Shown here one piece after another: positions 1 through 64,000 of a stretch of DNA of 64,000 nt (positions are counted from its first letter, which is position 1; the number at the start of each line of letters is the position of its first letter). The stretch spans positions 496,001 to 560,000 of the forward strand of contig QPGO01000014.1 of the NCBI GenBank assembly GCA_008632985.1, read 5' to 3'. The stretch is from Psammoneis japonica. Lineage: Eukaryota. The notes under the pieces are model-generated. The model was not told where the DNA came from. It made no database searches and was given only the letters and a program-made list of their open reading frames with translations. Position numbers and translations under genes: made by a program.

Positions 1-1
1 T

Positions 2-3000
2 GCCGGAAACGGCGGAGACTCGGCCTACTCATATCCTGCATCCTACCCATACGTCATGTCGGCAGCAGCTGTTGACAAGGACATGAACGTGGCTGGGTTC
101 TCGCAATTTAACGACCAAGTCGAAATTGCAGCTCCAGGTGTTGACATAGTCTCGACTGTAACGCTGAACAGCGGGAGAGCTTTTGGATATGACAGTTGGA
201 GTGGTACATCAATGGCGGCTCCTTTTGTTTCGGGGATTGCTGCAGTACTATTCTCACACTTTCCGGAATGTTCTAATCATCAAATAAGGGCTGTTCTCAT
301 TCGAACGGCATTAAACGAGGATCTCGTCGAGTGTAGTGACGAGGTTGGGTTTGGCGTCGTACAAGCCAAGGCAGCCTATGATTTGTTGAAGAATAATGGA
401 TGCATTGCTGGAGATGTCTCTCCAAGGCCGCTATCTGATGGTGCGTATGGAGGATGTGATCAAGATCCAAACTACGTTCCACCGCCAACAGGCGCACCAA
501 CCACATTCGCCTGCGGAGACATTATATTTCGTCTCGAGCTCACAACGGACGAATGGGGAGAGGAAACATCCTGGACAGTGAAGAAATCCAACGGCGATGT
601 TGTTGGCTCAGGGAGCGGTTACCGCAGCTCTACATCCTACACCGAAAATCTATGCCTTGCTCCCGATTCGTACACATTCACTATTCGCGATTCGGAGAGT
701 GATGGAATTTGTTGTACGTACGGTCAAGGATCCTATTCCGTGACTTGGGATGGCATATTGATTCAATCAGGGGGGGCTTTCATGGACTTGGAAGAGATTC
801 CATTAGGTAAATCGTTTAGCTTGGGGCCTAAGGTATCTCCAGATGGATTCCCCTCTGTATCAAATACCGGCTGCGAAGACGATGCCAGCTGGCAGTACAA
901 TACCAAAAGGGGGGGGAAGAAAAAATGCAAGTACCTCAAGGCGAATCCATCTGCTAGATGCAACTTAATGGGACGGAACCAAACGGGGCAGTTGACGTCT
1001 GGCTACGATTCTTGTCCGCTTTCATGTGGTGGGTGTCATGCAAGTCTACCGGATGAGAAATCATCATCAACAAGCCCATCAACACCAGCACCAACGCCTT
1101 CGCCATCCCTTCTTCCTTCAACGTTATCTCCCACCAGACATCCGACGTTTTTACCGACTTTGAGTCCAAGCGGCTATCCAACTCCCACACCTACTTTTTC
1201 ACCTACAGGGCCGCCTACAAACCAACCAACGGAACATACGACGACTACGCCAACAGTGCGACCTTCGCAGAAACCCACATTGAGCCCAACTATTTCACCC
1301 ACCTTTTCACCTTCTCCGCAACCGACAGATACAGATCTGTCGCCGCCCCCTCCGCTACTTACTGTGAGTGTCCTCCAGACTCTTCAAGGGATCGATATGG
1401 GTAGTAGATTTGGTGTATGTGTTGAGTTCTCTGGAGATGGAAGCACAATGGCTGCAGGCGCCATCAACAAAAACACCGTCATTGCATATCGATGGGATGG
1501 CAATCAGTGGAATATTTTTGGACAAGTACTTCGTGGAAGTGGAAGTTTCGGTGGTCGTGTGGGGCTGAACGAGGACGGCACCATCCTGGTTGTCGGTGCG
1601 AGAAGTAACAATGATGGCGGCTACCAAGCTGGACAAGTCCAAACATTTCGGATCAACTCAGATGATAGATGGGTCCCTCATGGACAGCCAATTTTTGGAA
1701 AATCAGATGTTGATCACTTCGGCTGGGATGTGGCCATCTCAGATGACGGACGGACAATCGCCGCTGCTTCCTTTTCCGTGGTGATCTATCGCGACAAAAA
1801 GTGGATGCCGGCTATGTTCGAGTGTTTGCATGGGCTGGCAAATGGGTGCAATTAGGCAAGGATATTGAAGGTGATGTTGCTCATAGTTGGCTTGGTCGAG
1901 CCATCGCATTCGATTCAGCTGGACGTAGAATTGCCGTCGGGTTGCGAAAGGTGGAGATGGTGCAGGAAGTGTAAGGACTTTCGACTACGTAAATGGTGCC
2001 TGGCGCACTGTAGGACAGGCGCTCATTGGAGACGCTTCTCATGATTCTCAAGGTACAAGTGTCGCCCTTTCTGGGGATGGCTCTATTCTTGCCATTGGTG
2101 CCGATGGAAATGACACAAACGGGCGAGACACGGGTATGGTCCGAGTGTACAAACTTTCGGGAGGCTTGTGGATCCAACGAGGACAAACTATTTTAGGGAG
2201 AGATGGCGGTGGAAGTTTGGGGTATGGTCACCTGGGTTTGTCAGACGACGGGGATCTTCTTGCTGCAGGAGCACAAAATCTAGACAGCAAAAGAGGCGAA
2301 GCCTATCTTTTTCAATGCGATCATGTTGCTAATCGATGGGAGCAGATTGCAAATTTTTCCGGAGATCGCGATGGTGGCACTTTTGGACATTCAGTGGCGT
2401 TATCCGGCGACGGGTCTTTCTTCGCAGTCGGAGCACCTGACGACGGTACCGGTTATATTCGTGTCTTTTATGTGGCTTCGTCAGATCCTACAATTCAGAC
2501 TAAAAAGTTATCTTCCGCCCAGTTTACAAAAACGCCAGCTGCTCCCATTGCAGTTTGCCGAACTGACATTTCTGATCGGATGTGCAAAATGGCTTGCACC
2601 GAGAATAGCGCATTCCCGTATAGAAAAGAAGCGCCGAATGGAGATAGCATAATGTGCTGCTCTGGCAAAGAAGCCTGCATGAAAGAAAATCTTCGAGGAA
2701 CAGGCAAGACGCTCAATGCGAGAAATTTTGACTACCTCTGCTGTCAAGGTGAGAAAGCTTGCGCTGAATCGTTAATAGAGCTGCCTCGAATTGGTGCGGT
2801 GTGCAGTGGAGACAAAGCATGTTTTCAATCAAGATTTGCAAAAGATGACGAGAATCAGTCGAGTGAAAACATCGGGATAAAATGCCTGGGAAGCGAGTCA
2901 TGTGGAAACGCCGATTTCGAGGGTGCGGGGCCCGTTGACTTGTGCTGTGTTGGTCAGAAAGCCTGTGAAAAGGTTGGAGAGGGAAATCAATCTCAAGGGC

Positions 3001-3263
3001 TGGACAGAGGTAAAGAACGAAAGGAGAGGCTGGGTCCTGAAAATGGGAGTCGGGTGCAGTGCTCGTCATTTGACCGAAGGAGCGAAGTGTGTCACGAGAG
3101 TCGCTTTGCCGAAGCAGGTGGGTCGGTGGAAGTTTGTTGCATGGGAAGGTCTTGTGGGACACTTTGCAATGTGGAAGACTGTAAATGCAAGCCACACTCT
3201 GACACTACATCAGTTGCATGCAGTGATGGTTCCAATGCCTTTGTTTGTGGACATGGCCATTGA
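2..3263 (+). CDS. Subtilisin-like serine protease (S8), copy 1, 5' end outside window. Domains: catalytic C-half, DGICC-type beta module, Pro/Thr linker, FG-GAP-like beta-propeller, Cys-rich C-terminus. Two apparent -1 frameshifts (~1773, ~1940).
   Basis: AGNGG oxyanion motif, DQVEIAAPGVDI and catalytic GTSMAAPFVSG. Repeated FG.SVALSGDG..LAVGA blades. Colinear with copy 2 (16236-19556), which shows the missing single bases. Confidence 0.85.
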
Positions 3264-3622
3264 TCTGTCAGCATTCTTTCTTAAACTCACAGGACAAGAA
3301 GCTGCGCAAGCATTGATCGACCAGCACATGGTGGGGAATGGTGTAACTCAATCACTTTTTATCAGAGGAAGCACATGCATTGTCAATTTTAACAACAAAA
3401 TAAGTTTTCTTTGACACTTGTTCTCAACACGTCAGCACTCGTTCAATGCTGTTGTTCAGCCACAAATGCAAGGGATGCCACCACCCCATGACTAAATTGT
3501 GGGGATCTAGAATGCATGGCAGTTCCCAGGTTTCACACACTTTCTCAACTTTCAACCAAAGCAAAACTGGTGCACATGCACACTTTTCGAGTGCCCCATG
3601 GAGTGAAAAACAAGTTCCTCAT

Positions 3623-4226
3623 GCTTCTTGTGGACACAACTTGTGGTCTGAGATCCACTGAATGAGAAGTGTCAGAATTGGTGGGGTGGGGCCACAGACC
3701 TGCCTCTCTGCAGCAAGCAAGCTGAAGGTGTTTTTTGCCACACTGCTCACACACACACTCACAACTGCTGCAGATTGGATTGGCATGTTTTGTGCAGCTC
3801 TTGTTTTGTGGCAAGCAATGGTGTGTGATTTTTTGGGCATGTGCTGTGGCACAGGAGTCCAGGAGGCTCTTTCCAGGGCTCTTCCTGGCTGCCCCAGCTG
3901 CACAAAGAAAAGCACATTCTGTGGCCCTTTGCAGCTTCTTGTGGACACAACTTGTGGTCTGAGATCCACTGAATGAGAAGTGCCAGAATTGGTGGGGTGG
4001 GGGCACAGACCTGCCTCTCTGCAGCAAGCAAGCTGAAGGTTTTTTTGCCACACTGCTCACACACACTCACAGCTGCTGCAGATTGGATTGGCATGTTTTG
4101 TGGCAAGCAATGGTGTGTAATTCATTGGGCACGTGCTGTGGTGCAGGAGTCCAGGAGGCTCTTTCCAGGGCTCTTCCTGGCTGCCCCAGCTGCACAAGGA
4201 AAAGCACATTCTGTGGCCCTTTGCAA
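3623..4226. repeat. Tandem duplication, ~311-bp unit x2, in hypermutated 3' flank; related sequence at ~19830-20450 and ~23620-24150
   Basis: gcttcttgtggacacaacttgtggtctgagatccactgaatgagaagtg starts at both 3623 and 3934. Confidence 0.85.
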
Positions 4227-4551
4227 CTTGTTGCCTCTCTCCTCTTGCTCCTGACAAGGGCAGCCACTTGCAGCACTCCCCCCCCTGCCCCCACCTCTGC
4301 AAGCTGCTGGTCAGATCAAAGCTGCCTGAGACCCTGCACTTTTCTGACAAAACATGCCATCTGCAGAAAATCTTGTTGCTTTTTTTGTCTCAAAACAGGC
4401 AAAGAAGGGCAGACAAGCAGCTTCATTTTTTGCCAACCACAAGGCACCACACAGCTGCACCAGCACCCAGCCAAGCCAATGTGCTGTCCTGCCAAACACA
4501 AACACACCTGTGCCTGTCAACTGGTGTGGGTGACACATTGTCATGGTGCCC

Positions 4552-5798
4552 ATGGCAGGTGAAGCACTCAATTGTGGAGTGAATGGTGTCATGCAAACTG
4601 AAAAGAGGGGAGACGCTCTCCACTGCCAGTTGACATTTCAACCATCAGCCACAATCCTCCCAGTTGTCAGCTGAGTGCACCAAGTTGGAAAGCCAATTTG
4701 CTTGTTGGAGCTTCAATGGCAACAAGTCAAGCAAACAGTTTTGAGCACTGTGATTTGCAATGGAAGATGCCTTCTGCTGCTGTGTGCATTGTCCACAGGA
4801 CAGGAGAAGCACCTGAACTGTGTCAAATCCAGGTGCCAATCCACTGAACACCACCAACCAAAATGTGATGCTGCAAAGTGCTGCCAACCATGGCATTTAG
4901 CATCACAGGTGCTGAAACCACTGCCAGTGAACCCCATCATAGACAATGCTCTGGGAGGTGAGGTGTGGCTGGCCTGCACAGCACAGCTGGAAGCACTGCC
5001 AGCCACAGCTGCTGCCACCTTTGCCACAAGGTGCACAAGGCCTGCCAGGAGGGCCAGCCAAGCCAGGCACACTGCTGCTGCTGCCACTGGTGATCATTTG
5101 CAATTGCCGAGGCAATTGTGCCATGGCTGCCAATGATCTGCATCAAAGAAACTGTGCTGACATCATGCAAGATTTTGTGTGCCCATTCAAGAGCAGTCAT
5201 GACACAACCCAGCTGCTCTTTGAGACCACACATGTTCAGTGCTGGGGCATGATTTGCCTGTGGCACTCATGCAGGCAGCACACACTGCTGCACAGCAGCC
5301 GCAAGCAGCCCACAATGTTTGTGTGGTTCAGGTCTCACACCAAACAACTGGGCACCCCACTGCAGTGGTGGGGCCACCACAAACATGGGATGGCAACATG
5401 AGCACCATCAGCGGGGATCTCACACAATGGGCCAGCATTGTCTTGCCGTGGTGCCTGAGGGACTGCACGAACATGTGGCAGCCAAAACACAGTGCACAGA
5501 AGATGCAGGAAACTGTGGTGGTCCCACTTGACTTTGTCAACCTGTTTCTTGCAGCACTGCTTGCTCCCAAGCAAGTGTTCACCAGACTGCATCATGCCAT
5601 GATGGCAGTGAATCATGCAGCAGCATGCAGGTCCATGTTGGATTTTCTGAAAGCAGCATGTTGTGTGACAGCACATTGGATCAGCACATGTCAGTGGTGC
5701 TGCACAACTGGCCCACTGTGCCCCAACTGTGAAATGAAGCACTGGCTTGCTTCTTCAATGCTGTGTGGTGCAGCAAGATCTTCCCAATGGGGCAGGTC

Positions 5799-5830
<32 letters not shown>

Positions 5831-8421
5831 CTGCATCAGTGTGAGCTGGTGTGGCAGCCACCACAGAGAGCTTGATGACAGAGCAACAATGCCAGCAATG
5901 GTTGTGTGCCATTGCCAGACAGCAAGCAGCAGTGTTCAGCAAGACCCCAGCTGAAGTGCATGAGGAGTTTGGGGTGGCTGAGCTCATGTGGATCTGTCAA
6001 GTGCGTGATCAGGCAAATCTCTCACAGCCCCCCCTTCCAAAGAGTGATCAACTCAGCACAGTTCAGAACTTCATTGACAAGTGATGCCAGGCACATTCAG
6101 AGTGCTTCAATGTGCCAGTGTCTGTTGACAACCTCATTGGTGAGCTCATCACACATGTCACAGCATGATCAGCAGATTTGCGCAGCAGGTGAAGGGGTGC
6201 CATTGCTCTCCTGGACACAGGTGGAGCAAATCACATGTCATGTGCTGCAACATGATGCATCGGCAGATTTGTCCAGGTGAAGGGGGGCCATTGCTCATGA
6301 ACACATGTGCCTTGGAAGTGCCCAGTGATGCCATGGCAGCTGCCACCACTCAAGCTGTGCAGCAATCATTTGATGGATTGCACACAGAGTGCTCTCAGTG
6401 GTGGTTGGAGCACCACACCCCCTTGTCCAATGGCTTGTCAATGTGAGGCAGCATGCCATGGACACACATGCCAAAGACTTGGCAATGCCATGAACGAGTG
6501 CAGATGTGCTGCTGGCTTCAGAGCCAAGAACACTCACACATCCTTGTGCCATTTAGCACACCACTGCCAATTGTCTCAGAGGCTGCAAAAGGAGCATGCA
6601 CCACTGGCAAAATGGACATGTCATTGACTGTCAAAAAGTCACCCACACTTGTGCAGATTGGTGCACCTGCACCATCCATGACCAGCAAGGGCAGCACAAT
6701 GCTGGGAGACAATGCCACTGTCTGCAATGAACACTGTGATGAATGGTTTGAGGAACTGCAAAGCTGACCCAGTGTGCACTCTCATGCAATCAAGCTCTGT
6801 TGCATCAAAGAAAACACAGCTCTCCCCGCTGACTTGAAAGCAGCACAGCAGCAGTGCCTGCCATGCCATTGCAAAAGGGTGCAGCGCAACACCAACTGTG
6901 GCTCTCATGCTGACCAGCCACCACAACAACTGCAGCAAGCAGGGCCAATTGAGCTTGCTGGAGTGGGAAAAGCAGCAGCACTGGATGACCAAACAGGCCA
7001 TTGGCACAATGGCCCTGCGGCACAGTTTGGGGACTGGAGGCCAAGAGCTGCTGGTGCCTGCATGGAGAAAATCTGCACATCCACTGCTGCCATGAGTGCA
7101 GGCTAGAAAGCAACAACAGGCCCACCCACCATGTGTGAACAGGAGACAATGCAGCATCCACAATCACCAACAAACCAGGCAAGCAAATTTCATGTGATGA
7201 CATTGTCCTTTGCTCAAGACACCTCAGTTGCTTGTTGCATGTGTGCCTGGTGGGGGCAATTGGGGGGCATTAGAGAATGCACAGAGCTGCCCTGCACACC
7301 ACCTGCTCACAAGCCAGAAGTGTCGTGGGGTGCAACCTCATTGCAAGCATGGTGCAGTCATGTGCTGCTGCCAATTGTTTTGGCATCATGCATGAGCACA
7401 AGCCTCTCAATTGGGCTGGTGACACTGGCACCCTGCTTTGTCAATGCAAGGGATCAATGACCACCATTGGGCCTGCTGCAAAATTGCTGCAGTGCCAAGG
7501 ACAGCACCAATGCTGTGCCATCAGCACCTCTTGCTGTGCGCTGCTTGCCAGGCTCTCTTTCAATGCTGCTGATGATGATGCAGGTGTTTGTCTCCACCAA
7601 AATGCCTGGCACACCATGTCATGTCTCTTCTGCAGGCATCTCAGGCTTCCCCCGCACCTCCGTTCTGGCTGTCAGCCCTGGCAACCTGGGGTTTGCACAC
7701 CCTGCTGATGTTTGACATTTTTGAGTGGTTGGAGCCATGGTGCTTCTTCTTTGCACCCATGTTGAGTGCTGGCAGGGTGGAGAACTCTTTGTCCTCCTTC
7801 ACCTCAGCACCAATGTTCCCCTTGCCCCTGCCAACTCACAAGTTGGCCTCATGCCCAGCACAACCCTCCAGGTGGGCCTGCCCTCCTGCCAACTGCACTG
7901 GTCTGCTCACACTGCAATGCAGGCGGGGGCACTGCTGGCACAGCCAGCATGCTGCCCCTGATTGGAAGCAGAAAGGGACCAACTGCACCTCCTGGCAAAG
8001 TGCTCCCATCCCTGCAAGTCCTTGTCTGTTTGTCACCTGGATTGGTGCACACCGCAAGAGGTCGTGGCAGGCAAAGCAGCACTGGCCACTCTGGCCTCAT
8101 GTGGGCTGACAAGGAATTGTGACCCATTGCCAGTTGATGACTCATCTGCAGCTCCCATCATCAGCTGAGTGTGCAAAGTTGGCAAAAAGTGCTGCTGCTT
8201 TGCTTGTTTTTCAAATGAGCTTTGACAGCAGCAACCCAGGCACCAGACAGCTTTGATGAGTGCTCTCCCATCTTTCTCTTTCCCTGTGGCCCTGTGCTGA
8301 TCTTCCAGCTTGGGAATGTGGCTGGAGAGGGACCAGCTGTGCCTGGCAAAGTCCTCCCATCCCCACAAGTCCTTGTCTATTCTTTTTGCTTGTTGCCTGG
8401 ATTCGTGCACCGCAAGAGGTC
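4552..8421 (+). mobile_element. Degenerate, internally deleted Ngaro-like tyrosine-recombinase retrotransposon related to 33926-40300
   Basis: Translated fragments align with the element at 33926-40300: gag (VVGPPQTWDG vs VVGPAEPWDG; LDFLKAACC vs LDFLRVACC; ARQQAA), RNase H (GTLLCQCKGSMTTIGPAAKLL..NAADDD) and YR C-terminus (SPGNLGF..GAMVLL). Split repeats: A1 ~4552-4700, B1 ~7970-8062, A2 ~8063-8200, B2 ~8325-8421. Left boundary approximate. Confidence 0.75.
5798..5831 (+). repeat. (CAA)11 microsatellite
   Basis: Read directly from sequence. Confidence 0.95.
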
Positions 8422-9440
8422 AAATGAGCAAAACAACGCCAGTTGCCCACTGTCCCATTTGATTCCCAAGTCAGCAAAGGCATCGAAACATTGCAAAAAA
8501 AGAACAGAAACCCAAATAATTTACGGTGCACACGTGCTGCAGAACCACAGCTGAAAAAATCGTAGTTTTTGCGGCGCAGCCGCGTTTTCATGCAAAAGCG
8601 CGAAAACCCATGGGCCTTTTTGCGTGGCGCAGCTGTGCAGAAGCATGAAAAGCACGCATGCCTTGTGCGGCTGCTTCTAAAATCCAAAACAAACCTTGGC
8701 ATAACTGGCATGTTGTTGACAATGACAAACTTTGTGTTGCTGCCACCAAACACACAACAAGAGTTAAAACTTTGGACATTGCAGATCGACAGACACTGCC
8801 ATGAATTTTTAACTGCATCCAATGCCAGAAGATCCAGTTGTTTGCTGTCCAAAAAGATGTCATGCAAATCAACAACGGCTGCCACCGATCCATCACTCGC
8901 CGATGGCGCGATGCTCGAGAAGGGGGAATCTCATGCGCTGATTGTCAGAATGCTGTGAAGGCTGCCCTCCAATCAACTGTTTGTGACATCAATCACCAAG
9001 AATCAAGTGCAGGAGCCATTCAGTGCATGTTTGCCGTGCACAATGGTGGTTTGGCAGGAATGTTTGGGAAAGGGAAAGCAATGTCTGTGAGACAAACATT
9101 GTGAAAAAAGTTCAAACAAAGCAACATTGCCCAAGACTTGGATCTTACCTTTTTTGGCAGGCGGTGTGGAAATCAGCAATGGCATTTTGTTTCCCGTGGA
9201 AGCTGTGACACGAGGAATTCTCTTGCAAACAAGCCGCCCCAAAATCAAGCTGCACTCCCTGACAAGTTGCTGTCAAAGCTTTGCCTCTCCCTTGAAAGAT
9301 TCCATTGCCAAAGAGCCACCAAGAACAGGTCAAGAGAAACTCACAACGAAGGAAACGAATGAAAGAGACAATGCACCGGCCCCACCAACAACAATGTCGA
9401 CGCAACACCACACCCACAAGAACAAGCGCAAACAAAAAGA

Positions 9441-9860
9441 AACAGAATGAATGAGCATCCGTGTGTTTTACACACAAAATTGCAGCAACACGCTCATGCC
9501 TTGTTTGCAATGCTGCTGCTCCTTCTTCCAGAATCCAAAGAGGAAAAGCATTGCCATCTGCGAGAGCTGCTGTGTCCTGTGGGCGCAGATGAAAAAAGCA
9601 GGAAAAAAACAGAATGAATGAGTGCTCATGTGTTTTGTGCAGCAATTCCAACAACACACTTGTGCCTGTTTTCCCAATGATGCTGCTCTTTATTCTGCCA
9701 AAACTTCAAAGAGAAGAAAGACCATCGCCATCCAAGAAAGCTGGTGTGGTGTCCTTTGGGAGTGGATGTAGAAAAGAAACAGAATGAATGAGCACTCATG
9801 ACATTTCACACAGCAATTTCAATGACTCATGCCTTTTTTTCAACACTGCTGCTCTTGCTC
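9441..9860. repeat. Three diverged ~168-bp tandem units
   Basis: aaacagaatgaatgag...tgctgctc recurs at ~9440, ~9607 and ~9777. Confidence 0.7.
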
Positions 9861-10143
9861 TTTGTTCTTCCAAAACTCTTAAGAGAGAAAAAGCCATTGA
9901 CTTGGAGATCCCAAACCACGAATGCTGCAGCCGACAGAGTGAGCTGCAAGACCGTGATGGAGCAACTCCACGCCCCATGAACAACACCATTCCATTGTAA
10001 CCAAGCGATTTCAATTTTCGAACAAGCGCTCGTGTGATTGTCATTTTTACTGTCCAACCAACTGCACGCTTTAATTGTGTTGTCACGGTCTGATCTGCAA
10101 AACAACACGGACGGCCTTTGGTGAGAGACATGGAAATGGACAC

Positions 10144-10384
10144 TGACAGAAAATGAAGATGACTGGGTGGAAGAAAACAACAACTCCTTGCTGCTGTCTA
10201 AATGGCAGATGAGTCTCCGTGCAGAGACCATTGCAGGAGCCAAAAGACTGGTGTCGTGATGTTGGCACTGCTGTTGTTGTTCTTGTGAGCCTGTGGCTCA
10301 AAAGCAAACTACATCGCGATGCACGCAGAACTAAGAGCACACATGATTGTGTGTGACAACCAAAATCTTGTTCAAATCCTGTCA
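10144..10384 (-). repeat. 3' LTR of Copia element (241 bp)
   Basis: tgacagaaaatgaag...caaatcctgtca, direct repeat of 14509-14750. Confidence 0.95.
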
Positions 10385-13300
10385 CTCCCCAGTTTGCTTG
10401 AGGGGTCAACAGCAACAGATTCAAGGTCAGATTGGTTGAAAGCCTCAGGATCAAAGTTCCAAAACACCAGAGGATGAAGGAGGTTCCAGATTTGGGAGTG
10501 ACCCGAATGCTTGCTGAGGATGTCAGCCGGGTTGCGGGAGCCTTCGATGAAATGAAACTTGAGGAAACCGGAGGCAATCGCCTCGAGCACATGATGGAAC
10601 GAGAGGGCGGTGTGTTGCTTGTGTAACTTGGAGTGCGGGATGGCAGCACTGTCCACAACCGACTTGTTGTCCCCAAACATGTAACATGTTTCACGAGTGG
10701 GAACGCCAAGGTGACGTAAAGTGATGCGCAGATCAAGAGACACTGCTCCGGAATGGACACTGTTGATGGGCATGTCTGTGAGGTGTCCATCGGCAACAAG
10801 CCTTGCTTTGTGCCATCCGTCATGTTTGACATCACAGACGAGATGCACCCGGATCTTCTTGTGTCCTGGTGGAGCACTGGAATCATTGTGGTGTCCGCAG
10901 TCATGGAAGACCTCGTGCTCATCAAGCTGAGTCATCTCAAGGTCTGTTGCGTCTCCCCACTTGCGGTTGCCGTTGCGCTCATCAAGGGCCATGGCATGCT
11001 TGTAGTCCCGTGGCACTTCATGCCCGTGCTTGCATCGTGGCACAGTGCAAAAGGAGCATGACTTGGCTTGGTTGGCCATGCGGAGTGGCTTCTTCTGGCA
11101 AAGGGCTGTCTTGCAAAAACGTCTCCATCCTTCAGTTTCTAGAAGGCCGTGCTCACGCGCACAGACAGCACAGGTGATGGGGTCATCCTTGGCAATGATG
11201 GCAAGGGGTTCGGACGTGATCTCCCCATTCTCCCATTCAAGCATGACGTTGTAGCTTGAGCGTTTCCAAGAGGGATCATGGGGTCGCAATGGTCCTTCGT
11301 GCGATGCGATGCATCGGAACTTCCAGAGGGTGGTGTCCTCATCTTCTTGCTCAATGTGGTGCATGATGTCATTGCAGGCTGGGACTTCCTCACATTCGTC
11401 ATTGTTGACGGAGCAAATGAACTTGACCAGTTCAGGATTGTCTCCAATTTTCCAGTCGTGGTCCTCAACGGCTTTGACGATGCGGGCTCTGTGGCGTTGT
11501 CCATCCTCTTGTGGCTTCATGAGGAAGGTGCATCCTGTGACATCCTCGGGGTCAAGGATCGGCATTTTGGGCATCCTGATCACCTCCCCATCTGGTGAAT
11601 CTGGTGAATCCGCGGAGTCGTTGCGGGATTTAATGACAGGTTCAGCAGATTTCTCATCAGGAGGATCAAGACGCAGGTTTGGAGCAGACGGATCACGGGC
11701 GGAGTGCACGTTGGAACGGCAGAGAATCTTCTGAGTGTCGTCAGAAAGAATCTTGAACGTCATTTGGTGACCAACGTGCTTGGCGATGCCAACAAAGTGA
11801 CCACACAGTTCACGGGATTCGGACGGCCAGTCGGAATCATCCAGGTGGCAGTGCACGGTTTCCCACCATTGAAAGCGGAGGAGCGGGCTGATGTCGGGAG
11901 TGGAGCCAGATGGCACCTCAGTGGGGGCACGCTCCACTGGTTGATGATCGTCGATGCCTTGGACGTCAACCTGGCAACCAGTGCAGACAATGACATGAAC
12001 ATCATCACCGGCGATGCCACCGTTTGCACCACGATCCACTGGAGCACCTTTGTGAGTTGACTTGTGGGTCAAGGCAGAGCAGACGACATTGTGGTTGTTG
12101 ACGCGACGGCATTTGTGGCCGTTGATCTCAATGTCAGTGTCACTGGGCTTCGCGTCGGAGTGAACAGAAGGTGCAGAGCCGGGCAGTTTTTTGCCAGAAT
12201 GGGCAGAGGGAGGCCGTTCAGGTGCCAGGAGACATTGCAAGTCCCCGGGTGGCAGGGGCTTGCACCTGGTGAGATGAGCCAGAATGGGGTTAGCATCGGC
12301 TGCAGCGTCGGATTGTGCGAAGGCTGATGCAAGATCGTGAGTGTTGGCGGACAAGTTGACATTGCCATTGCTGCCAATGCAGAGGTCGTGCAGGTTGACC
12401 GCCGTCAAGTCATGGCAGTTGCCGGTGTGGGCGGTGCGCGAGCCAAGAATGATGGCCTTGGTGGACTGGGGCAAGGTGTCCCAAATGCGCTGATGGTCCG
12501 GTGGGATGCGATGCCATTGTTCCTTGGGTGAGGGAATTGCCACAAGTTTGCACAGCATGAGCTTGGATGACGTCAACATCACTGTCAATGTCGAAGAATG
12601 CATCGTCGTCAGGGTCGTCAGGGACTGGGTCATGTTTGTAGATGGCACGGCGCGGAGTGCAAGGAGCCGTCTTGGGGGCAAACGTGCTGTCGCACTGTGC
12701 TGCAGCAGAAAGCAGGAGTCCACAGCACTCTTCGTAAGAGAGCCCCTTTCCATTCTGCATGCGGAACTGATCGGCCTGATTCTTCACCAAACGGAGTTCT
12801 TTGACAGGATGAATGGCATTCTCAAGCATGACACGTTGCTGGCCAGCAGAGAAATGGTCCGCACCCGGGACAAGAGCTTCGTGCTTGCGAAGCTGGTCCT
12901 GCCAGTGAAGTGTGAAGGCATGAGTGGATCCCTTCCAGGTGCCATCACCAAGGCGAGCAGTGGTGAGGTGCGCGAGAAGGGTCGAGGACTCCAGGGATGC
13001 GCGAGTGGAAGAAAGGGCGCACTTGGAGAGGTCACGATGCACCGCTTGAGCATCAGAGGAGCCGACATGTTGACAAACAAGTGCCTTGCCTTTGTCATTC
13101 TGCAAGATCCGTTCGAACACTGTGAACATGTGCTTCTGTTGTTCGTCAAACAGGGCCTTGTCCTCAGCTGTAGAGGGCTTGTGCGTTGGATCGAGAATGC
13201 GTGCAATGTCTTGGGAGCGGGCCTGTGCGATGATGGAGGTGTGCCACGTGTGCCACTGTTTGTTGGACTTGAGAAGCGCGAAGGCAAGTGGGTCACGTTT

Positions 13301-13732
13301 GATGCCTTGTTTAAAGTCACGCACGGGATCACGTGGTTTGGGTGGCAATGAGCTGGGAGTGGGAGCAGATGGTGCTGCACCCATGGAGAGGGACGCCACA
13401 TGCTCAGGACTAAGACGACAGTTGGTGAACTCCTCTTGTGTGAACAATTGAGGGTCATTGCCAACATCCGCGCTGCTGCGCGCTTTCACCGTGTGCAGGC
13501 TAATCAGTGCAGCTGTCTGTGCTTTGTAACCACATGGCAAGTGCATTTGATTGGTGCTGTTGTTGTGCACAAGGGCATCCAATTGCATCGGAGTAAAAGT
13601 GAAAAGGTCCTGATGTGAGTCGGTTCCATCAGTGTTGAGGGTGGAGCACAATGGACTGTCTGTGGCTTGACTCAGAACAGTGCCCAGAACATGCTCGAGG
13701 CCATCGATTTGTTGTTGCCTGGTGAGAACCAT
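10372..13732 (-). pseudogene. Copia gag-pol remnant: frameshifted; integrase core deleted near 11935, RT core deleted near 10740
   Basis: ORFs 12410-13732 (gag) and 10372-12753 (pol pieces). RT motif VHSGAVSL is joined directly to RNase H DLRITLRHLG. Confidence 0.85.
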
Positions 13733-14508
13733 GTTGCAACTGGGTGGATGTTGGAACCAGCTGGAATCAGAGTGTGGGCTTGAAACAACTTGAAACTTGA
13801 CTTGAATCTTGACTTGATGTCTTGAACTGTCTCAAGAGTCAGAAGCCGCCGGGCTGTGATGTCCCGTTCGTAGTTGAAAGCCAAGCTTCCCATCCGGTCC
13901 GTAGAGTTGTGCCGGCACGTCTGAACCTGCAGCTGGCGCGATGCTTTGAAAAAGCTGGCTGGAGGTGGACAAGACCTCCGAACTGTTCTCATTTTATGTC
14001 GGTTGGATGACCCGATCAGGCCGGCCAAATTTGGCGCTGTGGAGGGATGAACAAATGTGGGAAATGCACCCTCGCCCCAACGCGGGCTGCAGTCACGAAC
14101 TGCTTCCTCTCACAGTTGTCCTCGTGGACCTTGTGGGACTGTGGAGGACCAGCAATTCAGCGCAGATGCAAGGTGGTGGACTTGGCGTGTGTGGAGCAGA
14201 GCCAGAGTCAGGGGTTCATGTCGTGTGCACGTGGGCGCGAGCGGATGGATTGGCAGGATCCGCTGTGAGGAATCCGGAATCTCGGATGTGTGAGAATTCG
14301 GGAATTCCTGGTCAAACAAATGTCCATTGAATGAATGCATCCAACAATGGGAGGCATTGGACAAATCCAAATGTGTGGATTTAATCCAGTGTCCAGCAGT
14401 GAAGAAGGCAGACACAGTGCTTCCACCGCCAATGGCGCGCATCGTCGAAAAATTTCCCGATGATGATGATGAATGCCCAATGGACAACAAAGAGCAAGGC
14501 TGTCAATC

Positions 14509-14750
14509 TGACAGAAAATGAAGATGACTGGGTGGAAAAAACAATGACTCCTTGCTGCTGTCTAAAAAGCAGATGAGTCTCCGTGCAGAGACCGTCACAG
14601 GAGCCGAAAGACTGGTGTCATGATGTCGGCACTGCTGTCATCATTCTTGTGAGCCTGTGGCTCGAAAGCAAACTGCATCGTGCGATGCGCACGGAACTAA
14701 GAGCACACACAATTATGTGTGACAACTAAAATCTTGTTCAAATCCTGTCA
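14509..14750 (-). repeat. 5' LTR of Copia element (242 bp)
   Basis: Direct repeat of 10144-10384. Confidence 0.95.
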
Positions 14751-15370
14751 GACACATCCAGTTCATGCAGCAGCCTCAAAATGACAGTCGCCAAAAGAGA
14801 GCCCTTCTCACAATCATTCTTTGCGTGCCGCTCTTGAGTTGGTTCATTGTCGACACTGCCGGGATCAATGCGACGATGATGCACTGCCGATTTGCATTGC
14901 AGTGCCAACGATGATGAATGTGATGTGTGAGGAGGAGGAGGAGTCTTGGGCGTTGTCGTCTTGCTTCCGGCGCGTTGTGCGAAGCCTGCATCCCACGCGG
15001 GAAAACCGTAGAAAGATTGCCACGTAGACTCTGGTACAGATTCCGTTTTCGCGAGGTTATCGTACGAAAATGGGTCAGTGCACAGGGAAAAAGTGATAAA
15101 ATGAAATGTGCAGGGCTTAATTGACATTTTTAGTGAGAGACAATGACCTGGGTCTGAATCCTGTACTGTAGTCTACATACTCAACTTACGGTAGCTAGTA
15201 GAATAGGGCCTAAGTGTATTAGTTCATCTCGATGACTCATTGAATGACTGAATGACCAAAGCTAGAGAGTCGCAAGCATCAAGCACTCACTTCTTGCTCT
15301 TCGCGATGAAGGTCTTACTGTACGAACGATGAGAGCAACGAAAACGACGTCAAACAGCAGAAAGCTTAAA

Positions 15371-18300
15371 ATGCGACGCCTATCTTGCGCTATATTCACT
15401 GCATGTTGGACGCTCATGTCTCTTTTGCCATGCGCCCATGCAGGATGGTCAAAGAGCATGAGCAAAAAGGACAAAATCATGCTTGACCAAGTCATGCAAG
15501 GCCGAATCGAGCTGCCGACCGACATGAAGTTTTTCGTCAAATATTTGAACCGAAAGGGTTTGAAATTTGCCAAAAGACAAGCTCGAGGAAAGACCCTGGA
15601 GCAGCATCTTAAGGAACAAATGGTTGTGGCTTTGCATCCGCGCACTAGGAAAGCGTTGAAGAGATTGACAAAGAACGAAAACATTGCGTACGTCGAGCCG
15701 GTCCATAAAGTACGTGCAATGCCCTTTCAGAGAACCAAGAATGCAGAGGTAGGCAGAGGAAGACGACAGCTTGCAGAATCTATTGCTTGCGGAGTGAAAA
15801 TGGTTCAGGCATCGGAGCTGTGGAGCATTCCACCAGTAGCGAAGACCAAAATATGCATTGTCGATAGTGGATATGGGTTGGGTCACCCTGATTTGCCTGA
15901 TAACGTAACTGGAACATCAACAAGGACTGGGCTTTGGTACGAGGACTCGTACGCACATGGCACCCATATATCGGGGATCATTGGCGCAAAAGGCGATAAC
16001 AACTTGGGCGTCGTAGGTGTGATTAAGGACCCAAGTAGATACGTTGACTTTCACATTGCAAAGTCTCTGGACGGCAAGGGGAAGGAAATGAAGCAGATTT
16101 AACGGACGCATTTGAAGGATGCATCAAAGCCGGTGCCAAAGTCATAAGCATGAGTTTGGGTGTTGAAGATCACAGCGAAACCTTCAATGCGATTCTGAAG
16201 GATGCATACGATAATGGTGCATTGATCATCTCATCTGCCGGAAACGGCGGAAACTTGGCCTACTCATATCCTGCATCCTACCCGTACGTCATGTCGGTAG
16301 CAGCTGTTGACAAGGACATGAACGTGGCTGGGTTCTCGCAATTTAACGACCAAGTCGAAATCGCAGCTCCAGGAGTTGACATAGTCTCCTCGGAACGCTG
16401 AACAGTGGGAGAGCTTTTGGACATGACAGTTGGAGTGGTACATCAATGGCGGCTCCTTTTGTTTCGGGGATTGCTGCGGTTTTATTCTCACACTTCCCGG
16501 GATGCTCGAATCATCAGATAAGGGCTGTTCTCATTCGAACGGCATTAAACGAGGATCTCGTTGAGTGCAGTGACGATTTCGGGTTTGGCGTTGTACAAGC
16601 CAAGGCGGCATATGACTTGTTGAAAAAGGATGGATGCATTGCCGGTGATGTCTCTCCGAGGCCGCTATCCGACGGTGCGTACGGAGGATGCGATCAAGAT
16701 CCAAATTATGTTCCACCGCCTACAGGCGCACCAACCGCATTCGCCTGCGGAGACATTGTTTTTCGACTCGAGCTCACAACGGACGAATGGGGTGAAGAAA
16801 CATCCTGGACAGTTAAGAAATCCAATGGCTATGTTGTTGGCTCAGGGAGCGGTTACCGCAGCTCTACATCTTACACTGAAAATCTATGCCTTTCTCCTGA
16901 CGCGTACACATTCACTATTCGAGATTTGGAGAGTGATGGAATATGTTGTACGTACGGTGGAGGATCATATTCCATAACTTGGGATGGCATATTGATTCAA
17001 TCAGGGGGGCGTTTTACGGACTTGGAAGAGATTTCGTTTGGTGAATCGCTCAGCTTGGGACTAAGGTATCTCTAGAAGGCGCACCCTCTCTATCGAAAAC
17101 AGGCTGCGAAGACGATGCCAGCTGGCAGTACAACACCAAAAAGGGGGGGAAGAAAAAATGCAAGCACTTAAATGCAAATCCATCTGCTAGATGCAAGTTG
17201 TTGGGGCGGAACCAAACGGGGCAGTTGACGTCTGGCTACGATTCTTGTCCGCTTTCATGTGGTGCTTGTCCAAGTCTACCGGATGAGAAATCATCATCAT
17301 CAAGCCCATCAACACCAGCACCAACGCCTTTGCCATCCTTTCTTCCTGCAACGCTACCTCCCACCAGATATCCGACGTTTTCACCAACTTTGAACCCAAG
17401 TGAGTATCCAACACGCGCACCTTCGCTTTTACCTACAGGGCCGCCTACAAACCAACCGACGGAACATCCGACAACTACGTCAACAGTTCGACCTTCTCAA
17501 AAACCCACATTGAGTCCAACGAATACCCACATTCTTCCCTCACCTCTTCACCTACTCTGCAACCGATAAGAACGTCGGATGTAGATCTGTCGCCGCCTCC
17601 TCCGCATCTAAATGTGAGTGTCCTCCAGACTCTTCGAGGGATCGACATGAACAGTAGATTTGGTGTGTGCGTTGAGTTCTCTGGAGATGGAAGCACCATG
17701 GCTGCAGGGGCCATCAACAAAAACACCGTCATAACATGTCGATGGGATGGCAATCAGTGGAATCTTTTCGGACAAGTACTTCGTGGAAGTGGAAGTTTCG
17801 GTGGTCGAGTAGGGCTGAACGAGGACGGCACAATCCTGGTTGTCGGTGCGAGAAGTAACAATGATGGCGGCTACCAAGCTGGACAAGTCCAGACATTTAG
17901 AATCAACTCAGATGATAGGTGGGTTTCTCATGGACAGCCAATTCCTGGTAGATCAGATGTTGATCACTTTGGTTGGGATGTGGCCATCTCAGATGACGGA
18001 CGGACAATCGCCGCTGCTTCCTTATTCCGTGGTGATCTATCGCGACAAAAAGTGGATGCCGGTTATGTTCGAGTGTTTACATGGGCTGGCAATAAATGGG
18101 TGCAACTAGGATATGATATCGAAGGTGATGTTGCTCATATTTGGCTTGGTCGAGCCATCGCATTCGATTCAGCTGGACGTAGAATTGCCGTCGGGGTTGC
18201 GAAAGGTGGAGATGGTGCAGGAAGTGTAAGGACTTTCGACTGCGTAAATGGTGCCTGGCGCACTGTAGGACAGGCGCTCATTGGAGACGCTTCTCATGAT

Positions 18301-19556
18301 TCTCAAGGTACAAGTGTCGCCCTTTCTGGGGATGGCTCTATTCTTGCCATTGGTGCCGATGGCAATGACACAGGCATGGTCCGAGTGTACAAACTTTCGG
18401 GAGGCTTGTGGACCCTACGAGGACAAACTATTTTAGTTAGAGATGGTGGGGGAAGTTTGGGGGGTGGTCACCGGGGTTTGTCAGGTGACGGGAATGATGG
18501 TGGTGGAAGTTTGGGGTATGGTCACCTGGGTTTGTCAGACGACGGGAATCTTCTTGCTGCAGGAGCACAAAATCTAGGCAACAAAAGGGGCGAAGCCTAT
18601 CTTTTTCAATACGATAATGTCGCTAATCGATGGGAGCAGATCGCAAAATTCGCCGGAGATCGTGATGGTGGCACTTTTGGACATTCAGTGGCGTTATCCG
18701 GCAACGGTTCTTTCTTCGCAGTCGGAGCTCCTGACGACGGTACCGGTTACATTCGTGTCTTCTATGTGGATTCGTCAAATCCTACAAATCAGACCAAAAA
18801 TTTATCTTTCGTTCAGGTTACAAAAGCGCCAGCTGCTCCTATCGCAGTTTGCCGAACTGACATTTCTGATCGGATGTGCAAAATGGCTTGCACCGAGAAA
18901 GCGCATTCCCGTATAGAAAAGAAGCGCCGAATGGAGATAGCATAATGTGCTGCTCTGGTAAAGAAGCCTGCATGAAAGAAAATCTTCGAGGAACAGGCAA
19001 GACGCTTAATGCGAGAAGTTTTGACTATCTCTGTTGTCAAGGTGAGAAAGCTTGCGCTGAATCGTTAATAGAGCTGCCTCGAATCGGTGCGGTGTGCACC
19101 GGATACAAAGCATGTTTGCAATCAAGATTTACAAAAGATGACGAGAATCAGACAAGTGAAAACATTGGGATAACCTGCCTGGGAACCGAGGCATGTAAAA
19201 TCACCGATTTTGAGGGTGCGGGGCCCGTCGACTTGTGTTGTGCTGGTCAAAAAGCCTGCGAAAAGGTCTGGGATGGAAAACAAGTTCAAGGGCTCGACCG
19301 ACATAAAGAACGAACGGAGAGGCTGGGTCCCGAGAATGGTAGTCGGGTACAGTGCTCGCCATTCGACCGGAGGAGTGGAGTGTGTTACGAGAGTCGCTTT
19401 GCCGAAGCAGGTGGGTCGGTGGAAGTTTGTTGCACGGGAATGTCTTGCGGGAATCTTTGCAATGAGGATGGATGTAGGTGCAAGCCATACTCCGACAATG
19501 CATCAGTTGCATGTAGTGATGGTTCCAGTGCCTTGATTTGTGGACTTGGCTATTGA
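15371..19556 (+). CDS. Secreted subtilisin-like protease (S8), copy 2, full length: signal peptide, prodomain, D/H/S triad, propeller, Cys-rich tail. Five apparent -1 frameshifts.
   Basis: MRRLSCAIFTACWTLMSLLPCAHAG signal; ICIVDSGY (Asp), HGTHISG (His), AGN, GTSMAAP (Ser). Frame breaks at ~16081, ~16390, ~17060, ~17530, ~18899. Confidence 0.85.
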
Positions 19557-20524
19557 TCAGTCAGCATTCTTTTTAAACTCGCGGGACAAGAAGCCAATGT
19601 CGTAAAAGCAATGAGATGACCAGCACATGGTGGGGAATGGTGTCACTCGATCACTTTTTGCTTTTTATTGAAATAAACATGGTGCATTGTCAATTGTAAT
19701 AACAAAATATGTTTTTCTTTGATGCTTATTCCCAACCCATTGACGTTCATTCAATGCTGCTGTTCAGTCACAAATGTGAGGACTGCCACCACCTGACTAA
19801 ATTCGGGATCAAGCGTGCATGGCAGTTAGTAGAATTGGTGGGGTTGGGCCACAGAATTAGAACATCAACAAGCCACTGAGACACTCTGGGCTGAGCATCA
19901 AATCATGGTTGGTGTGTGAGACCGACCACTCTGCAACAAGCAAGCTGAGGGTGTTTCTTGCCATGATGCCAGTGTGTTTTGCATCACACCTTCAGGGCAA
20001 GCAATGGTCAGTGCAAGTTTTTTTTTTAGCACAGCCATGCAGCACAGCTTGGGGGGGGGGGTCCAGGGCTCTTTCTGGCCAGCCATGCAGATGGAAGCAT
20101 GCTTTTCTCCTTCTTGCTTGTCATGTCTCTGCATCCTGTCATGCTGTGGCAGGCTCTTGGGTGGGTTTCCCCTTTTGTGGCTTGCCTCTTTTCTCACCAC
20201 TGAGTGCACCAGCAGCACTTTTTCTTCCCAACCTGTGTGAGTCAGTTGGGTCAAAAAGACACCTCAGGTTTTGTGCTTTCTCCTGTCAAAGCACACCATT
20301 TGCTTTCTCTCTGCTTGTTTTTCCAGGAGGCCTCAGGACAGCTCATCTTGGACCATGATGTGGCAGTGACTCATGCCACCCCCACATGCACAGGAAAAAA
20401 GTTTTGCACTGCAGCAAATCTTGTTGTTTTTCTTCTTTGGACTTTCAAAAAAGCAAGCAAAACAATTCAATCAGGGGAAAAGTTTCATGAATGTGAAAAA
20501 GATGCTTTTTAGCAAATTGCCAAG

Positions 20525-22240
20525 CTCAATTTCGGTTGCACCTCCAGATGCCAGCCACACAATGCCCAGAGCCTTTGCATCAAATGCAGGGTGTGAAGAA
20601 GACAGTGTCAACTGGGTGTGACAAGAAGCAAGGGAAGAAAAAATGCAAAATGTCCCATGGCTTTTCCACTCAAAAGATGTTCAAAGATTGGGGCTGATGA
20701 GACTGACAGAAAGACTTCTGGCTCTGAATTTTGTCCCCACAGAGATGGCATCACTCTGACTGTGATTGTTGAGAACCAGGTGCTTCCAAGCCCATCAACT
20801 CTGGCACCTGCACCTTTGCTTGCACCCCTTCCTCCAGCCGTGACCACAGCAAATCCAACACAGGCAGCAGCAGCCCAACCTTCATTGAAACCCACACCTT
20901 GGGTCAATCTCATTTCCTGGCTCCAGCACCCACCCATTCATCCACAGCCAATGGTGATGCCAATGGCAAATCCAGTGAGCACTCAAATGTCATCTCCATC
21001 CCCAACAGCAGCATTTGCCCTGCAGCCAAGGTTGTCTCACCAAGCATCAATGTTCCTGTGGAAACATGAAAAAGCAGCCAATGTGGTTTGTGCAGTGTGG
21101 TGTGTGCACTGGAGAGAGTGGATCTTCTCATCCTGGCAAAGTTGTCAATGGCAAAAGCTTTCTTTGTCACACAGGAATTGTGGCTTGTGCAGCAGAAGAA
21201 ACCTCTCTGGGCTCTGGCAAGTTGCTGTGATTGCTTGTGTTGTCAGGGTGTGAGTGCACGCAAGTGATCCTTGACTGAGTTGCCAAGCATGAGAGCTTGT
21301 TGTGCAACAGTGTTTGGGCCTGTTCACAAGCAGACTTTGTGAAAAATGACAAAGCTCTCCATGCTTGCATCAAAAAATGTCAGACTGCTGCGTGACATGA
21401 CACACAGCCCCTCCCCCCTTGACACGTGCTACACTGGCCAGACTCAGACCTGCCACAAGCTTGGAACTGGGAGAGAAACTCAGAGGTTGGGTCAAGGAAA
21501 AGGCAGTCTTTGTTGGGTGGGTGTCATGAGTCCTGAAGATGGCAGTGGGGGCAGAGGAGTGCAACAGAAGAATGGGCCATGTGCAGGGGTCATGAGTCCC
21601 AAGAAAAGGGTTTGCACCAATTTCTGGTGCAAAATTCGTGCAGAAAATTCATGTGGAATGTCTTGCATGTTGTGCTTTTCCTGTGCTTTGCAAACAAACT
21701 GGGTGGGTCATGACCTTGAGAAGTCACTTTGGCTTGCAAACACAGCCATGTCCATCCTTTGGCAAAACTTGTCCATCATTGGAAAATGTTTGCCATGGCA
21801 ATCAAGCAATGAAGTGTTGATCAAAATTCTGAAAATGGAATTTTGAAGTGTTTGTGCATGGAACAATGTCGCTTGTGCAAAAGTCATCTTGCAAAGTGTC
21901 AACAGCTTTGAGGGAAAGGATTTCTTGAGGCCTTGGCCAAGTGAGAAAAGCATGGCAGAAGCATGAAAAAAAACATCGGTGCTGTCATTTTATGATTTTT
22001 TCCATGCAAAACTTCTGCATGATTTTGGCACCAGTGCACATGGCTTGTTGAAGTTTGCAGTGGAGGTGTGCTTTTGCCCTTGCTGGCAGGCATGTTGAAG
22101 TGCATTGTGAAGGTCCACTGTGCTGCTTGCTTTGCAGTGGGCAGGGTTGCAGCTGTGCACCATGCCCCACCCCCACAAGTGTTCCATGAAATGACAACTT
22201 TGGTGCCTGCATGAGGAGCAGTGCAGAGCAATCTCCACCT
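20525..22240 (+). pseudogene. Hypermutated 3' fragment of a subtilase paralog lacking the beta-propeller
   Basis: Colinear with 31200-33390 (linker gagaaccag..ccaagcccatcaact; Cys-rich tgttgtcagggtgtgagtgc). Shared 3' flank runs to ~22650 vs ~33860. Confidence 0.75.
21575..22045. mobile_element. Putative MITE (~470 bp) inserted in the pseudogene fragment
   Basis: Absent from the paralog near 33210. Ends gccatgtgca / tgcacatggc, plus subterminal inverted repeat ctggtgcaaaattcgtgcagaa / ttctgcatgattttggcaccag. Flanked by TG on both sides (possibly a mutated TA TSD). Confidence 0.55.
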
Positions 22241-25200
22241 GACAGCCTGTCAATGCTCTGCCCAGTTTTGAACACAGCACCAGCAAAATTGTGAATCTTG
22301 TCTCATCTTCTTCAACAGATGTGTTGTTGACAGAAGGCTGCAAGATCTTTTGCCCCACATTGTGAGGTTGTCATGTTTGACAGAAGGGAGTTTGATTTGT
22401 GATTTGAGCTCCCCATGAGTGTCAAGCACCTTCGTTGTTGTGCAAACAGGTTTGGACATTGTTGCTTCTCCTCGATGTAAATTGCAAAAGTGGTGCTCAT
22501 CTGTTTTCTGTTGCTTGCTCTGGCACTTGCTCAAGATTGCCCATCTTGTTGATTTGTGTTGGACCAGGAAATTGTCATGCTCATGTGATGAGCAGCAGCA
22601 GCACAGAACTTGTGTCTTGTCCAATCACACAGTCACAAACTTGAACATTCCATGAAAGAACAGCAGTCGGCAACATGTTCCAAAGCCATGAAAAATTCAT
22701 CTAAAGCAAAAAGCTGCCTGAATGTGTCAGGTTGCAGAAATCACCTCAGGAGCTGGTGGGGACCTGTGTGCCAAAAAAACCATTGTGTTCTTCAACTGGG
22801 CAAATCTGAGCAATCTTGTTGTCTTCACTGCATGACTCCAAGCTGGCAAGATGCTCATGCAATCTGTCATCTAAAGATGTGATTTCCTGCATTTGTCCAC
22901 ACTCAACAACAGCTCCACAGGTGCCAGAGTCTTTTTTTTTTGCCGGGCATTTTGCAAACATGAACATTGGAGTTGGCTGTTCTGCAAAGAGGCAGCTGCA
23001 AAAAAAAAGGGACTCAGCAGCACTGGCGCAGCTGCACACTGCCCCAAGCATGACCCATCCTGGTGCAAAGAATTCCCACTTGGGACAGCACTGTCTTTGG
23101 CAGCAGCATGATGCCCACATTTTGCAGAGTGATTAAAAAAACATGGTCAGCCCATGGCAGCAATGGAGAAGGTGGTCTCAGCTTTTCATTGCAAAAAGTC
23201 AAGCTGTTTTTGTGCAGACGCGATGGGGTGCACTTTTGCTCCTTCTTGTTGACTCTTTGTCAGGGCTCAGGTGCTTGACCTGTGAGTGCCACAACAGCTT
23301 GTCATTGACTCTTTGTCAGGGCTCAGGTGTTTGACCTGTGAGTGCCACAACAGTTGTTGAAAACATTGTTTTGCCACAAGTTTTTAAGTTTTGCTCTGGT
23401 TGCAGGTTTTGGCACAACTCGTTTTGCACATTTCCTGTGCATGCACGGACAGACAGTGTTGGTGCATGGATGGTGCCTTGACTGTGGTCAGGCACTTGCA
23501 ATCGTTTGTTTTGGCATCACCCCAGACTGCTTCCTTTGCAAAAGCATGCTTTTGTCATGCTCACTTGCCACACATCTGTGCCATGTCACAACATGGCAGT
23601 CAAATGGTGTGGGCAGCACTCTCTCCTTTTGTGCACAGCTTGTTGCCTCCCTCCTCTTGCTCCTGAGAGCACTGGCAGTTCTCTTTTTTCCCCAACCTGT
23701 GCTTTCCTGCCAAAAGATGCCACATTCTTTTTCTCTGCCTGTTTTCTGGAGGCTTTGGCAATCAACTCACACTCTTCTCCCGGCACCCATGTTGGCATGG
23801 CTCACACCTCCACCCCACATCATGCCCAGTGCACCAAAAGAAGGAATTCATTTTGCACTGCAGCAGTTCTTGTCATGCTGCTCCATGTTTCGCTGCAAAT
23901 CATGTTGTTTCTCTTCTTTTGGCTCTAAAAAGTGCAGGGGGGCTTTGTCCAGCAGCTTTTCCAGTTTTGCCATGCAGAGGCCCAGGGGCACCCAGCTGCA
24001 CCACAGGTGGTGCACCAGCCAGCACCCAAGAAAGCATGCCCCACAAGCATGCCTTTGAGGGACATTCATGACCCACCACCTGTCAATTGAACTTGGGCAA
24101 CTCATCATCATGGCACCACCCATGGCAGATGCAATGTCTCATTGTGGACTGACCCATCAACCCATTTTGATTCTGATCCAGCAAAGTCATCAAAATGTCA
24201 TGAAAGAAGGAAAGAAACACACTTAAAATGAAAACAGTTGTGGTTGCATGTGTTCTGCAGCATCACAAGTGCCAATCAAAATGGTCAGATCTGAGGAAAC
24301 ATGAAAACTGTGTGGGTGACAATGATGATTTTTGAAGGTGACAATGACCTCTTGGGCTTGCATTGTTGTTGCTTCCTCACAGTCACTCATTGAATGACTG
24401 TCCTGTGATTGGCAATTGGCCGCTGCACTCTCCCTTGCTTCATTTCTCAGCAATGCAGGTCTTGTTGCTGTGTGGATGATGAGAGCAATGAAAATGCCAC
24501 CAAACAGCAGAAAGTTTAAAATGCAATGCCTGTCTTGTGCCACATTCATTGCAACTTGGTCTTTCTTCTTGCTTTTGCCATGAACCCATGCAGGATGGTC
24601 AAACAGCATGAGCAAAATTACAAAATCATGCTTGACCAAGTCATGCAGGGCCAAATCGAGCTGCCAACCAACATGAAGTTTTTTGTAAAACATTTGAACC
24701 AAAAGGGTTTGAGATTTGCCAAAAGACAAGCTTGAGGAAACAATGTTGAGCAGCATCTTAAGGAGCAAATGGCCACGCCTTTGTGCCCACATGCTGGGAA
24801 AGCATTGAAGAGATTGACAAAGAACAAATGCATTGTGCACATTGAGCCAGTCCATGAAGTGCATGCAGTGCCCTTCCAGAGAACCAAGAATGCAGAGGCA
24901 GGCAGAGAAAGATGACAGCTTGCAGAATCTGTTAAACAGTTGAGGCATCTGAGATGTGGAGTGTCCCACCAGTGGCAAAGACCAACATGTGCATTGTTGA
25001 CAGTGGTTGTGGATTGGGTCACCCTGATTCGCCCAATGACATGACTGGAACATTGACAACAAGGGCTGGGCTTTGGCACAAGGATTTTGTGCGCACATGG
25101 CACCCACACATCAGGGAGCATTGGATCAGCAGGAGACAACAACTTGGGTGTCATGTGTCATCAAGGGCCCAAGCAGATGCATTGAATTTCACATTGCAAA

Positions 25201-26358
25201 GTCCATGGAGGGCAAGGGAGAAGGAAACAAGGATGATCTAATGGATGCATTTGAAGGATGCATCAAAACTGGTGCCAAAGTCATGAGCATGAGTTTGGGT
25301 GTTGAAGATCACAGCAAGACCTTCAATGCAATTCTGAAGGATGCACATGATGATGGTGCTTTGATCATTTCATCTGCCAGAAATGGCAGAGACTCAGACC
25401 CGTCGCAGTCGTGATGAAGGGGTGCAATTCGGGGTGCAATTTTGGGGTGTAAAAACGCGCGCACCCCTCAAAAAAAATTACAGCCAACAATTGCCTGTCC
25501 TGAGGCATGCAATTTTTGCCTGTAATTTTTCGTAAGTGCCTGCAATTTTTCATGCAAAAACAGACTCATCGTCCATGATGGCAACAAACATCAGAGTGTC
25601 GAACAACAATGGCAACCAACAATCAACGACGAACTTCAACCAGCAAGAGATGCAAGAACTCGTTGATGGGGAACTGTTGTGACATGTTTGTGAAAGAAAC
25701 AATGGCAAAAAACGATGAGATTGCCATGACGGACAACAAAATGAAGGCAAGTTCATGCCACTTCAGAAGAAAAACACGTCATGCAGTTGCTGAAACCTTG
25801 GCCATGGATGCAACAGTGACACATGAGATGGCCGGGGTGGGGCTAGTTGGTCACACACGTTTGGGTTTGATGCAGCCGTGCAGCTGGCCACACCCTGCAG
25901 GAAAAGCTGTTGGTGGCGCGCGAGCAGAAGCAACAAAGCAAAGAACATGCATGAGGAGTCACAACATTGTAAAATGATGCGACAACAAGCAGTGAGAAGA
26001 AACCCAACTTGACCCATGAATGCAGTGCACAAATGTTGTCCAACAACTTCAATGGCTCTTGTCCCTGCTTGCAGATCAGCGAATGCCGCTCGCGTTGCTC
26101 GCCATGGTGTTGTTGGGCATTGTGTCGTGTTGTTTGTGTGCGTAGAACAACCTTTCTATTTATCCCACAGTGACTCTGTTTTGGCAACAGCAAATCTTTA
26201 GCAAATCTTTTGCTGCAATGAATCTGAAGACATTTTGAGAAGTGCTTCGGGGCGACCCTGTTCAGGACGTTAAATGGAAATCTTTTTTACTCAGATTCCA
26301 GAGTTCTTTCGGGGTGTTCTGTGCATGAGATTTTTGAATTGCTGTGTGCACGCATTGA

Positions 26359-26856
26359 CCCTTCAACCACCAGGGGAGCAAATCTCCACGGGTGGAGATT
26401 TGCTCCACTTGAGGATCTGTGATGTGTCATGCACTTTTGTGACAATGCAATGAACACAGCATAAAAATGTCACATCCTGTGGAATCTGCATGAAGCAAAC
26501 CACGTGCATTCACTCATTGGGAGCAAATCTCCACCGGTGGAGATTTGCTCCAAGGGTGTGGCATTGTTGCTCTGTTTGTGATGGCAATTCATGACAACCT
26601 GCATTGTCAAAGGTTGAGATTTAGCTCCTCTCTGTCCATGGATGAAGCTTGCAAAAAACCCGGTGTTAAAAGTCGACATTGAACTTTCTAAATTACAAAA
26701 AGGGTTCCCCCAGATTTTCGGTGAATGTGCGTTCCAAAACAAAATCGCACAAACAAAATGTTGTTCACATCTGAAATTACTCACTTTGCTGCATTTGTGA
26801 TGTAAGGGAGCAAATCTCCACCCGTGGAGATTTGCTCAAGTCTGGTGGTTGAAGGG
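26359..26856. mobile_element. piggyBac-type MITE (498 bp) nested in the 5-kb element
   Basis: 15-bp TIR CCCTTCAACCACCAG / CTGGTGGTTGAAGGG. Flanks TTGA (left) and TTAA (right). Three internal ~32-bp palindromes GGAGCAAATCTCCAC-NN-GTGGAGATTTGCTCC. Confidence 0.9.
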
Positions 26857-27481
26857 TTAAAAGCACAACATAATTTCACAACATGCAAAAGCTTCAGAGA
26901 CCAACGTGAATTTGTCTTTCATGCAGACCACACAGGTTGTGCACTGGCAGAAAATCCACCGCATGTCAACTCACTCAGCAGTGATTCTACGCACATTCTA
27001 CTTGCACCTCACACACACACACACACCTGCACAGTCTAACAACTGCGCACACATGCGCGAGATGATGACAATCATGTTGTTTTAATGGGGACCGCTGACT
27101 TGTTTTTTCTGCATTTATCCTAAAACTGGCAATGTGTTTGAATGCGTTTGTTTGTTGTTGTCAATTTTAAATGCAAGAATTGTTCAATCACCCATGAAAA
27201 CGAGAAACATCAGGCACCGCGATCAAAGCACGATGATGATGGCCATTGTGCCATCTCTCAAAATTGGCCCAGTGGCACGAGGGACAAAAGCACACAAATC
27301 AATCTGTGCTGCATCATGATGACAAAACCAATGAGCATCCCTCATGAGGTGATGCTTTGCAACTCACCGCTCTTCGTGAACATCATCATTGTCGCTCGTG
27401 CTTTTGTTGTGTCATTTTCTGTTGCAACATGTCAAAAACGCGGAAAACCCGGAAAAGACGTGAAAAAAAAACAAGCCGATG

Positions 27482-30095
27482 GTCCGCCTCAAGTGGGCGT
27501 GCCACAGTTCTTGGCCCATTCATTTTCTACGTGGCCTGGTGCAACCCAAATTTGTGTAGATTCAGCACATTTTGCCCTGCAGAATGACTTTTGGGACTGT
27601 TTTCTGGCTGGCGGCTCAAAACAACACGCAAAATGACATGGACAATGGCGTTTCGCCGATTTCAAAAATGCGGTTGTTTCTGAGGCACTTTGTAGTGTGC
27701 TCTCAACAGAATGTCTTATGTCACAGCACAAGGCACATGACAAGCTTGAGAGTGCACAGGTTCATGTGGGCAGCTGATGGTGAAAATTCTCACTGAAGGT
27801 TCACGTTGACAGCGTCGCTTCTGTTGCATCACGACCGACCTCATGTGTTGCCATTTTTGCTGTGTGTTTCGTTGAGGCTTCACACATTAACACCCGTTTG
27901 ACTCACATGTGTTGTCTCTTTCTACATTGTTCTTTTGTTCTGCAGGGTCTCCATCATCGCAAGGCATCCCAGAAACACTTTTCCTTGTCAAGAATGTCAG
28001 TTCTGCAATGCGATGGCAGCGGCAATTCCAAAACGAGGCAAAGTCACAGACAAAGCATCAGGCTGACTTCACAACAAACATGGTGACTTGGAGCTGTGGT
28101 GTCAAAAGCTGGATGAGCTCTCAAGAGCTCAGATCCGTCACAGTGCATTTTTGACAACAGTTCTCCCTGCCTCCACTTGGTGATGCGGAGTTTGATTCGG
28201 CAGACAAGTGCATCATGGCTGCTCTGAAGGTTTAGATTGCTTCTTTTGGCTGCAAGGCAGTTTGTGAGCTAGAAATGTGTGGCTCACTTGCCCAATTTGT
28301 TGGCCAATGCAACAAACTTAGAGGGTGACAGCTGGGACAGATGATCATTGTGTCAAGTCTAAAAAGCAGCTAAAGATTGTAAGCCAACAAGAAGAACTGG
28401 CTTTAAAATTTGTCATGGGGGCATGGACTTCATTTCATTGGGGCATCACGTCTCCATTGTTGTTCTAGAGTGAACATCAACTGGTGTTGTTGCCGCCAAC
28501 GTGCGAGTTCGCCTTGACAATCGGTTGCACTGCATTCTGAGATTTTGGAATAAAAAACAACTTTTGTTTGCATTGCTCCATTGTGAGAGAAAGCTCATCA
28601 GCTTCCCCTGGCCCTTTTGGAGCAATTGGGCAAGTGAAAGAGGAGCTGCAGAAAGATGCGGACGATGCCATTTTGATGCGTTGTCGTCAGGTGGTGTCGT
28701 CATGAGGTCGCGTGATGGAGTGCCGCACTTTCTGTTTTGTGCTGCGTCTGTGCAGGGGAGGGCGGCCCAGAGATCGCCTGGTGCACTTTTTATGTAGAAA
28801 CTGCATGAGAGCCAAGCACGTACGTTCCCACCCACATGCAGTGCAAAAACACAAAGCGGCACTCTGTCACAACGACTCACTCCTCGCGACACACCACGTG
28901 ATGACAATCCATCAAAATGGCATCGTCCATGTCATTCTGCAGCTCCTCTTTCACCCATCCAATTTTTCCAAAAGGGCCAGGGAAAGCTCACATGCTTCCG
29001 TTGTGATGGAGTGATGCAAGTGCAAGTTGTTCTTTTCATCCCACAATCTCAGAATGCAGTGCAGCACATTGTTGAGCCACACGCGCACGCATTTGCTGTT
29101 CACTCTAGAACAACAATGGAGACGTGACACCCCAATGAAATGTGCTCTGCACTCACTTGATAAATTGCAAAGCCCAAAATTCTTGTTGGCTGACACTCTA
29201 GAGCTGCTTCATTGAAGACTTGACACAATGATCCATTTGGTTGTCCTTCACCCTCTAAATTTGTTGTGTTGGCTAACAAATGGTGCAAATGAGCCAAACA
29301 TTTCTAGTTGTGAACTAACCTGCAGCCAAAAGAAGCAATCTGTGCCTTTAGAACCACCATGATGCACTGGTCTTCCAAACAAAACTCCGCATCAGCTTCT
29401 GGAGTCACGTCAAACGCACGTCAAAATTGCTCGACGACAAATCTGAGCTGTCAAGAGCTTGAACATCTTCAGACACCACACAGATCCAAGCTGCCACATT
29501 TGTTGTGAAGTCACCCTGATGCTGTGTCTGTGACTTGGCCTTGTGGTCAGACTGCCGTGGCCGTTGCAAGGCAGAAATGACACTCTGGGTGTGAATTTGT
29601 CTCTCAGGGACACCTTGCAATGACGGAGACCCCACAGAACAAAAGAACAATGTAGAAAGAGACAAAACATGCAAGTCAAATGGTTGTTAATGTGTGAAGC
29701 CTCAACAAAACACACAGCACGAATGGCGACACATGAGGTTGGTCGTGATGCAACAGAAGCGACGCTGTCAACGCGAAGCTTCAGTGAGAATTTCACCATC
29801 AGCTGCCCACATGAACCTGTGCACTCTCAAGCTCATCACACACCTTGTGCTGCAACGCAAGACATTCCATTGAGAGTGCACTGCAAAGCACCTCAGAAAC
29901 AACCGCATTTTTGAAATTGGTGAAACGCCATTGTCCGTGTCATTTTGCGTGTTGTTTTGCATCGCGAGCCAGAGAACACTCCCAAAAACTGTTCTGCAGG
30001 GCAAAGTGCACTGAACACACACAGATTTGGGTTGCACCAGGCCACGTAGAAAATGAACGAGCCGAGAACTGTGGTGCGCCCACTCAAATGGACTG
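27482..30095. repeat. ~2.6-kb diverged palindrome (two ~1.3-kb inverted arms, centre ~28793, almost no spacer)
   Basis: cattttctacgtggcctggtgcaacccaaat (27521) vs its reverse complement at ~30025-30055; cacgtctccattgttgttctagagtgaaca (28447) vs 29097-29126; matches continue to the centre. Confidence 0.9.
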
Positions 30096-32084
30096 GACTT
30101 GTCAGAACAATGATTTGACATGCGCAAGGTCGCAGCGGAGCCGCCGAACACCATGGTGTTTTGATGCTGTCAATAGAATGTTCAGCTTCGTGCACAAACA
30201 AGTTGATTGAAATTGGAGATGTGGAGTCATTCCTGGTTAGTTATCAACAATTTTTGAGGAGCACATGTTGAATGAATGTGTCATTTCTCGCAGAATTGCA
30301 GACGTCCAATTTCACACTCTCGCAGTCGTGAAAAAATCGGGTGTAATTTTGGGGTGTAAATTCACGCGATGCGCATTTTTACACCCCCAAATTACACCCC
30401 AAATTACACCCCATTTTCCACGACTGCGACGGGTCTCAGCCTGCTCACATCCTGCATCCCACCCATGCATCATGTCAGCAGCAGCTGTTGACAAGGACAC
30501 AAACACAGCTGGGTTCTTGCAATTTAATGACCAAGTTGAAATCACATCCCCAGGAGTTGACAAAGTCTCCTTGGCAAAGCTGAGTGGTGGAAGAGCTTCT
30601 GGAATGACAGCTGGAGTGACACATCAATGGCTGCTCTTTTTGTTTTGGGGATTGCTGCAGTGCTCTTCTCACACTTCCAGGAATGCTCCAATCATCAAAC
30701 AAGGGCTGTTCTCATTGAATGGCATTGAACAATGATCTCATCAAATGCAGTGACAAGGTTGGTCATTTGTTGAGGAAGAACAGATGCATTGCCAGTGACA
30801 TCTCTCCAAGGCTGCCATCCGATGGTGTGCATGGAGGATGCAATCATGATCCAAGTTGTGTTCCACTGCCGGCAGGTGTGCACAAACTGCATTTGCCTGC
30901 AGAGACTTGTTTTTTTGTCTCAAGCTCACAGCTGATGAATGGGGAGGAGAAACATCTTGGACAGTGAAGAAATCCAGCGACAATGTTGTTGGCTCAGGGA
31001 GTGGTTGCCACAGCTTTGCATCCCACACCAAAAATCTGTGCCTGGCTCCCAATGTTTGCACATTCGCTGTTCACCATTTGGAGAGTGATGGAATTTGTTG
31101 CACATGTGGTGAAGGAGGACCCCACTCCACAACTTGGGAAGGCATGTCAATTCAAATAGTGGGGCATTTTGTGGACTTGGAAGAGACATCATTTGGCACA
31201 TTGCTCAGCTTGGGGCCTGAGGTGTCTCCAGATGGCACCCCCTCTGCATTGAACACTGGCTGCAAAGACAATGCCAGCTGGCAATGCAGTGCCAGAAAGG
31301 GGGAAGAAAAAATGCAAGCACCTCAAGGTGAATCCATTTGCAAGATGCAGCTTGTTGGGATGGAACCAAATGGGGCAGCTGACATCTGGTTGCAACTCTT
31401 GTCTGCTTTCATGTGTTTTTTGTGTCAAAGTGTGCCAGATGAGACATCATCAGTGACTGTGATCATTGAGAACCAGATGCCACCAAGCCCATCAACTGTT
31501 GCACCAACACCTTGGCCTGCACCCCTTTCTCCAAATTGTTGCCTCCACTGTTGATCCAACATCAGTGCCAACAGCCCAGCCTTCACCAAAACCCACCTTG
31601 AATCCATCACACATCCCAACTCCAGCACCCACCCGTTCACCTGCAGGGACCCTGTCACATCCACCCATGGCACGTCCAACGGTGACACCAACAGTGAATC
31701 CAACAAGCATGCAAACAACTCCAGCCCCAATGGTGGCAACCACCTGACTGCCAGTGGCAAGGTTGTCATTGAGTGCTGCTGTTCCTGCAGAAACATGGGA
31801 AGTGGCCAACATGATTTGTGCAGTGTGGCACGTGCCAGGGACAGCAGATCTGCTCACCCTGGCAAAATCATCAATTGCAACAGCTTTCTTTGTTGCAAGG
31901 GACTTTGCAGCTTGTGCAGACAAAACCTTTCTTGGCTCTGGCAGCTGCAATCATTTGTGTTGTCAGGGTGTGAGTGCGCATGCAAGCAATCCTTCATTGA
32001 GTTGCCAAGTGCAAGAGCTTGCTGCAATTGTGTTCAGGCCTGTTTGCAGGCACACTTTGTGAGAAAAGACAAAGCTCCATTTAA

Positions 32085-32486
32085 GGGGGGTCATTTGATG
32101 CTGTTTCAAGCTCAAATTTAGCCCAACAGCTCATGATTTGCATGATTTTTCCTGAATTTTAGCTGTGCTTCACACCATGGTGAAAACATCAAGCTGCAAG
32201 TCTGTGACAGAGGTGGTCCATCTGTCAACTGTCATTTGTTTGATGTTCATTGCACATCAAAAAAAGATCACACACACACATCAAGTGTTTGAGGATGGAC
32301 CACTGTGTTTTGGAGAAATGTCGACATTGCCATCATCATCATGTTTTGATCATGGCACCTGATGTTCTTTTTTTGTGCATGATTGGGGGTGAATGCAAAC
32401 AATTTTTTGTGTTCAAAAACAAACACCACAAAAATCCTCATTCAAGTGCCATGGCAATTCCAGGATGAACATGGGGACGACCCCCC
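32085..32486. mobile_element. Non-autonomous TTAA-targeting element with GG...CC termini (Kolobok-like), first of a tandem pair
   Basis: TTAA-GGGGGGTCAT ... ACGACCCCCC-TCAA; absent from the paralog at ~21360. Confidence 0.7.
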
Positions 32487-32490
32487 TCAA

Positions 32491-32996
32491 GGATGGATCT
32501 ACATGCTGTGGTCTAATTTAAAACCGCTTGCATTTCACACACTTCAATGTGTTGTTTTGACCTGCCTCAGAGAACCCCCAAGCACTTGTGCATTTATCAA
32601 GCTCTTCTCAGGGCTGTTGGACCTGTGTGAGAGCTGAACATTTGAAGCTTCAAGTGCCACTTGTTAGCCTGTGCCCTGCTGCCAGGTTGGAAAAACCACT
32701 GATTGTTGCTAAAATTGGGTTTCTCATGGGAGATGAACCATGACTTTCTGGGAACATCTGATGGGTGGCATTTGACTGGCCACACACAGGTCCACAGTCA
32801 ACAAGGCAACAAAAAGTTGCGCATGGTCACAACCATTGTCCATGCATTCCATGATGTCTTTGAAGCAGGCAAAGTTCAACCTTTTGCCAAAATTTCATTT
32901 CAGGCAAACACACACATTTGGTGTGATGGATCTGGGTCATTTGTCATTAAAAAATTGTGAGCTCCAAAAAAAAAACTGCTGCACGTGGGTCCATCC
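32491..32996. mobile_element. Second Kolobok-like non-autonomous element sharing the central T(T/C)AA site
   Basis: TCAA-GGATGGATCTACATGC ... GCACGTGGGTCCATCC-TTCA; 16-bp TIR with 3 mismatches. Confidence 0.7.
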
Positions 32997-33925
32997 TTCA
33001 ATCAAAAAATGTCGGGTTGCATTTTGTGATGGAATGCAAGCTTGCATGGAAATGGACTTTAAAGGTGCTGGTCCCATTGACATGTGCTGCACTGGTCAGA
33101 CTCAGACTTGCCGCAAGTTTGGAGCTGGGGGGAACAAACTCAGAGGCTGAGTGAAGGAAAAGACAGTCTCTGCAGGGTGGGTGCTGAAGATGGCAGCAGG
33201 GCAGAGCACAACAGTGGAGCTCAAGTTTGTGACAGAGGCACTTTTGCTCTTGAGCCAGTGGGCATGTTGAAGTGTGCCATGAAGGTCCATTGTGCCACTT
33301 GCTTTGCAGTGGGCAGGAATGCAGCTCAAACCTCACAAGTGTTCCGTGCAATGACAATTTTGGTGCCTGCACGTGCAGCACACAGAATGACTTCTGCTTT
33401 TCAGCCTGTTGACCCCATCCAGTTTCAGACACCTGCAGCACTTGCCATGAACCAGAAGGACTTGGTGGATTGCTGCCAAAGGCCATGATCTGCTGTCCCA
33501 AATTTTGAATTGCATCTTCTTTGGCAGATGTGTCATTGACGGAAGGCCACGAGATCTTTCTCTTTCCACATTTGAAGTCGCCATCTTTTTTGGCAGAAGG
33601 GCATTTGTCATTTGTGGGCCAACCAGCACCCAAGAGCATCAGACACCTTTGCGTTGTGCACATGGGTTTGCACATTGTTTTTCCTCAACGTAAATTGCAA
33701 AAGTGGCACTCGATTGTTTGCTCCTGTCACTTGCTCTCGCACTTGCTCAAGATTTTCCGTCTGGTCAATTTTCTTTTGTTCGACTGGGAATTTGTCAGAG
33801 TCACATGTGCGGTGGCACAGAACTTGCATTTCCAATCGCACAGTCTCAAGCTTGTTTCAACATTGCACAAAAGAGCTTCATCGTTTTGCTGCGATTGATG
33901 TTTTCTGTTTTCATCCGTCGTTTTT

Positions 33926-34421
33926 GCGGCTCACGCCACCCGTCTTGTTCCTTCTCCTGCGGCTCTCTAGTGCTGTCTAGAGATCTTCTGATGATGGACT
34001 GGAATGGCTTCACCAGCGGATGCGCAAGCCTCATTCCCAAAAACCCAAGCTGGAACGGCAGGGCCAGAGGGCGGGAGAGGTGGGAGCGTTAAAAACCATC
34101 TAGCGGCTTCTTGCTCTTTGTTGCTCTTCGGAAGAATGAGTGAAGCAAACGAGAAAAGAGCAGAAAAATCCGTCATTTGCTCGCCAAGTTCGCGCAAGCA
34201 CGTTCAAATTTGAATTCAAACGGTTTGCATGACCCAACGGTCAAATGCGGGTCATTTGCCTCGTCGCACTACACAAGGTGGGCGGCTCACGCCGCCCGTC
34301 TTGTTCCTTCTCCTGCGGCTCTCTAGTGCCATCTAGAGATCTTCTGATGATGGACTGGAATGGCTTTGCCAGCGGATGCGCAAGCCTCATTCCCAAAAAC
34401 CCAAGCTGGAATGGCAGGGCC
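33926..34421 (-). repeat. Split direct repeats B2 (33926-34065), A2 (34085-34283), B1 (34282-34421)
   Basis: Direct sequence comparison. Confidence 0.95.
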
Positions 34422-34491
34422 TTCCAGCGCCACCTGTGGTGCCGTGCACTTTTGGGAGGGTGGGTGGGTTGAGGCTGGAGGGCTGTGGTGA

Positions 34492-35503
34492 TCAGGCGTC
34501 TTGAGGATTTTGAGGGACGTCAGCATTGGGGTGGAGGACGAAGTCGCCACCGGCGAGCATGTCGCGAGCGAAGTTGCGCATGACTGGTTCTGCTTGCAAG
34601 TGCAGGTGTCGCAACATTTTGTCAGATCGCCAGCGGCCTAAGAGCCGAATGAGATCGGTGTCGACGCGGGCACAAAGGAGGGCCATTGCTCCGGCGGCAC
34701 GAAGACACCGAGCGGCAACATCTCGGGTGGTGAAGCCGAGATTAGCCGGACCAAGAGCAGTGACAGCATTGCGCAGCATGCTGGTGATGTCGGCCGGGGA
34801 CACACGACGCCAGGTGTTGTTTTGAAAGTAAACACCAAGGGGTGTGTCAGGGAGCGCACCGTGGGTGCGCAAGTGTTGGACACGGCGGATGAGGGCTTGA
34901 ACCGGGCACAGGTGGGGGTGACCGGAAAGACCAAGCCCTAGAACTTCGCCTCGCACTCCATTTTTCTGGGTGGCAAAGGTGAGAGTGGCAAAGTTTGCTG
35001 TGTCAAGGTGTGCAAGTGGAACTTGCATGGTGTCAAGGTAAGCACCACCAGACACAAGCCGGACATCGGCGAGACGAAAGGGGGTGGTGTCTGATGGTGT
35101 TGCGGTGTACTCGCCAGGCCGTAACAAGAAGAAAAAGGCAAGTACAATCATTTCAGCAACAGCTTGTGTGCCCGGGGGCATTGCTGAGGGCTGCGGCAGT
35201 CATAATCCATTGCAGCACTGCAATCGGGACCGGTTTTACGCGGTCTGGGGGTGGATCCTGCTTCTTGTAAAAACGGACTTGCCGGGTGAGGCGGAAATCC
35301 ATTGTGCCTTGGGATGTGTGGCGTGGATCCGGGGACCCCATTGCAGCGAACGTTTGGCCAACCGAACGTACGGCATCTTCAGCGGTTCTTCCACGGACGG
35401 GATTGCCCATCGGCGCGAGGACTCCTGTGCGGTGTCGGTGCAAGAAGACTTGGAGGAAGACAACAGGGTCGTCAACGTCTTCGAGGAGTGGGTCGATGGC
35501 CAA
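34492..35503 (-). pseudogene. Tyrosine recombinase of the Ngaro-like element; frameshift ~35175, presumed catalytic Tyr replaced by His
   Basis: FFFLLRPGEY, R-x-LRAAGA and LLGRWRSD.MLR(H)L motifs; N-terminal part in overlapping frame 35153-35503. Confidence 0.9.
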
Positions 35504-37620
35504 AGAGGAGCAGAACTCTCGCCATTTGTCCCAATGGGCATTGGTGGCGGAGCCTCTGGAAGAGGCAACGCCATGCTGGACTGCGTGTTGAGCAGCATTG
35601 AGATCACGTATGAACTCAGTTCTGGTGGAGGCGTCCAGAGACGCCAGGAGAGTTTCTGCGGATAGTGCAAATTAAAGTGACGCAAAAATTCACGGTTGGA
35701 CAAAGACTGTAGTCGTGAGGCATCGTCAGCGGCAGTGTTGAGGCATCCAGGTAGGCAGTCATGCAACCCCAAGCAGCGATGGTAGCGTTGGTGGTAGGAT
35801 TGGTGTCGAAGCAACCGGGAGGCGGGTTTGACGGCAGTGGTGGCACCTTTACGTTGCCAGTGCATGGTGCCTGAATTGTCGGTGCGTGAAAGACCAGTGC
35901 GTTCACGGATGTCAAAACAGTCGGCGGCGCCGAAGGACTGAATGACACTGCCGGCAAGTTCCAGGTCTGTGTTGGTGATGGGACCGCGCGGGTTGGAGAA
36001 AGTGGAGAGTTGACTGCTGACACTTTTGGGAAAGGGCAGTCGCCACACTGCAGGACCCACATCTCTCTGTTGACAGCGTCCGCAATTGCCGAAACGGAGA
36101 GTGGCTGCTCTGGGTGCTGTGGCACTGGTTGGCAGGAGGACGCCGCCTGCGCCGTGACCTGCAGCATCATGACAGCCGGTGAGTGTTGGTTTGAGTGGAA
36201 CCAATTCTTGAATGCGAACGGGTCGGGCGTCTAGGGTAGATTCTAGATCCCGAAAATCATCTAGTGCGCAGTGCGCATTGGCGGAGATCCGGACCCGTGA
36301 GTCCGGAGTGGTGTGTCGGAGATTTTCTTGGAGCACTGAGAAGAGACCCCGGGAGCCGGGGACAGCAATGCTCAGAGAGCGCAGCTCTCCCAGTAATTTC
36401 TGACAATCGGAGACGGTGGCACGTTTACGTGTGCGGGGGAAATCCTGGTGCAGCGTTGTGTGAAGTCGGGCACGCCGTCGGGGCGTGAGCCGGATGGTCA
36501 TAGCGCGAGTGTCTATGAGCCAACCCAGGACTTCTTTCTGCGTGGACCATGTGGCATCACCCTGGCGGAGCTTCTTGATGGAGACGGGCTCTTTGCGGGT
36601 GGCTGGGTCATGTGCATCGAGTGGGCGGAAAATGTCATCGAGAACATGCAGCATCACACGGTGAACGTTATGCCGGGCTTGTTTCGAACCTTGCGCAGCG
36701 CCGAGGAAGTCGTCTACATAGATGTCGATGTATTGCAAGCGGCGGCGCCGACGCGGTCGGAGGTGTGGGTCGGGCGCATTGGGAATGGGCACGGCCTGGG
36801 AAGCTGCGGCAACTTGTGGTGGTTGGTGCTTCGGCGGGCGGCTTTCTAAAAGCGATTCCAGCGGATGTGGCGGTGCTTGGACGTTGCGCACCAAATCCAA
36901 ATTGGCGACATCGGCAACAGTCTCCGTTGCTGTGCAGAACAATGGCGGGGAGTTGGCCCAGCCCATGGGCAAGCGTGTTGGGATTGCAACCAATGGTGGT
37001 TCGCCCGGTTGGTTCGGGAACACTGCACCAAGTGTAGGAGCCTGTTCTGGCGCAACTTGCATGCGGCAATGGCCATCAGCCAAGTCGATCTTCATGAGAT
37101 AGACCGTGCCTTTTCTGGGATCGGCGAGCAGGATACGGCGTAGAAGGCGGTCGAAGGCACGTCCAAATTGCATGGCTTCCGTTGCAGCGTTGGGTTGCGT
37201 GGAGGGATTTAGCCCACAATGGGCACAGTCTACAATGGGGTGGGGACGTCAACCATGTTGAGGCACCACGCCAATTGGGCTCAGGCGAAGACCGGGGGTG
37301 TGACGCACTTCCTCGTAAGGGATGACAACCCAAAAGCCCTTCTCGACCATGTCGGCCATGTCTTGGCGCAGAAACTCGATGTGTTCGTAGGCGGATTTGT
37401 GTGGACCCCTGGAGACACTGGCGTCTAGCTCAGCACACGTCCATGGTGCATCGGCGGCGGTGATGGGGGCACCTCAGTGCTTGCAAGTGCTTGGCAGTCG
37501 GTGAGCTGGGTGTGGCTTGACTCGGTGGAGTGGACCCCAATCGCCTCTGCCGCTGCGATGACGCAACAAGTAACTGAGACCTTTACGACGCAGTAACGCA
37601 GCATCAGTTCGCATGTGCTC
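35236..37620 (-). pseudogene. Reverse transcriptase / RNase H of the Ngaro-like element; two in-frame TGA stops upstream of 37173
   Basis: LRLSPIGVVPQ, KIDLADG, LPMGWANSPPLFC, YVDDF, DAAGHGAGG, ITNTDLELAG, DNS, NTAADDASR. Confidence 0.92.
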
Positions 37621-37794
37621 ACCTGGTTTGTCATTGCAGATTGCGGCAGCAACATCCTGTCCACGGGCAGTGGGGCGGGTGCGCTGCCTCTTGAAATTCT
37701 CCACAGTCGGGGGTTGTGGACGCGATGGCGCGTCAACCATCGTGGATGAAGGCTCTTGGCTCCAAGTCCCCGAACTTGGGCCATTGCCGAAGAC

Positions 37795-40084
37795 CTGTTC
37801 GGTCTTCCAGTTCTCCTCACCCCAGGTGAGAAGGGTGGCCTGTTCGGCGTCTGTGTGGTCATTGCGATGATCACAGGACGAGCCACAGTTGGTGTCACAT
37901 TGCCCTTTGTAATGGCAGGGAAAACAATGGGGACGACCTTGGGCATCTTTGGGAAGTTCGATGTTGTCCCTTGCGCACAGGTTTTTGACATCGCGTGACC
38001 TGACGTTGGGGCGGTCACGAAGCGTGGCGAAGCGGTCATCATAAGAAGGGTTGCGGACTACGCTGTTGCTCCCTGCGGCTTGACTGATGGGGGCCATGTT
38101 GGCAGGCTGGTGTTGAGTTGCCGGGGCCGGTGCGGCTCCCAGTGCAGAACTGGGGCTGGCAGCTTGCATGTTAGCGGGCAGGTGCGGGCGCCAGTGCATG
38201 ATTCCTTTTGCCGCTTCAAACACAACGTTCAATGGTGAGAATGGAAGCGGGTGAAGGGAGGCTTCTTGAGCCTTGAACCAATGGCGGACTTCAATCTGCG
38301 CGCAGCGTTGAAAATCCACGGGAAGGGTTGGGTGCCAAGCAGCCTGTGCTGCCAACTCGTTGGCACACCGGTCCATGTCTTGACGTTGACGGGTGAGCCA
38401 CTGGACAACTGGATGGTGGGCTCCAAGTGAGGCAGAAAGCACCAGGTGGCATCCATCGCAGGACTGCTGAGCGGCTTGCATTGTCGTCACCACGAGCGCC
38501 TTGTCTGGTGCTTCCAGGATCTGCATGTCTTGGAGGGACGGGGCCACAGCGCCGCCATGAATGTGCATGTACATGGCCTTGTGACAGGCGATCTGCTCGG
38601 CACTGTCTGGCACAGTGATCCCAAACTGGAATGGAGTGATGCCTTGGGTTGGCTCGTCTTGATTGTGACCAGCAAAATCCAGCTGTACGAGCTTGGTGAC
38701 AAGGCCAACCGTGACTGGTGCGTCAAAATGAACGGCCATTGCCTGGCGTTGCTCGTCAATTGCATTTTGGATGACTGCCAGGCGGCCTGTCTTAGGCGCT
38801 GCGGCAAGGGTGGCCCACACAGGCGGCAGTGCTGTCTCGTTGAGGGCGTGGCACCAATTCACAAGCTTGGTGACACCAAAAGGTCCCCAGAACTCATTGG
38901 GAACCTTGCCCCGGGCAGCCGCTTGTTGACGTGCGGTGGCGTCAAGTCGGAGTTGTCGTTGTTCAGTGGTGAGCTCTTCAATGGCCTGCACAACCGGCTG
39001 GAAGTGCTGCGCGGTGGGTGGTGCCCGACCCAGTCTCCCGGGGATGTCCCGCTCCACCTTGGCATCAAAAAATTGAATGAGGGCTTCGTTGGGGGGACGC
39101 ATCATGACAGGCCAAGGTCGCGCCACAACAGATGCCACTTGGTTGTTGGCAGTGGCACAGCAGGCGACGCGCAAGAAGTCGAGCAGTGGTCGGATGGCAG
39201 CCACCTTGTCAGCTGCCGCAGCGGCGCCGTGCACGCGCTGGCAGGCTTGTTTGGGATGCAAAGGGTGTGCCAACAAGAGTGGCACGAACTCAAATGGCAC
39301 GTGCATTGCATGTCGTGTCCACACGACCTCCGAGTTTGGTGCATCCTCAGCCAGATGCGGATGCAGGCCTTCCGCATTGTTGGTGACATGCTCCAGGAGT
39401 GCGGCATGGGTCGGTGCCCTAGTCCCCTGCTGTGCCAAGTTGAATGAGTCGCCCCCGAATTCGACCAGGGTAAACTGTCCACGGGTTGGGTCACCCGCTG
39501 TTGCGCACGTCTCACCGTCCCAAGGTTCGGCAGGTCCAACTACGGTCATCGGATAAGTGGTGACGCGGTGTGGGACTTGGATCTGTCCTTCGTCCGCTGC
39601 GCCGTCCTCTCGGCAGTGCGTGATGACGGCCATCGGCTGATCGTGACTTGACGCCGCTGCAACTCGCCCATGGAGCACTCCGGGGTTGCATCTCGAAGGT
39701 CCCTGAACCGGAACCGCAAAATCTGGCATCAACTCGTCGTGCACCCCCCGGTGTGGGTTGTCAGCGGCTGTGAGGTAAAAATCCCGATGCGTCGCAATGA
39801 CCGGCGGCACCGCCGGTGCGGCTTGTGCACCCGGTGGCGGTGGCGGCATGATGGCTCCTGCTGCTTGCGGTGCCACCGGAGGCACCGGGACTTGTGGAGG
39901 AGGAGGTGACGGAGCATTTTGGGCTGCCGCGGCGGCTGCTGCAGCTCCTCTTTGTGGTGGAGCAGGGTCGTTGGCATTTTGGGCGTTCTGGGCCCCTTGT
40001 CCTGCGTTTTGCTGCTGTTGCGCGTCCACAATGGACTTGCCAAAGGTTCTTCCTGCGAACAACAGGGAGCTGCGGCGGAGGCAT
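37795..40084 (-). pseudogene. Gag-like ORF1 of the Ngaro-like element
   Basis: Long Pro/Ala/Gln-rich ORF ending in a Cys/His knuckle (CFPCHYKGQCDTNC..DH..DH). ATG at 40084 is out of frame with the main ORF. Confidence 0.8.
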
Positions 40085-40100
40085 CCTGCGCCGCGTCGAC

Positions 40101-40300
40101 AGCGTTAAAAACTGTCTAGCGGCTTCTTGCTCTTTGTTGCTCTTCGGAAGAATGAGTGAAGCAAACGAGAAAAAGAGCAGAAAAAACCGTTGTTTGCTCG
40201 CCAAGTTCGCGCAAGCACGTTCAAATTTGAATTCAAACGGTTTGTATGACCCAACGGTCAAATGTGGGTCATTTGCCTCGTCGCACTACACAAGGTGGGC
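40101..40300 (-). repeat. 5' terminal repeat A1 of the Ngaro-like element
   Basis: Matches 34085-34283. Confidence 0.95.
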
Positions 40301-40629
40301 ACTTTTCGCACGCATGCAAGGACAGACAGGCAGCTAGAACTTTCTTACTTTGATTGTTTTTAGTCGCTTGCACTCTTTTCTTGAAGCATCGCTCGCTCGC
40401 GCGCTCGCTCGATCGCGATCGATCGCCTCGATCTATCTCGCTTAGTACAAAAGTTACGTGGCTTTCTACGTCAACGGATCCGCGCCGCGATCGATCGCTG
40501 CAAAAATCCAAAAACAACAAACAACGGTCGTTGCGCTGTTGCTGTCATTGAACTGTGCAAGAATAAGCTGGGCTTGTAGCTATCTCACTCTCTCTAGGCT
40601 AGTGTTTCCCACATATTATATTCCAAATC

Positions 40630-42513
40630 ATGCCGGACAAGAGACGCAGAACGGACGAGGAAGACACTCAAGACGACGCCGTCATGGCGTCACCGACGAC
40701 TCGTGCTCGTCGAGTTGCGGTTCGCCCTCCTTCGGAGCAAACGGAACGCATTGCTCAGTTTCATCAAGACCGTCGTAGTCTGTTGGATCAATCTTTGGAA
40801 CAAATCAATGGTGACATGCACAACTTGATGAAACAGTGGCGTCCTCAGTTGGAAAGCGACAACGCCCATCAGTACGAGGTTGCGTTTACGCGTGAACTCC
40901 ACTACTACGCATCCCTCTGCAACGCCGTCCAGTTTTTGTACGACCGTCCCGTCGGTCAAGTCATGGTGTGTGGAGACAATGATACGAATCAATTGGGATT
41001 TTCTCAAGTCAAAACCATGAACAGTCCGCGCATTGTCCGGGGATTGGAACACGATTTTGATTTTGTCACGTGCGGGTCCGTTCACAACATCGCCATTTCG
41101 TCCAACGGAGCGGCGTACAGTTGGGGAATCAACGATGAAGGCCAATTGGGACGTGGGAAAACTCCAGCAGAAGATGATGGCGAGTTTTTTGAGAAAACAC
41201 CCAGAATGATTACTGGGTTCAAGTCGGCCGGTAGTAGTGGTCAAGTACAGGATAACTGTTTGGTTCAGGCGGCTGCCGGTGAGGCGCACTCGGTCTTTGT
41301 CGCCATTGACGGGACGGCGTATTCCTGTGGCGGTTACAAGTATCCCAACGGCGGAGCCTTTTTCCGTGATCCACCCGCTCCGCACGATGGGACGCATGAG
41401 GGTATTGTCAAGGCTATTGCCAAGACCAACTTGACACCGGTGCCGTTGCATCGATTCAAGGGCGAGCCCGTCGCAATGGTGGATTGTGGCTTGAGCTTTT
41501 GTGCCGCACTCATGGGAGATGGCAATACCATCAAGACGTTTGGTATAGGGATTTCTGGAGAATTGGCGCGCGACGAAGAATTGGCCACGACGGTCAATGA
41601 AGAGGGCAAAACCGTGGTGGACTTTGAAAAGCTCCTGCCCGACAAACCGCACTTGCCCGAAAAGCCTAAACGCAACTATGACGCCAACAAGACGAAAGAG
41701 GAAACTGAACAAGAGTACGAGAAGGCTGTGGTGGAATACCGGAACGACGTCCAAGAGTACCACAACGTGTTGCTGCCAGAGTACAAGCGCAAGATACGCG
41801 TCTTTGACGAGATTTTTATGACGCCTCGTCCCGTCGTGTGGGAGGATCAAGCCTTGAGGCCCAAAAAGTACGTTATGAATGTCGCATGCGGAAATTTCCA
41901 CCTCATGGTGACGGCTCGCTGCACTGCGGGTGTCATTGCCCTCTATGCCAGTGGAGGCAACAATTACGGTCAGTTGGGTCTTGGTGACACGGTGAACCGT
42001 TACAAACTCACGCGCGTCCCCGCCATGGACGGCAAGGACATTGTCAAGGTGGCTTGTGGTAATCATCACACCTTGTGTCTTAATTTGTCGGGCCAAGCCA
42101 TTTATGGCTTTGGACGTTCGGATGCTGGGCAGTTGGGATTGTCGTGGGAATTGCCCGACGCTGGAGCCTTGGAGACCCTGCCGATTCGCATTGCCTTTCC
42201 GGCATTACCTGCGGGTCAGCACCATGTGTTTTCGCAAATTGCCTGTGGTGACGATCAATCGTATTGTATCTCGCAGGATGGAACCCGTGTCTACTCGTGG
42301 GGATTTGGAGATCCGTCGGGTTCCTTGGGACACGGTGTGGCAGAGGATGAACCTCGTCCCCGTCAAGTCAAAATTATGCGTGCCTACAAGGAGGAAAAGA
42401 CGGATGGTCTTGTTCGTATGATTTCAGCTGGATCGCAGCATGTCGCCATGGTTGTCACCAAGACTGTGCCTGCAGACACGCCGGTGGACGATACCGAACC
42501 ATCTGCAGAATAA
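40630..42513 (+). CDS. RCC1-repeat (regulator of chromosome condensation-like) protein, 627 aa, single exon
   Basis: Repeated YSWG.NDEGQLG, ACG..HT, G.N.YGQLGLG and ISAG.QH blades; normal CpG/TpA content. Confidence 0.92.
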   Translation: MPDKRRRTDEEDTQDDAVMASPTTRARRVAVRPPSEQTERIAQFHQDRRSLLDQSLEQINGDMHNLMKQWRPQLESDNAHQYEVAFTRELHYYASLCNAVQFLYDRPVGQVMVCGDNDTNQLGFSQVKTMNSPRIVRGLEHDFDFVTCGSVHNIAISSNGAAYSWGINDEGQLGRGKTPAEDDGEFFEKTPRMITGFKSAGSSGQVQDNCLVQAAAGEAHSVFVAIDGTAYSCGGYKYPNGGAFFRDPPAPHDGTHEGIVKAIAKTNLTPVPLHRFKGEPVAMVDCGLSFCAALMGDGNTIKTFGIGISGELARDEELATTVNEEGKTVVDFEKLLPDKPHLPEKPKRNYDANKTKEETEQEYEKAVVEYRNDVQEYHNVLLPEYKRKIRVFDEIFMTPRPVVWEDQALRPKKYVMNVACGNFHLMVTARCTAGVIALYASGGNNYGQLGLGDTVNRYKLTRVPAMDGKDIVKVACGNHHTLCLNLSGQAIYGFGRSDAGQLGLSWELPDAGALETLPIRIAFPALPAGQHHVFSQIACGDDQSYCISQDGTRVYSWGFGDPSGSLGHGVAEDEPRPRQVKIMRAYKEEKTDGLVRMISAGSQHVAMVVTKTVPADTPVDDTEPSAE

Positions 42514-42699
42514 GAGTTGGGATTGTGGTGGGGCTCGAATGCTGTTGAAAGATGTTTCAAGCTGTGGGAGGCGTGGCGTTCTTTACAACTACCGTAAAGG
42601 CGTGCAAACAAGACTTTTGTGCTGGGGCACATGGTACTAGTAGTAGATTGAATATACAGGAATATAGGAGCATTTCAAATTGCGAACGCATGAACAAGC

Positions 42700-45600
42700 G
42701 AAGGGCATGCTGCCAGACGTCAAGGCATCCTCACAATGGGCTGATGGATGGCAAGATGATTTGACTTTCCTGATTTTTTTTTTGCACTGGAAGCTTCGTG
42801 CACGCTGATTGCTAAAAATCAGCGACATGATGGTGGTGTGTTGTTGCAACATTTGTCATGTCAGCAACCTGCTCAAGAGTCTTTGTCTTTGCAGACGTTT
42901 AGCTCATTGTGTTTGAGAATGCACCCAGTCATGAAAGTCCCCGCCACTGACCTCTGTTTGATGGAAAACGTCACACCAATGCCGAGCTCTGTTTTTTGAC
43001 CTCTGTCATTCACTGCTGTGCATTCATTGTTGAACAACCAAGACTTCGTCTGGGTCCGGGGGACTTTCTTTGCATGTTCGTGTTCTGGATGGTGCAATCG
43101 ATCATTGTGACAAGTGTGCCCATTGCAAAGTCATTGTGCAAGAGCTTGAGAAAAATGTCATCATTGTCATTGGCATTGATGGCAATTTGTTGTGCAAATC
43201 ACAACACATGCACGACTGTTGTCAGTCCAAAATTGCGCTGCTGTGCGCACCTTGTGCGCATGCCTCAAGAAGGCACAGAACTGCTGGACCACATGTCACT
43301 TGTCTGGTCTGCAGAAAACCACAATGACAATCTCACCAGGATGGTCCAGGATTTGTGGAAGAGGATGATGTGCCCAAGATGGACAATGCAGTGAACTCCT
43401 GATGCACGTCCAGACCTCCAAGGAACCTGTCCATGTGTCTTTTCACTTGCCCATGCCCCCAGTGTCCTTTCAGAACATGTTTGGATTGGATGCTTGATTG
43501 AATGGCTGTGTTGCACATTGTTCTCATGAACAGACATTCAAGACAAAACATTTGATGGCACCTGAAAGCTGTGTGGCTGTTTGCCAGCAAAGACCTTGAA
43601 CAATGGCATCAATGGCTGAGCTGTTTCATCAAACTCAGAGGAAGCCACCAAATTAAAGATGATCCAGTGTGGGGTGAGATTCTTTCATGCCTTTTAACAA
43701 TCCGAGGGTTGGCTGGAGATGGCGCAAAAAAGGAAATCAACAATCATGTGATTGTGTTGGGGCCTGGCAACACTCCTGAACCAAAGGAAAGCAACATCAT
43801 CCCAAGCAACGCAACATGTGCTGTTGCCACCAATCTCAACATGAGTGCAGTCAATGACGGCATTTTCAAGAAGGTGCCAGAGGGACCACACTCAAAATCT
43901 CTTGCACAGTCACCTCCAACCCAAACCACTCCCATTCATGGATGGTCTGTTGGGGGGTGGAATGAGGGACGACAGCAGTTGCACCAGGTGCATGACACCA
44001 GCACACCATGGTCATGAGTCTGGCTCACTGCTCTCCCTCTTCTTCTCTCTTGTCACATCTGGGGCCCATCTGCTTCTTCTGAAACAAGGCAGAGACATCT
44101 CTTTCAATGCTGTGGACCCCAAAAGTCATGGAGGGCCTGCAACACAGTTGCAGGTCAGACATGATGATGCAGCTCCCCTTTTTGATTTGTGCCATTTTTT
44201 GATGGTTGCAAAAACAATTTGCCATGTGTCCCAGTGATCATCTTCAAGTCCAAGCAGGCAGCTGTGCTCAAAAGAAAACTCAATGCCAACATGCTTGTCC
44301 ATGTGTTGCATGCAAAGATCATCCACCTGGTTGGTGTCAGAAGGGCAGAGAATTGCTGTGTGTTTAATGTGACTTTTGTCCACATCAGCTCCAAACCAAT
44401 CACAAGCACAAACTCCTTGAATGGGGCAAGCTGTTCCAAAACTTCCTTTTTGAGCTTCTTCCAACCATCACAGCATGTGTTTGGGCAATGCTTGTTGAGC
44501 ATTTCTGCCTTTCCACCTCTTCCAGGATTTTTTCCATCTCTGTGCCATTGATGCAAAAGTGTTCTTCATTGGGCATGTGCACAACCAAGGCCTTGCAGTT
44601 GTCACCAAGGTGGCTCCTGGAGACACAATGGTTGACATCAGGCCATCTGCAGAGTGCAAGTTAGGGTCACATGCCTGCAGCAGTGGGGGGTTTGAATGTT
44701 GTCAATGGACAGTTTGAAGCTGCAGGAGTGGCGGCATTGTTTGAAACTGCCGGTGCAGAGAGGTGCACCACCAAAACTTGTGCCAGGGCACATGGTGTTA
44801 GCAGTGGGCTGAACTTGCAGAAATCATTTAAAATTGCAAAGAATTTCCAGCCCACACACTGTGCACGAGTTTTGGGTGCAAAACAGGAGCAGTGGAGCAG
44901 GTGGCTAGCACAGCAGTTGGATGCTGAGCCAACAGCAGCTCAGGTGCTAGACTGACACTTGCAGTTTCCAATCAAGGGCAGTGACCAAAGCTGCAGCATC
45001 TCTTGTGGCAACCCACATGCCTTGCTTCACATCCTGCTTGAGTGGTCTCTGTGCCACACATGCAACCACACCACAATGTTTGCTCACAATGTTGCCAAAG
45101 GAGGCACCTGCGTTTCTTCTCATGTCCCTGACAATGGGCATTGAGATGTGGGAGGGAGGGGCACCACCGTCAGGTGAAGAATGGGATGTTTGCATCAGTG
45201 AGGTGCTGTGAATGCACCCACAATGTCAGCACAACAAATGCATTTTGAGCCACTTTGTTCAGTGCCTTTCAACCACACTGTTTTTTGGCAGTGTGTTTCT
45301 CTGCACAAAGAAGCAATCTGAAAAGTGCATTGTGTCATCAGCAGGTCAGAGTTGGGCCCCTCCTCTTTTTGCACCACATCTCTCACACCTTTGCATCGCT
45401 GCATTGTCATGCAGCACATGTCTTGTTGGTCCTGTGTCAGCAACCAGTTGACAGTCCACACCAGCAGAAGATCAAAGCAGCTTGACTTTGAGTGTTCCCA
45501 ACAAAAAGAGAAACCAAAGTCATTGTTTTGCATCAGTGTCCACAGACAGTTGCCACCACACACACAAACATTCTAAAAACAAGGTGATGAAGATGCTCGC

Positions 45601-45950
45601 AGGCACAGCACTTTGTCTTGAGAGATCATCACACACGTTTTTTGCTGCATCATTGAGCCAGATTGAAAAGGAGCTGTGGGAGGCCATGGCAAAGAAACAC
45701 CACACCAGAGCCCCCACTCAATTAAAAAAATTGTGGTCAGGGCAGATCATGCACTGTTTCATGCAGGAGCGGCCGGCCTTTTGCAGCTGACACGATGCAA
45801 GCGGGTGAGAGGGCGAGTGTGTGCTGCTGCTGCTGCTCAAAATGTGAGTGACTCGCGCCATGTCTTGATTTGCCCCCCTCATTTGAGAAGACCATCAATT
45901 TGTTGCTGAGCAAGTTCGAATGACTCTGCTGAAACCACAGCTCTGGTCCA
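42700..45950. mobile_element. Hypermutated TE relic block with a probable Helitron/PIF1-type helicase fragment (+ strand, ~43571-43900)
   Basis: Near absence of CpG/TpA. WHQWLSCFIKLRGSHQIKDDPVWGEIL..CAVATNLNMSAVN resembles PIF1 helicase motif regions (L...HR..DD..W..LL; TN.....N). Confidence 0.5.
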
Positions 45951-46121
45951 CCCTGTCTGGGCCTGCCTCAGCAGTGCTGGAGCTCCTTTATTTCAGAGCA
46001 CGCACTCACAACAAAACACATGCGGTCAATTGGGTCGAATGAATCGAGAATGATGACGTCGTGCGATGTTTTGATCTGTGTCGAAAAAACAAAATTCCAA
46101 AACAACACAACATCTTTGACA

Positions 46122-47579
46122 ATGACGAGAAGGGCGTCAATTATTCTCGTCTTCTTGGCCTTGAGCCTTCAAGTATCTGCTAGAAAACATACATCATGGC
46201 GTCCTCAATCATGTGTGACATCAAGCGGTGCTCGTAGTGTTTTGAAAAATCCAAAAACGCCCGCCAACCATCAAGCGTTACAATTGTCACGTGGCGGCGG
46301 GAAAGAGGACAACGACGACTCTTCACCCAAGGCGTCCATATCATCATCTGTGTTTAACCTGGTCAACAATGTTGCTGGAGCAGGGATTTTGACACTGTCG
46401 GCTGGAATGGCAAGTGGCACGGGTTGGGTTCCGGCGCTTTTGGTCTGCGCCGCTTTGGGTTGGATCAGTTCTCACACCTTTACTATCATTGGAAAAGCTT
46501 GTGAATTGACTGGAGAAAGCGATTTCAAGGGTCTTTGGGGACGAACCATGGGAAAAGATACAACCTACATGGTAGATTCCATTGTCTCCATCATGTGTCT
46601 GGCTTGTGCCGTTATTTATGCGGGAATCATTGGCGACGTCTTTACACCTCTACTAAAGTCGATTGGGATGCCGGATCAATTCAACAGTCGGGGTTCCAAC
46701 ATTATCGTCATTTCGGCGACCCTTCTTTTTCCCATGTCTCTTATTAAAAACCTGTCGGCATTGGCATTCACGTCAATCATGGGCTTTGCGGCAATCATGT
46801 ACACAGTGATCTTTGTCGTAGTTCGGTCTCTGGATGGGACGTATAGTTTGGATGGACCGGGAAAATTTGTTCAGGACGCTGTCATTACCGCTCCTGCCTT
46901 TACAAAATCCAGTTTGTGGAACTTTAATTTCACCTCGCTCGTTTTGGCGTCCAATTTGGGTTTGGCGTACATTGCTCATTACAACGGACCAACCTTTTAC
47001 CGGGAATTGGAAAATACCAATTCCAAACGGTTCGGCAAGATGGTTGGCATTGCCTTTACCGTCTTGACGTTTCTGTACATTGTCATTATGAGTGCAGGAT
47101 ACAGCACCTTTGGTGATGTGTGTCAAGGAAATCTCTTGTTGAATTACCATCCAAACGATGTACTGTCCACGTTGGGCAGAGCAGCCACGGGTTTTAGCAT
47201 TTTGTTTGGATTTCCCCTTGTGGCAGCCGGTGCTCGAGAAGGCATCAAGGGTGCGGCTTCCAGTCTGGGATACCCGGGTGTAGCGGAAGAGAGAAATCAT
47301 GTGGCTCTTGTGGCCTCCATCTTGGCCTTGGTGACAGCCATTGCCGTCATGGTCGAGGATGTATCGCTTGTGGTTGGCCTTACAGGGGCAGCCATGGGTT
47401 CCTTTATCGTGTACATATGTCCAGTCTTGATTTACACCAAGGCTGTCAAATTGACAAGTGGTGAAACAAGCAAAGAATACGTGGCAGCCAAGCGGAACTT
47501 GGCTCTCGTTCCGTTTGGCATTTTTATTGGTTCCTTGGGTGTGTACATGACAATGAAAGAATCCCTTGCGAAAAAATAA
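46122..47579 (+). CDS. Amino-acid transporter (Aa_trans / SLC38-AVT family) with N-terminal signal peptide extension
   Basis: SVFNLVNNVAGAGILTL, SLIKNLSALAFTS, Y.AHYN.P and GY.TFG motifs; multiple hydrophobic segments. Confidence 0.92.
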   Translation: MTRRASIILVFLALSLQVSARKHTSWRPQSCVTSSGARSVLKNPKTPANHQALQLSRGGGKEDNDDSSPKASISSSVFNLVNNVAGAGILTLSAGMASGTGWVPALLVCAALGWISSHTFTIIGKACELTGESDFKGLWGRTMGKDTTYMVDSIVSIMCLACAVIYAGIIGDVFTPLLKSIGMPDQFNSRGSNIIVISATLLFPMSLIKNLSALAFTSIMGFAAIMYTVIFVVVRSLDGTYSLDGPGKFVQDAVITAPAFTKSSLWNFNFTSLVLASNLGLAYIAHYNGPTFYRELENTNSKRFGKMVGIAFTVLTFLYIVIMSAGYSTFGDVCQGNLLLNYHPNDVLSTLGRAATGFSILFGFPLVAAGAREGIKGAASSLGYPGVAEERNHVALVASILALVTAIAVMVEDVSLVVGLTGAAMGSFIVYICPVLIYTKAVKLTSGETSKEYVAAKRNLALVPFGIFIGSLGVYMTMKESLAKK

Positions 47580-47719
47580 AGAAGAGAAACTAAAAAAGTG
47601 ACAAACTAGATAGAGGATATCGCTACTTTATTCATCAAATGTTATTGCGATTTCAACAAGATATTGGTCTAGAGTTGCATAAAGTTAGCCCCAATAACAC
47701 ACAAAAAGTACCAAACTAG

Positions 47720-49442
47720 CTAACGTTTACAAAGCGATGCGGCAGCATCGAGCATTTGGACCTCATCATCTGTAAGGCTCCAGCCCAAACATCCAAGCAA
47801 CTCTTCCGCATCTGCCGGTTTGTTCACTTCCACAAGTGGCACAGCTCCCTTTGCAATTACGTAGTTGAGAGCCACTTGAGTTGTGGTAATGTCCGTATTG
47901 ACCTTTGGCTGCAGTACGAGGTAACAAAACATGAGTGAGGTCTACGTACACCTGTCTAGCAAAAAGGCGCAAAATATTTACTCACCGGTGGTCCATAGCG
48001 GCTCCTGTACCGATCATTCATGTCCCTGACTTCTCTCTTGACCCGGTTTTTGGCTCTTTCTGCCACTGTCTCTTGAACGCTGTGAAGCTCTTGAAGCTTT
48101 TCCAACAGGTCAAACGAGTACTTTTGCTTGCCTCCGGCATCACCTCCACTGGGGTTTGAAGCAGTGTATCTGCCAGATGCCAAGCCGCCGTCCAATGGAT
48201 TGGATACAAGAGGAATCACACCCAAATCTTTGCAAGCATCAATGAGTCCAGACTTCCACGCTCCCCGGTTGGTTAGACTAAACTCAAACTGCTCAAGTCA
48301 AGCAAGTGTGAGCGAAAGTGCGATACTGAAGAAATCCCGGCCAAATTTGTCATTGTCTTACCTGATTTGAGTTGAGTTGAATTCCATTTCGGTCCAGTTT
48401 GCGCGCAAAGCTCTTCATGGCACTCTGTCCACAATTGACAACACCGACATAGTTGCAGTAACCACGGTCAATCGCTGTTGCCAAACCATCGGCAAGCGAG
48501 CGTTTTCCTCCCGGGTACAAGAGCGAGTTCTCCACCTGATACAGTTCCACCGAGGACGCATCCATACGAGAGCAACTAGCCTCGAGTGCCTTCATGACAG
48601 AACGACTACCAAATCGAACCCCATTCGACAAGACTCGAGTCCATGGAGCCGAGAATGTATCGGCTACAATAGGAGTAAAGTCATCGTTTTCTTCCATGCA
48701 ACGAGCCAAAATGTGTTCGGCGGATAGTTTGGAAGAACGAGAAGCTGCTCCGTGGGATTCCGATGTTTGTACAAGAGAAACTCCTGCTTCCAATAAGTTG
48801 TTGTATGCCACCTTTTCGTGTCGTTATTAGGGAGGACAAATACAAACTATGAATTGGAATCGTCCTCAAGATGCATCCAACAACAGGGCTACAAATAATT
48901 TCACTCACCTGCAAGTCCCCAGGCACATATTTCCCTTCACGAATCATTTTCTTGGTCAGTTTTCCTTTTGGCACAAACCCACGCTTTTCATCTCCCCATC
49001 CAGCCGTCGTGAATCCGATTCGATTTGGAATGTGCAAATCATTCTCATCGTCGTACTCGGACAAGAAATCAACGGCGTTTTCTTGTTTCTGTCTCTTTTC
49101 TTTTTCGTCCTCCTTTTTTTCTTTGCTCGACTTGCGGGGTTGAATCGTTGGTCGCTTGGTTTTCAATTCCGGCATTTTTTCCAAATCCTCCCACGTGTCA
49201 ACTTCCTTCATGTAGTCTTCTTCTGTTTTTGGTTTCGGTTTGTCTTTTTTTTGTTCCTGGATCTGTTTGCGCTTGTTCATTAATTTTGACAAGGCATCGT
49301 CATCAAACGGATCAGGAGAAGAAAAGACTGCACTCTTTGAAGCAAATTCTACTCTGGACCGACATGACGGGCCATTTGTGTTTACAAAAGCAGTCACGAC
49401 GACGGCTGTGGCGCTCCACAATAACTTTGAAACTACCCTCAT
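47720..49442 (-). CDS. Aldo-keto reductase family protein (pyridoxal-reductase-like), probably plastid-targeted. Exons 49442-48909, 48811-48362, 48288-47986, 47908-47720.
   Basis: GT-AG introns keep the frame. NQFEFSL, GVIPL...PL.GG...GRY, QVALNYVIAKGAVP and GCLGWSLT motifs. Signal ending VTA-F. Confidence 0.85.
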
Positions 49443-49927
49443 TTTTTCACCTCTTCGATTTTGTTTAAGAACGCTTTCGGCGACTATTTCGATGATTAGG
49501 CAACTTCCAAGATGACAAAGTAGTCTTATCAATGTCGAATGTCGACCACAACAAATGCAACACAACAGTGTTGACACGAATCTTTCTCAGAAAAAGAGAA
49601 GCGGAGTGCAACTTCAACGCGCAAAAACGTACGTGCGAACCCGAGAGTACTTTGTCTGTACGTCTGCCGAAATTTGGTTATGAGGTTAGTCCTATGACGT
49701 ACGCTGACGTATGAGTCGAATGAATCATCGATTGTTGACCTTTCCCGCGCAAACGACTGGCCGCCGACCGCAGGAACCCTCGCCCACAGAATTTTTGAAC
49801 GAAAAAAACAACGAACTGGAACGCAACATGACGACAACATTTCAAGAGATAAGTCTGCATATTAGCAACTCTTGGACAACAAAACTCTAGGTTTGACAGT
49901 GCATCGATAACTTCATTCGTGATTTTA

Positions 49928-51598
49928 ATGAAAAGGATGGGTTTCTTCAGACTGAAACGAAGGAGAGAGAATCGATTTCCTTTACTACTCGTCTTGCTTG
50001 CCATCATCATCGTGTTCTTGCCGGCGGCAGACTGCTTCTCCCCTTGTCAACACACAAAATTCAATTCTCGATGGGTTAAGAGAAAAGGAACGAAATTTTA
50101 TGTGTCCACCGAAGAAAGTAGCTCTGCTGAAGAAACTATTGGTAAAGAAGAGACATCGGATGGTCAAGAACCTGTCATTTCCACGTTTTCGTCCTTGAGA
50201 TGCATCAAGGATGTTGCACCGCGCACAGGAGCCTTAAATCAAGCGGTTGCCACCATTGCCAATGTCACACTAACAAGAGCCAACGAGTTGATTGCCATTG
50301 GAGCCGTTTGGGCTCGCATGGAAACCTTGACGGAAGAGGATGTTTTGCGTCAATACGAAAAGTCAGGAATTGGTGCATCGGCAACGTCCGTCATGTACGC
50401 TGACCTGCCAAAGAATTGGGGAATTGAAGAGGACTATAATAACAACAACAACGACGACGATTTAGACGCCTATGTTGAGCAGATGGAATCACAGCGATTC
50501 CGTCGTATTCTTACGCCCAGTATTGTGGAGGCCGGCACCGACATTCGAGTGTATCCCTGTCCAAGAAGATTTCCTGCGTGTTATGATATTGGTCGTGACA
50601 GATTACTGTACGAAGACACGACCTTTATCGTTGTAGATAAGCCTCCCATGTTGCCAACCCAGGTATGAAGTGTGAACAAAAGAATCATCTGCTTGTTGTT
50701 TTTGTGTGTTTGACAAGGACTTAAACATTCGCTCTTCTCTGTGATCTCTCGTAGCCCGACACTTCCAATTACTTTGAATGCTGTCCGGGTTGTGTGAATG
50801 AAATGCTTGGTCCCTTTACAGATATTGATGGTAACAAGGTGTACCGTCCCCTCTTGTGCCACCGTGTCGACTCGGTGGTGGGTGGGTGTGTCGTGATGAG
50901 CAAGGACGCCAATGGCCAACGTGTCTTTAACAATCTTCAACGCGATCGCAAACTCAAAAAGCTCTACTTGGCCGTCACGACCAATCCCGTTCCGGTGGGG
51001 TTGCACATTTGTTGGTTCTGGAAACCTTCCAATCAACGGGGAAAAGTCGGAGGTCCTCCTTGTCAGCTTGTTCGTTTCACTCCGCCGGAAAGCAGACGAA
51101 AGTCTCGAGTAAGTACACGTCAGAGATTGTTTGTCTTGGGGAGCGCTCATCTCAAGCGCAATGCACACTCATGGTTTCTCTTTCTCATTTTTCATTCCAC
51201 TTTGTTAGCAATTTTGGATTCGGTGCGTCTTGGAAGTCAACAAGTGTGAACCAATTACGATTGAAAAGGGCCAGCATGGTTATGACCCGGGCGACAAGCC
51301 GCATTATCAATCCACCATTCGTCTAGTCACGGGGCGCAAGCACCAAGTGCGTGCGCAGTTGGCGAGTTTGGGTCGTCCCATTATTCGTGATACCTTGTAC
51401 GAGCCCATTGCGGGATACACACTGGATACTCTCAATGACAATGAGGAAGCCGAAGCAGCCGTGGATGAGGCATTGGCGAAATGCACCGTCCCGACCCAGC
51501 CGATTGGACTACAAGCCCATGCCATTCTCTTTGGTGGTATTCGAGCTAAAGCGAATACGCCGTGGTGGGGAGATAATGTTGTTCAGAGTAGTGATTAA
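49928..51598 (+). CDS. RluA-family RNA pseudouridine synthase, probably organellar. Exons 49928-50662, 50755-51108, 51209-51598.
   Basis: [16 protein letters not shown] (catalytic Asp), [25 protein letters not shown] and LQA motifs; ADC-F presequence; phase-0 GT-AG introns. Confidence 0.92.
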
Positions 51599-51766
51599 AT
51601 TGTTGTTTTCTTACAATCCAACGTGGTGGAGAGGTCATTGTTGCACAGCACTTAGTGATTAGAGTTGGTTTCTACTACGGTATTGAATGAGATTGCTTTG
51701 TTTCTTTTCCTTTTTCTTGTTATTTTTGTACCTAAACTATATATCTACAACCACTACTACTCAATT

Positions 51767-54454
51767 CTAAGCAGTTCCGAATTCCTTACGCTCCAAAGCG
51801 GCAAGGCGCTCTTCCGTTCCGTGCAAGGCCGGGCGTCCATCACGGGCTTCCTTCTCCGTCAAATTCTCAAAGACATTCACTTGAATCAAGACATCCCGCA
51901 ACGCATCCGCCTTGGCAATCAAATCCGCTTCCTCCGTCGTGGGTTGCCTCTTTTCGCGACGCAACGTCGAAGCCACCTTGTCCGCCTCGACACACACGGG
52001 AAGAGCACGAATCAAGTCGGAAACCTGATGCATGGTGCCTTCCGGAGCAATGTAGACATTTTCTTCAAACATGCCACGCAATTCCGACGGAGTCGTCAAG
52101 AGGCGCGACACCTCCTTGGTTAAGACGTCACTGGGATCGGAATAGGGACGAGTCATGTTGCCCAGTGGAAAGCATCCGAGATTCATCACAAAGCTAGCCA
52201 CTCCACCGAGGGGACCAGGAAAGTTGCGAGACGCCTCCAAGAGTGCTTCTTGCGCTTCGGTTTCCAAACGCTGCATGGCATGTTCCGTGACTGCCTCGAG
52301 TCCGTCAATGCCACGACGACGAGAATAGTGATGGAGCGTGGCATATCCCAAGAAAATGGAACCCAGCGCATCGGCAAGACGTCCCATGAGCAGCTCTTCA
52401 AACTTCAAGCGTCCACCGAGGGTAAAGCACAAGTCCGCCGTGAGAGCAAAATTGGCCGCAAGGCGCAACAATTGCTTCTCGTGGTATTCCAACAACTTGT
52501 CACCATTCTTGTACGCTGTCTTGCCCCGCGTCTTGGTGGCCACCGTGGCACCAATGCCACGCGAAACGGATTGGAAAAAGTTGCTCATGCCATGACGCAC
52601 CACCTTGTGGAACTGCGAGGTAAAAATACCCACAGCCTCCTTTTCCTTTTCCGGCGGCATTTGAAGCGATTGAATCAATTCAAGCATGTGTGGATGGCAT
52701 CTCGTCAGGCCCTGTCCAATAATTTGAAACGACCGCGTCATGATATTGGCACCCTCCACAGTAATGGCAATGGGCAAGGACATGTAGGCATTGCCGACGT
52801 AGTTGTTGTCACCACGGCAAATGGCCGAACCGGCAGCAACGTCCATACCACGCTCGACAATGCGGCGGCCGCGTTCTGTGCAATTCTGCTTCATCACGGA
52901 GGAAATCACCATGGGTGCTTCGTGATTGTCAACAATGGCATTCATGAGATCCGTACCGGCAATGGTAATGACACCATCACTGCCAGCATTGGCCATGGCT
53001 GCAGTATAAAGAGTGGTAGGAATGGGGGATTGTGTCAGTGATTGTCTTTCCAAATTCAAAAAAACATTGCGCAATTTCATATTCAATACAGTATTAGTCT
53101 CACCTTCTTGAATTCCACCAAACTCGGCAATGGGCACACGAAACTGTTTGCGGATACGCGAATAGGCCCCCACGGCACTTGCGACTCCTCGTGCCGCACC
53201 GACGGACCCCGCCGGCAAACTCACACCACGTCCTTCGGCCAAACACTCGACAAACATGTGCCATCCAAAGCCACACCGTTCTTGCCCACCCAAAATGGAC
53301 GACATGGGGATCCAAACGTCTTCGCCTTCGACGGTTCCATTCATAAAGGCAGCATTGAGCGGGTAGTGACGAGGACCCATGCGGAGGCCTTCGTGGTTGC
53401 GTCTGGAGAAAAAAGCAATGGATGATGAAAAAAGTGAGATATTAAAAAATTGCAAAAATCACAATTCCCATTCCATTACACTCACTCCAACAATGCCACA
53501 GTAAACCCTTCATCACCCTTGCCCTTGAGCAAATTATTGGGATCCGACAGATTCAATCCAATCCCAACCACTCCCGCCACGGGCGCCAGGGTAATGTATC
53601 GTTTCTTAAAGGTCGCTCTCACTCCCAGTTCTCCATTACGCTCTTCCACAACACAATCACTCCCAATCAAGACGTGGCATCACTCCCGAGTGTGGTCCCG
53701 TCAAACCAAAGCACGGGATGAGCGTCCCGTCCGCCAAGCGTGGCAAAAAGTACTCCTTTTGATCTGCGTACCGTATCGCATCAACAATTCGCCCGGTCCC
53801 AACGAATTGGGAACCGCCACGGTCGCATTGGCATCAAAGCAATGCGTCGCAAGCTTGGCCAAAATCATAGACACGGCTTGGGTGGAAAAGCCCAAACCGC
53901 CCCATTCTTTGGAAATTTTGAGTCCAAAGAAGCGTTCGTCACGCATGTAATCCCACGCCTCCTTGGTAAAGTCCTTATCGACCGACACTTGATGATCGTT
54001 CAATAAACTACAAAGCGTATTGACTTGATTGTCCAAAAAATCCTGTTCTTCTTGGGTAATGGCAGGCTTGTACGTGTCCAACAACTTTTTCAGAGAAGGG
54101 CTTCCTCCGAAAATGTCTCTGTCAAAGCCTGAGAAATAAAAATAAAAACGTGTTGTCAGTACACTAGCATGCAATCACAACTACACAAAACATACGTTTT
54201 GACAATATATTTTTATACACACCAATCGTTCCACATCCGAGCGCAACTTGTTCGGTTTGAGAAATGGCCGGCATGACACTCTTGGCCCAACGATAGACTC
54301 GTTTGTCAACGCCATGGACCAAACCCAAGAGGGTTCGTGTCTGTTGGACTTGATGATGATTGGAGAGAGCAGTAGTAGCAGTCCATGGTGCAGCAGTGGA
54401 GACTGTCGCTAGTGAGCGAGGAGCACTCCGAGTGGCGCTCTTGGAAAGCATCAT
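51767..54454 (-). CDS. Acyl-CoA dehydrogenase (FadE-like), probably mitochondrial. Exons 54454-54223, 54128-53486 (one -1 frameshift ~53765), 53402-53104, 52998-51767.
   Basis: VPNSLGPGELL..YGT, CFGLTGP.SGSDA, KRYITLAPVA, CLAEGRGVSLP, RKQF..PI..F.GIQE and PIAITVEGANI.TRS; Arg/Ser/Thr-rich N-terminus. Confidence 0.93.
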
Positions 54455-54799
54455 GGTTGTCAACAACAAAATGCGTTGAAACGAAAAAAGATTGTGATGA
54501 TGTGATGCTTCTCTTCTTTTGCCTCCGATCGATCATGGATCCCTCCAAATCGTGATTGCCGTAGAATTCTACGTGATTGTAGTACTGGTTTGGTAGCGTG
54601 TCATGTCGGATCGATCTGATGCATTTTCTTGATTGTACGGTAAGATCGTACTGAAAATCTACGTAGCATGACACTTCTGGCAGCTGGGCCGTGACGCGCC
54701 GCGGTGTTGAGTCGAATGACTCAATCACACGATTGGGAATGACGCGGCGCGGCGGGATTGAGGAAGACATCGCCAAAAAATTAAAGAAGCGCAACAAGA

Positions 54800-56800
54800 G
54801 GTGCAAGCAACAGAGCTGATCTAACTGTTGATCATGCTTTGAACATGCTGAGGGTGACAGGAGATTATGTGTGTCATGCAGGGAAAACAACAGTGTTGCA
54901 AGAAGTGCGCACACAACTCCAAGGAGACCACAGCCAGCTTCTCCCTTTGTCACAATGATCATTGTGTGGCGCTGCTCGATGGCAGCAGCAGGCACCTCTC
55001 AAAGAATGACTTGGCACCTTGTCTCTGTGCAGTTCTTCTTTGTCCAATCCTTCCAAGATGCTCCACAGTCCATCATCTGGTGTGAGTGACACCAAAGCAT
55101 GACCCCTCCCAACAAGCAGTGCCTTGACACAGCACCCCTGTGTTCTTTGGCGCGGCACTGCTCTCTGGATCCAAGCAACTCTTGAGGTCAGAGAGCCCAA
55201 GTTGACTCATGTGTCTGTGTCTTCTCAAGCTCTCCAGTTCTTCCCATGCAACTCTCTGAGAGTGTGCGATGCTCTGGCTGGCTCTTCTGTCAGCAACTGC
55301 TTTGGTGGTGACAGCTGCAAAAAAGCAGGCATGGAGAGAGCTGGGGAGAGTGCTTGCATTGTGTGCCTGTGTCTCCTGCCACAACAGGCATGTGTGCACT
55401 TGTTCAGCTGTGAAAAAAAGGCAGAAATTGTGGAAAGAGCTTGCTGTTGTCCTCCAAGAGCTTTTCAAAACAAAAAAAAATGGCACAAACAAAACAAGGC
55501 AGTCCATTGTGGCCGCTTGCCAGCACAAAACAAAAATCCGAGCTGAGCTGGCCTCGCCAACTCCAACAAGTCAAAGCATGCAAAGCTGCAAGCTGAGCAA
55601 AAAAGTGCCCAAAAAAAAGAAAAGGAAGGTGCGATGATGCATGGCCAAGGGTGTTCCATCAGCCACAAAAAGGCCAACAAGCTCATTTGGAAGCTGACTG
55701 CAATTGGCAAAAATGAAAGCCAATGCAAAGTTTCCAAGGGGAGGGGCATGTTGAACACAACTGGCTCTTCTGTCAGCAACTGCTTTGGTGGTGGCAGCTG
55801 CAAAAAAGCAGGTGCAGAGAGAGCCAGGGTGAGTGCTTGTGTCTTGTGCATGTGTCTCCTGCCACAACAGGCAGGTGTGCACTTGCTCAGCTGCAAAAAA
55901 AGGGTGGCAAATGTGGAAAGGGCTTGCTGCTGTCCTCCAAGAGCTCTTCAAAAAACAAAAAATGTCACAAACAAAACAAGGCAGTCCATTGCAGCTGCTG
56001 GCCAGCACAAAACAATGACCTGGGCTGAGCTGGCCTCACCAACTCCAACAAGTCAAAGTGTGCAAAGCTGCAAGCTGAGTGAAGAAGTGCGCCCAAAAAG
56101 AAGAAAAGGGAGGTGCGATGCATGGCCAGGGGTGTTCTGTCAGCCACAAAAAGGCCAACAAGCTCATTTGGACTGACTGCAATGGCCAAAAATAAAAACA
56201 AAGACAAAGTTGCCAAGGGGAGGGGCGTGTTGAACACAACACACTGTGCCAAATGAAAAGTGACACATCAAAAACAGAAGGCAGAAGCTCGTCCTGCATC
56301 TGGCGCCATTTTGAAAAGCTGCAGTTGCTTGTGCCTCACAGCACACACCTTTTCTGGACAAACAGTCTGCCCCTAAAGTGCCAAGACTAAGGGCACATGG
56401 CAGGAGTGGCAGCCAAGTTGTGTGCAAAGGATGAGAGGTGTGAGCAACATGGAGATGTTCAAAACTCGCAGCTTCTTTTTTTAATTTTTTGTTGATGTCA
56501 GTCAAACGCTTCTCAGCCACTTGCTGGCAGGTGCAAGAGAGGAGTTGGGAGGCATTGCAGGCCGACAAAGAGGTCTCAGTTGCTGCAGAGATGTGGAGCA
56601 TTCCTTGCCCAGTGCACTGAACGTTTCAGTGTGAGTGTTGAGCAGATCAGACAGCCAAGGTTTGAGGGATCAGCTGCACAATCATCTGGCAACAGCAACT
56701 GGCTGTCTGGTGATGAGACACTGTCAAACAAAACATCATTTCTGAAATGACACGTTGTTTCTGTGACAAGCAGAAGTTGTCTCCTCCGGTCGTTTCGGTT
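54800..56800. repeat. Hypermutated block containing a ~483-bp tandem duplication (55278-55760, 55761-56240)
   Basis: ctggctcttctgtcagcaactgctttggtggtg at 55278 and 55761; CpG/TpA depleted. Confidence 0.85.
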
Positions 56801-57081
56801 TGAGTTGGAAACTGTTCGTTCATTGACATTTTGGATTGTGTGAGAGCCTGTGAGGTGAAGTGCGAGCGCCGCTGAATCCTGCTTTGGCAGTTTCGGTTTT
56901 GCCCGCGCGAAAGTATCTGAACAAAAACAGTCCATAGAAATTCTGTTCCCCAGTGCGCACGGGGTCTTTGCCATTAGAATTACTGTATCAGGTAGAAAAC
57001 GAAGTAGAGTCTGTCCAGCGTTCTCCAAAATATCCATGCGCACTGATTGATAGACCTTCTTCTTAGTTCACGTAATGTTCT

Positions 57082-58421
57082 TTGGACAGAACATGTTCAA
57101 AGCTTCCCGCACCCTATGATAGAGTGATTTGTCCACAAAAAGATGTCAACCGCGACGTGACAATGGTGATGTTCCCCAAAGCTCAGTTGCAACTTGTTGT
57201 TGCTTCTGCTTTTAGGTTCCTCACTTCTCAAGCATTGAGGCCCCTGCGATTGGATTCGCCGCTTAACCAAGAGTACTTTGTGTTCAGCCATAATGCAGCT
57301 ACGGGCTATCTTGCAAACAAGCAAGGAATTGAAGGTATTAGGCTTGGCTTTTTCAAGAATCAAATAGGCAACTTCACGGAGCAGCTCGGTTGTGGTGCTC
57401 GAGCTTTCGACCTTCGTCCTGCTGAAATCGACGGTGACATCTTTTTTCGGCACGGGGGCGTGCTGGTGCCTGAGATATCCTTCCAGAACGGAATCCAAGA
57501 AATTTTGGATTGGTCCGCATCGGATACATCTGAATTGATTTTGCTCAAGATCTCCAAGTGTCGGGACGGCGAAAACTGTGATGCCATTTCGACGATTCTT
57601 GCGAACTTGGGAATCGAATACATTACGGACTGCAGCGAGTTTGGAACTCTCACTGTTGGAGAGGCACTAAACAAGAGTCAGGTTCTGGCTATTGAAGGTT
57701 CTTGTTTCATTCAGAACTTTAATGACACCCTGGAATGCCATGGGTTCTTGCCCGACGATAACGATCCTGCAAATGTAGCTGCAGTACGAGATTGCGTCCC
57801 AGATCTGGAATCTGAGATTAGCCTAGAACAGTTCGCGGGCATTTTCCTGTGTCTACAGGTGGCTCTCACGCTCGATAAGGTCAACCTTTTTGATTGCTGG
57901 AGTAGTAGCAGCTCGAAAGATTTTCCTGTAACCCAGCTTTTCAACCATCTCAAGGAAGTTGTGCTGCGGGACCACCACAAGATGGTTTGCCTTGGCAGTG
58001 GCAAGCTCTTTGGCAAGGTGGGGAAGATACCGTCGTGCTTTCCACGTTTCGCCCTCTCCCGTTACCCCTTGTCCCTGACCTTACAAGTCTAGAGATTTCA
58101 AGCCTTCTCAAGAATAATGAGGAATCTCAAATCAACCGTCTGGTTTTGGAGTTGGTTACGGACTTGGTAAAGAACAATACTATTCTAAATTTGGTAGAGG
58201 TGGACTTTGTATGTGAGACGTATGGTCGCCAGCTGTTGTCGGCGGTGAGACCAGATGATGCGGCTGTGGGAACGCCCATGCCTACGTCAATGGCGTCACC
58301 GCCAACGACGACACCGCCAACGACTCCGACGCCCACTCCTTCTAGCGGAACCAAGGCGGGACCGCTCATGTTTGTATCTCTTTTTGTTATTCTTGTTTCG
58401 GAGATTGTCCAGCTTGTTTAG
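57082..58421 (+). CDS. PI-PLC X-domain-like phosphodiesterase with Pro/Thr stalk and hydrophobic C-terminus (possible GPI anchor). -1 frameshift ~57960; 5' structure uncertain.
   Basis: FSHNAATGY, NQ....EQL.CGARAFDLRP, F.HG and ELILL motifs. Confidence 0.75.
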
Positions 58422-58871
58422 ATGAGCTGCGAAATGTTGCTCGCTTGTGGTGACCTGGACATACGCGAGTGTTGGGGACAGTTCAGATTTGTGAATGGTA
58501 CAATTTAAATCGAGGGATTAAGGTATTGCTGTTTGTTTTAATACCGGTAGTAACCACGTGCTATGTGTTATACCTAATAATATAGTACCGTTCATTTTGT
58601 TGTACCGGTAGATCTCGTCCTTGAATCTTGGTCCACAAGCACTGCCATGGTTTCAACATCTTCAAAGCGCGGCAGAAAAGAATGCAATCCATGATTTCGA
58701 CACCTTCGTGTACTACAGCTCACTACTTGACACTGTCGTGAATACCACTTTAGCTCACATTGCATCCATAGTCTTGGTAATGCCAAATTGGCTAGAGGAA
58801 ACTGGAAATCATCTGTGAAAGGACATAATGTGTCACGTGTAAATCTTCTTTTTCTTTCTATTTGTCTTTAT

Positions 58872-59798
58872 TTACAATTTAGCATCACTGCTATTCTCTT
58901 TTGATTGTCGAAAGCCTTCCAACATATTGATAATGTACACAAGCCGCTCTTTTGTCGATCGATTCGAGAGCCACGTCAGTCTCGAAAAGGAATCATTGTG
59001 CGCCAAAACGAAACGAAGTGCCCAAAACGAGTACTGCTCCACATCAATGGGAGGCAAGCCCGCGTACAACAAGTTGTGACGAGTCTTTACAAAGTTCTCC
59101 AGCAAATCTAGACTATACGATCTCAAGGCCAATACCTCTGTCATGGAAGCGTCATCGCTATTTGATTCGTCATCATCGTGCACCATCACGTAATCCGTCG
59201 CACGGGTCAAAGGCGGAGCGTCCGCTACATCATTAATGGGCACTTGTTCTTGCTTCAAAACACGCACTCGCGGGCCAGCAAGGCACTGCACCAGTATATT
59301 GCCTCCGGCTGGCAATTCTGTGTGCTCCATAATCCGTACAAGAATACAAAGGTCACTCTCTACATTTTCCGATGCGGGTGACATGCGAGCTCTCAAAATG
59401 TACAGGCCGTTTCGTTCGATTGTGGCTTCCTTGGCCAACAGTTTGTATCGTGGTTCAAAAAAGTTAAAATCCAACACTTCACCCACGAGAGCAGTAGAAT
59501 TAAAGTCAAAAATGGGTAGCACGGGAGGCAATTTTTGCTGTGGATCCCATACGGTCGAGAGTTCGTTGCAGCATCGAAGGGCCTCAAAGATATCGACCTG
59601 TTCTCTTTTTTCACTGCCACCTTTGAAAGTATTTCTCAGCAACTCACAAACTTGTTTTTTGTTGGATGGCAGAGGCACATCACTTGGTAGTACAGCTGCA
59701 GCGTATTTTCCAAACACTTGCGGATACCGACCGCCACCAGAAGCTCGCAACATGGCTCGATACACGGTTCGAATTAGACGAGGATTGGATAATGACAT
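58872..59798 (-). CDS. LON peptidase N-terminal (substrate-binding) domain protein
   Basis: LPIF....L.GE....FFEPRY.LL and SFW....L......R...L...ST.ERL motifs. Confidence 0.8.
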   Translation of the reverse strand: MSLSNPRLIRTVYRAMLRASGGGRYPQVFGKYAAAVLPSDVPLPSNKKQVCELLRNTFKGGSEKREQVDIFEALRCCNELSTVWDPQQKLPPVLPIFDFNSTALVGEVLDFNFFEPRYKLLAKEATIERNGLYILRARMSPASENVESDLCILVRIMEHTELPAGGNILVQCLAGPRVRVLKQEQVPINDVADAPPLTRATDYVMVHDDDESNSDDASMTEVLALRSYSLDLLENFVKTRHNLLYAGLPPIDVEQYSFWALRFVLAHNDSFSRLTWLSNRSTKERLVYIINMLEGFRQSKENSSDAKL

Positions 59799-60549
59799 GG
59801 TCGTAAGTTGAAGATGCAAAACAAAATCAATCTATTAAGCCACAAGGTCAACCGGTGGTCCATTGTGAAGGTAAGTACGGGGATCATGAGGAAGGAAGGC
59901 GGCGGTAAAGCACCATGGTCTGTTGATGATCCTGATCTTACTCTGATGATGAGTCAGCGCGTCATGCGTTTTAGTTTCGTGTGCTAATTCAGTCTTGCAT
60001 CGGTTGATTTGATGTGCTGATTGAACGCGGAGGGGAAAATGGCAAACCCAAAACGTGGGACGTACCACATGACCTCGGCGTTTGAAGATTCATTGTAATT
60101 GTGGTTGTGCTTTGTGTTGTTTAGGCGTGTAGGATACCTGTAAGACTCGACAAGGTCGTGGATGACTTGGAGGGGATCATGAAGGATGCAAGGGAGATTG
60201 AAGACGAGAAAACAACGGTCTGCCCAGTCGTCGCAAACAACGTGGAAGTCTACAAGATTGTTGGTGATGAACATTCAGCAGTTCGATCGTGCAATGAAGC
60301 GTGCCGCAAAAAAGAAAAGGGACTCGACTGGGAAGCTCTTGCTGCTGCTGCAGTCATGGCACTGGAGGCAGAAGTTGGGCACATCACCAGCGTGGTCAAA
60401 AACTTTGCAATCTTGCAGCAGCAGCAGCTCCTTTTCTTGCCTGCTCTCAATTGACCATTGTGCAGTCTGTGTGTCATTCACCCATGAATTTTTTCTCTGT
60501 CACAGCCACCATTGGAGAGAGATTGTGTGGTGGACTGCAGCAATCCAAC

Positions 60550-63500
60550 AGCATTTTCTCATCACATTTCCCTGATGCACAACTGAGCGTGCATCATTTT
60601 GCTCTGATCCATTTAAAAACCCACAACAGGTGTCCTTGCCTTTTCCTCCCAAGTCCCAGACAGTTTTTGCTGCAGCCAGGCAACAACCTCCTCACCCCAG
60701 TTTGATGACATTTTTGGGAACATTTGTGGGAGACACCTCCATCAAGAGCATCCTGCCATTCTGCAGTTAAATGCAGGCATGGCAGGTCTGCCCACAACAG
60801 CATTTTGTCAGCTGTCAGTCTGGCACTGATTTTGTCACATTGAGCAACCCAGTGCAACACCCAGTGCTTCTCTTCACAATTGGGGCTGGTGGGTCATTCT
60901 CAGCAGCAATGGGACATGGGCAACATGAGGGCATTGGTCGCCAGAAGCTCAGAAAGTGGTGGAGAGAAAACAAGCTCATTGTCAGCTCACAACCAGATGA
61001 CCCCCAATTCCAAGGATCCATTTTCAGCCTTTTAACTCTCAAAAAAAGCTGATGGGGACAGCACGTGAATTCTCAGAAAATGACACAGAAACACAGAGGG
61101 CCACCTCTCTGCTGCACCTGGGTGTTTGCACATGTCTCCATCACCAGGTTTTCTGTGAAGCCAGAATGCAAACATTCAAGAATGCCAGCATGCCAAGAGA
61201 CATTTCCTTGCAACACATGTTGCAGCTGTCAGCACCACATGGGAAATGAGTGAGTGAACACCCTTTGCTTGCACAGGAGTTGAGATGATGTCAGATGAGA
61301 AACAGAGTGTCGATGAGGGCATGTGGTTTTTTGCTTCAGATCTCTCATTGGTTCATTTGCAGAAAAGTCTTTTTGGGCAAGTGAAGAATGCACAAGGCAC
61401 AGAGCAACACCTGGTGCAACCCAAACAAAAACATGAATTGAGTGAGAGCAGGGTCATCATTTCTTGTGCCCACAGGAACTTTGTTGCTTTCTCATTTCTG
61501 AGCAGGGACTCTTGCATGAGTGAACTTGCCATCACACAGGGGCACAGTGCAAGCAGTCAAGTGCTTGTTGTCAAGTCCCTTGAGGGTGTGCTCATTGGCC
61601 TTTTGGTGAGCTGCACACTCATCTCCATGGCCTCCAAGTTTTAACCCCACCTGTCATGTCCATCAAATGATCACCAAACATGTTTGGGAAATCTGTTGCA
61701 GCACCCCCATCCAGAGCACCCAGCCACTCAACCACAGCCAGATCTGTGGCAGCAAGATCTCCACTTGAGCTGCCCTCCAGAGCTTTAAGATCACATCTTC
61801 TGGTGCTGCCCAAACATCCTTCCAAAAGTCATGTGTGCCAGATTCAGGCAAGATTGTAACAGCATTGGTGCAATTTTTGGCAACTCCAAGCAACTGACTG
61901 ATGCACTTCTTTTTGTGTGAGAAATGAAGTGGTGTGCCATTTGGCACCAATCAATCAGTGAGAGCACCAAGATGTCAGGTGTGTTGAGCCAGAAATCTCT
62001 TCCTCTGGGACTTCATCATTTGTCCTCTGGTTGTTTCACATGTGCCGTCAGATGCAAGAAACATTGAGGCACCCTGCAGTCATGAACAACAGCTGTCACT
62101 GTGTCCAGATGTGGCCCCCTTTCTTGTGCAAGGAAGAAAGCTCATTGCAGCCATGACCATTTGCAAAGACACTCCCAGGTTGTCACTGTAAATCAATTTA
62201 ACCTTTGCAAAAAACATTTGGTTGGAGAGCAGAGCCTGCAGTTTGTTGCAAGAAATTGTGTTGACCACAGAGCTTTCTTCTGTGCTTTTCTTTCAGATGG
62301 ACCACAGAGCTTTCTTCTGTGCTTTTCTTTCAGATGGCATGTGTGCCCCATCCCAGGTTGTGACCTCAAGAGTGTTCTTGGCAGTGGCAAGACCACTGCT
62401 CCACTTTTTCACCAACATCTTGGGAGAAGCAGTCAATGTGTGCATCATGAGGTCAACATGGCAATCCCAGTGAGCTTCAGTGTCACAGCCATTGCATGAC
62501 CCATCTCAACTCTCAGAATCATTGCAAGAGAAAGCACATGTCTGGGCTGCCACAAACAGCAATGAGCACTTCTGTTGTCAGCTCATTCCACAACAACATT
62601 CTCTTCATGGTGAGCAGTTTGGAGCAAGTGAGCTGAATCACTGCACTTGCTTCTTGCACTCATCAATGCCACAAATGTTTCAGCCAAAGCATCAGCTGCT
62701 CTCTTTGGCATGCACTCTTGGTGCACATGACATTTCCTCCTTTTGGACAGAAGCATCAGAGAGAGACTCTGACTTCAGTGGTGACATCAGCTCCAGATGT
62801 GGCAGTTTTTCCAGATCTGCCTGAGCAGGTTTTTGCAATTCAAAGACCAACACTGCTCCTTCTTGTTGCAATGGGATCTTGACCTTGTTCTGGGTCCACC
62901 AACATGGCAGCAGCCATGCAAATGGGAATGTTCCTCAACAGTTTGTGCTCTTTGCAGCATGGACTTGCAACAACAGTGCCATCAGGACTCAAAAACATTG
63001 TGGGTGCAAGTCCAAACTGCTCTTGCAATTGTGCGCCCTCAGCACTTTGGGCTGATTGGATTGAGTGATGACTGTCTTTGAGGAAATGTCTGGTGCCTGC
63101 AGGTTTGGATGAGTCCTTCCTAAAATGACCTTTGTGCTGGTGCAATCATTCATAAAAAGAAACTAACATGAAAGTTTGGATGAACACAAAGGCACAGAAA
63201 ATTGGATGTCATCAAAACATGTGAGTTTCTTTTGAACAAAGGAAGCAGATCTTAACTTTGCAAGGATTCCAAAACACAAGTGGTGGAGAGATTGATGGAG
63301 GAACATCAAAGGTGGCAGCTCTCATGTGGCAACTGACACTTGTTGGCATGCATCAGAAAAGAAGAGACAGCGCAGAGGATTGGCCACCTGCTGAGCCAAA
63401 CAACAAGCAACACATGCAGTTGTTTGTCACACCTTTCTTGAAGTGAGTGCCTCTCAGATGGACAGCAATTCCTGCATTGCTTTTTGACCACATTCAACAA

Positions 63501-64000
63501 GTGTTTGTCCTGCAGCTCTGTTTCTTGCACAATGTTTGTGTTGCGGCCAGGAAAAAAGACACCATGTCCGGCCGACTGCAATGACGAAACCAAACTTCCT
63601 CAAATGGGTCTGCCTTGTGAACAGTTCCCAGTGCCTCCCTCACCCAGTGAATGCTGCAGCAGCTGTTAACCTGAAACCTGAGGAGGACAGACCAAAGACT
63701 TGCACCACACATTTTTGAATGTCACCTTGCTTCACCAGGTGTGCTCAAGCCCCATCGGTTGTTTTGTTGCATTGCTGGGTTTGTTCCCAAAGCAGCTGTC
63801 TCCCCTTTGATGGATGTTGGATCCTGAATGTCCAGGCAGCCCCACAGACTGTTGCTGCAGTTTTTTTTTGCAGTTCCTAAACTTGTCCATGTCATTGCAG
63901 GTGACCCAGTCCACATCACCTGGGGCCCCAGTTTGATGAAAAATGTTGACTTGAGCTGCAGTCTGAACACAAATGTTCCTTGCACGCGTTCACATTGAAG
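60550..64000 (-). mobile_element. Heavily hypermutated Copia (CoDi-like) relic; boundaries uncertain, may extend beyond the window
   Basis: Minus-strand LVKKWSSGLATAKNTLEVTT (~62370-62430, pre-integrase motif) and LLGVAKNCTNA..ILPESG...KDVWA (~61800-61900); CpG/TpA nearly absent. Confidence 0.65.

Follow-up and report, generated by a model that had tools for sequence, protein, structure and literature searches.

The raphid pennate diatom Psammoneis japonica carries, within the window analysed here (the whole stretch of 64,000 nucleotides from contig QPGO01000014.1), blocks of transposon and pseudogene DNA from which the dinucleotides TA and CG have been nearly erased. The erasure is real and very strong, and the blocks are, with a probability of roughly 0.8, the products of a locally targeted hypermutation of diatom chromosomal DNA which follows insertion or duplication and has two arms. 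The first arm would consist of A:T to G:C transitions limited to TpA which yield TG or CA on either strand and are near saturation, with TA in the YTAR context alone being relatively immune, and the second would convert C to T at CpG with a preference for cytosines preceded by A or T. The TpA arm is proposed to act earlier or more widely than the CpG arm. Together they would turn self-complementary pyrimidine-purine (YR) steps into TG and CA at constant G+C, and strip the DNA of all TAA and TAG stops and all tyrosine codons. The pattern points to a targeted DNA-mutating defence in a diatom, of a kind reported just once before, in Bigelowiella natans.

Composition of erased blocks and neighbouring genes

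Observed over expected (o/e) dinucleotide frequencies, profiled in sliding 1-kb windows and 100-bp tracks over the whole window, reveal blocks at about 3.5-8.5, 19.9-24.4, 30.4-33.6, 43.1-45.9, 55.0-56.8 and 60.3-64.0 kb with o/e values of 0.02-0.25 for CG, 0-0.13 for TA and 1.5-2.3 for TG/CA, compared to 0.7-1.4 for CG and 0.35-0.73 for TA in gene stretches. The borders are sharp, the change taking place within 100-300 bp. When counts are pooled, with block limits picked by the analyst from the profiles and expectations based on base composition, the fully erased blocks (19,506 bp) retain 55 TA against 1265 expected (o/e 0.043) and 111 CG against 1174 (o/e 0.095) and have o/e values of 1.895 for TG and 1.896 for CA; the gene stretches (21,503 bp) hold 759 TA (o/e 0.53) and 1226 CG (o/e 0.97). 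A previous sequence-only reading of this DNA had described blocks nearly free of CG and TA beside normal genes and proposed a sliding-window check, which within the window bears it out in that TA depletion goes far beyond that of genes after correction for base composition. G+C is 0.485 in gene stretches versus 0.491 in full blocks, and the total of YR steps is conserved, at 242 per kb in genes as against 252 in partial and 245 in full blocks; per kb, 83.8 TA and CG steps are lost versus 87.1 TG and CA steps gained. The partial blocks form a third class of 17,303 bp (8.7-15.0, 25.4-30.4 and 34.1-40.1 kb pooled) in which TA is erased (163, o/e 0.167) and CG is largely retained (854, o/e 0.72). 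This class appeared in the sequence-only reading just as a partly depleted region at 34-40 kb.

The fully erased block at 3525..8500 consists of relic DNA that contains a tandem duplication of 300 bp (3623-4233) and has o/e values in 1-kb windows of 0.03-0.24 for CG and 1.6-2.3 for TG/CA, and 7 remaining TA at 3600-8500, of which 4 are YTAR; a search of its ORFs for Pfam families found none. The block at 19830..24449 (CG 0.03-0.13, TA 0.03-0.08 in 1-kb windows) lies at single-copy depth and is partly related to 31454-33874, and it differs from its relative at 31454-32077 by 32 TG<->CA swaps. Fully erased relic repeats occupy 31453..33925, with 12 TA left at 31000-33600 (9 YTAR), and all 10 TA remaining at 43100-45900 are YTAR in the block at 42700..46000, which is flanked by an RCC1 gene and an amino-acid transporter gene. 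The block at 54800..56850 contains a tandem duplication whose units (55278-55761 and 55761-56240) differ by 10 TG<->CA swaps, and the block at 60250..64000 extends past the window end and keeps 14 TA at 60400-64000, 11 of them YTAR. Most erased blocks could not be identified as transposons, no Pfam family having been found at the curated cut-off in 150 ORFs.

Direction and timing of the mutations

Two tandem subtilase genes with FG-GAP repeats, both on the forward strand, serve as unmutated references. Gene copy A (1..3524; Pfam Peptidase_S8 and FG-GAP_2) has o/e values in 1-kb windows of 0.45-0.71 for TA and 0.84-0.96 for CG, and copy B (15303..19827) of 0.5-0.65 and 0.78-1.03. These paralogs of 3.5 kb each, 12 kb apart, are 90% identical across 3497 aligned bases with merely 3 TG<->CA swaps. 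Copy B is the source-like paralog of a forward-strand pseudogene of which part 1 (24450..25394) corresponds to gene positions 15303-16255 and part 2 (30435..31452) to 16258-17296. The otherwise colinear pseudogene is split by a high-copy repeat (25395..30434) in which TA is mostly erased and about half of CG is kept (TA 0.10-0.22, CG 0.43-0.69 in 1-kb windows), and which has a k-mer depth of 1200-5000 versus 50-65 in unique DNA, contigs skipping about 25821-30085. Part 2 had supplied the example of the sequence-only reading, whose two quoted 33-mers were located precisely at 16261 and 30442. In a three-way alignment of part 2 with the two intact paralogs, polarised at sites where both agree, TA is kept at 1/30 sites (16 to TG, 10 to CA) and CG at 0/39 (18 to TG, 16 to CA), compared to 53/61 for TG and 50/56 for CA. 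Part 1 keeps 3/32 TA (16 to TG, 13 to CA) and 2/51 CG (24 to CA, 19 to TG), so that the polarised spectrum runs from TA to TG and CA as had been claimed. At non-target sites of part 2 the changes amount to 7/159 for A, 9/130 for C, 15/162 for G and 15/165 for T.

A second polarisation comes from an internally deleted Ty1/copia retrotransposon on the reverse strand (10143..14750; LTRs at 10143-10384 and 14508-14750) in which TA is erased and about two-thirds of CG is kept. It has 128 longer relatives, with PF07727 in those listed, and two of them, both in Fistulifera, are named as Ty1/copia reverse transcriptases. Against 25 outside relatives, only 3/18 conserved tyrosine columns are kept (8 became His by CAY and 6 Cys by TGY) and 14/28 conserved arginines (6 became Cys, 3 His, 2 Gln and 1 Trp); among the 18 other residue classes counted, 16 are kept at 69-100%, the lower ones including Ser (16/26). 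Tyrosine makes up 3.0-5.3% of outside copia relatives (120 proteins) versus 0.4% of the window element, which implies that the block composition is derived rather than native. The reverse-transcriptase retroelement at 33926..40421, also on the reverse strand, has TA partly erased and CG intact. It has 4814 relatives at E<=0.001, with sub-threshold RVT_1 matches in 2/4 of those tested, and keeps 2/7 conserved tyrosines (4 became Cys by TGY, 1 Arg) and 18/22 conserved arginines.

The 18 differences between the copia LTRs (241 bp) comprise 5 TG<->CA swaps, 8 CG<->TG/CA, 3 TA<->TG/CA and 2 others, placing 16 at TA, CG, TG or CA steps. The split direct repeats of the second element (34085-34283/40101-40300 and 33926-34065/34282-34421; 339 bp, 96% identical) show 9 differences, 8 at YR steps (4 swaps, 3 CG, 1 TA) and 1 other. 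LTR pairs place the hypermutation rate at roughly 100-1000-fold background, and the counts give an estimate of about 240-fold per step, with a Poisson range of about 65-2000 that reflects only 2 and 1 background events. Swaps among repeat copies and LTR pairs are a third independent polarisation, and all three agree with the direction first read from the pseudogene. The depletion was thus produced by mutation in place, from TA to TG/CA and from CG to TG/CA, after insertion and at the DNA level, with the adjoining genes spared.

Context, separability and targeting of the two arms

Both strands are affected, TA having become TG 32 times and CA 23 times, and CG having become TG 37 times and CA 40 times in the two pseudogene parts; runs of strand labels (37 vs 37.0 expected, 46 vs 41.3) gave no sign of strand-coordinated clustering. 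Surviving TA is YTAR in 42/55 cases in full blocks versus 119/759 in genes (p=4e-21), and in the pseudogene TA was kept at 4/12 YTAR sites versus 0/59 in other contexts (p=5e-4), the resistant contexts being TTAA, TTAG/CTAA and CTAG. The mutated strand predicted by a simple single-strand T-A-Y target agrees only weakly with the outcomes (YTAY 12 TG : 5 CA, RTAR 6 TG : 7 CA, p=0.26). At CpG, outcomes of 17 TG : 3 CA in WCGS and 3 TG : 15 CA in SCGW (p=5e-5) indicate that the cytosine with a 5' A or T is preferentially mutated, roughly five-fold. This bias could mirror which CpGs carry methylation rather than a deaminase, and spontaneous loss of methylated CpG with time could by itself account for the CpG arm.

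Because TA is erased in DNA that still holds CpG, the two arms are separable. The sequence-only reading, which is partly supported as a whole, was right to propose a separate A:T to G:C process limited to TpA alongside CpG decay and sparing neighbouring genes; its view that both act on the same domains holds in the full blocks and fails across 17 kb of DNA that retains 72% of the CG expected. It had further called the process repeat-targeted, which is not borne out in the sense of fungal RIP: copies A and B are unmutated and a third copy of similar age is saturated. What is mutated depends on position within a block and not on duplication as such. The targeted state would be heterochromatin, transposon-rich and presumably silenced. 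Transposon CpG methylation is known in diatoms, and the second arm may rely on it, with spontaneous or enzyme-assisted deamination.

Candidate mechanisms and known systems

The chemistry of the TpA arm is tentatively ascribed, as the leading guess, to an enzyme that would deaminate adenine in DNA to hypoxanthine, whether a deaminase of the TadA/ADAT2 type or another. It is less probable that thymine of TpA in silenced DNA is oxidised to 5-hydroxymethyl- or 5-formyluracil by a TET/JBP-type dioxygenase, the oxidised T then pairing wrongly with G and giving T to C. 5-formyluracil mispairs with G, the strand-symmetric outcome fits equally well, and the same enzyme class could oxidise 5-methylcytosine at CpG and so join both arms, T and 5-methylcytosine both being 5-methylpyrimidines in a palindromic YR step and both steps being erased in the same blocks. 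Passages of PMC11572971 describe a dinoflagellate TET/JBP enzyme that makes 5-hydroxymethyluracil (5hmU), which sits on repeats alongside 5-methylcytosine and silences transposons, and in C. cohnii substitutes for T with a preference for TA and TC. However, TC steps are not hit here (15/165 T outside TpA changed), the two arms can be separated kinetically, neither 5hmU nor TET/JBP in diatoms was reported in the literature examined, and adenine deamination is the explanation preferred by the authors of the B. natans work (bioRxiv 10.64898/2026.01.13.699255). A RIP-like process, in which pairing recognises duplicates and mutates both copies, is more doubtful still. Its supposed targets would include the transposons, tandem duplications and duplicated gene fragment, and it might employ a DNMT4 related to fungal RID, many diatoms encoding DNMT4 enzymes which, in the relevant part of PMC9998398, group with RID and have no known function. 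Against it, copies A and B have escaped despite non-target divergence comparable to that of the saturated copy (218/3497 bp versus 67/937 bp), and a large share of the DNA with the strongest erasure is at single-copy depth.

Two further mechanisms are very improbable. ADAR-like A-to-I editing of transposon transcripts or dsRNA, fixed by reverse transcription and reinsertion, would suit the fact that two of the identified targets are retroelements, but it is already contradicted by the nearly equal strand outcomes and by LTR pairs that were identical at insertion and diverged almost solely at TA, CG, TG and CA steps. A host-gene pseudogene split by a later insertion is also saturated, and TAG, an ADAR-favoured triplet, is among the surviving sites. 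ADAR prefers A to G with a 5' U/T neighbour, as the B. natans preprint discusses, but the process there acts on single-copy integrated DNA in clonal lines (bioRxiv 10.64898/2026.01.13.699255). The sequence-only reading had listed among its candidates Pol-eta-type error-prone resynthesis at WA, triggered by T:G mismatches from 5-methylcytosine deamination, for which the coincidence of both arms in full blocks would speak. A to G at TA does belong to the WA to WG spectrum of somatic hypermutation. However, ApA is no hotspot, A of TpA having changed at 16/28 sites in pseudogene part 2 versus A outside TpA at 7/159 (5 of them A to G), and near-total saturation of one dinucleotide is not expected from patch repair. 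Since TA is erased where CG is largely retained, as in the retroelement at 33926..40421 (5/7 Tyr but 4/22 Arg lost), T:G mismatches from CpG deamination cannot be the trigger. Least likely of all is that modified heterochromatin bases were misread or that the blocks are foreign DNA with a native shortage of TA and CG. If a modified palindromic step were miscalled on one strand or the other, TG or CA would likewise come out at random from site to site, and the platform of the public run X1, an independent k-mer contig set, is not recorded. X1 contigs (k-mer depth 50-65) nevertheless cover 19405-21835, 21823-24647, 30407-32154 and 32378-33927 with 6, 10, 4 and 6 differing letters (26 in 8560 bases), which speaks against an assembly artefact, although the sample is possibly the same and the check, independent of the assembler, is perhaps not independent of the DNA preparation. 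At 19.8-25.3 kb, 9/16 listed differences are TA/CG<->TG/CA in both directions, some having TA/CG in the window and TG/CA in the run. Pseudogene part 2 moreover has lost a stretch of 30 bp, contains small indels and has changed at 4-9% of other sites, same-family copies differ by TG<->CA swaps, and native composition is at odds with the tyrosine content of the copia relatives.

The two-armed hypermutation differs from fungal RIP, which creates TA, in that it destroys TA and leaves G+C unchanged. Its TpA arm matches a process in B. natans, which makes the remark of the sequence-only reading that it knew of no named system outdated; a literature search for TpA hypermutation in diatoms found no report, this unrelated alga being the sole reported precedent. 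There, mutation accumulation revealed TpA to TpG/CpA hypermutation of integrated viral DNA, with 230/231 mutations in two viral inserts being A to G or T to C, all at TpA, with a rate about 1000-fold that of the genome (bioRxiv 10.64898/2026.01.13.699255). The diatom arm, read from sequence where that of B. natans was shown experimentally, is probably the same kind of process.

Dinucleotide composition of blocks and genes

The genes in the window are long, intron-poor open reading frames (ORFs). They code for an RCC1-repeat protein, an acyl-CoA dehydrogenase, a PI-PLC-X-like protein, an amino-acid transporter and, in two tandem copies, a subtilase with FG-GAP repeats; the transporter shares 60-70% identity with proteins from Seminavis, Nitzschia, Cylindrotheca, Fragilariopsis and Pseudo-nitzschia. 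A 1-kb profile and 100-bp tracks show that normal genes alternate with blocks in which CG and TA are nearly absent and TG and CA are doubled. This pattern had been noticed in the sequence-only reading and is confirmed by the window-wide profiles, and the strings quoted there were located exactly where it had placed them. In the full blocks, where both TA and CG are erased (19,506 bp, pooled within limits that we set from the two profiles), TA occurs 55 times against 1265 expected from base composition (observed/expected, o/e, 0.043) and CG 111 times against 1174, with TG and CA each at 1.90. The corresponding o/e values for 21,503 bp of gene stretches are 0.53 (TA), 0.97 (CG), 1.18 (TG) and 1.22 (CA). 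A third class of partial blocks, which have lost TA and kept most CG, covers 17.3 kb (8.7-15.0, 25.4-30.4 and 34.1-40.1 kb) with o/e values of 0.167 for TA and 0.72 for CG. Added together, the four pyrimidine-purine steps stay at one level throughout (242, 252 and 245 per kb in genes, partial blocks and full blocks), and the loss of TA and CG (83.8 per kb) is close to the gain of TG and CA (87.1 per kb). G+C is unmoved (0.491 in full blocks versus 0.485 in genes), and GC-based scanners for repeats or RIP will therefore miss the process. Runs of at least three successive 1-kb windows with a TpA o/e of at most 0.43 and a CpA+TpG o/e of at least 1.52, which are the cut-offs of a preprint on Bigelowiella natans (Mettrop et al., bioRxiv 10.64898/2026.01.13.699255), are found at 3001-10000, 20001-33000, 43001-46000 and 60001-64000 when plain o/e is used instead of the preprint's Rho formula.

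Block borders are sharp, falling within 100-300 bp with normal genes adjoining, and at several of them the loss of TA extends slightly beyond that of CG in the 100-bp tracks. The order is opposite at the ends of the two subtilase gene copies beside erased blocks (3100-3524 and 19400-19827), where CG is already down to 0-2 per 100 bp and TA still stands at 2-4 per 100 bp. Directly upstream of the RCC1 gene, and 100 bp outside the terminal repeat of a retroelement, lies a CpG-dense, promoter-like stretch of low-complexity TCGC/GATCG units (40391-40500; 19 CG and only 4 TG+CA per 100 bp). This stretch is fully unmutated, which demonstrates how sharp the border is.

The blocks were compared with k-mer contigs of a public sequencing run (X1), which contains 79% of the words sampled from positions 15-25 kb and whose platform is not recorded and sample possibly the same as that of the assembly. 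Contigs at a k-mer depth of 50-65 span 19405-21835 with 6 differing letters, 21823-24647 with 10, 30407-32154 with 4 and 32378-33927 with 6; they reproduce the blocks, so the TA/CG-free state is present in an independent k-mer assembly. By depth in the same run, 25.6-30.3 kb belongs to a high-copy family, whereas a large part of the DNA with the strongest erasure is single-copy. The window and X1 differ by approximately 0.3% in the single-copy, erased stretch 19827-25339. Among 40 listed of 395 differences, 16 lie in this stretch, of which nine positions (eight events, one CA/TG swap included) exchange TA or CG with TG or CA in both directions. These differences look like variation between alleles (heterozygosity) or strains that this process itself has produced, and are at most a hint of de novo occurrence.

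Direction, context and timing of the mutations

The direction of change can be read from a pseudogene. Self-comparison shows that 24450-25394 and 30435-31452 together form one copy of 15303-17296 which is interrupted by an inserted repeat of about 5 kb. In a three-way alignment with the intact gene copies A (1-3524) and B (15303-19827), scored only where both genes agree, the pseudogene has kept 1 of 30 TA (16 TG, 10 CA) and 0 of 39 CG (18 TG, 16 CA), while TG (53/61) and CA (50/56) are mostly kept and the remaining sites are altered at only 4-9%. Its other half has kept 3 of 32 TA and 2 of 51 CG. Over both halves the 62 TA became TG in 32 and CA in 23 cases, with 4 kept and 3 other, and CG gave 37 TG and 40 CA, the CG to TG/CA outcome by which methyl-CpG decay is recognised. 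The A of TpA is altered at 16 of 28 sites (15 A>G) and the T at 9 of 24 (7 T>C); outside TpA the figures are 7/159 for A (5 A>G) and 15/165 for T. The pseudogene additionally carries a 30-bp deletion and small indels. Paralogs, outside relatives and copy-to-copy swaps, as three independent tests, agree on the direction TA to TG/CA together with CG to TG/CA.

Gene copies A and B are 90% identical over 3497 aligned bp and are unmutated; only the third copy has been mutated. Non-target divergence is alike for all copies (67/937 between the pseudogene and copy B, 218/3497 between copies A and B), and age alone therefore does not explain the erasure of one of them. Leakage of hypermutation into the genes was considered and rejected, since TA in copy A faces TG or CA in copy B 20 times and the reverse occurs 22 times, about 4% of 544 TG/CA steps and hence an ordinary transition level. 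Copy B has more frame breaks (ORFs at 16380-17075, 17045-17569 and 17404-18945) compared with a single 617-aa ORF in copy A. It may be decaying by ordinary mutation without erasure of TA or CG, and would hence serve as a natural control.

Both strands are used about equally, as the TG and CA outcomes at TA (32 versus 23) and at CG (37 versus 40) indicate, and strand-coordinated clusters of the kind left by APOBEC or by single RIP events are absent along the pseudogene (37 runs versus 37.0 expected; 46 versus 41.3 for a second series of strand labels). The TpA arm, the change of TA to TG or CA, spares one context. YTAR accounts for 42 of the 55 TA surviving in full blocks (20 TTAA, 19 TTAG/CTAA and 3 CTAG) compared with 119 of 759 in genes (p=4e-21), and GTAC, ATAC/GTAT and ATAT are wholly missing among the survivors. 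The same holds in the pseudogene, where 4 of 12 YTAR sites are kept versus 0 of 59 in other contexts (p=5e-4). A single-strand T-A-Y rule is only weakly borne out by the choice of strand (TG:CA 12:5 at YTAY versus 6:7 at RTAR, p=0.26), and the duplex tetranucleotide may be the unit that is recognised. Strand choice in the CpG arm (CG to TG or CA) depends on the flanks, with 17 TG to 3 CA at WCGS and 3 TG to 15 CA at SCGW (p=5e-5); a C with A or T on its 5' side is mutated about five times more often.

The internally deleted Ty1/copia element at 10143-14750 has 128 longer relatives, with PF07727 in those listed and two named ones from Fistulifera. Tyrosine makes up 3.0-5.3% of 120 listed relatives versus 0.4% of the window copy, in which His reaches 6.6% and Cys 3.6%. 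An alignment with the first 25 of the 120, restricted to columns where at least 70% of those agree, contains 18 conserved Tyr columns (3 kept, 8 His as CAY, 6 Cys as TGY) and 28 conserved Arg columns (14 kept, 6 Cys, 3 His, 2 Gln, 1 Trp). The second retroelement (33926-40421) encodes a reverse transcriptase and has 4814 relatives, two of the four tested giving a weak RVT_1 match; it may be DIRS-like, as a YVDD motif and a tyrosine-recombinase-like tail seen by eye suggest. It was aligned with 30 relatives of at least 600 aa and at least 1.5% Tyr from the matches P0344-P0399, shorter and Tyr-poor ones being dropped. Here 2 of 7 conserved Tyr are kept (4 became Cys, TGY) together with 18 of 22 conserved Arg, and the CG o/e is 0.8-0.95. 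The loss of Tyr with Arg and CG kept implies that TpA erasure either precedes CpG erasure or reaches further DNA, and that deamination at CpG cannot produce it as a side effect. The core of the sequence-only reading, that a second, TpA-specific A:T to G:C process acts beside CpG decay, is upheld.

Swaps, in which TG in one copy faces CA in another, involve two adjacent differences and are expected when each copy has independently mutated an ancestral TA or CG. In two relic pairs, 32 swaps fall within 584 bp and 15 within 356 bp, and a tandem pair has 10 in 478 bp; between the two unmutated genes there are 3 in 3497 bp. The long terminal repeats (LTRs) of a retrotransposon are identical at insertion. 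The copia LTR pair (241 bp) now differs by 5 swaps, 8 CG and 3 TA exchanges with TG/CA and only 2 other changes, so that 16 of 18 events are at target steps. For the second retroelement, 8 of the 9 events that separate its split direct repeats (339 bp) are at such steps (4 swaps, 3 CG and 1 TA), the ninth being another change. The process therefore acts on integrated DNA, and we infer a rate about 240-fold per step over background (Poisson range about 65-2000 on 2 events). The repeat inserted in the pseudogene (25395-30434) is present in very high copy, with a k-mer depth of 1200-5000 in X1 versus 50-65 for unique sequence. In the contigs of that run, approximately 25821 and 30085 are connected by short variant linkers; some of these retain TA or CG where others have CA or TG, which implies that members of the family are mutated to different degrees.

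Targets and their protein relics

Two retroelements and one pseudogene give the blocks that have an identity, and the others lack a Pfam family. On both strands 169 stop-free frames of at least 90 aa overlap five intervals (3400-15100, 19800-34100, 42600-46000, 54800-56900 and 60200-64000; about 35.5 kb including short gene flanks); with TAA and TAG removed, long open frames abound in the relics. Searches with 150 of these, leaving aside 19 that fall within genes or the pseudogene or on the edges of blocks, returned no Pfam family at the curated cut-off and two sub-threshold, chance-level matches; six read-through frames of 34085-40300 likewise returned none.

Gene prediction converts such frames into 'orphan proteins' that lack tyrosine and are rich in His and Cys, and some are already in public collections. 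Two of 103 near-length copia matches have less than 1% Tyr. Compared with their nearest relatives, P0330 has kept 0 of 29 Tyr and P0326 5 of 32, with 19 replaced by His or Cys in each and Arg mostly retained in P0326. In the family of the second retroelement, which is natively Tyr-poor (median 1.85%), 9 of 150 representatives fall below 1%, and only P0434/P0494 and P0466 look clearly mutated. The proteins with the signature are all unnamed metagenome predictions; one named cluster mate, from Thalassiosira oceanica, has a composition ordinary for its family. A metagenome scan with the copia ORF gave only two short loci, 1.6 and 1.4 kb long, in which TA is at an ordinary level (o/e 0.9 and 0.5). 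The Tyr to His/Cys signature in these few predicted proteins suggests that the process is probably not confined to the Psammoneis japonica genome.

Mechanism and comparison with known systems

The blocks fit a hypermutation that acts locally at the level of DNA and has two arms, one at TpA and one at CpG. The genes that adjoin blocks, the two long, 90%-identical paralogs and, 100 bp away from a repeat, the promoter-like stretch dense in CpG are all spared, which implies targeting by block position and not by duplication, with chromatin state presumably behind it. The sparing of gene copies A and B likewise speaks against describing the process as repeat-induced, as had been done at first. The trigger suggested with that description, T:G mismatches resynthesised by Pol eta, is not supported either, as TA is erased where CpG is largely kept, and Pol-eta WA hypermutation needs both TA and AA hotspots whereas A outside TpA is altered at only 7 of 159 sites (5 A>G). 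Fungal RIP is rejected by its chemistry, since TpA is destroyed here (o/e 0.043), 50 of 56 CA are kept and G+C hardly differs from that of genes, and also by its choice of target, since the duplicates A and B have escaped and mutation is confined to the third copy. ADAR-type editing fixed by retrotransposition, which would change A to G on the transcribed strand alone and before insertion, is incompatible with mutation of both strands and with LTR pairs that diverged after insertion.

A rival chemistry for the TpA arm is oxidation of thymine: TET/JBP enzymes of dinoflagellates produce 5hmU in repeats, and in C. cohnii this base is preferentially placed at TA and TC (PMC11572971). For base deamination, candidate enzymes are a group of deaminases, specific to stramenopiles, in which the enzyme is fused to arrays of SAM and Tudor domains (PMC3239186). 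It is conceivable, albeit improbable, that one chromatin-directed system acts against both 5mCpG and TpA and constitutes a G+C-neutral, stop-erasing defence shared by stramenopiles and rhizarians and perhaps ancestral to SAR. Such a single system would use either an oxidase of TET/JBP type, which would read the shared 5-methylpyrimidine and make mispairing 5fC and 5fU, or a dual A/C deaminase of ADAT2 type, and it would have been overlooked so far because, unlike RIP, it leaves no AT-rich isochores.

Diatoms are major ocean primary producers and some are genetically tractable. Their inclusion would extend a recently discovered form of genome defence, TpA-directed hypermutation of invading DNA, beyond one chlorarachniophyte and make the responsible enzyme findable by comparative genomics and knock-outs. 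The blocks also provide a sharper fingerprint, in which all TA except YTAR are mutated, TpA before CpG, at approximately 100-1000 times the background rate and in a process able to reach saturation. No report of TpA erasure in diatoms was found in openly accessible full texts, two papers on diatom transposons among them.

RIP in Neurospora and other ascomycetes converts C to T mainly at CpA, creates TpA and AT-rich DNA, needs duplication and mutates both copies. Like the process described here it is a genome defence that inactivates transposons by transitions on both strands of repeats at a rate far above background; unlike RIP, the present process destroys TpA, leaves G+C unchanged and spares two 90%-identical paralogs. 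APOBEC enzymes make strand-coordinated runs of C to T or G to A on retroelement cDNA, and ADAR acts on RNA (repeat dsRNA). Together with ADAT2 they use the deamination of bases against mobile or foreign nucleic acid, as may be the case here, and adenosine deaminases prefer a 5' U/T neighbour, but here both strands of resident chromosomal DNA are mutated without the runs of APOBEC. Methylated CpG decays in transposons of vertebrates and plants, and TCG-biased hypermutation of transposons occurs in Microbotryum and other basidiomycetes. These systems resemble the CpG arm in that CG to TG/CA is limited to repeat blocks and the mutated C has a 5' flank bias (W-C-G here), and to our knowledge they lack a TpA arm. 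Phaeodactylum transposons are CpG-methylated by DNMT5, and many diatoms have a RID-related DNMT4 whose function is given as unknown (PMC9998398).

The closest precedent, and a named one where the sequence-only reading knew of none, is TpA hypermutation in B. natans. In mutation-accumulation lines, two viral inserts gained 231 mutations, of which 230 were A to G or T to C; these all fell on TpA, and the rate was about 1000 times that of the genome. The preprint also reports clusters of TpA-poor, CpA+TpG-rich windows and an enrichment of RT and DDE domains among TpA-poor ORFs (bioRxiv 10.64898/2026.01.13.699255). As the mechanism, the authors put forward deamination of adenine by an enzyme like ADAT2, citing ADAT2 action on DNA in amphioxus and Trypanosoma, and the text of the preprint mentions neither diatoms nor CpG (bioRxiv 10.64898/2026.01.13.699255). 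Both processes make almost only A to G and T to C changes on TpA which give TpG or CpA by strand, use both strands, are limited to particular blocks that are foreign or mobile in origin (in B. natans, DNA integrated from a giant virus and virophages) and proceed at rates orders of magnitude above background. The B. natans evidence is experimental, from mutation accumulation, whereas that of the window is comparative. The targets here are transposons, relic repeats and a host pseudogene of a diatom (Stramenopila) as opposed to a chlorarachniophyte (Rhizaria), the erasure of TA is near saturation (o/e 0.04 versus 0.45 in the viral insert), and the CpG to TpG/CpA arm and the YTAR-resistant context are seen here. 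We would thus file the process under a known kind, TpA hypermutation, which occurs here in a diatom with saturation, a YTAR rule, an order of the two arms and a G+C-neutral outcome added.

What the first reader, a model, noticed from the sequence alone, without database searches (positions are those of the whole stretch)
10144..14750. LTR pair as internal clock: nearly all divergence is at YpR dinucleotides
Established: LTRs are identical at insertion. Seen (by-eye alignment): about 16 of 17 substituted sites are CG/TG/CA/TA interchanges, plus 2 indels. Examples: ctacatc vs ctgcatc, attgtgt vs attatgt, aaccaaa vs aactaaa, gttgttgtt vs gtcatcatt. Inference: the rate at these sites far exceeds background, the process acted in situ after insertion, and LTR-based dating would greatly overestimate age.
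Basis: partly seen in the sequence, partly recalled or inferred. Interest (0 to 1): 0.7.

Follow-up and report, generated by a model that had tools for sequence, protein, structure and literature searches.

The report
Diatom retrotransposon ends record TA erasure
The two end-repeats of a jumping gene in a diatom, identical when it inserted, now differ almost only where TA (fast) or CG (slower) was rewritten to TG or CA on the chromosome, a targeted mutation process that cripples such elements and makes them look several times older than they are.

Summary
Observation confirmed: LTRs 10144-10384 and 14509-14750 (target-site duplication GACAC) differ at 17 dinucleotide sites, 16 of them CG/TG/CA/TA swaps, plus 2 indels. 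It holds in 36 target-site-checked pairs: YpR transitions 415/2718 vs 49/2661 elsewhere (22 older pairs) and 223/2016 vs 5/1848 (14 younger pairs chosen without regard to LTR similarity). The reading needs a correction: YpR is not one class. CA/TG are stable sinks; TA and CG are the sources. TA>TG/CA is polarised by outgroup proteins, hits both strands independently in each LTR and outruns CpG decay: the five youngest copies lost 52-68% of TA, 5-7% of CG, under 0.3% elsewhere. LTR dating is inflated about 5-fold (older) to 14-fold (younger). Best mechanism: chromatin-targeted A-to-I deamination of DNA at TpA (enzyme not shown) beside methyl-CpG decay. The signature is in a 2026 preprint on Bigelowiella viral inserts; my searches found no diatom report. 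This scan noted it before on other DNA of this genome. Added here: kinetics, context, patchiness, 3 of 49 metagenome relatives, and recent TA variants in a flanking host gene.

The parts
10139..10143 (.). left target-site duplication GACAC
   Evidence: paralogous empty sites carry it once
10144..10384 (-). 3' LTR of the element (241 bp); 3 of 15 TA-type and 4 of 15 CG-type sites left
10385..10400 (-). purine-rich tract next to the 3' LTR (polypurine-tract position), shared by family copies
   Evidence: function inferred from position
10372..12783 (-). internally deleted pol remnant (803-codon open frame); at the 3 outgroup-conserved Tyr positions it still covers it reads Cys, His, His
   Evidence: no Pfam hit of its own at E<=0.01; family identity from homologues with PF07727 RVT_2
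12410..13831 (-). gag-position open frame (473 codons)
   Evidence: no Pfam hit; role inferred from position
14495..14508 (-). conserved stretch just inside the 5' LTR (primer-binding-site position; match to a tRNA not tested)
14509..14750 (-). 5' LTR (242 bp); 4 of 15 TA-type and 9 of 15 CG-type sites left
14751..14755 (.). right target-site duplication GACAC
8581..15092 (.). older low-copy repeat (about 10 paralogues) into which the element jumped; itself TA- and CG-eroded
3501..15000 (.). TA-erased domain holding the element (TA O/E 0.00-0.16 per kb from 4001 to 15000; CG O/E 0.03-0.09 at 4001-8000 but 0.61-0.76 in the element)
15266..19500 (+). flanking host subtilase/FG-GAP gene, TA-normal in the window; short-read contigs of run X1 differ from it mostly by TA>TG/CA
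24450..25394 (+). dead copy of the host gene: 29 of 32 TA and 42 of 44 CG of the intact copy lost; gains 0 TA, 2 CG
30439..31452 (+). second dead copy: 30 of 31 TA and 50 of 51 CG lost; gains 1 TA, 2 CG

Best explanation
This is a Ty1/copia LTR retrotransposon of a pennate-type diatom that, after insertion, was hit on the chromosome by two separate one-way processes that both end in CA/TG. (1) A fast TpA-specific A:T>G:C hypermutation, most likely deamination of the adenine in 5'-TA-3' of genomic DNA to inosine, read as G at the next replication; the top strand gives TG, the bottom strand CA, and either outcome destroys the target. It is aimed at silenced or foreign chromatin domains, not at paired homologous sequence, and accumulates as independent single hits over many divisions. 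(2) Slower decay of methylated CpG (5mC>T). SHOWN: spectrum, direction, both strands, post-insertion timing, independence of hits, TA faster than CG, patchiness, context preference, effect on dead host-gene copies. INFERRED: the chemistry (deamination of A rather than damage to T or a polymerase error), the enzyme family (TadA/ADAT type), chromatin targeting, that the CG loss is methylation-driven in this species, and a defence function.
For: Sources and sinks: 63 YpR sites in 44 LTRs split into 33 invariant CA/TG, 15 CG-type (0 TA in 660 cells) and 15 TA-type (1 CG in 660). Direction: at 14 Tyr positions conserved in 120 outgroup proteins, the 22 copies read TA 33, TG 119, CA 63 (33 further cells are TT or CT, 1 other); at conserved His/Gln/Trp/Cys 459 of 462 cells are unchanged and none became TA; dead host-gene copies agree. 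Both strands: TG 2250 vs CA 1996 in element sense. After insertion. No strand-coordinated runs: neighbours share the outcome 0.49-0.53 of the time, as in permutations (z<1.2). Speed: five youngest copies lost 52-68% of TA, 5-7% of CG, 0.09-0.28% of other sites, i.e. about 130-600 times background per base (my arithmetic). Decoupling: within copies TA loss does not track CG loss (rho 0.03, n=189 windows); L056 and L088 keep 60-66% of TA against 4-25% in the other 20 copies, with ordinary CG loss. Patchiness: the 5' LTR is nearly spared in 3 of 14 young copies (2-3 of 18 sites lost vs 12-16 in the 3' LTR) although it has hundreds of homologues. Context, replicated in both sets: TAY about twice TAR; ATAY among the fastest, CTAA/TTAA slowest. 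TadA-derived editors prefer a pyrimidine before the edited A (passages of 10.64898/2026.07.20.739671). The same TpA-only spectrum was measured de novo in B. natans. DNMT5 methylates copia elements at CG in Phaeodactylum (passages of PMC9998398), and this genome has 27 DNA-methylase matches.
Against: No enzyme is tied to the process: the TadA-like gene (L124), the other PF00383 matches and the two A_deamin loci look like ordinary housekeeping deaminases and none showed a chromatin-reading domain in the stretches scanned. Sequence alone cannot tell an edited A from a damaged T on the other strand. Specificity for TA over CA is far stricter than I recall for engineered TadA editors (CA>CG only 126 of 16350 cells). 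The lack of strand-coordinated runs is unexpected for a processive single-strand deaminase. Methylation and chromatin state were not measured. Site classes were drawn from the same alignments, so 'non-target' counts are partly circular (the YpR/non-YpR split and the outgroup test are not). The older set was picked by similarity to the window's LTRs (top 40 of about 970-980 candidates per search).
Confidence: 0.55

Rival explanations
1. The lesion is on thymine: T in 5'-TA-3' of silenced DNA is oxidised or otherwise modified (5-hydroxymethyl- or 5-formyluracil) and mispairs with G, giving T>C.
For: The spectrum is formally identical (TA>CA on one strand is TA>TG on the other), and the context can be read as 5'-RTA preference. 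Thymine modification of repeats in dinoflagellates and 5fU:G mispairing are recalled, not from a call.
Against: No Tet_JBP match in the genome, though that search rang in no control genome and so does not show absence. Such lesions are weak mutagens (recalled).
Confidence: 0.15
2. Error-prone patch repair: T:G mismatches from methyl-CpG deamination recruit a Pol-eta-like polymerase that miscopies nearby A:T pairs (WA>WG), so TA loss is a by-product of CpG decay.
For: Both losses occur in the same domains and correlate across copies (rho 0.48; 0.64). Pol eta favours TA over AA (recalled). Independent single hits fit short patches.
Against: AA>AG stays near background (6.5-21.6 per 1000) while 88% of TA is gone. 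TA events per site are about 10-18 times CG events in the five youngest copies. No within-copy spatial link. TA-poor, CG-rich loci exist (L136-L138: 16-23 TA vs 139-167 CG). B. natans hypermutable regions show TA hits with almost no G/C mutation.
Confidence: 0.15
3. GC-biased gene conversion or biased T:G repair in ectopic heteroduplexes between repeat copies converts TA to CA/TG, with CpG decay cancelling the next step.
For: The family has hundreds of copies; gene conversion between LTRs is documented in plants (passages of PMC7251063); non-TA A>G slightly exceeds C>T (13.7 vs 10.8 per 1000).
Against: Conversion only sorts existing variants and should homogenise LTRs, yet outcomes are independent within pairs. 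Other A:T contexts are not converted. In young copies CG is still 93-95% intact, so CA/TG>CG would be visible and is not (30 CG in about 12,600 sink cells). The B. natans target is single-copy.
Confidence: 0.05
4. Editing during retrotransposition (RNA A-to-I, or cDNA editing) or reverse-transcriptase error, not a chromosomal process.
For: ADAR/ADAT-type enzymes prefer U before A (discussion of the B. natans preprint). A few TA-type sites are shared by both LTRs in most young copies, which points to variation in the source elements.
Against: It would be one-stranded and would leave the two LTRs alike; here TG and CA are nearly equal and LTR outcomes are independent. Non-retroposed tandem host-gene copies show the same loss.
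Confidence: 0.03
5. Ordinary methyl-CpG decay plus RIP-like CA>TA gains (the opposite polarity), or a sequencing artefact.
For: About a third to a half of the window's 16 sites are plain CpG-type changes.
Against: Polarity is fixed by outgroup Tyr codons; CA>TA occurs in 32 of 16350 sink cells. Contigs of a public run match the TA-poor flanks letter for letter (records 1 and 2), though that run may be the source of the assembly.
Confidence: 0.02

Closest known systems
TpA-restricted hypermutation of integrated NCLDV and virophage DNA in Bigelowiella natans (Mettrop et al., bioRxiv 10.64898/2026.01.13.699255; parts 1-3 of 5 read: abstract to conclusion; methods, references and supplements not seen)
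   Same: A:T>G:C only at TpA, giving TpG or CpA by strand; local, far above background; aimed at silent or foreign DNA; heterogeneous (on in some lines there, spared loci and segments here); enzyme unknown, ADAT2-type proposed.
   Different: Here a diatom (stramenopile), not a rhizarian; targets are multi-copy LTR retrotransposons, other repeats and dead host-gene copies; it runs to near saturation; it is accompanied by strong CpG decay (the preprint has 0 occurrences of 'CpG', 'diatom', 'LTR' or 'retrotranspos'); evidence here is comparative, not a mutation-accumulation measurement.
Repeat-induced point mutation (RIP) of ascomycetes (RID/DNMT4; recalled, with the one-line description in the B. 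natans preprint)
   Same: Post-insertion, repeat-directed, dinucleotide-specific transitions that disable elements and distort LTR dating.
   Different: Opposite polarity (RIP makes TpA from CpA; this removes TpA); no strand-coordinated runs; patchy inside a fully homologous element, so pairing alone does not set the target.
Methyl-CpG deamination in DNMT5-methylated diatom transposons (PMC9998398, passages)
   Same: Accounts for the CG>TG/CA component; copia-like elements are the methylated class.
   Different: Cannot change A:T pairs; here it is the slower, minor component in young copies.
TadA-derived adenine base editors (10.64898/2026.07.20.739671, passages)
   Same: A>G on DNA, preference for a pyrimidine before the A.
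   Different: Engineered; need an R-loop; edit CA and other contexts substantially (recalled), whereas CA is a stable sink here.

Membership tests
Ty1/copia LTR retrotransposon | direct terminal repeats TG...CA with a 5-bp target-site duplication | tested here: met
Ty1/copia LTR retrotransposon | copia-type reverse transcriptase (RVT_2) | tested here: met
   all 120 listed homologues of the RT frame of family copy L056 carry PF07727; the window copy has lost most of RT and has no Pfam hit itself
Ty1/copia LTR retrotransposon | integrase upstream of RT/RNase H | tested here: inconclusive
   order read from recalled motifs in the frames of L056 and L088; no profile search of the integrase was run
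CoDi (copia of diatoms) lineages | placement in a CoDi clade on an RT tree | not tested
   host is diatom-like by homologues; no tree was built
B. natans-type TpA hypermutation | A:T>G:C confined to TpA, both strands | tested here: met
B. natans-type TpA hypermutation | local rate orders of magnitude above background in foreign or silent DNA | tested here: met
   about 130-600-fold per base in the five youngest copies; TA O/E mostly 0.34-0.72 in gene-bearing kb
B. natans-type TpA hypermutation | de novo events seen in mutation-accumulation lines | not testable with these tools
   only a hint from differences between runs X1 and X2
B. natans-type TpA hypermutation | same enzyme | not testable with these tools
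   enzyme unidentified in both organisms
RIP | C:G>T:A at CpA/TpG producing TpA | tested here: not met
   CA>TA 32 of 16350 cells; 0 of 462 conserved CA/TG codon cells
RIP | strand-coordinated runs within one round | tested here: not met
methyl-CpG decay | CG>TG/CA excess on both strands | tested here: met
   (about 30-fold background per base in the older set)
methyl-CpG decay | 5mC at these CpG | not testable with these tools
   no methylome; DNA-methylase genes are present, a DNMT5 orthologue was not identified

The most novel reading that the evidence does not exclude
Diatoms carry a natural, chromatin-guided DNA adenine deaminase system, a 'reverse RIP', that edits TpA in silenced chromosomal DNA hundreds of times faster than background, is still running in culture, leaks into host genes beside silenced domains, occurs in several species, and is homologous to the Bigelowiella process, i.e. 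an old SAR genome defence by A-to-I editing of DNA.
Probability: 0.35. Interest if true: 0.9.

Novelty: new variant of a known kind. Interest (0 to 1): 0.7.

Why it matters
No natural enzyme is established to hypermutate adenines in chromosomal DNA as a genome defence; the one direct report I found is a 2026 preprint in an unrelated alga. A diatom with hundreds of paired LTRs gives a built-in time series and a context motif to match against candidate enzymes, in a group with CRISPR tools. Practically, LTR-divergence ages in such genomes are inflated 5- to 14-fold and compressed by saturation unless TA- and CG-derived sites are masked; loss of TAA/TAG stops leaves long open frames in dead DNA, which can mislead gene prediction; and a strict TpA editor would interest base-editing work.

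Tried and rejected
Pfam found nothing in the window element's two frames. Enzyme hunt: PF00383 gave 9 matches (dCMP deaminase, a TadA-like gene, others), PF02137 gave 4 matches at 2 loci, PF12851 gave none with a silent control; none is linked to the process. The deaminase-dioxygenase fusion L126 is widespread in diatoms and was dropped as a specific candidate. Spreading from the LTR into single-copy flank could not be tested: the flank is itself a repeat and all paralogues compared are eroded. Strand coordination was sought and not found. No RNA holder was listed, which says nothing on expression. Rows dropped before counts: 12 of 34 candidate pairs in set 1 (10 with 3 or more TSD mismatches; 2 rows of one element with an unclear end); 6 of 20 regions in set 2 (4 without a pair, 1 without TG..CA ends, 1 with 3 TSD mismatches); L056 and L088 were left out of the context and rate counts. 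LTR pairs of other retrotransposon families were not examined; both sets belong to one family. Paper searches: 'diatom'+'TpA'+'hypermutation' gave 0; searches listed no diatom report of TA erasure (listings and abstract starts only; most subscription papers are not in the library). A findings search for an enzyme gave nothing.
Full report
THE ELEMENT. The stretch is an LTR retrotransposon on the minus strand: LTRs at 10144-10384 and 14509-14750 with TG...CA ends and the target-site duplication GACAC on both sides. It is 4607 bp against about 6.8-7.3 kb for full-length relatives and has lost most of the reverse transcriptase. Its own frames have no Pfam hit, but all 120 listed homologues of a family copy's RT frame carry the copia-type RVT_2 domain. 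The host is a pennate-type diatom by the named best homologues of a neighbouring transporter gene; the genome is 91.4 Mb in 597 contigs with about 970-980 candidates for this LTR. The element jumped into an older low-copy repeat whose paralogues show the empty site.

THE OBSERVATION. The alignment has 23 mismatched columns of 240 and 2 indels. Twenty-one are transitions in the 120 YpR columns and form 16 dinucleotide sites; the other two are one TG-versus-AA site. Since half of the columns are YpR, the excess is real (p=5e-6).

OTHER PAIRS. Set 1: 40 regions around LTR hits gave 34 candidate pairs, 22 kept with a matching duplication (window included; 12 dropped, see Tried and rejected). Transitions: 415 of 2718 YpR columns, 49 of 2661 others; 39 transversions. 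This set was picked by likeness to the window's LTRs. Set 2: 20 regions picked by RT likeness to a foreign relative gave 14 pairs of a younger subfamily with a 276-bp LTR: 223 of 2016, 5 of 1848, 5 transversions.

YpR IS NOT ONE CLASS. Across 44 LTRs, 63 YpR sites fall into 33 that are fixed as CA or TG, 15 that vary among CG/CA/TG with no TA in 660 cells, and 15 that vary among TA/CA/TG with 1 CG in 660. Fixed CA/TG sites differ within pairs at 21 of 1451 columns, no more than non-YpR columns at 54 of 2613. All 23 differences of the window pair lie in TA- or CG-type sites, 0 of 184 elsewhere (these classes come from the same alignment, so this last count is partly circular). The interiors repeat it: of 16350 sink cells only 32 became TA and 126 CG.

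DIRECTION. At 14 positions where at least 85% of 120 outgroup proteins have Tyr, the 22 copies read TA in 33 cells, TG in 119 and CA in 63 (33 more are TT or CT); conserved His, Gln, Trp and Cys codons are unchanged in 459 of 462 cells and none became TA. Two dead copies of a host gene in the window lost 29 of 32 and 30 of 31 TA and 42 of 44 and 50 of 51 CG relative to the intact gene, with 0-2 gains. So TA and CG both drain into CA/TG, the reverse of RIP for the TA part.

WHEN AND WHERE. Outcomes are nearly balanced between strands (TG 2250, CA 1996). The two LTRs of one element agree on the outcome no more than LTRs of different elements (129 of 224 vs 0.60; 74 of 119 vs 0.58). With the host-gene copies, this places the process on chromosomal DNA after insertion. 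Neighbouring hits do not share a strand at any distance tested, so hits look like independent single events.

TWO PROCESSES. The young set is a time series: the five youngest copies lost 52-68% of TA sites, 5-7% of CG sites and 0.09-0.28% of other sites; per base TA loss is about 130-600 times background (my arithmetic). In the older set 569 of 4652 TA cells and 4540 of 8842 CG cells remain in 20 copies, against background A>G 13.7 and C>T 10.8 per 1000. Two loci keep 60-66% of TA with ordinary CG loss; three young copies have an almost untouched 5' LTR and an eroded 3' LTR; and within copies TA loss does not follow CG loss (rho 0.03). Against full independence: across copies the two losses correlate (0.48 and 0.64), as age alone would also cause. 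Context is reproducible in both sets: an A followed by a pyrimidine is hit about twice as fast as one followed by a purine, ATAY among the fastest, CTAA and TTAA slowest. Non-TA A>G changes show the same NAY>NAR lean in the older set and more weakly in the younger, so even the 'background' clock may carry some off-target activity.

DATING. K2P distance is 0.105 over all columns and 0.019 over non-target columns in set 1 (5.6-fold); 6.1% against 0.44% in set 2 (14-fold, 95% range 8-27); at least about 6-fold for the window pair. The standard method assumes identical LTRs that diverge with age, and its known bias from gene conversion is towards underestimates (passages of PMC7251063); here the bias is the other way, and saturation compresses age differences.

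BEYOND THIS GENOME. Of 49 metagenome relatives, 3 show the same Tyr>Cys/His erosion (L156 10 of 21, L172 15 of 15, L178 12 of 13) with TA O/E 0.13-0.31; the other 46 have 0-2 such changes, and several have lost CG but not TA. L178 and L156 match this genome at 71% or less among the 40 candidates scored (L172 not searched), so they come from other organisms, not identified. The search patterns favour intact copies, so 3 of 49 is not a prevalence.

A HINT OF RECENT ACTIVITY. Contigs of run X1 differ from the window in the flanking host gene at TA sites 15838, 15872, 17067, 17810 and 18742 at full listed depth; run X2 of the same sample (depth 3-5) has the window letter at the first four. One X1 contig (15798-16071, 17 differences, 8 shown: 6 at TA, 2 other A:T>G:C) matches none of the 5 assembled paralogues found. 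Only 40 of 154 rows were shown, contigs drop alleles, and other listed differences are explained by paralogues, so this may be allelic variation or an unassembled copy; either way it is TA-dominated and recent.

MECHANISM. I favour deamination of A in TpA by a TadA/ADAT-type enzyme directed to silenced chromatin (0.55), because the spectrum equals the one measured de novo in Bigelowiella natans, where an ADAT2 candidate is proposed without proof (10.64898/2026.01.13.699255, parts 1-3 of 5 read; supplements not seen, and its Table S2 bears on the context comparison), and TadA descendants prefer a pyrimidine before the A (passages). No enzyme is shown: the genome's deaminases look ordinary. Thymine modification and error-prone patch repair remain open (0.15 each). 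The CG part is best read as methyl-CpG decay, given DNMT5 methylation of copia elements in Phaeodactylum (passages of PMC9998398), but methylation was not measured here.

NOVELTY. The TpA signature is in print once, as a preprint, for viral inserts of a rhizarian; it does not mention diatoms, LTRs or CpG. My searches found no diatom report (open-access library only). Earlier unchecked notes of this scan describe the same process, and the dating point, on other pieces of this genome and led me to the preprint; they are not independent support. I class it as a new variant of a newly known kind and score 0.7: the process is firmly shown and surprising, the enzyme is not.

Noticed in passing
window 15266-19500 (runs X1, X2): Short-read contigs differ from the window in a host subtilase/FG-GAP gene mostly by TA>TG/CA, including one 274-bp contig with most listed TA converted; suggests very recent or allele-specific erosion beside the silenced domain.
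   Followed up: partly
window 1-3524, 15303-19827, 24450-25394, 30417-31452; also L117, L119: Tandem family of subtilase + FG-GAP genes with TA-normal copies and dead copies erased at both TA and CG.
   Followed up: partly
window 3501-15000, 20001-25000, 31001-33000, 43001-46000, 55001-56000, 61001-64000: Blocks with TA O/E near 0; in several of them CG O/E is also near 0 (older), with sharp edges such as at about 15010.
   Followed up: partly
window 34001-40000: GC-rich block with long open frames (670 and 876 codons, no Pfam hit), TA O/E 0.14-0.34 but CG O/E 0.67-0.91: possibly a younger target; identity unknown.
   Followed up: no
window 27492-30084: Long degenerate inverted repeat (arms over 1 kb, about 77% alike) whose arms differ largely by the same TA/CG-type changes; likely a DNA-transposon relic.
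   Followed up: no
L136-L138 (G000 C301, C297): Cytosine-methylase genes inside TA-erased, CG-rich DNA (16-23 TA vs 139-167 CG per 3.5 kb), some with stops; may be methylase-bearing mobile or viral inserts hit by the TA process.
   Followed up: no
L126:313-1785 (-): Fusion of a TadA-like zinc deaminase with a 2-oxoglutarate dioxygenase (DIOX_N + 2OG-FeII_Oxy), widespread in diatoms; probably base catabolism, function unknown.
   Followed up: partly
L139 (C40) and L140/L141 (C79): Two separate adenosine-deaminase (PF02137) genes; whether the second is more than an ADAT1 paralogue was not tested.
   Followed up: no
L082, L062, L076, L068, L196 target-site duplications: Five of 36 duplications differ by one base; in L082 the difference is TA versus TG, so host letters at the junction were hit too.
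   Followed up: no
L147, L153, L175, L187-L190: Metagenome relatives with strong CG loss (O/E 0.13-0.30) but ordinary TA: CpG decay without TA erasure in other organisms.
   Followed up: no
L020, L026, L028: LTRs with internal sequence on both sides: tandem elements sharing one LTR.
   Followed up: no
L002 and L005: Two loci 99.4% identical over 1.85 kb including LTR and flank (3 mismatches): allelic or duplicated assembly.
   Followed up: no
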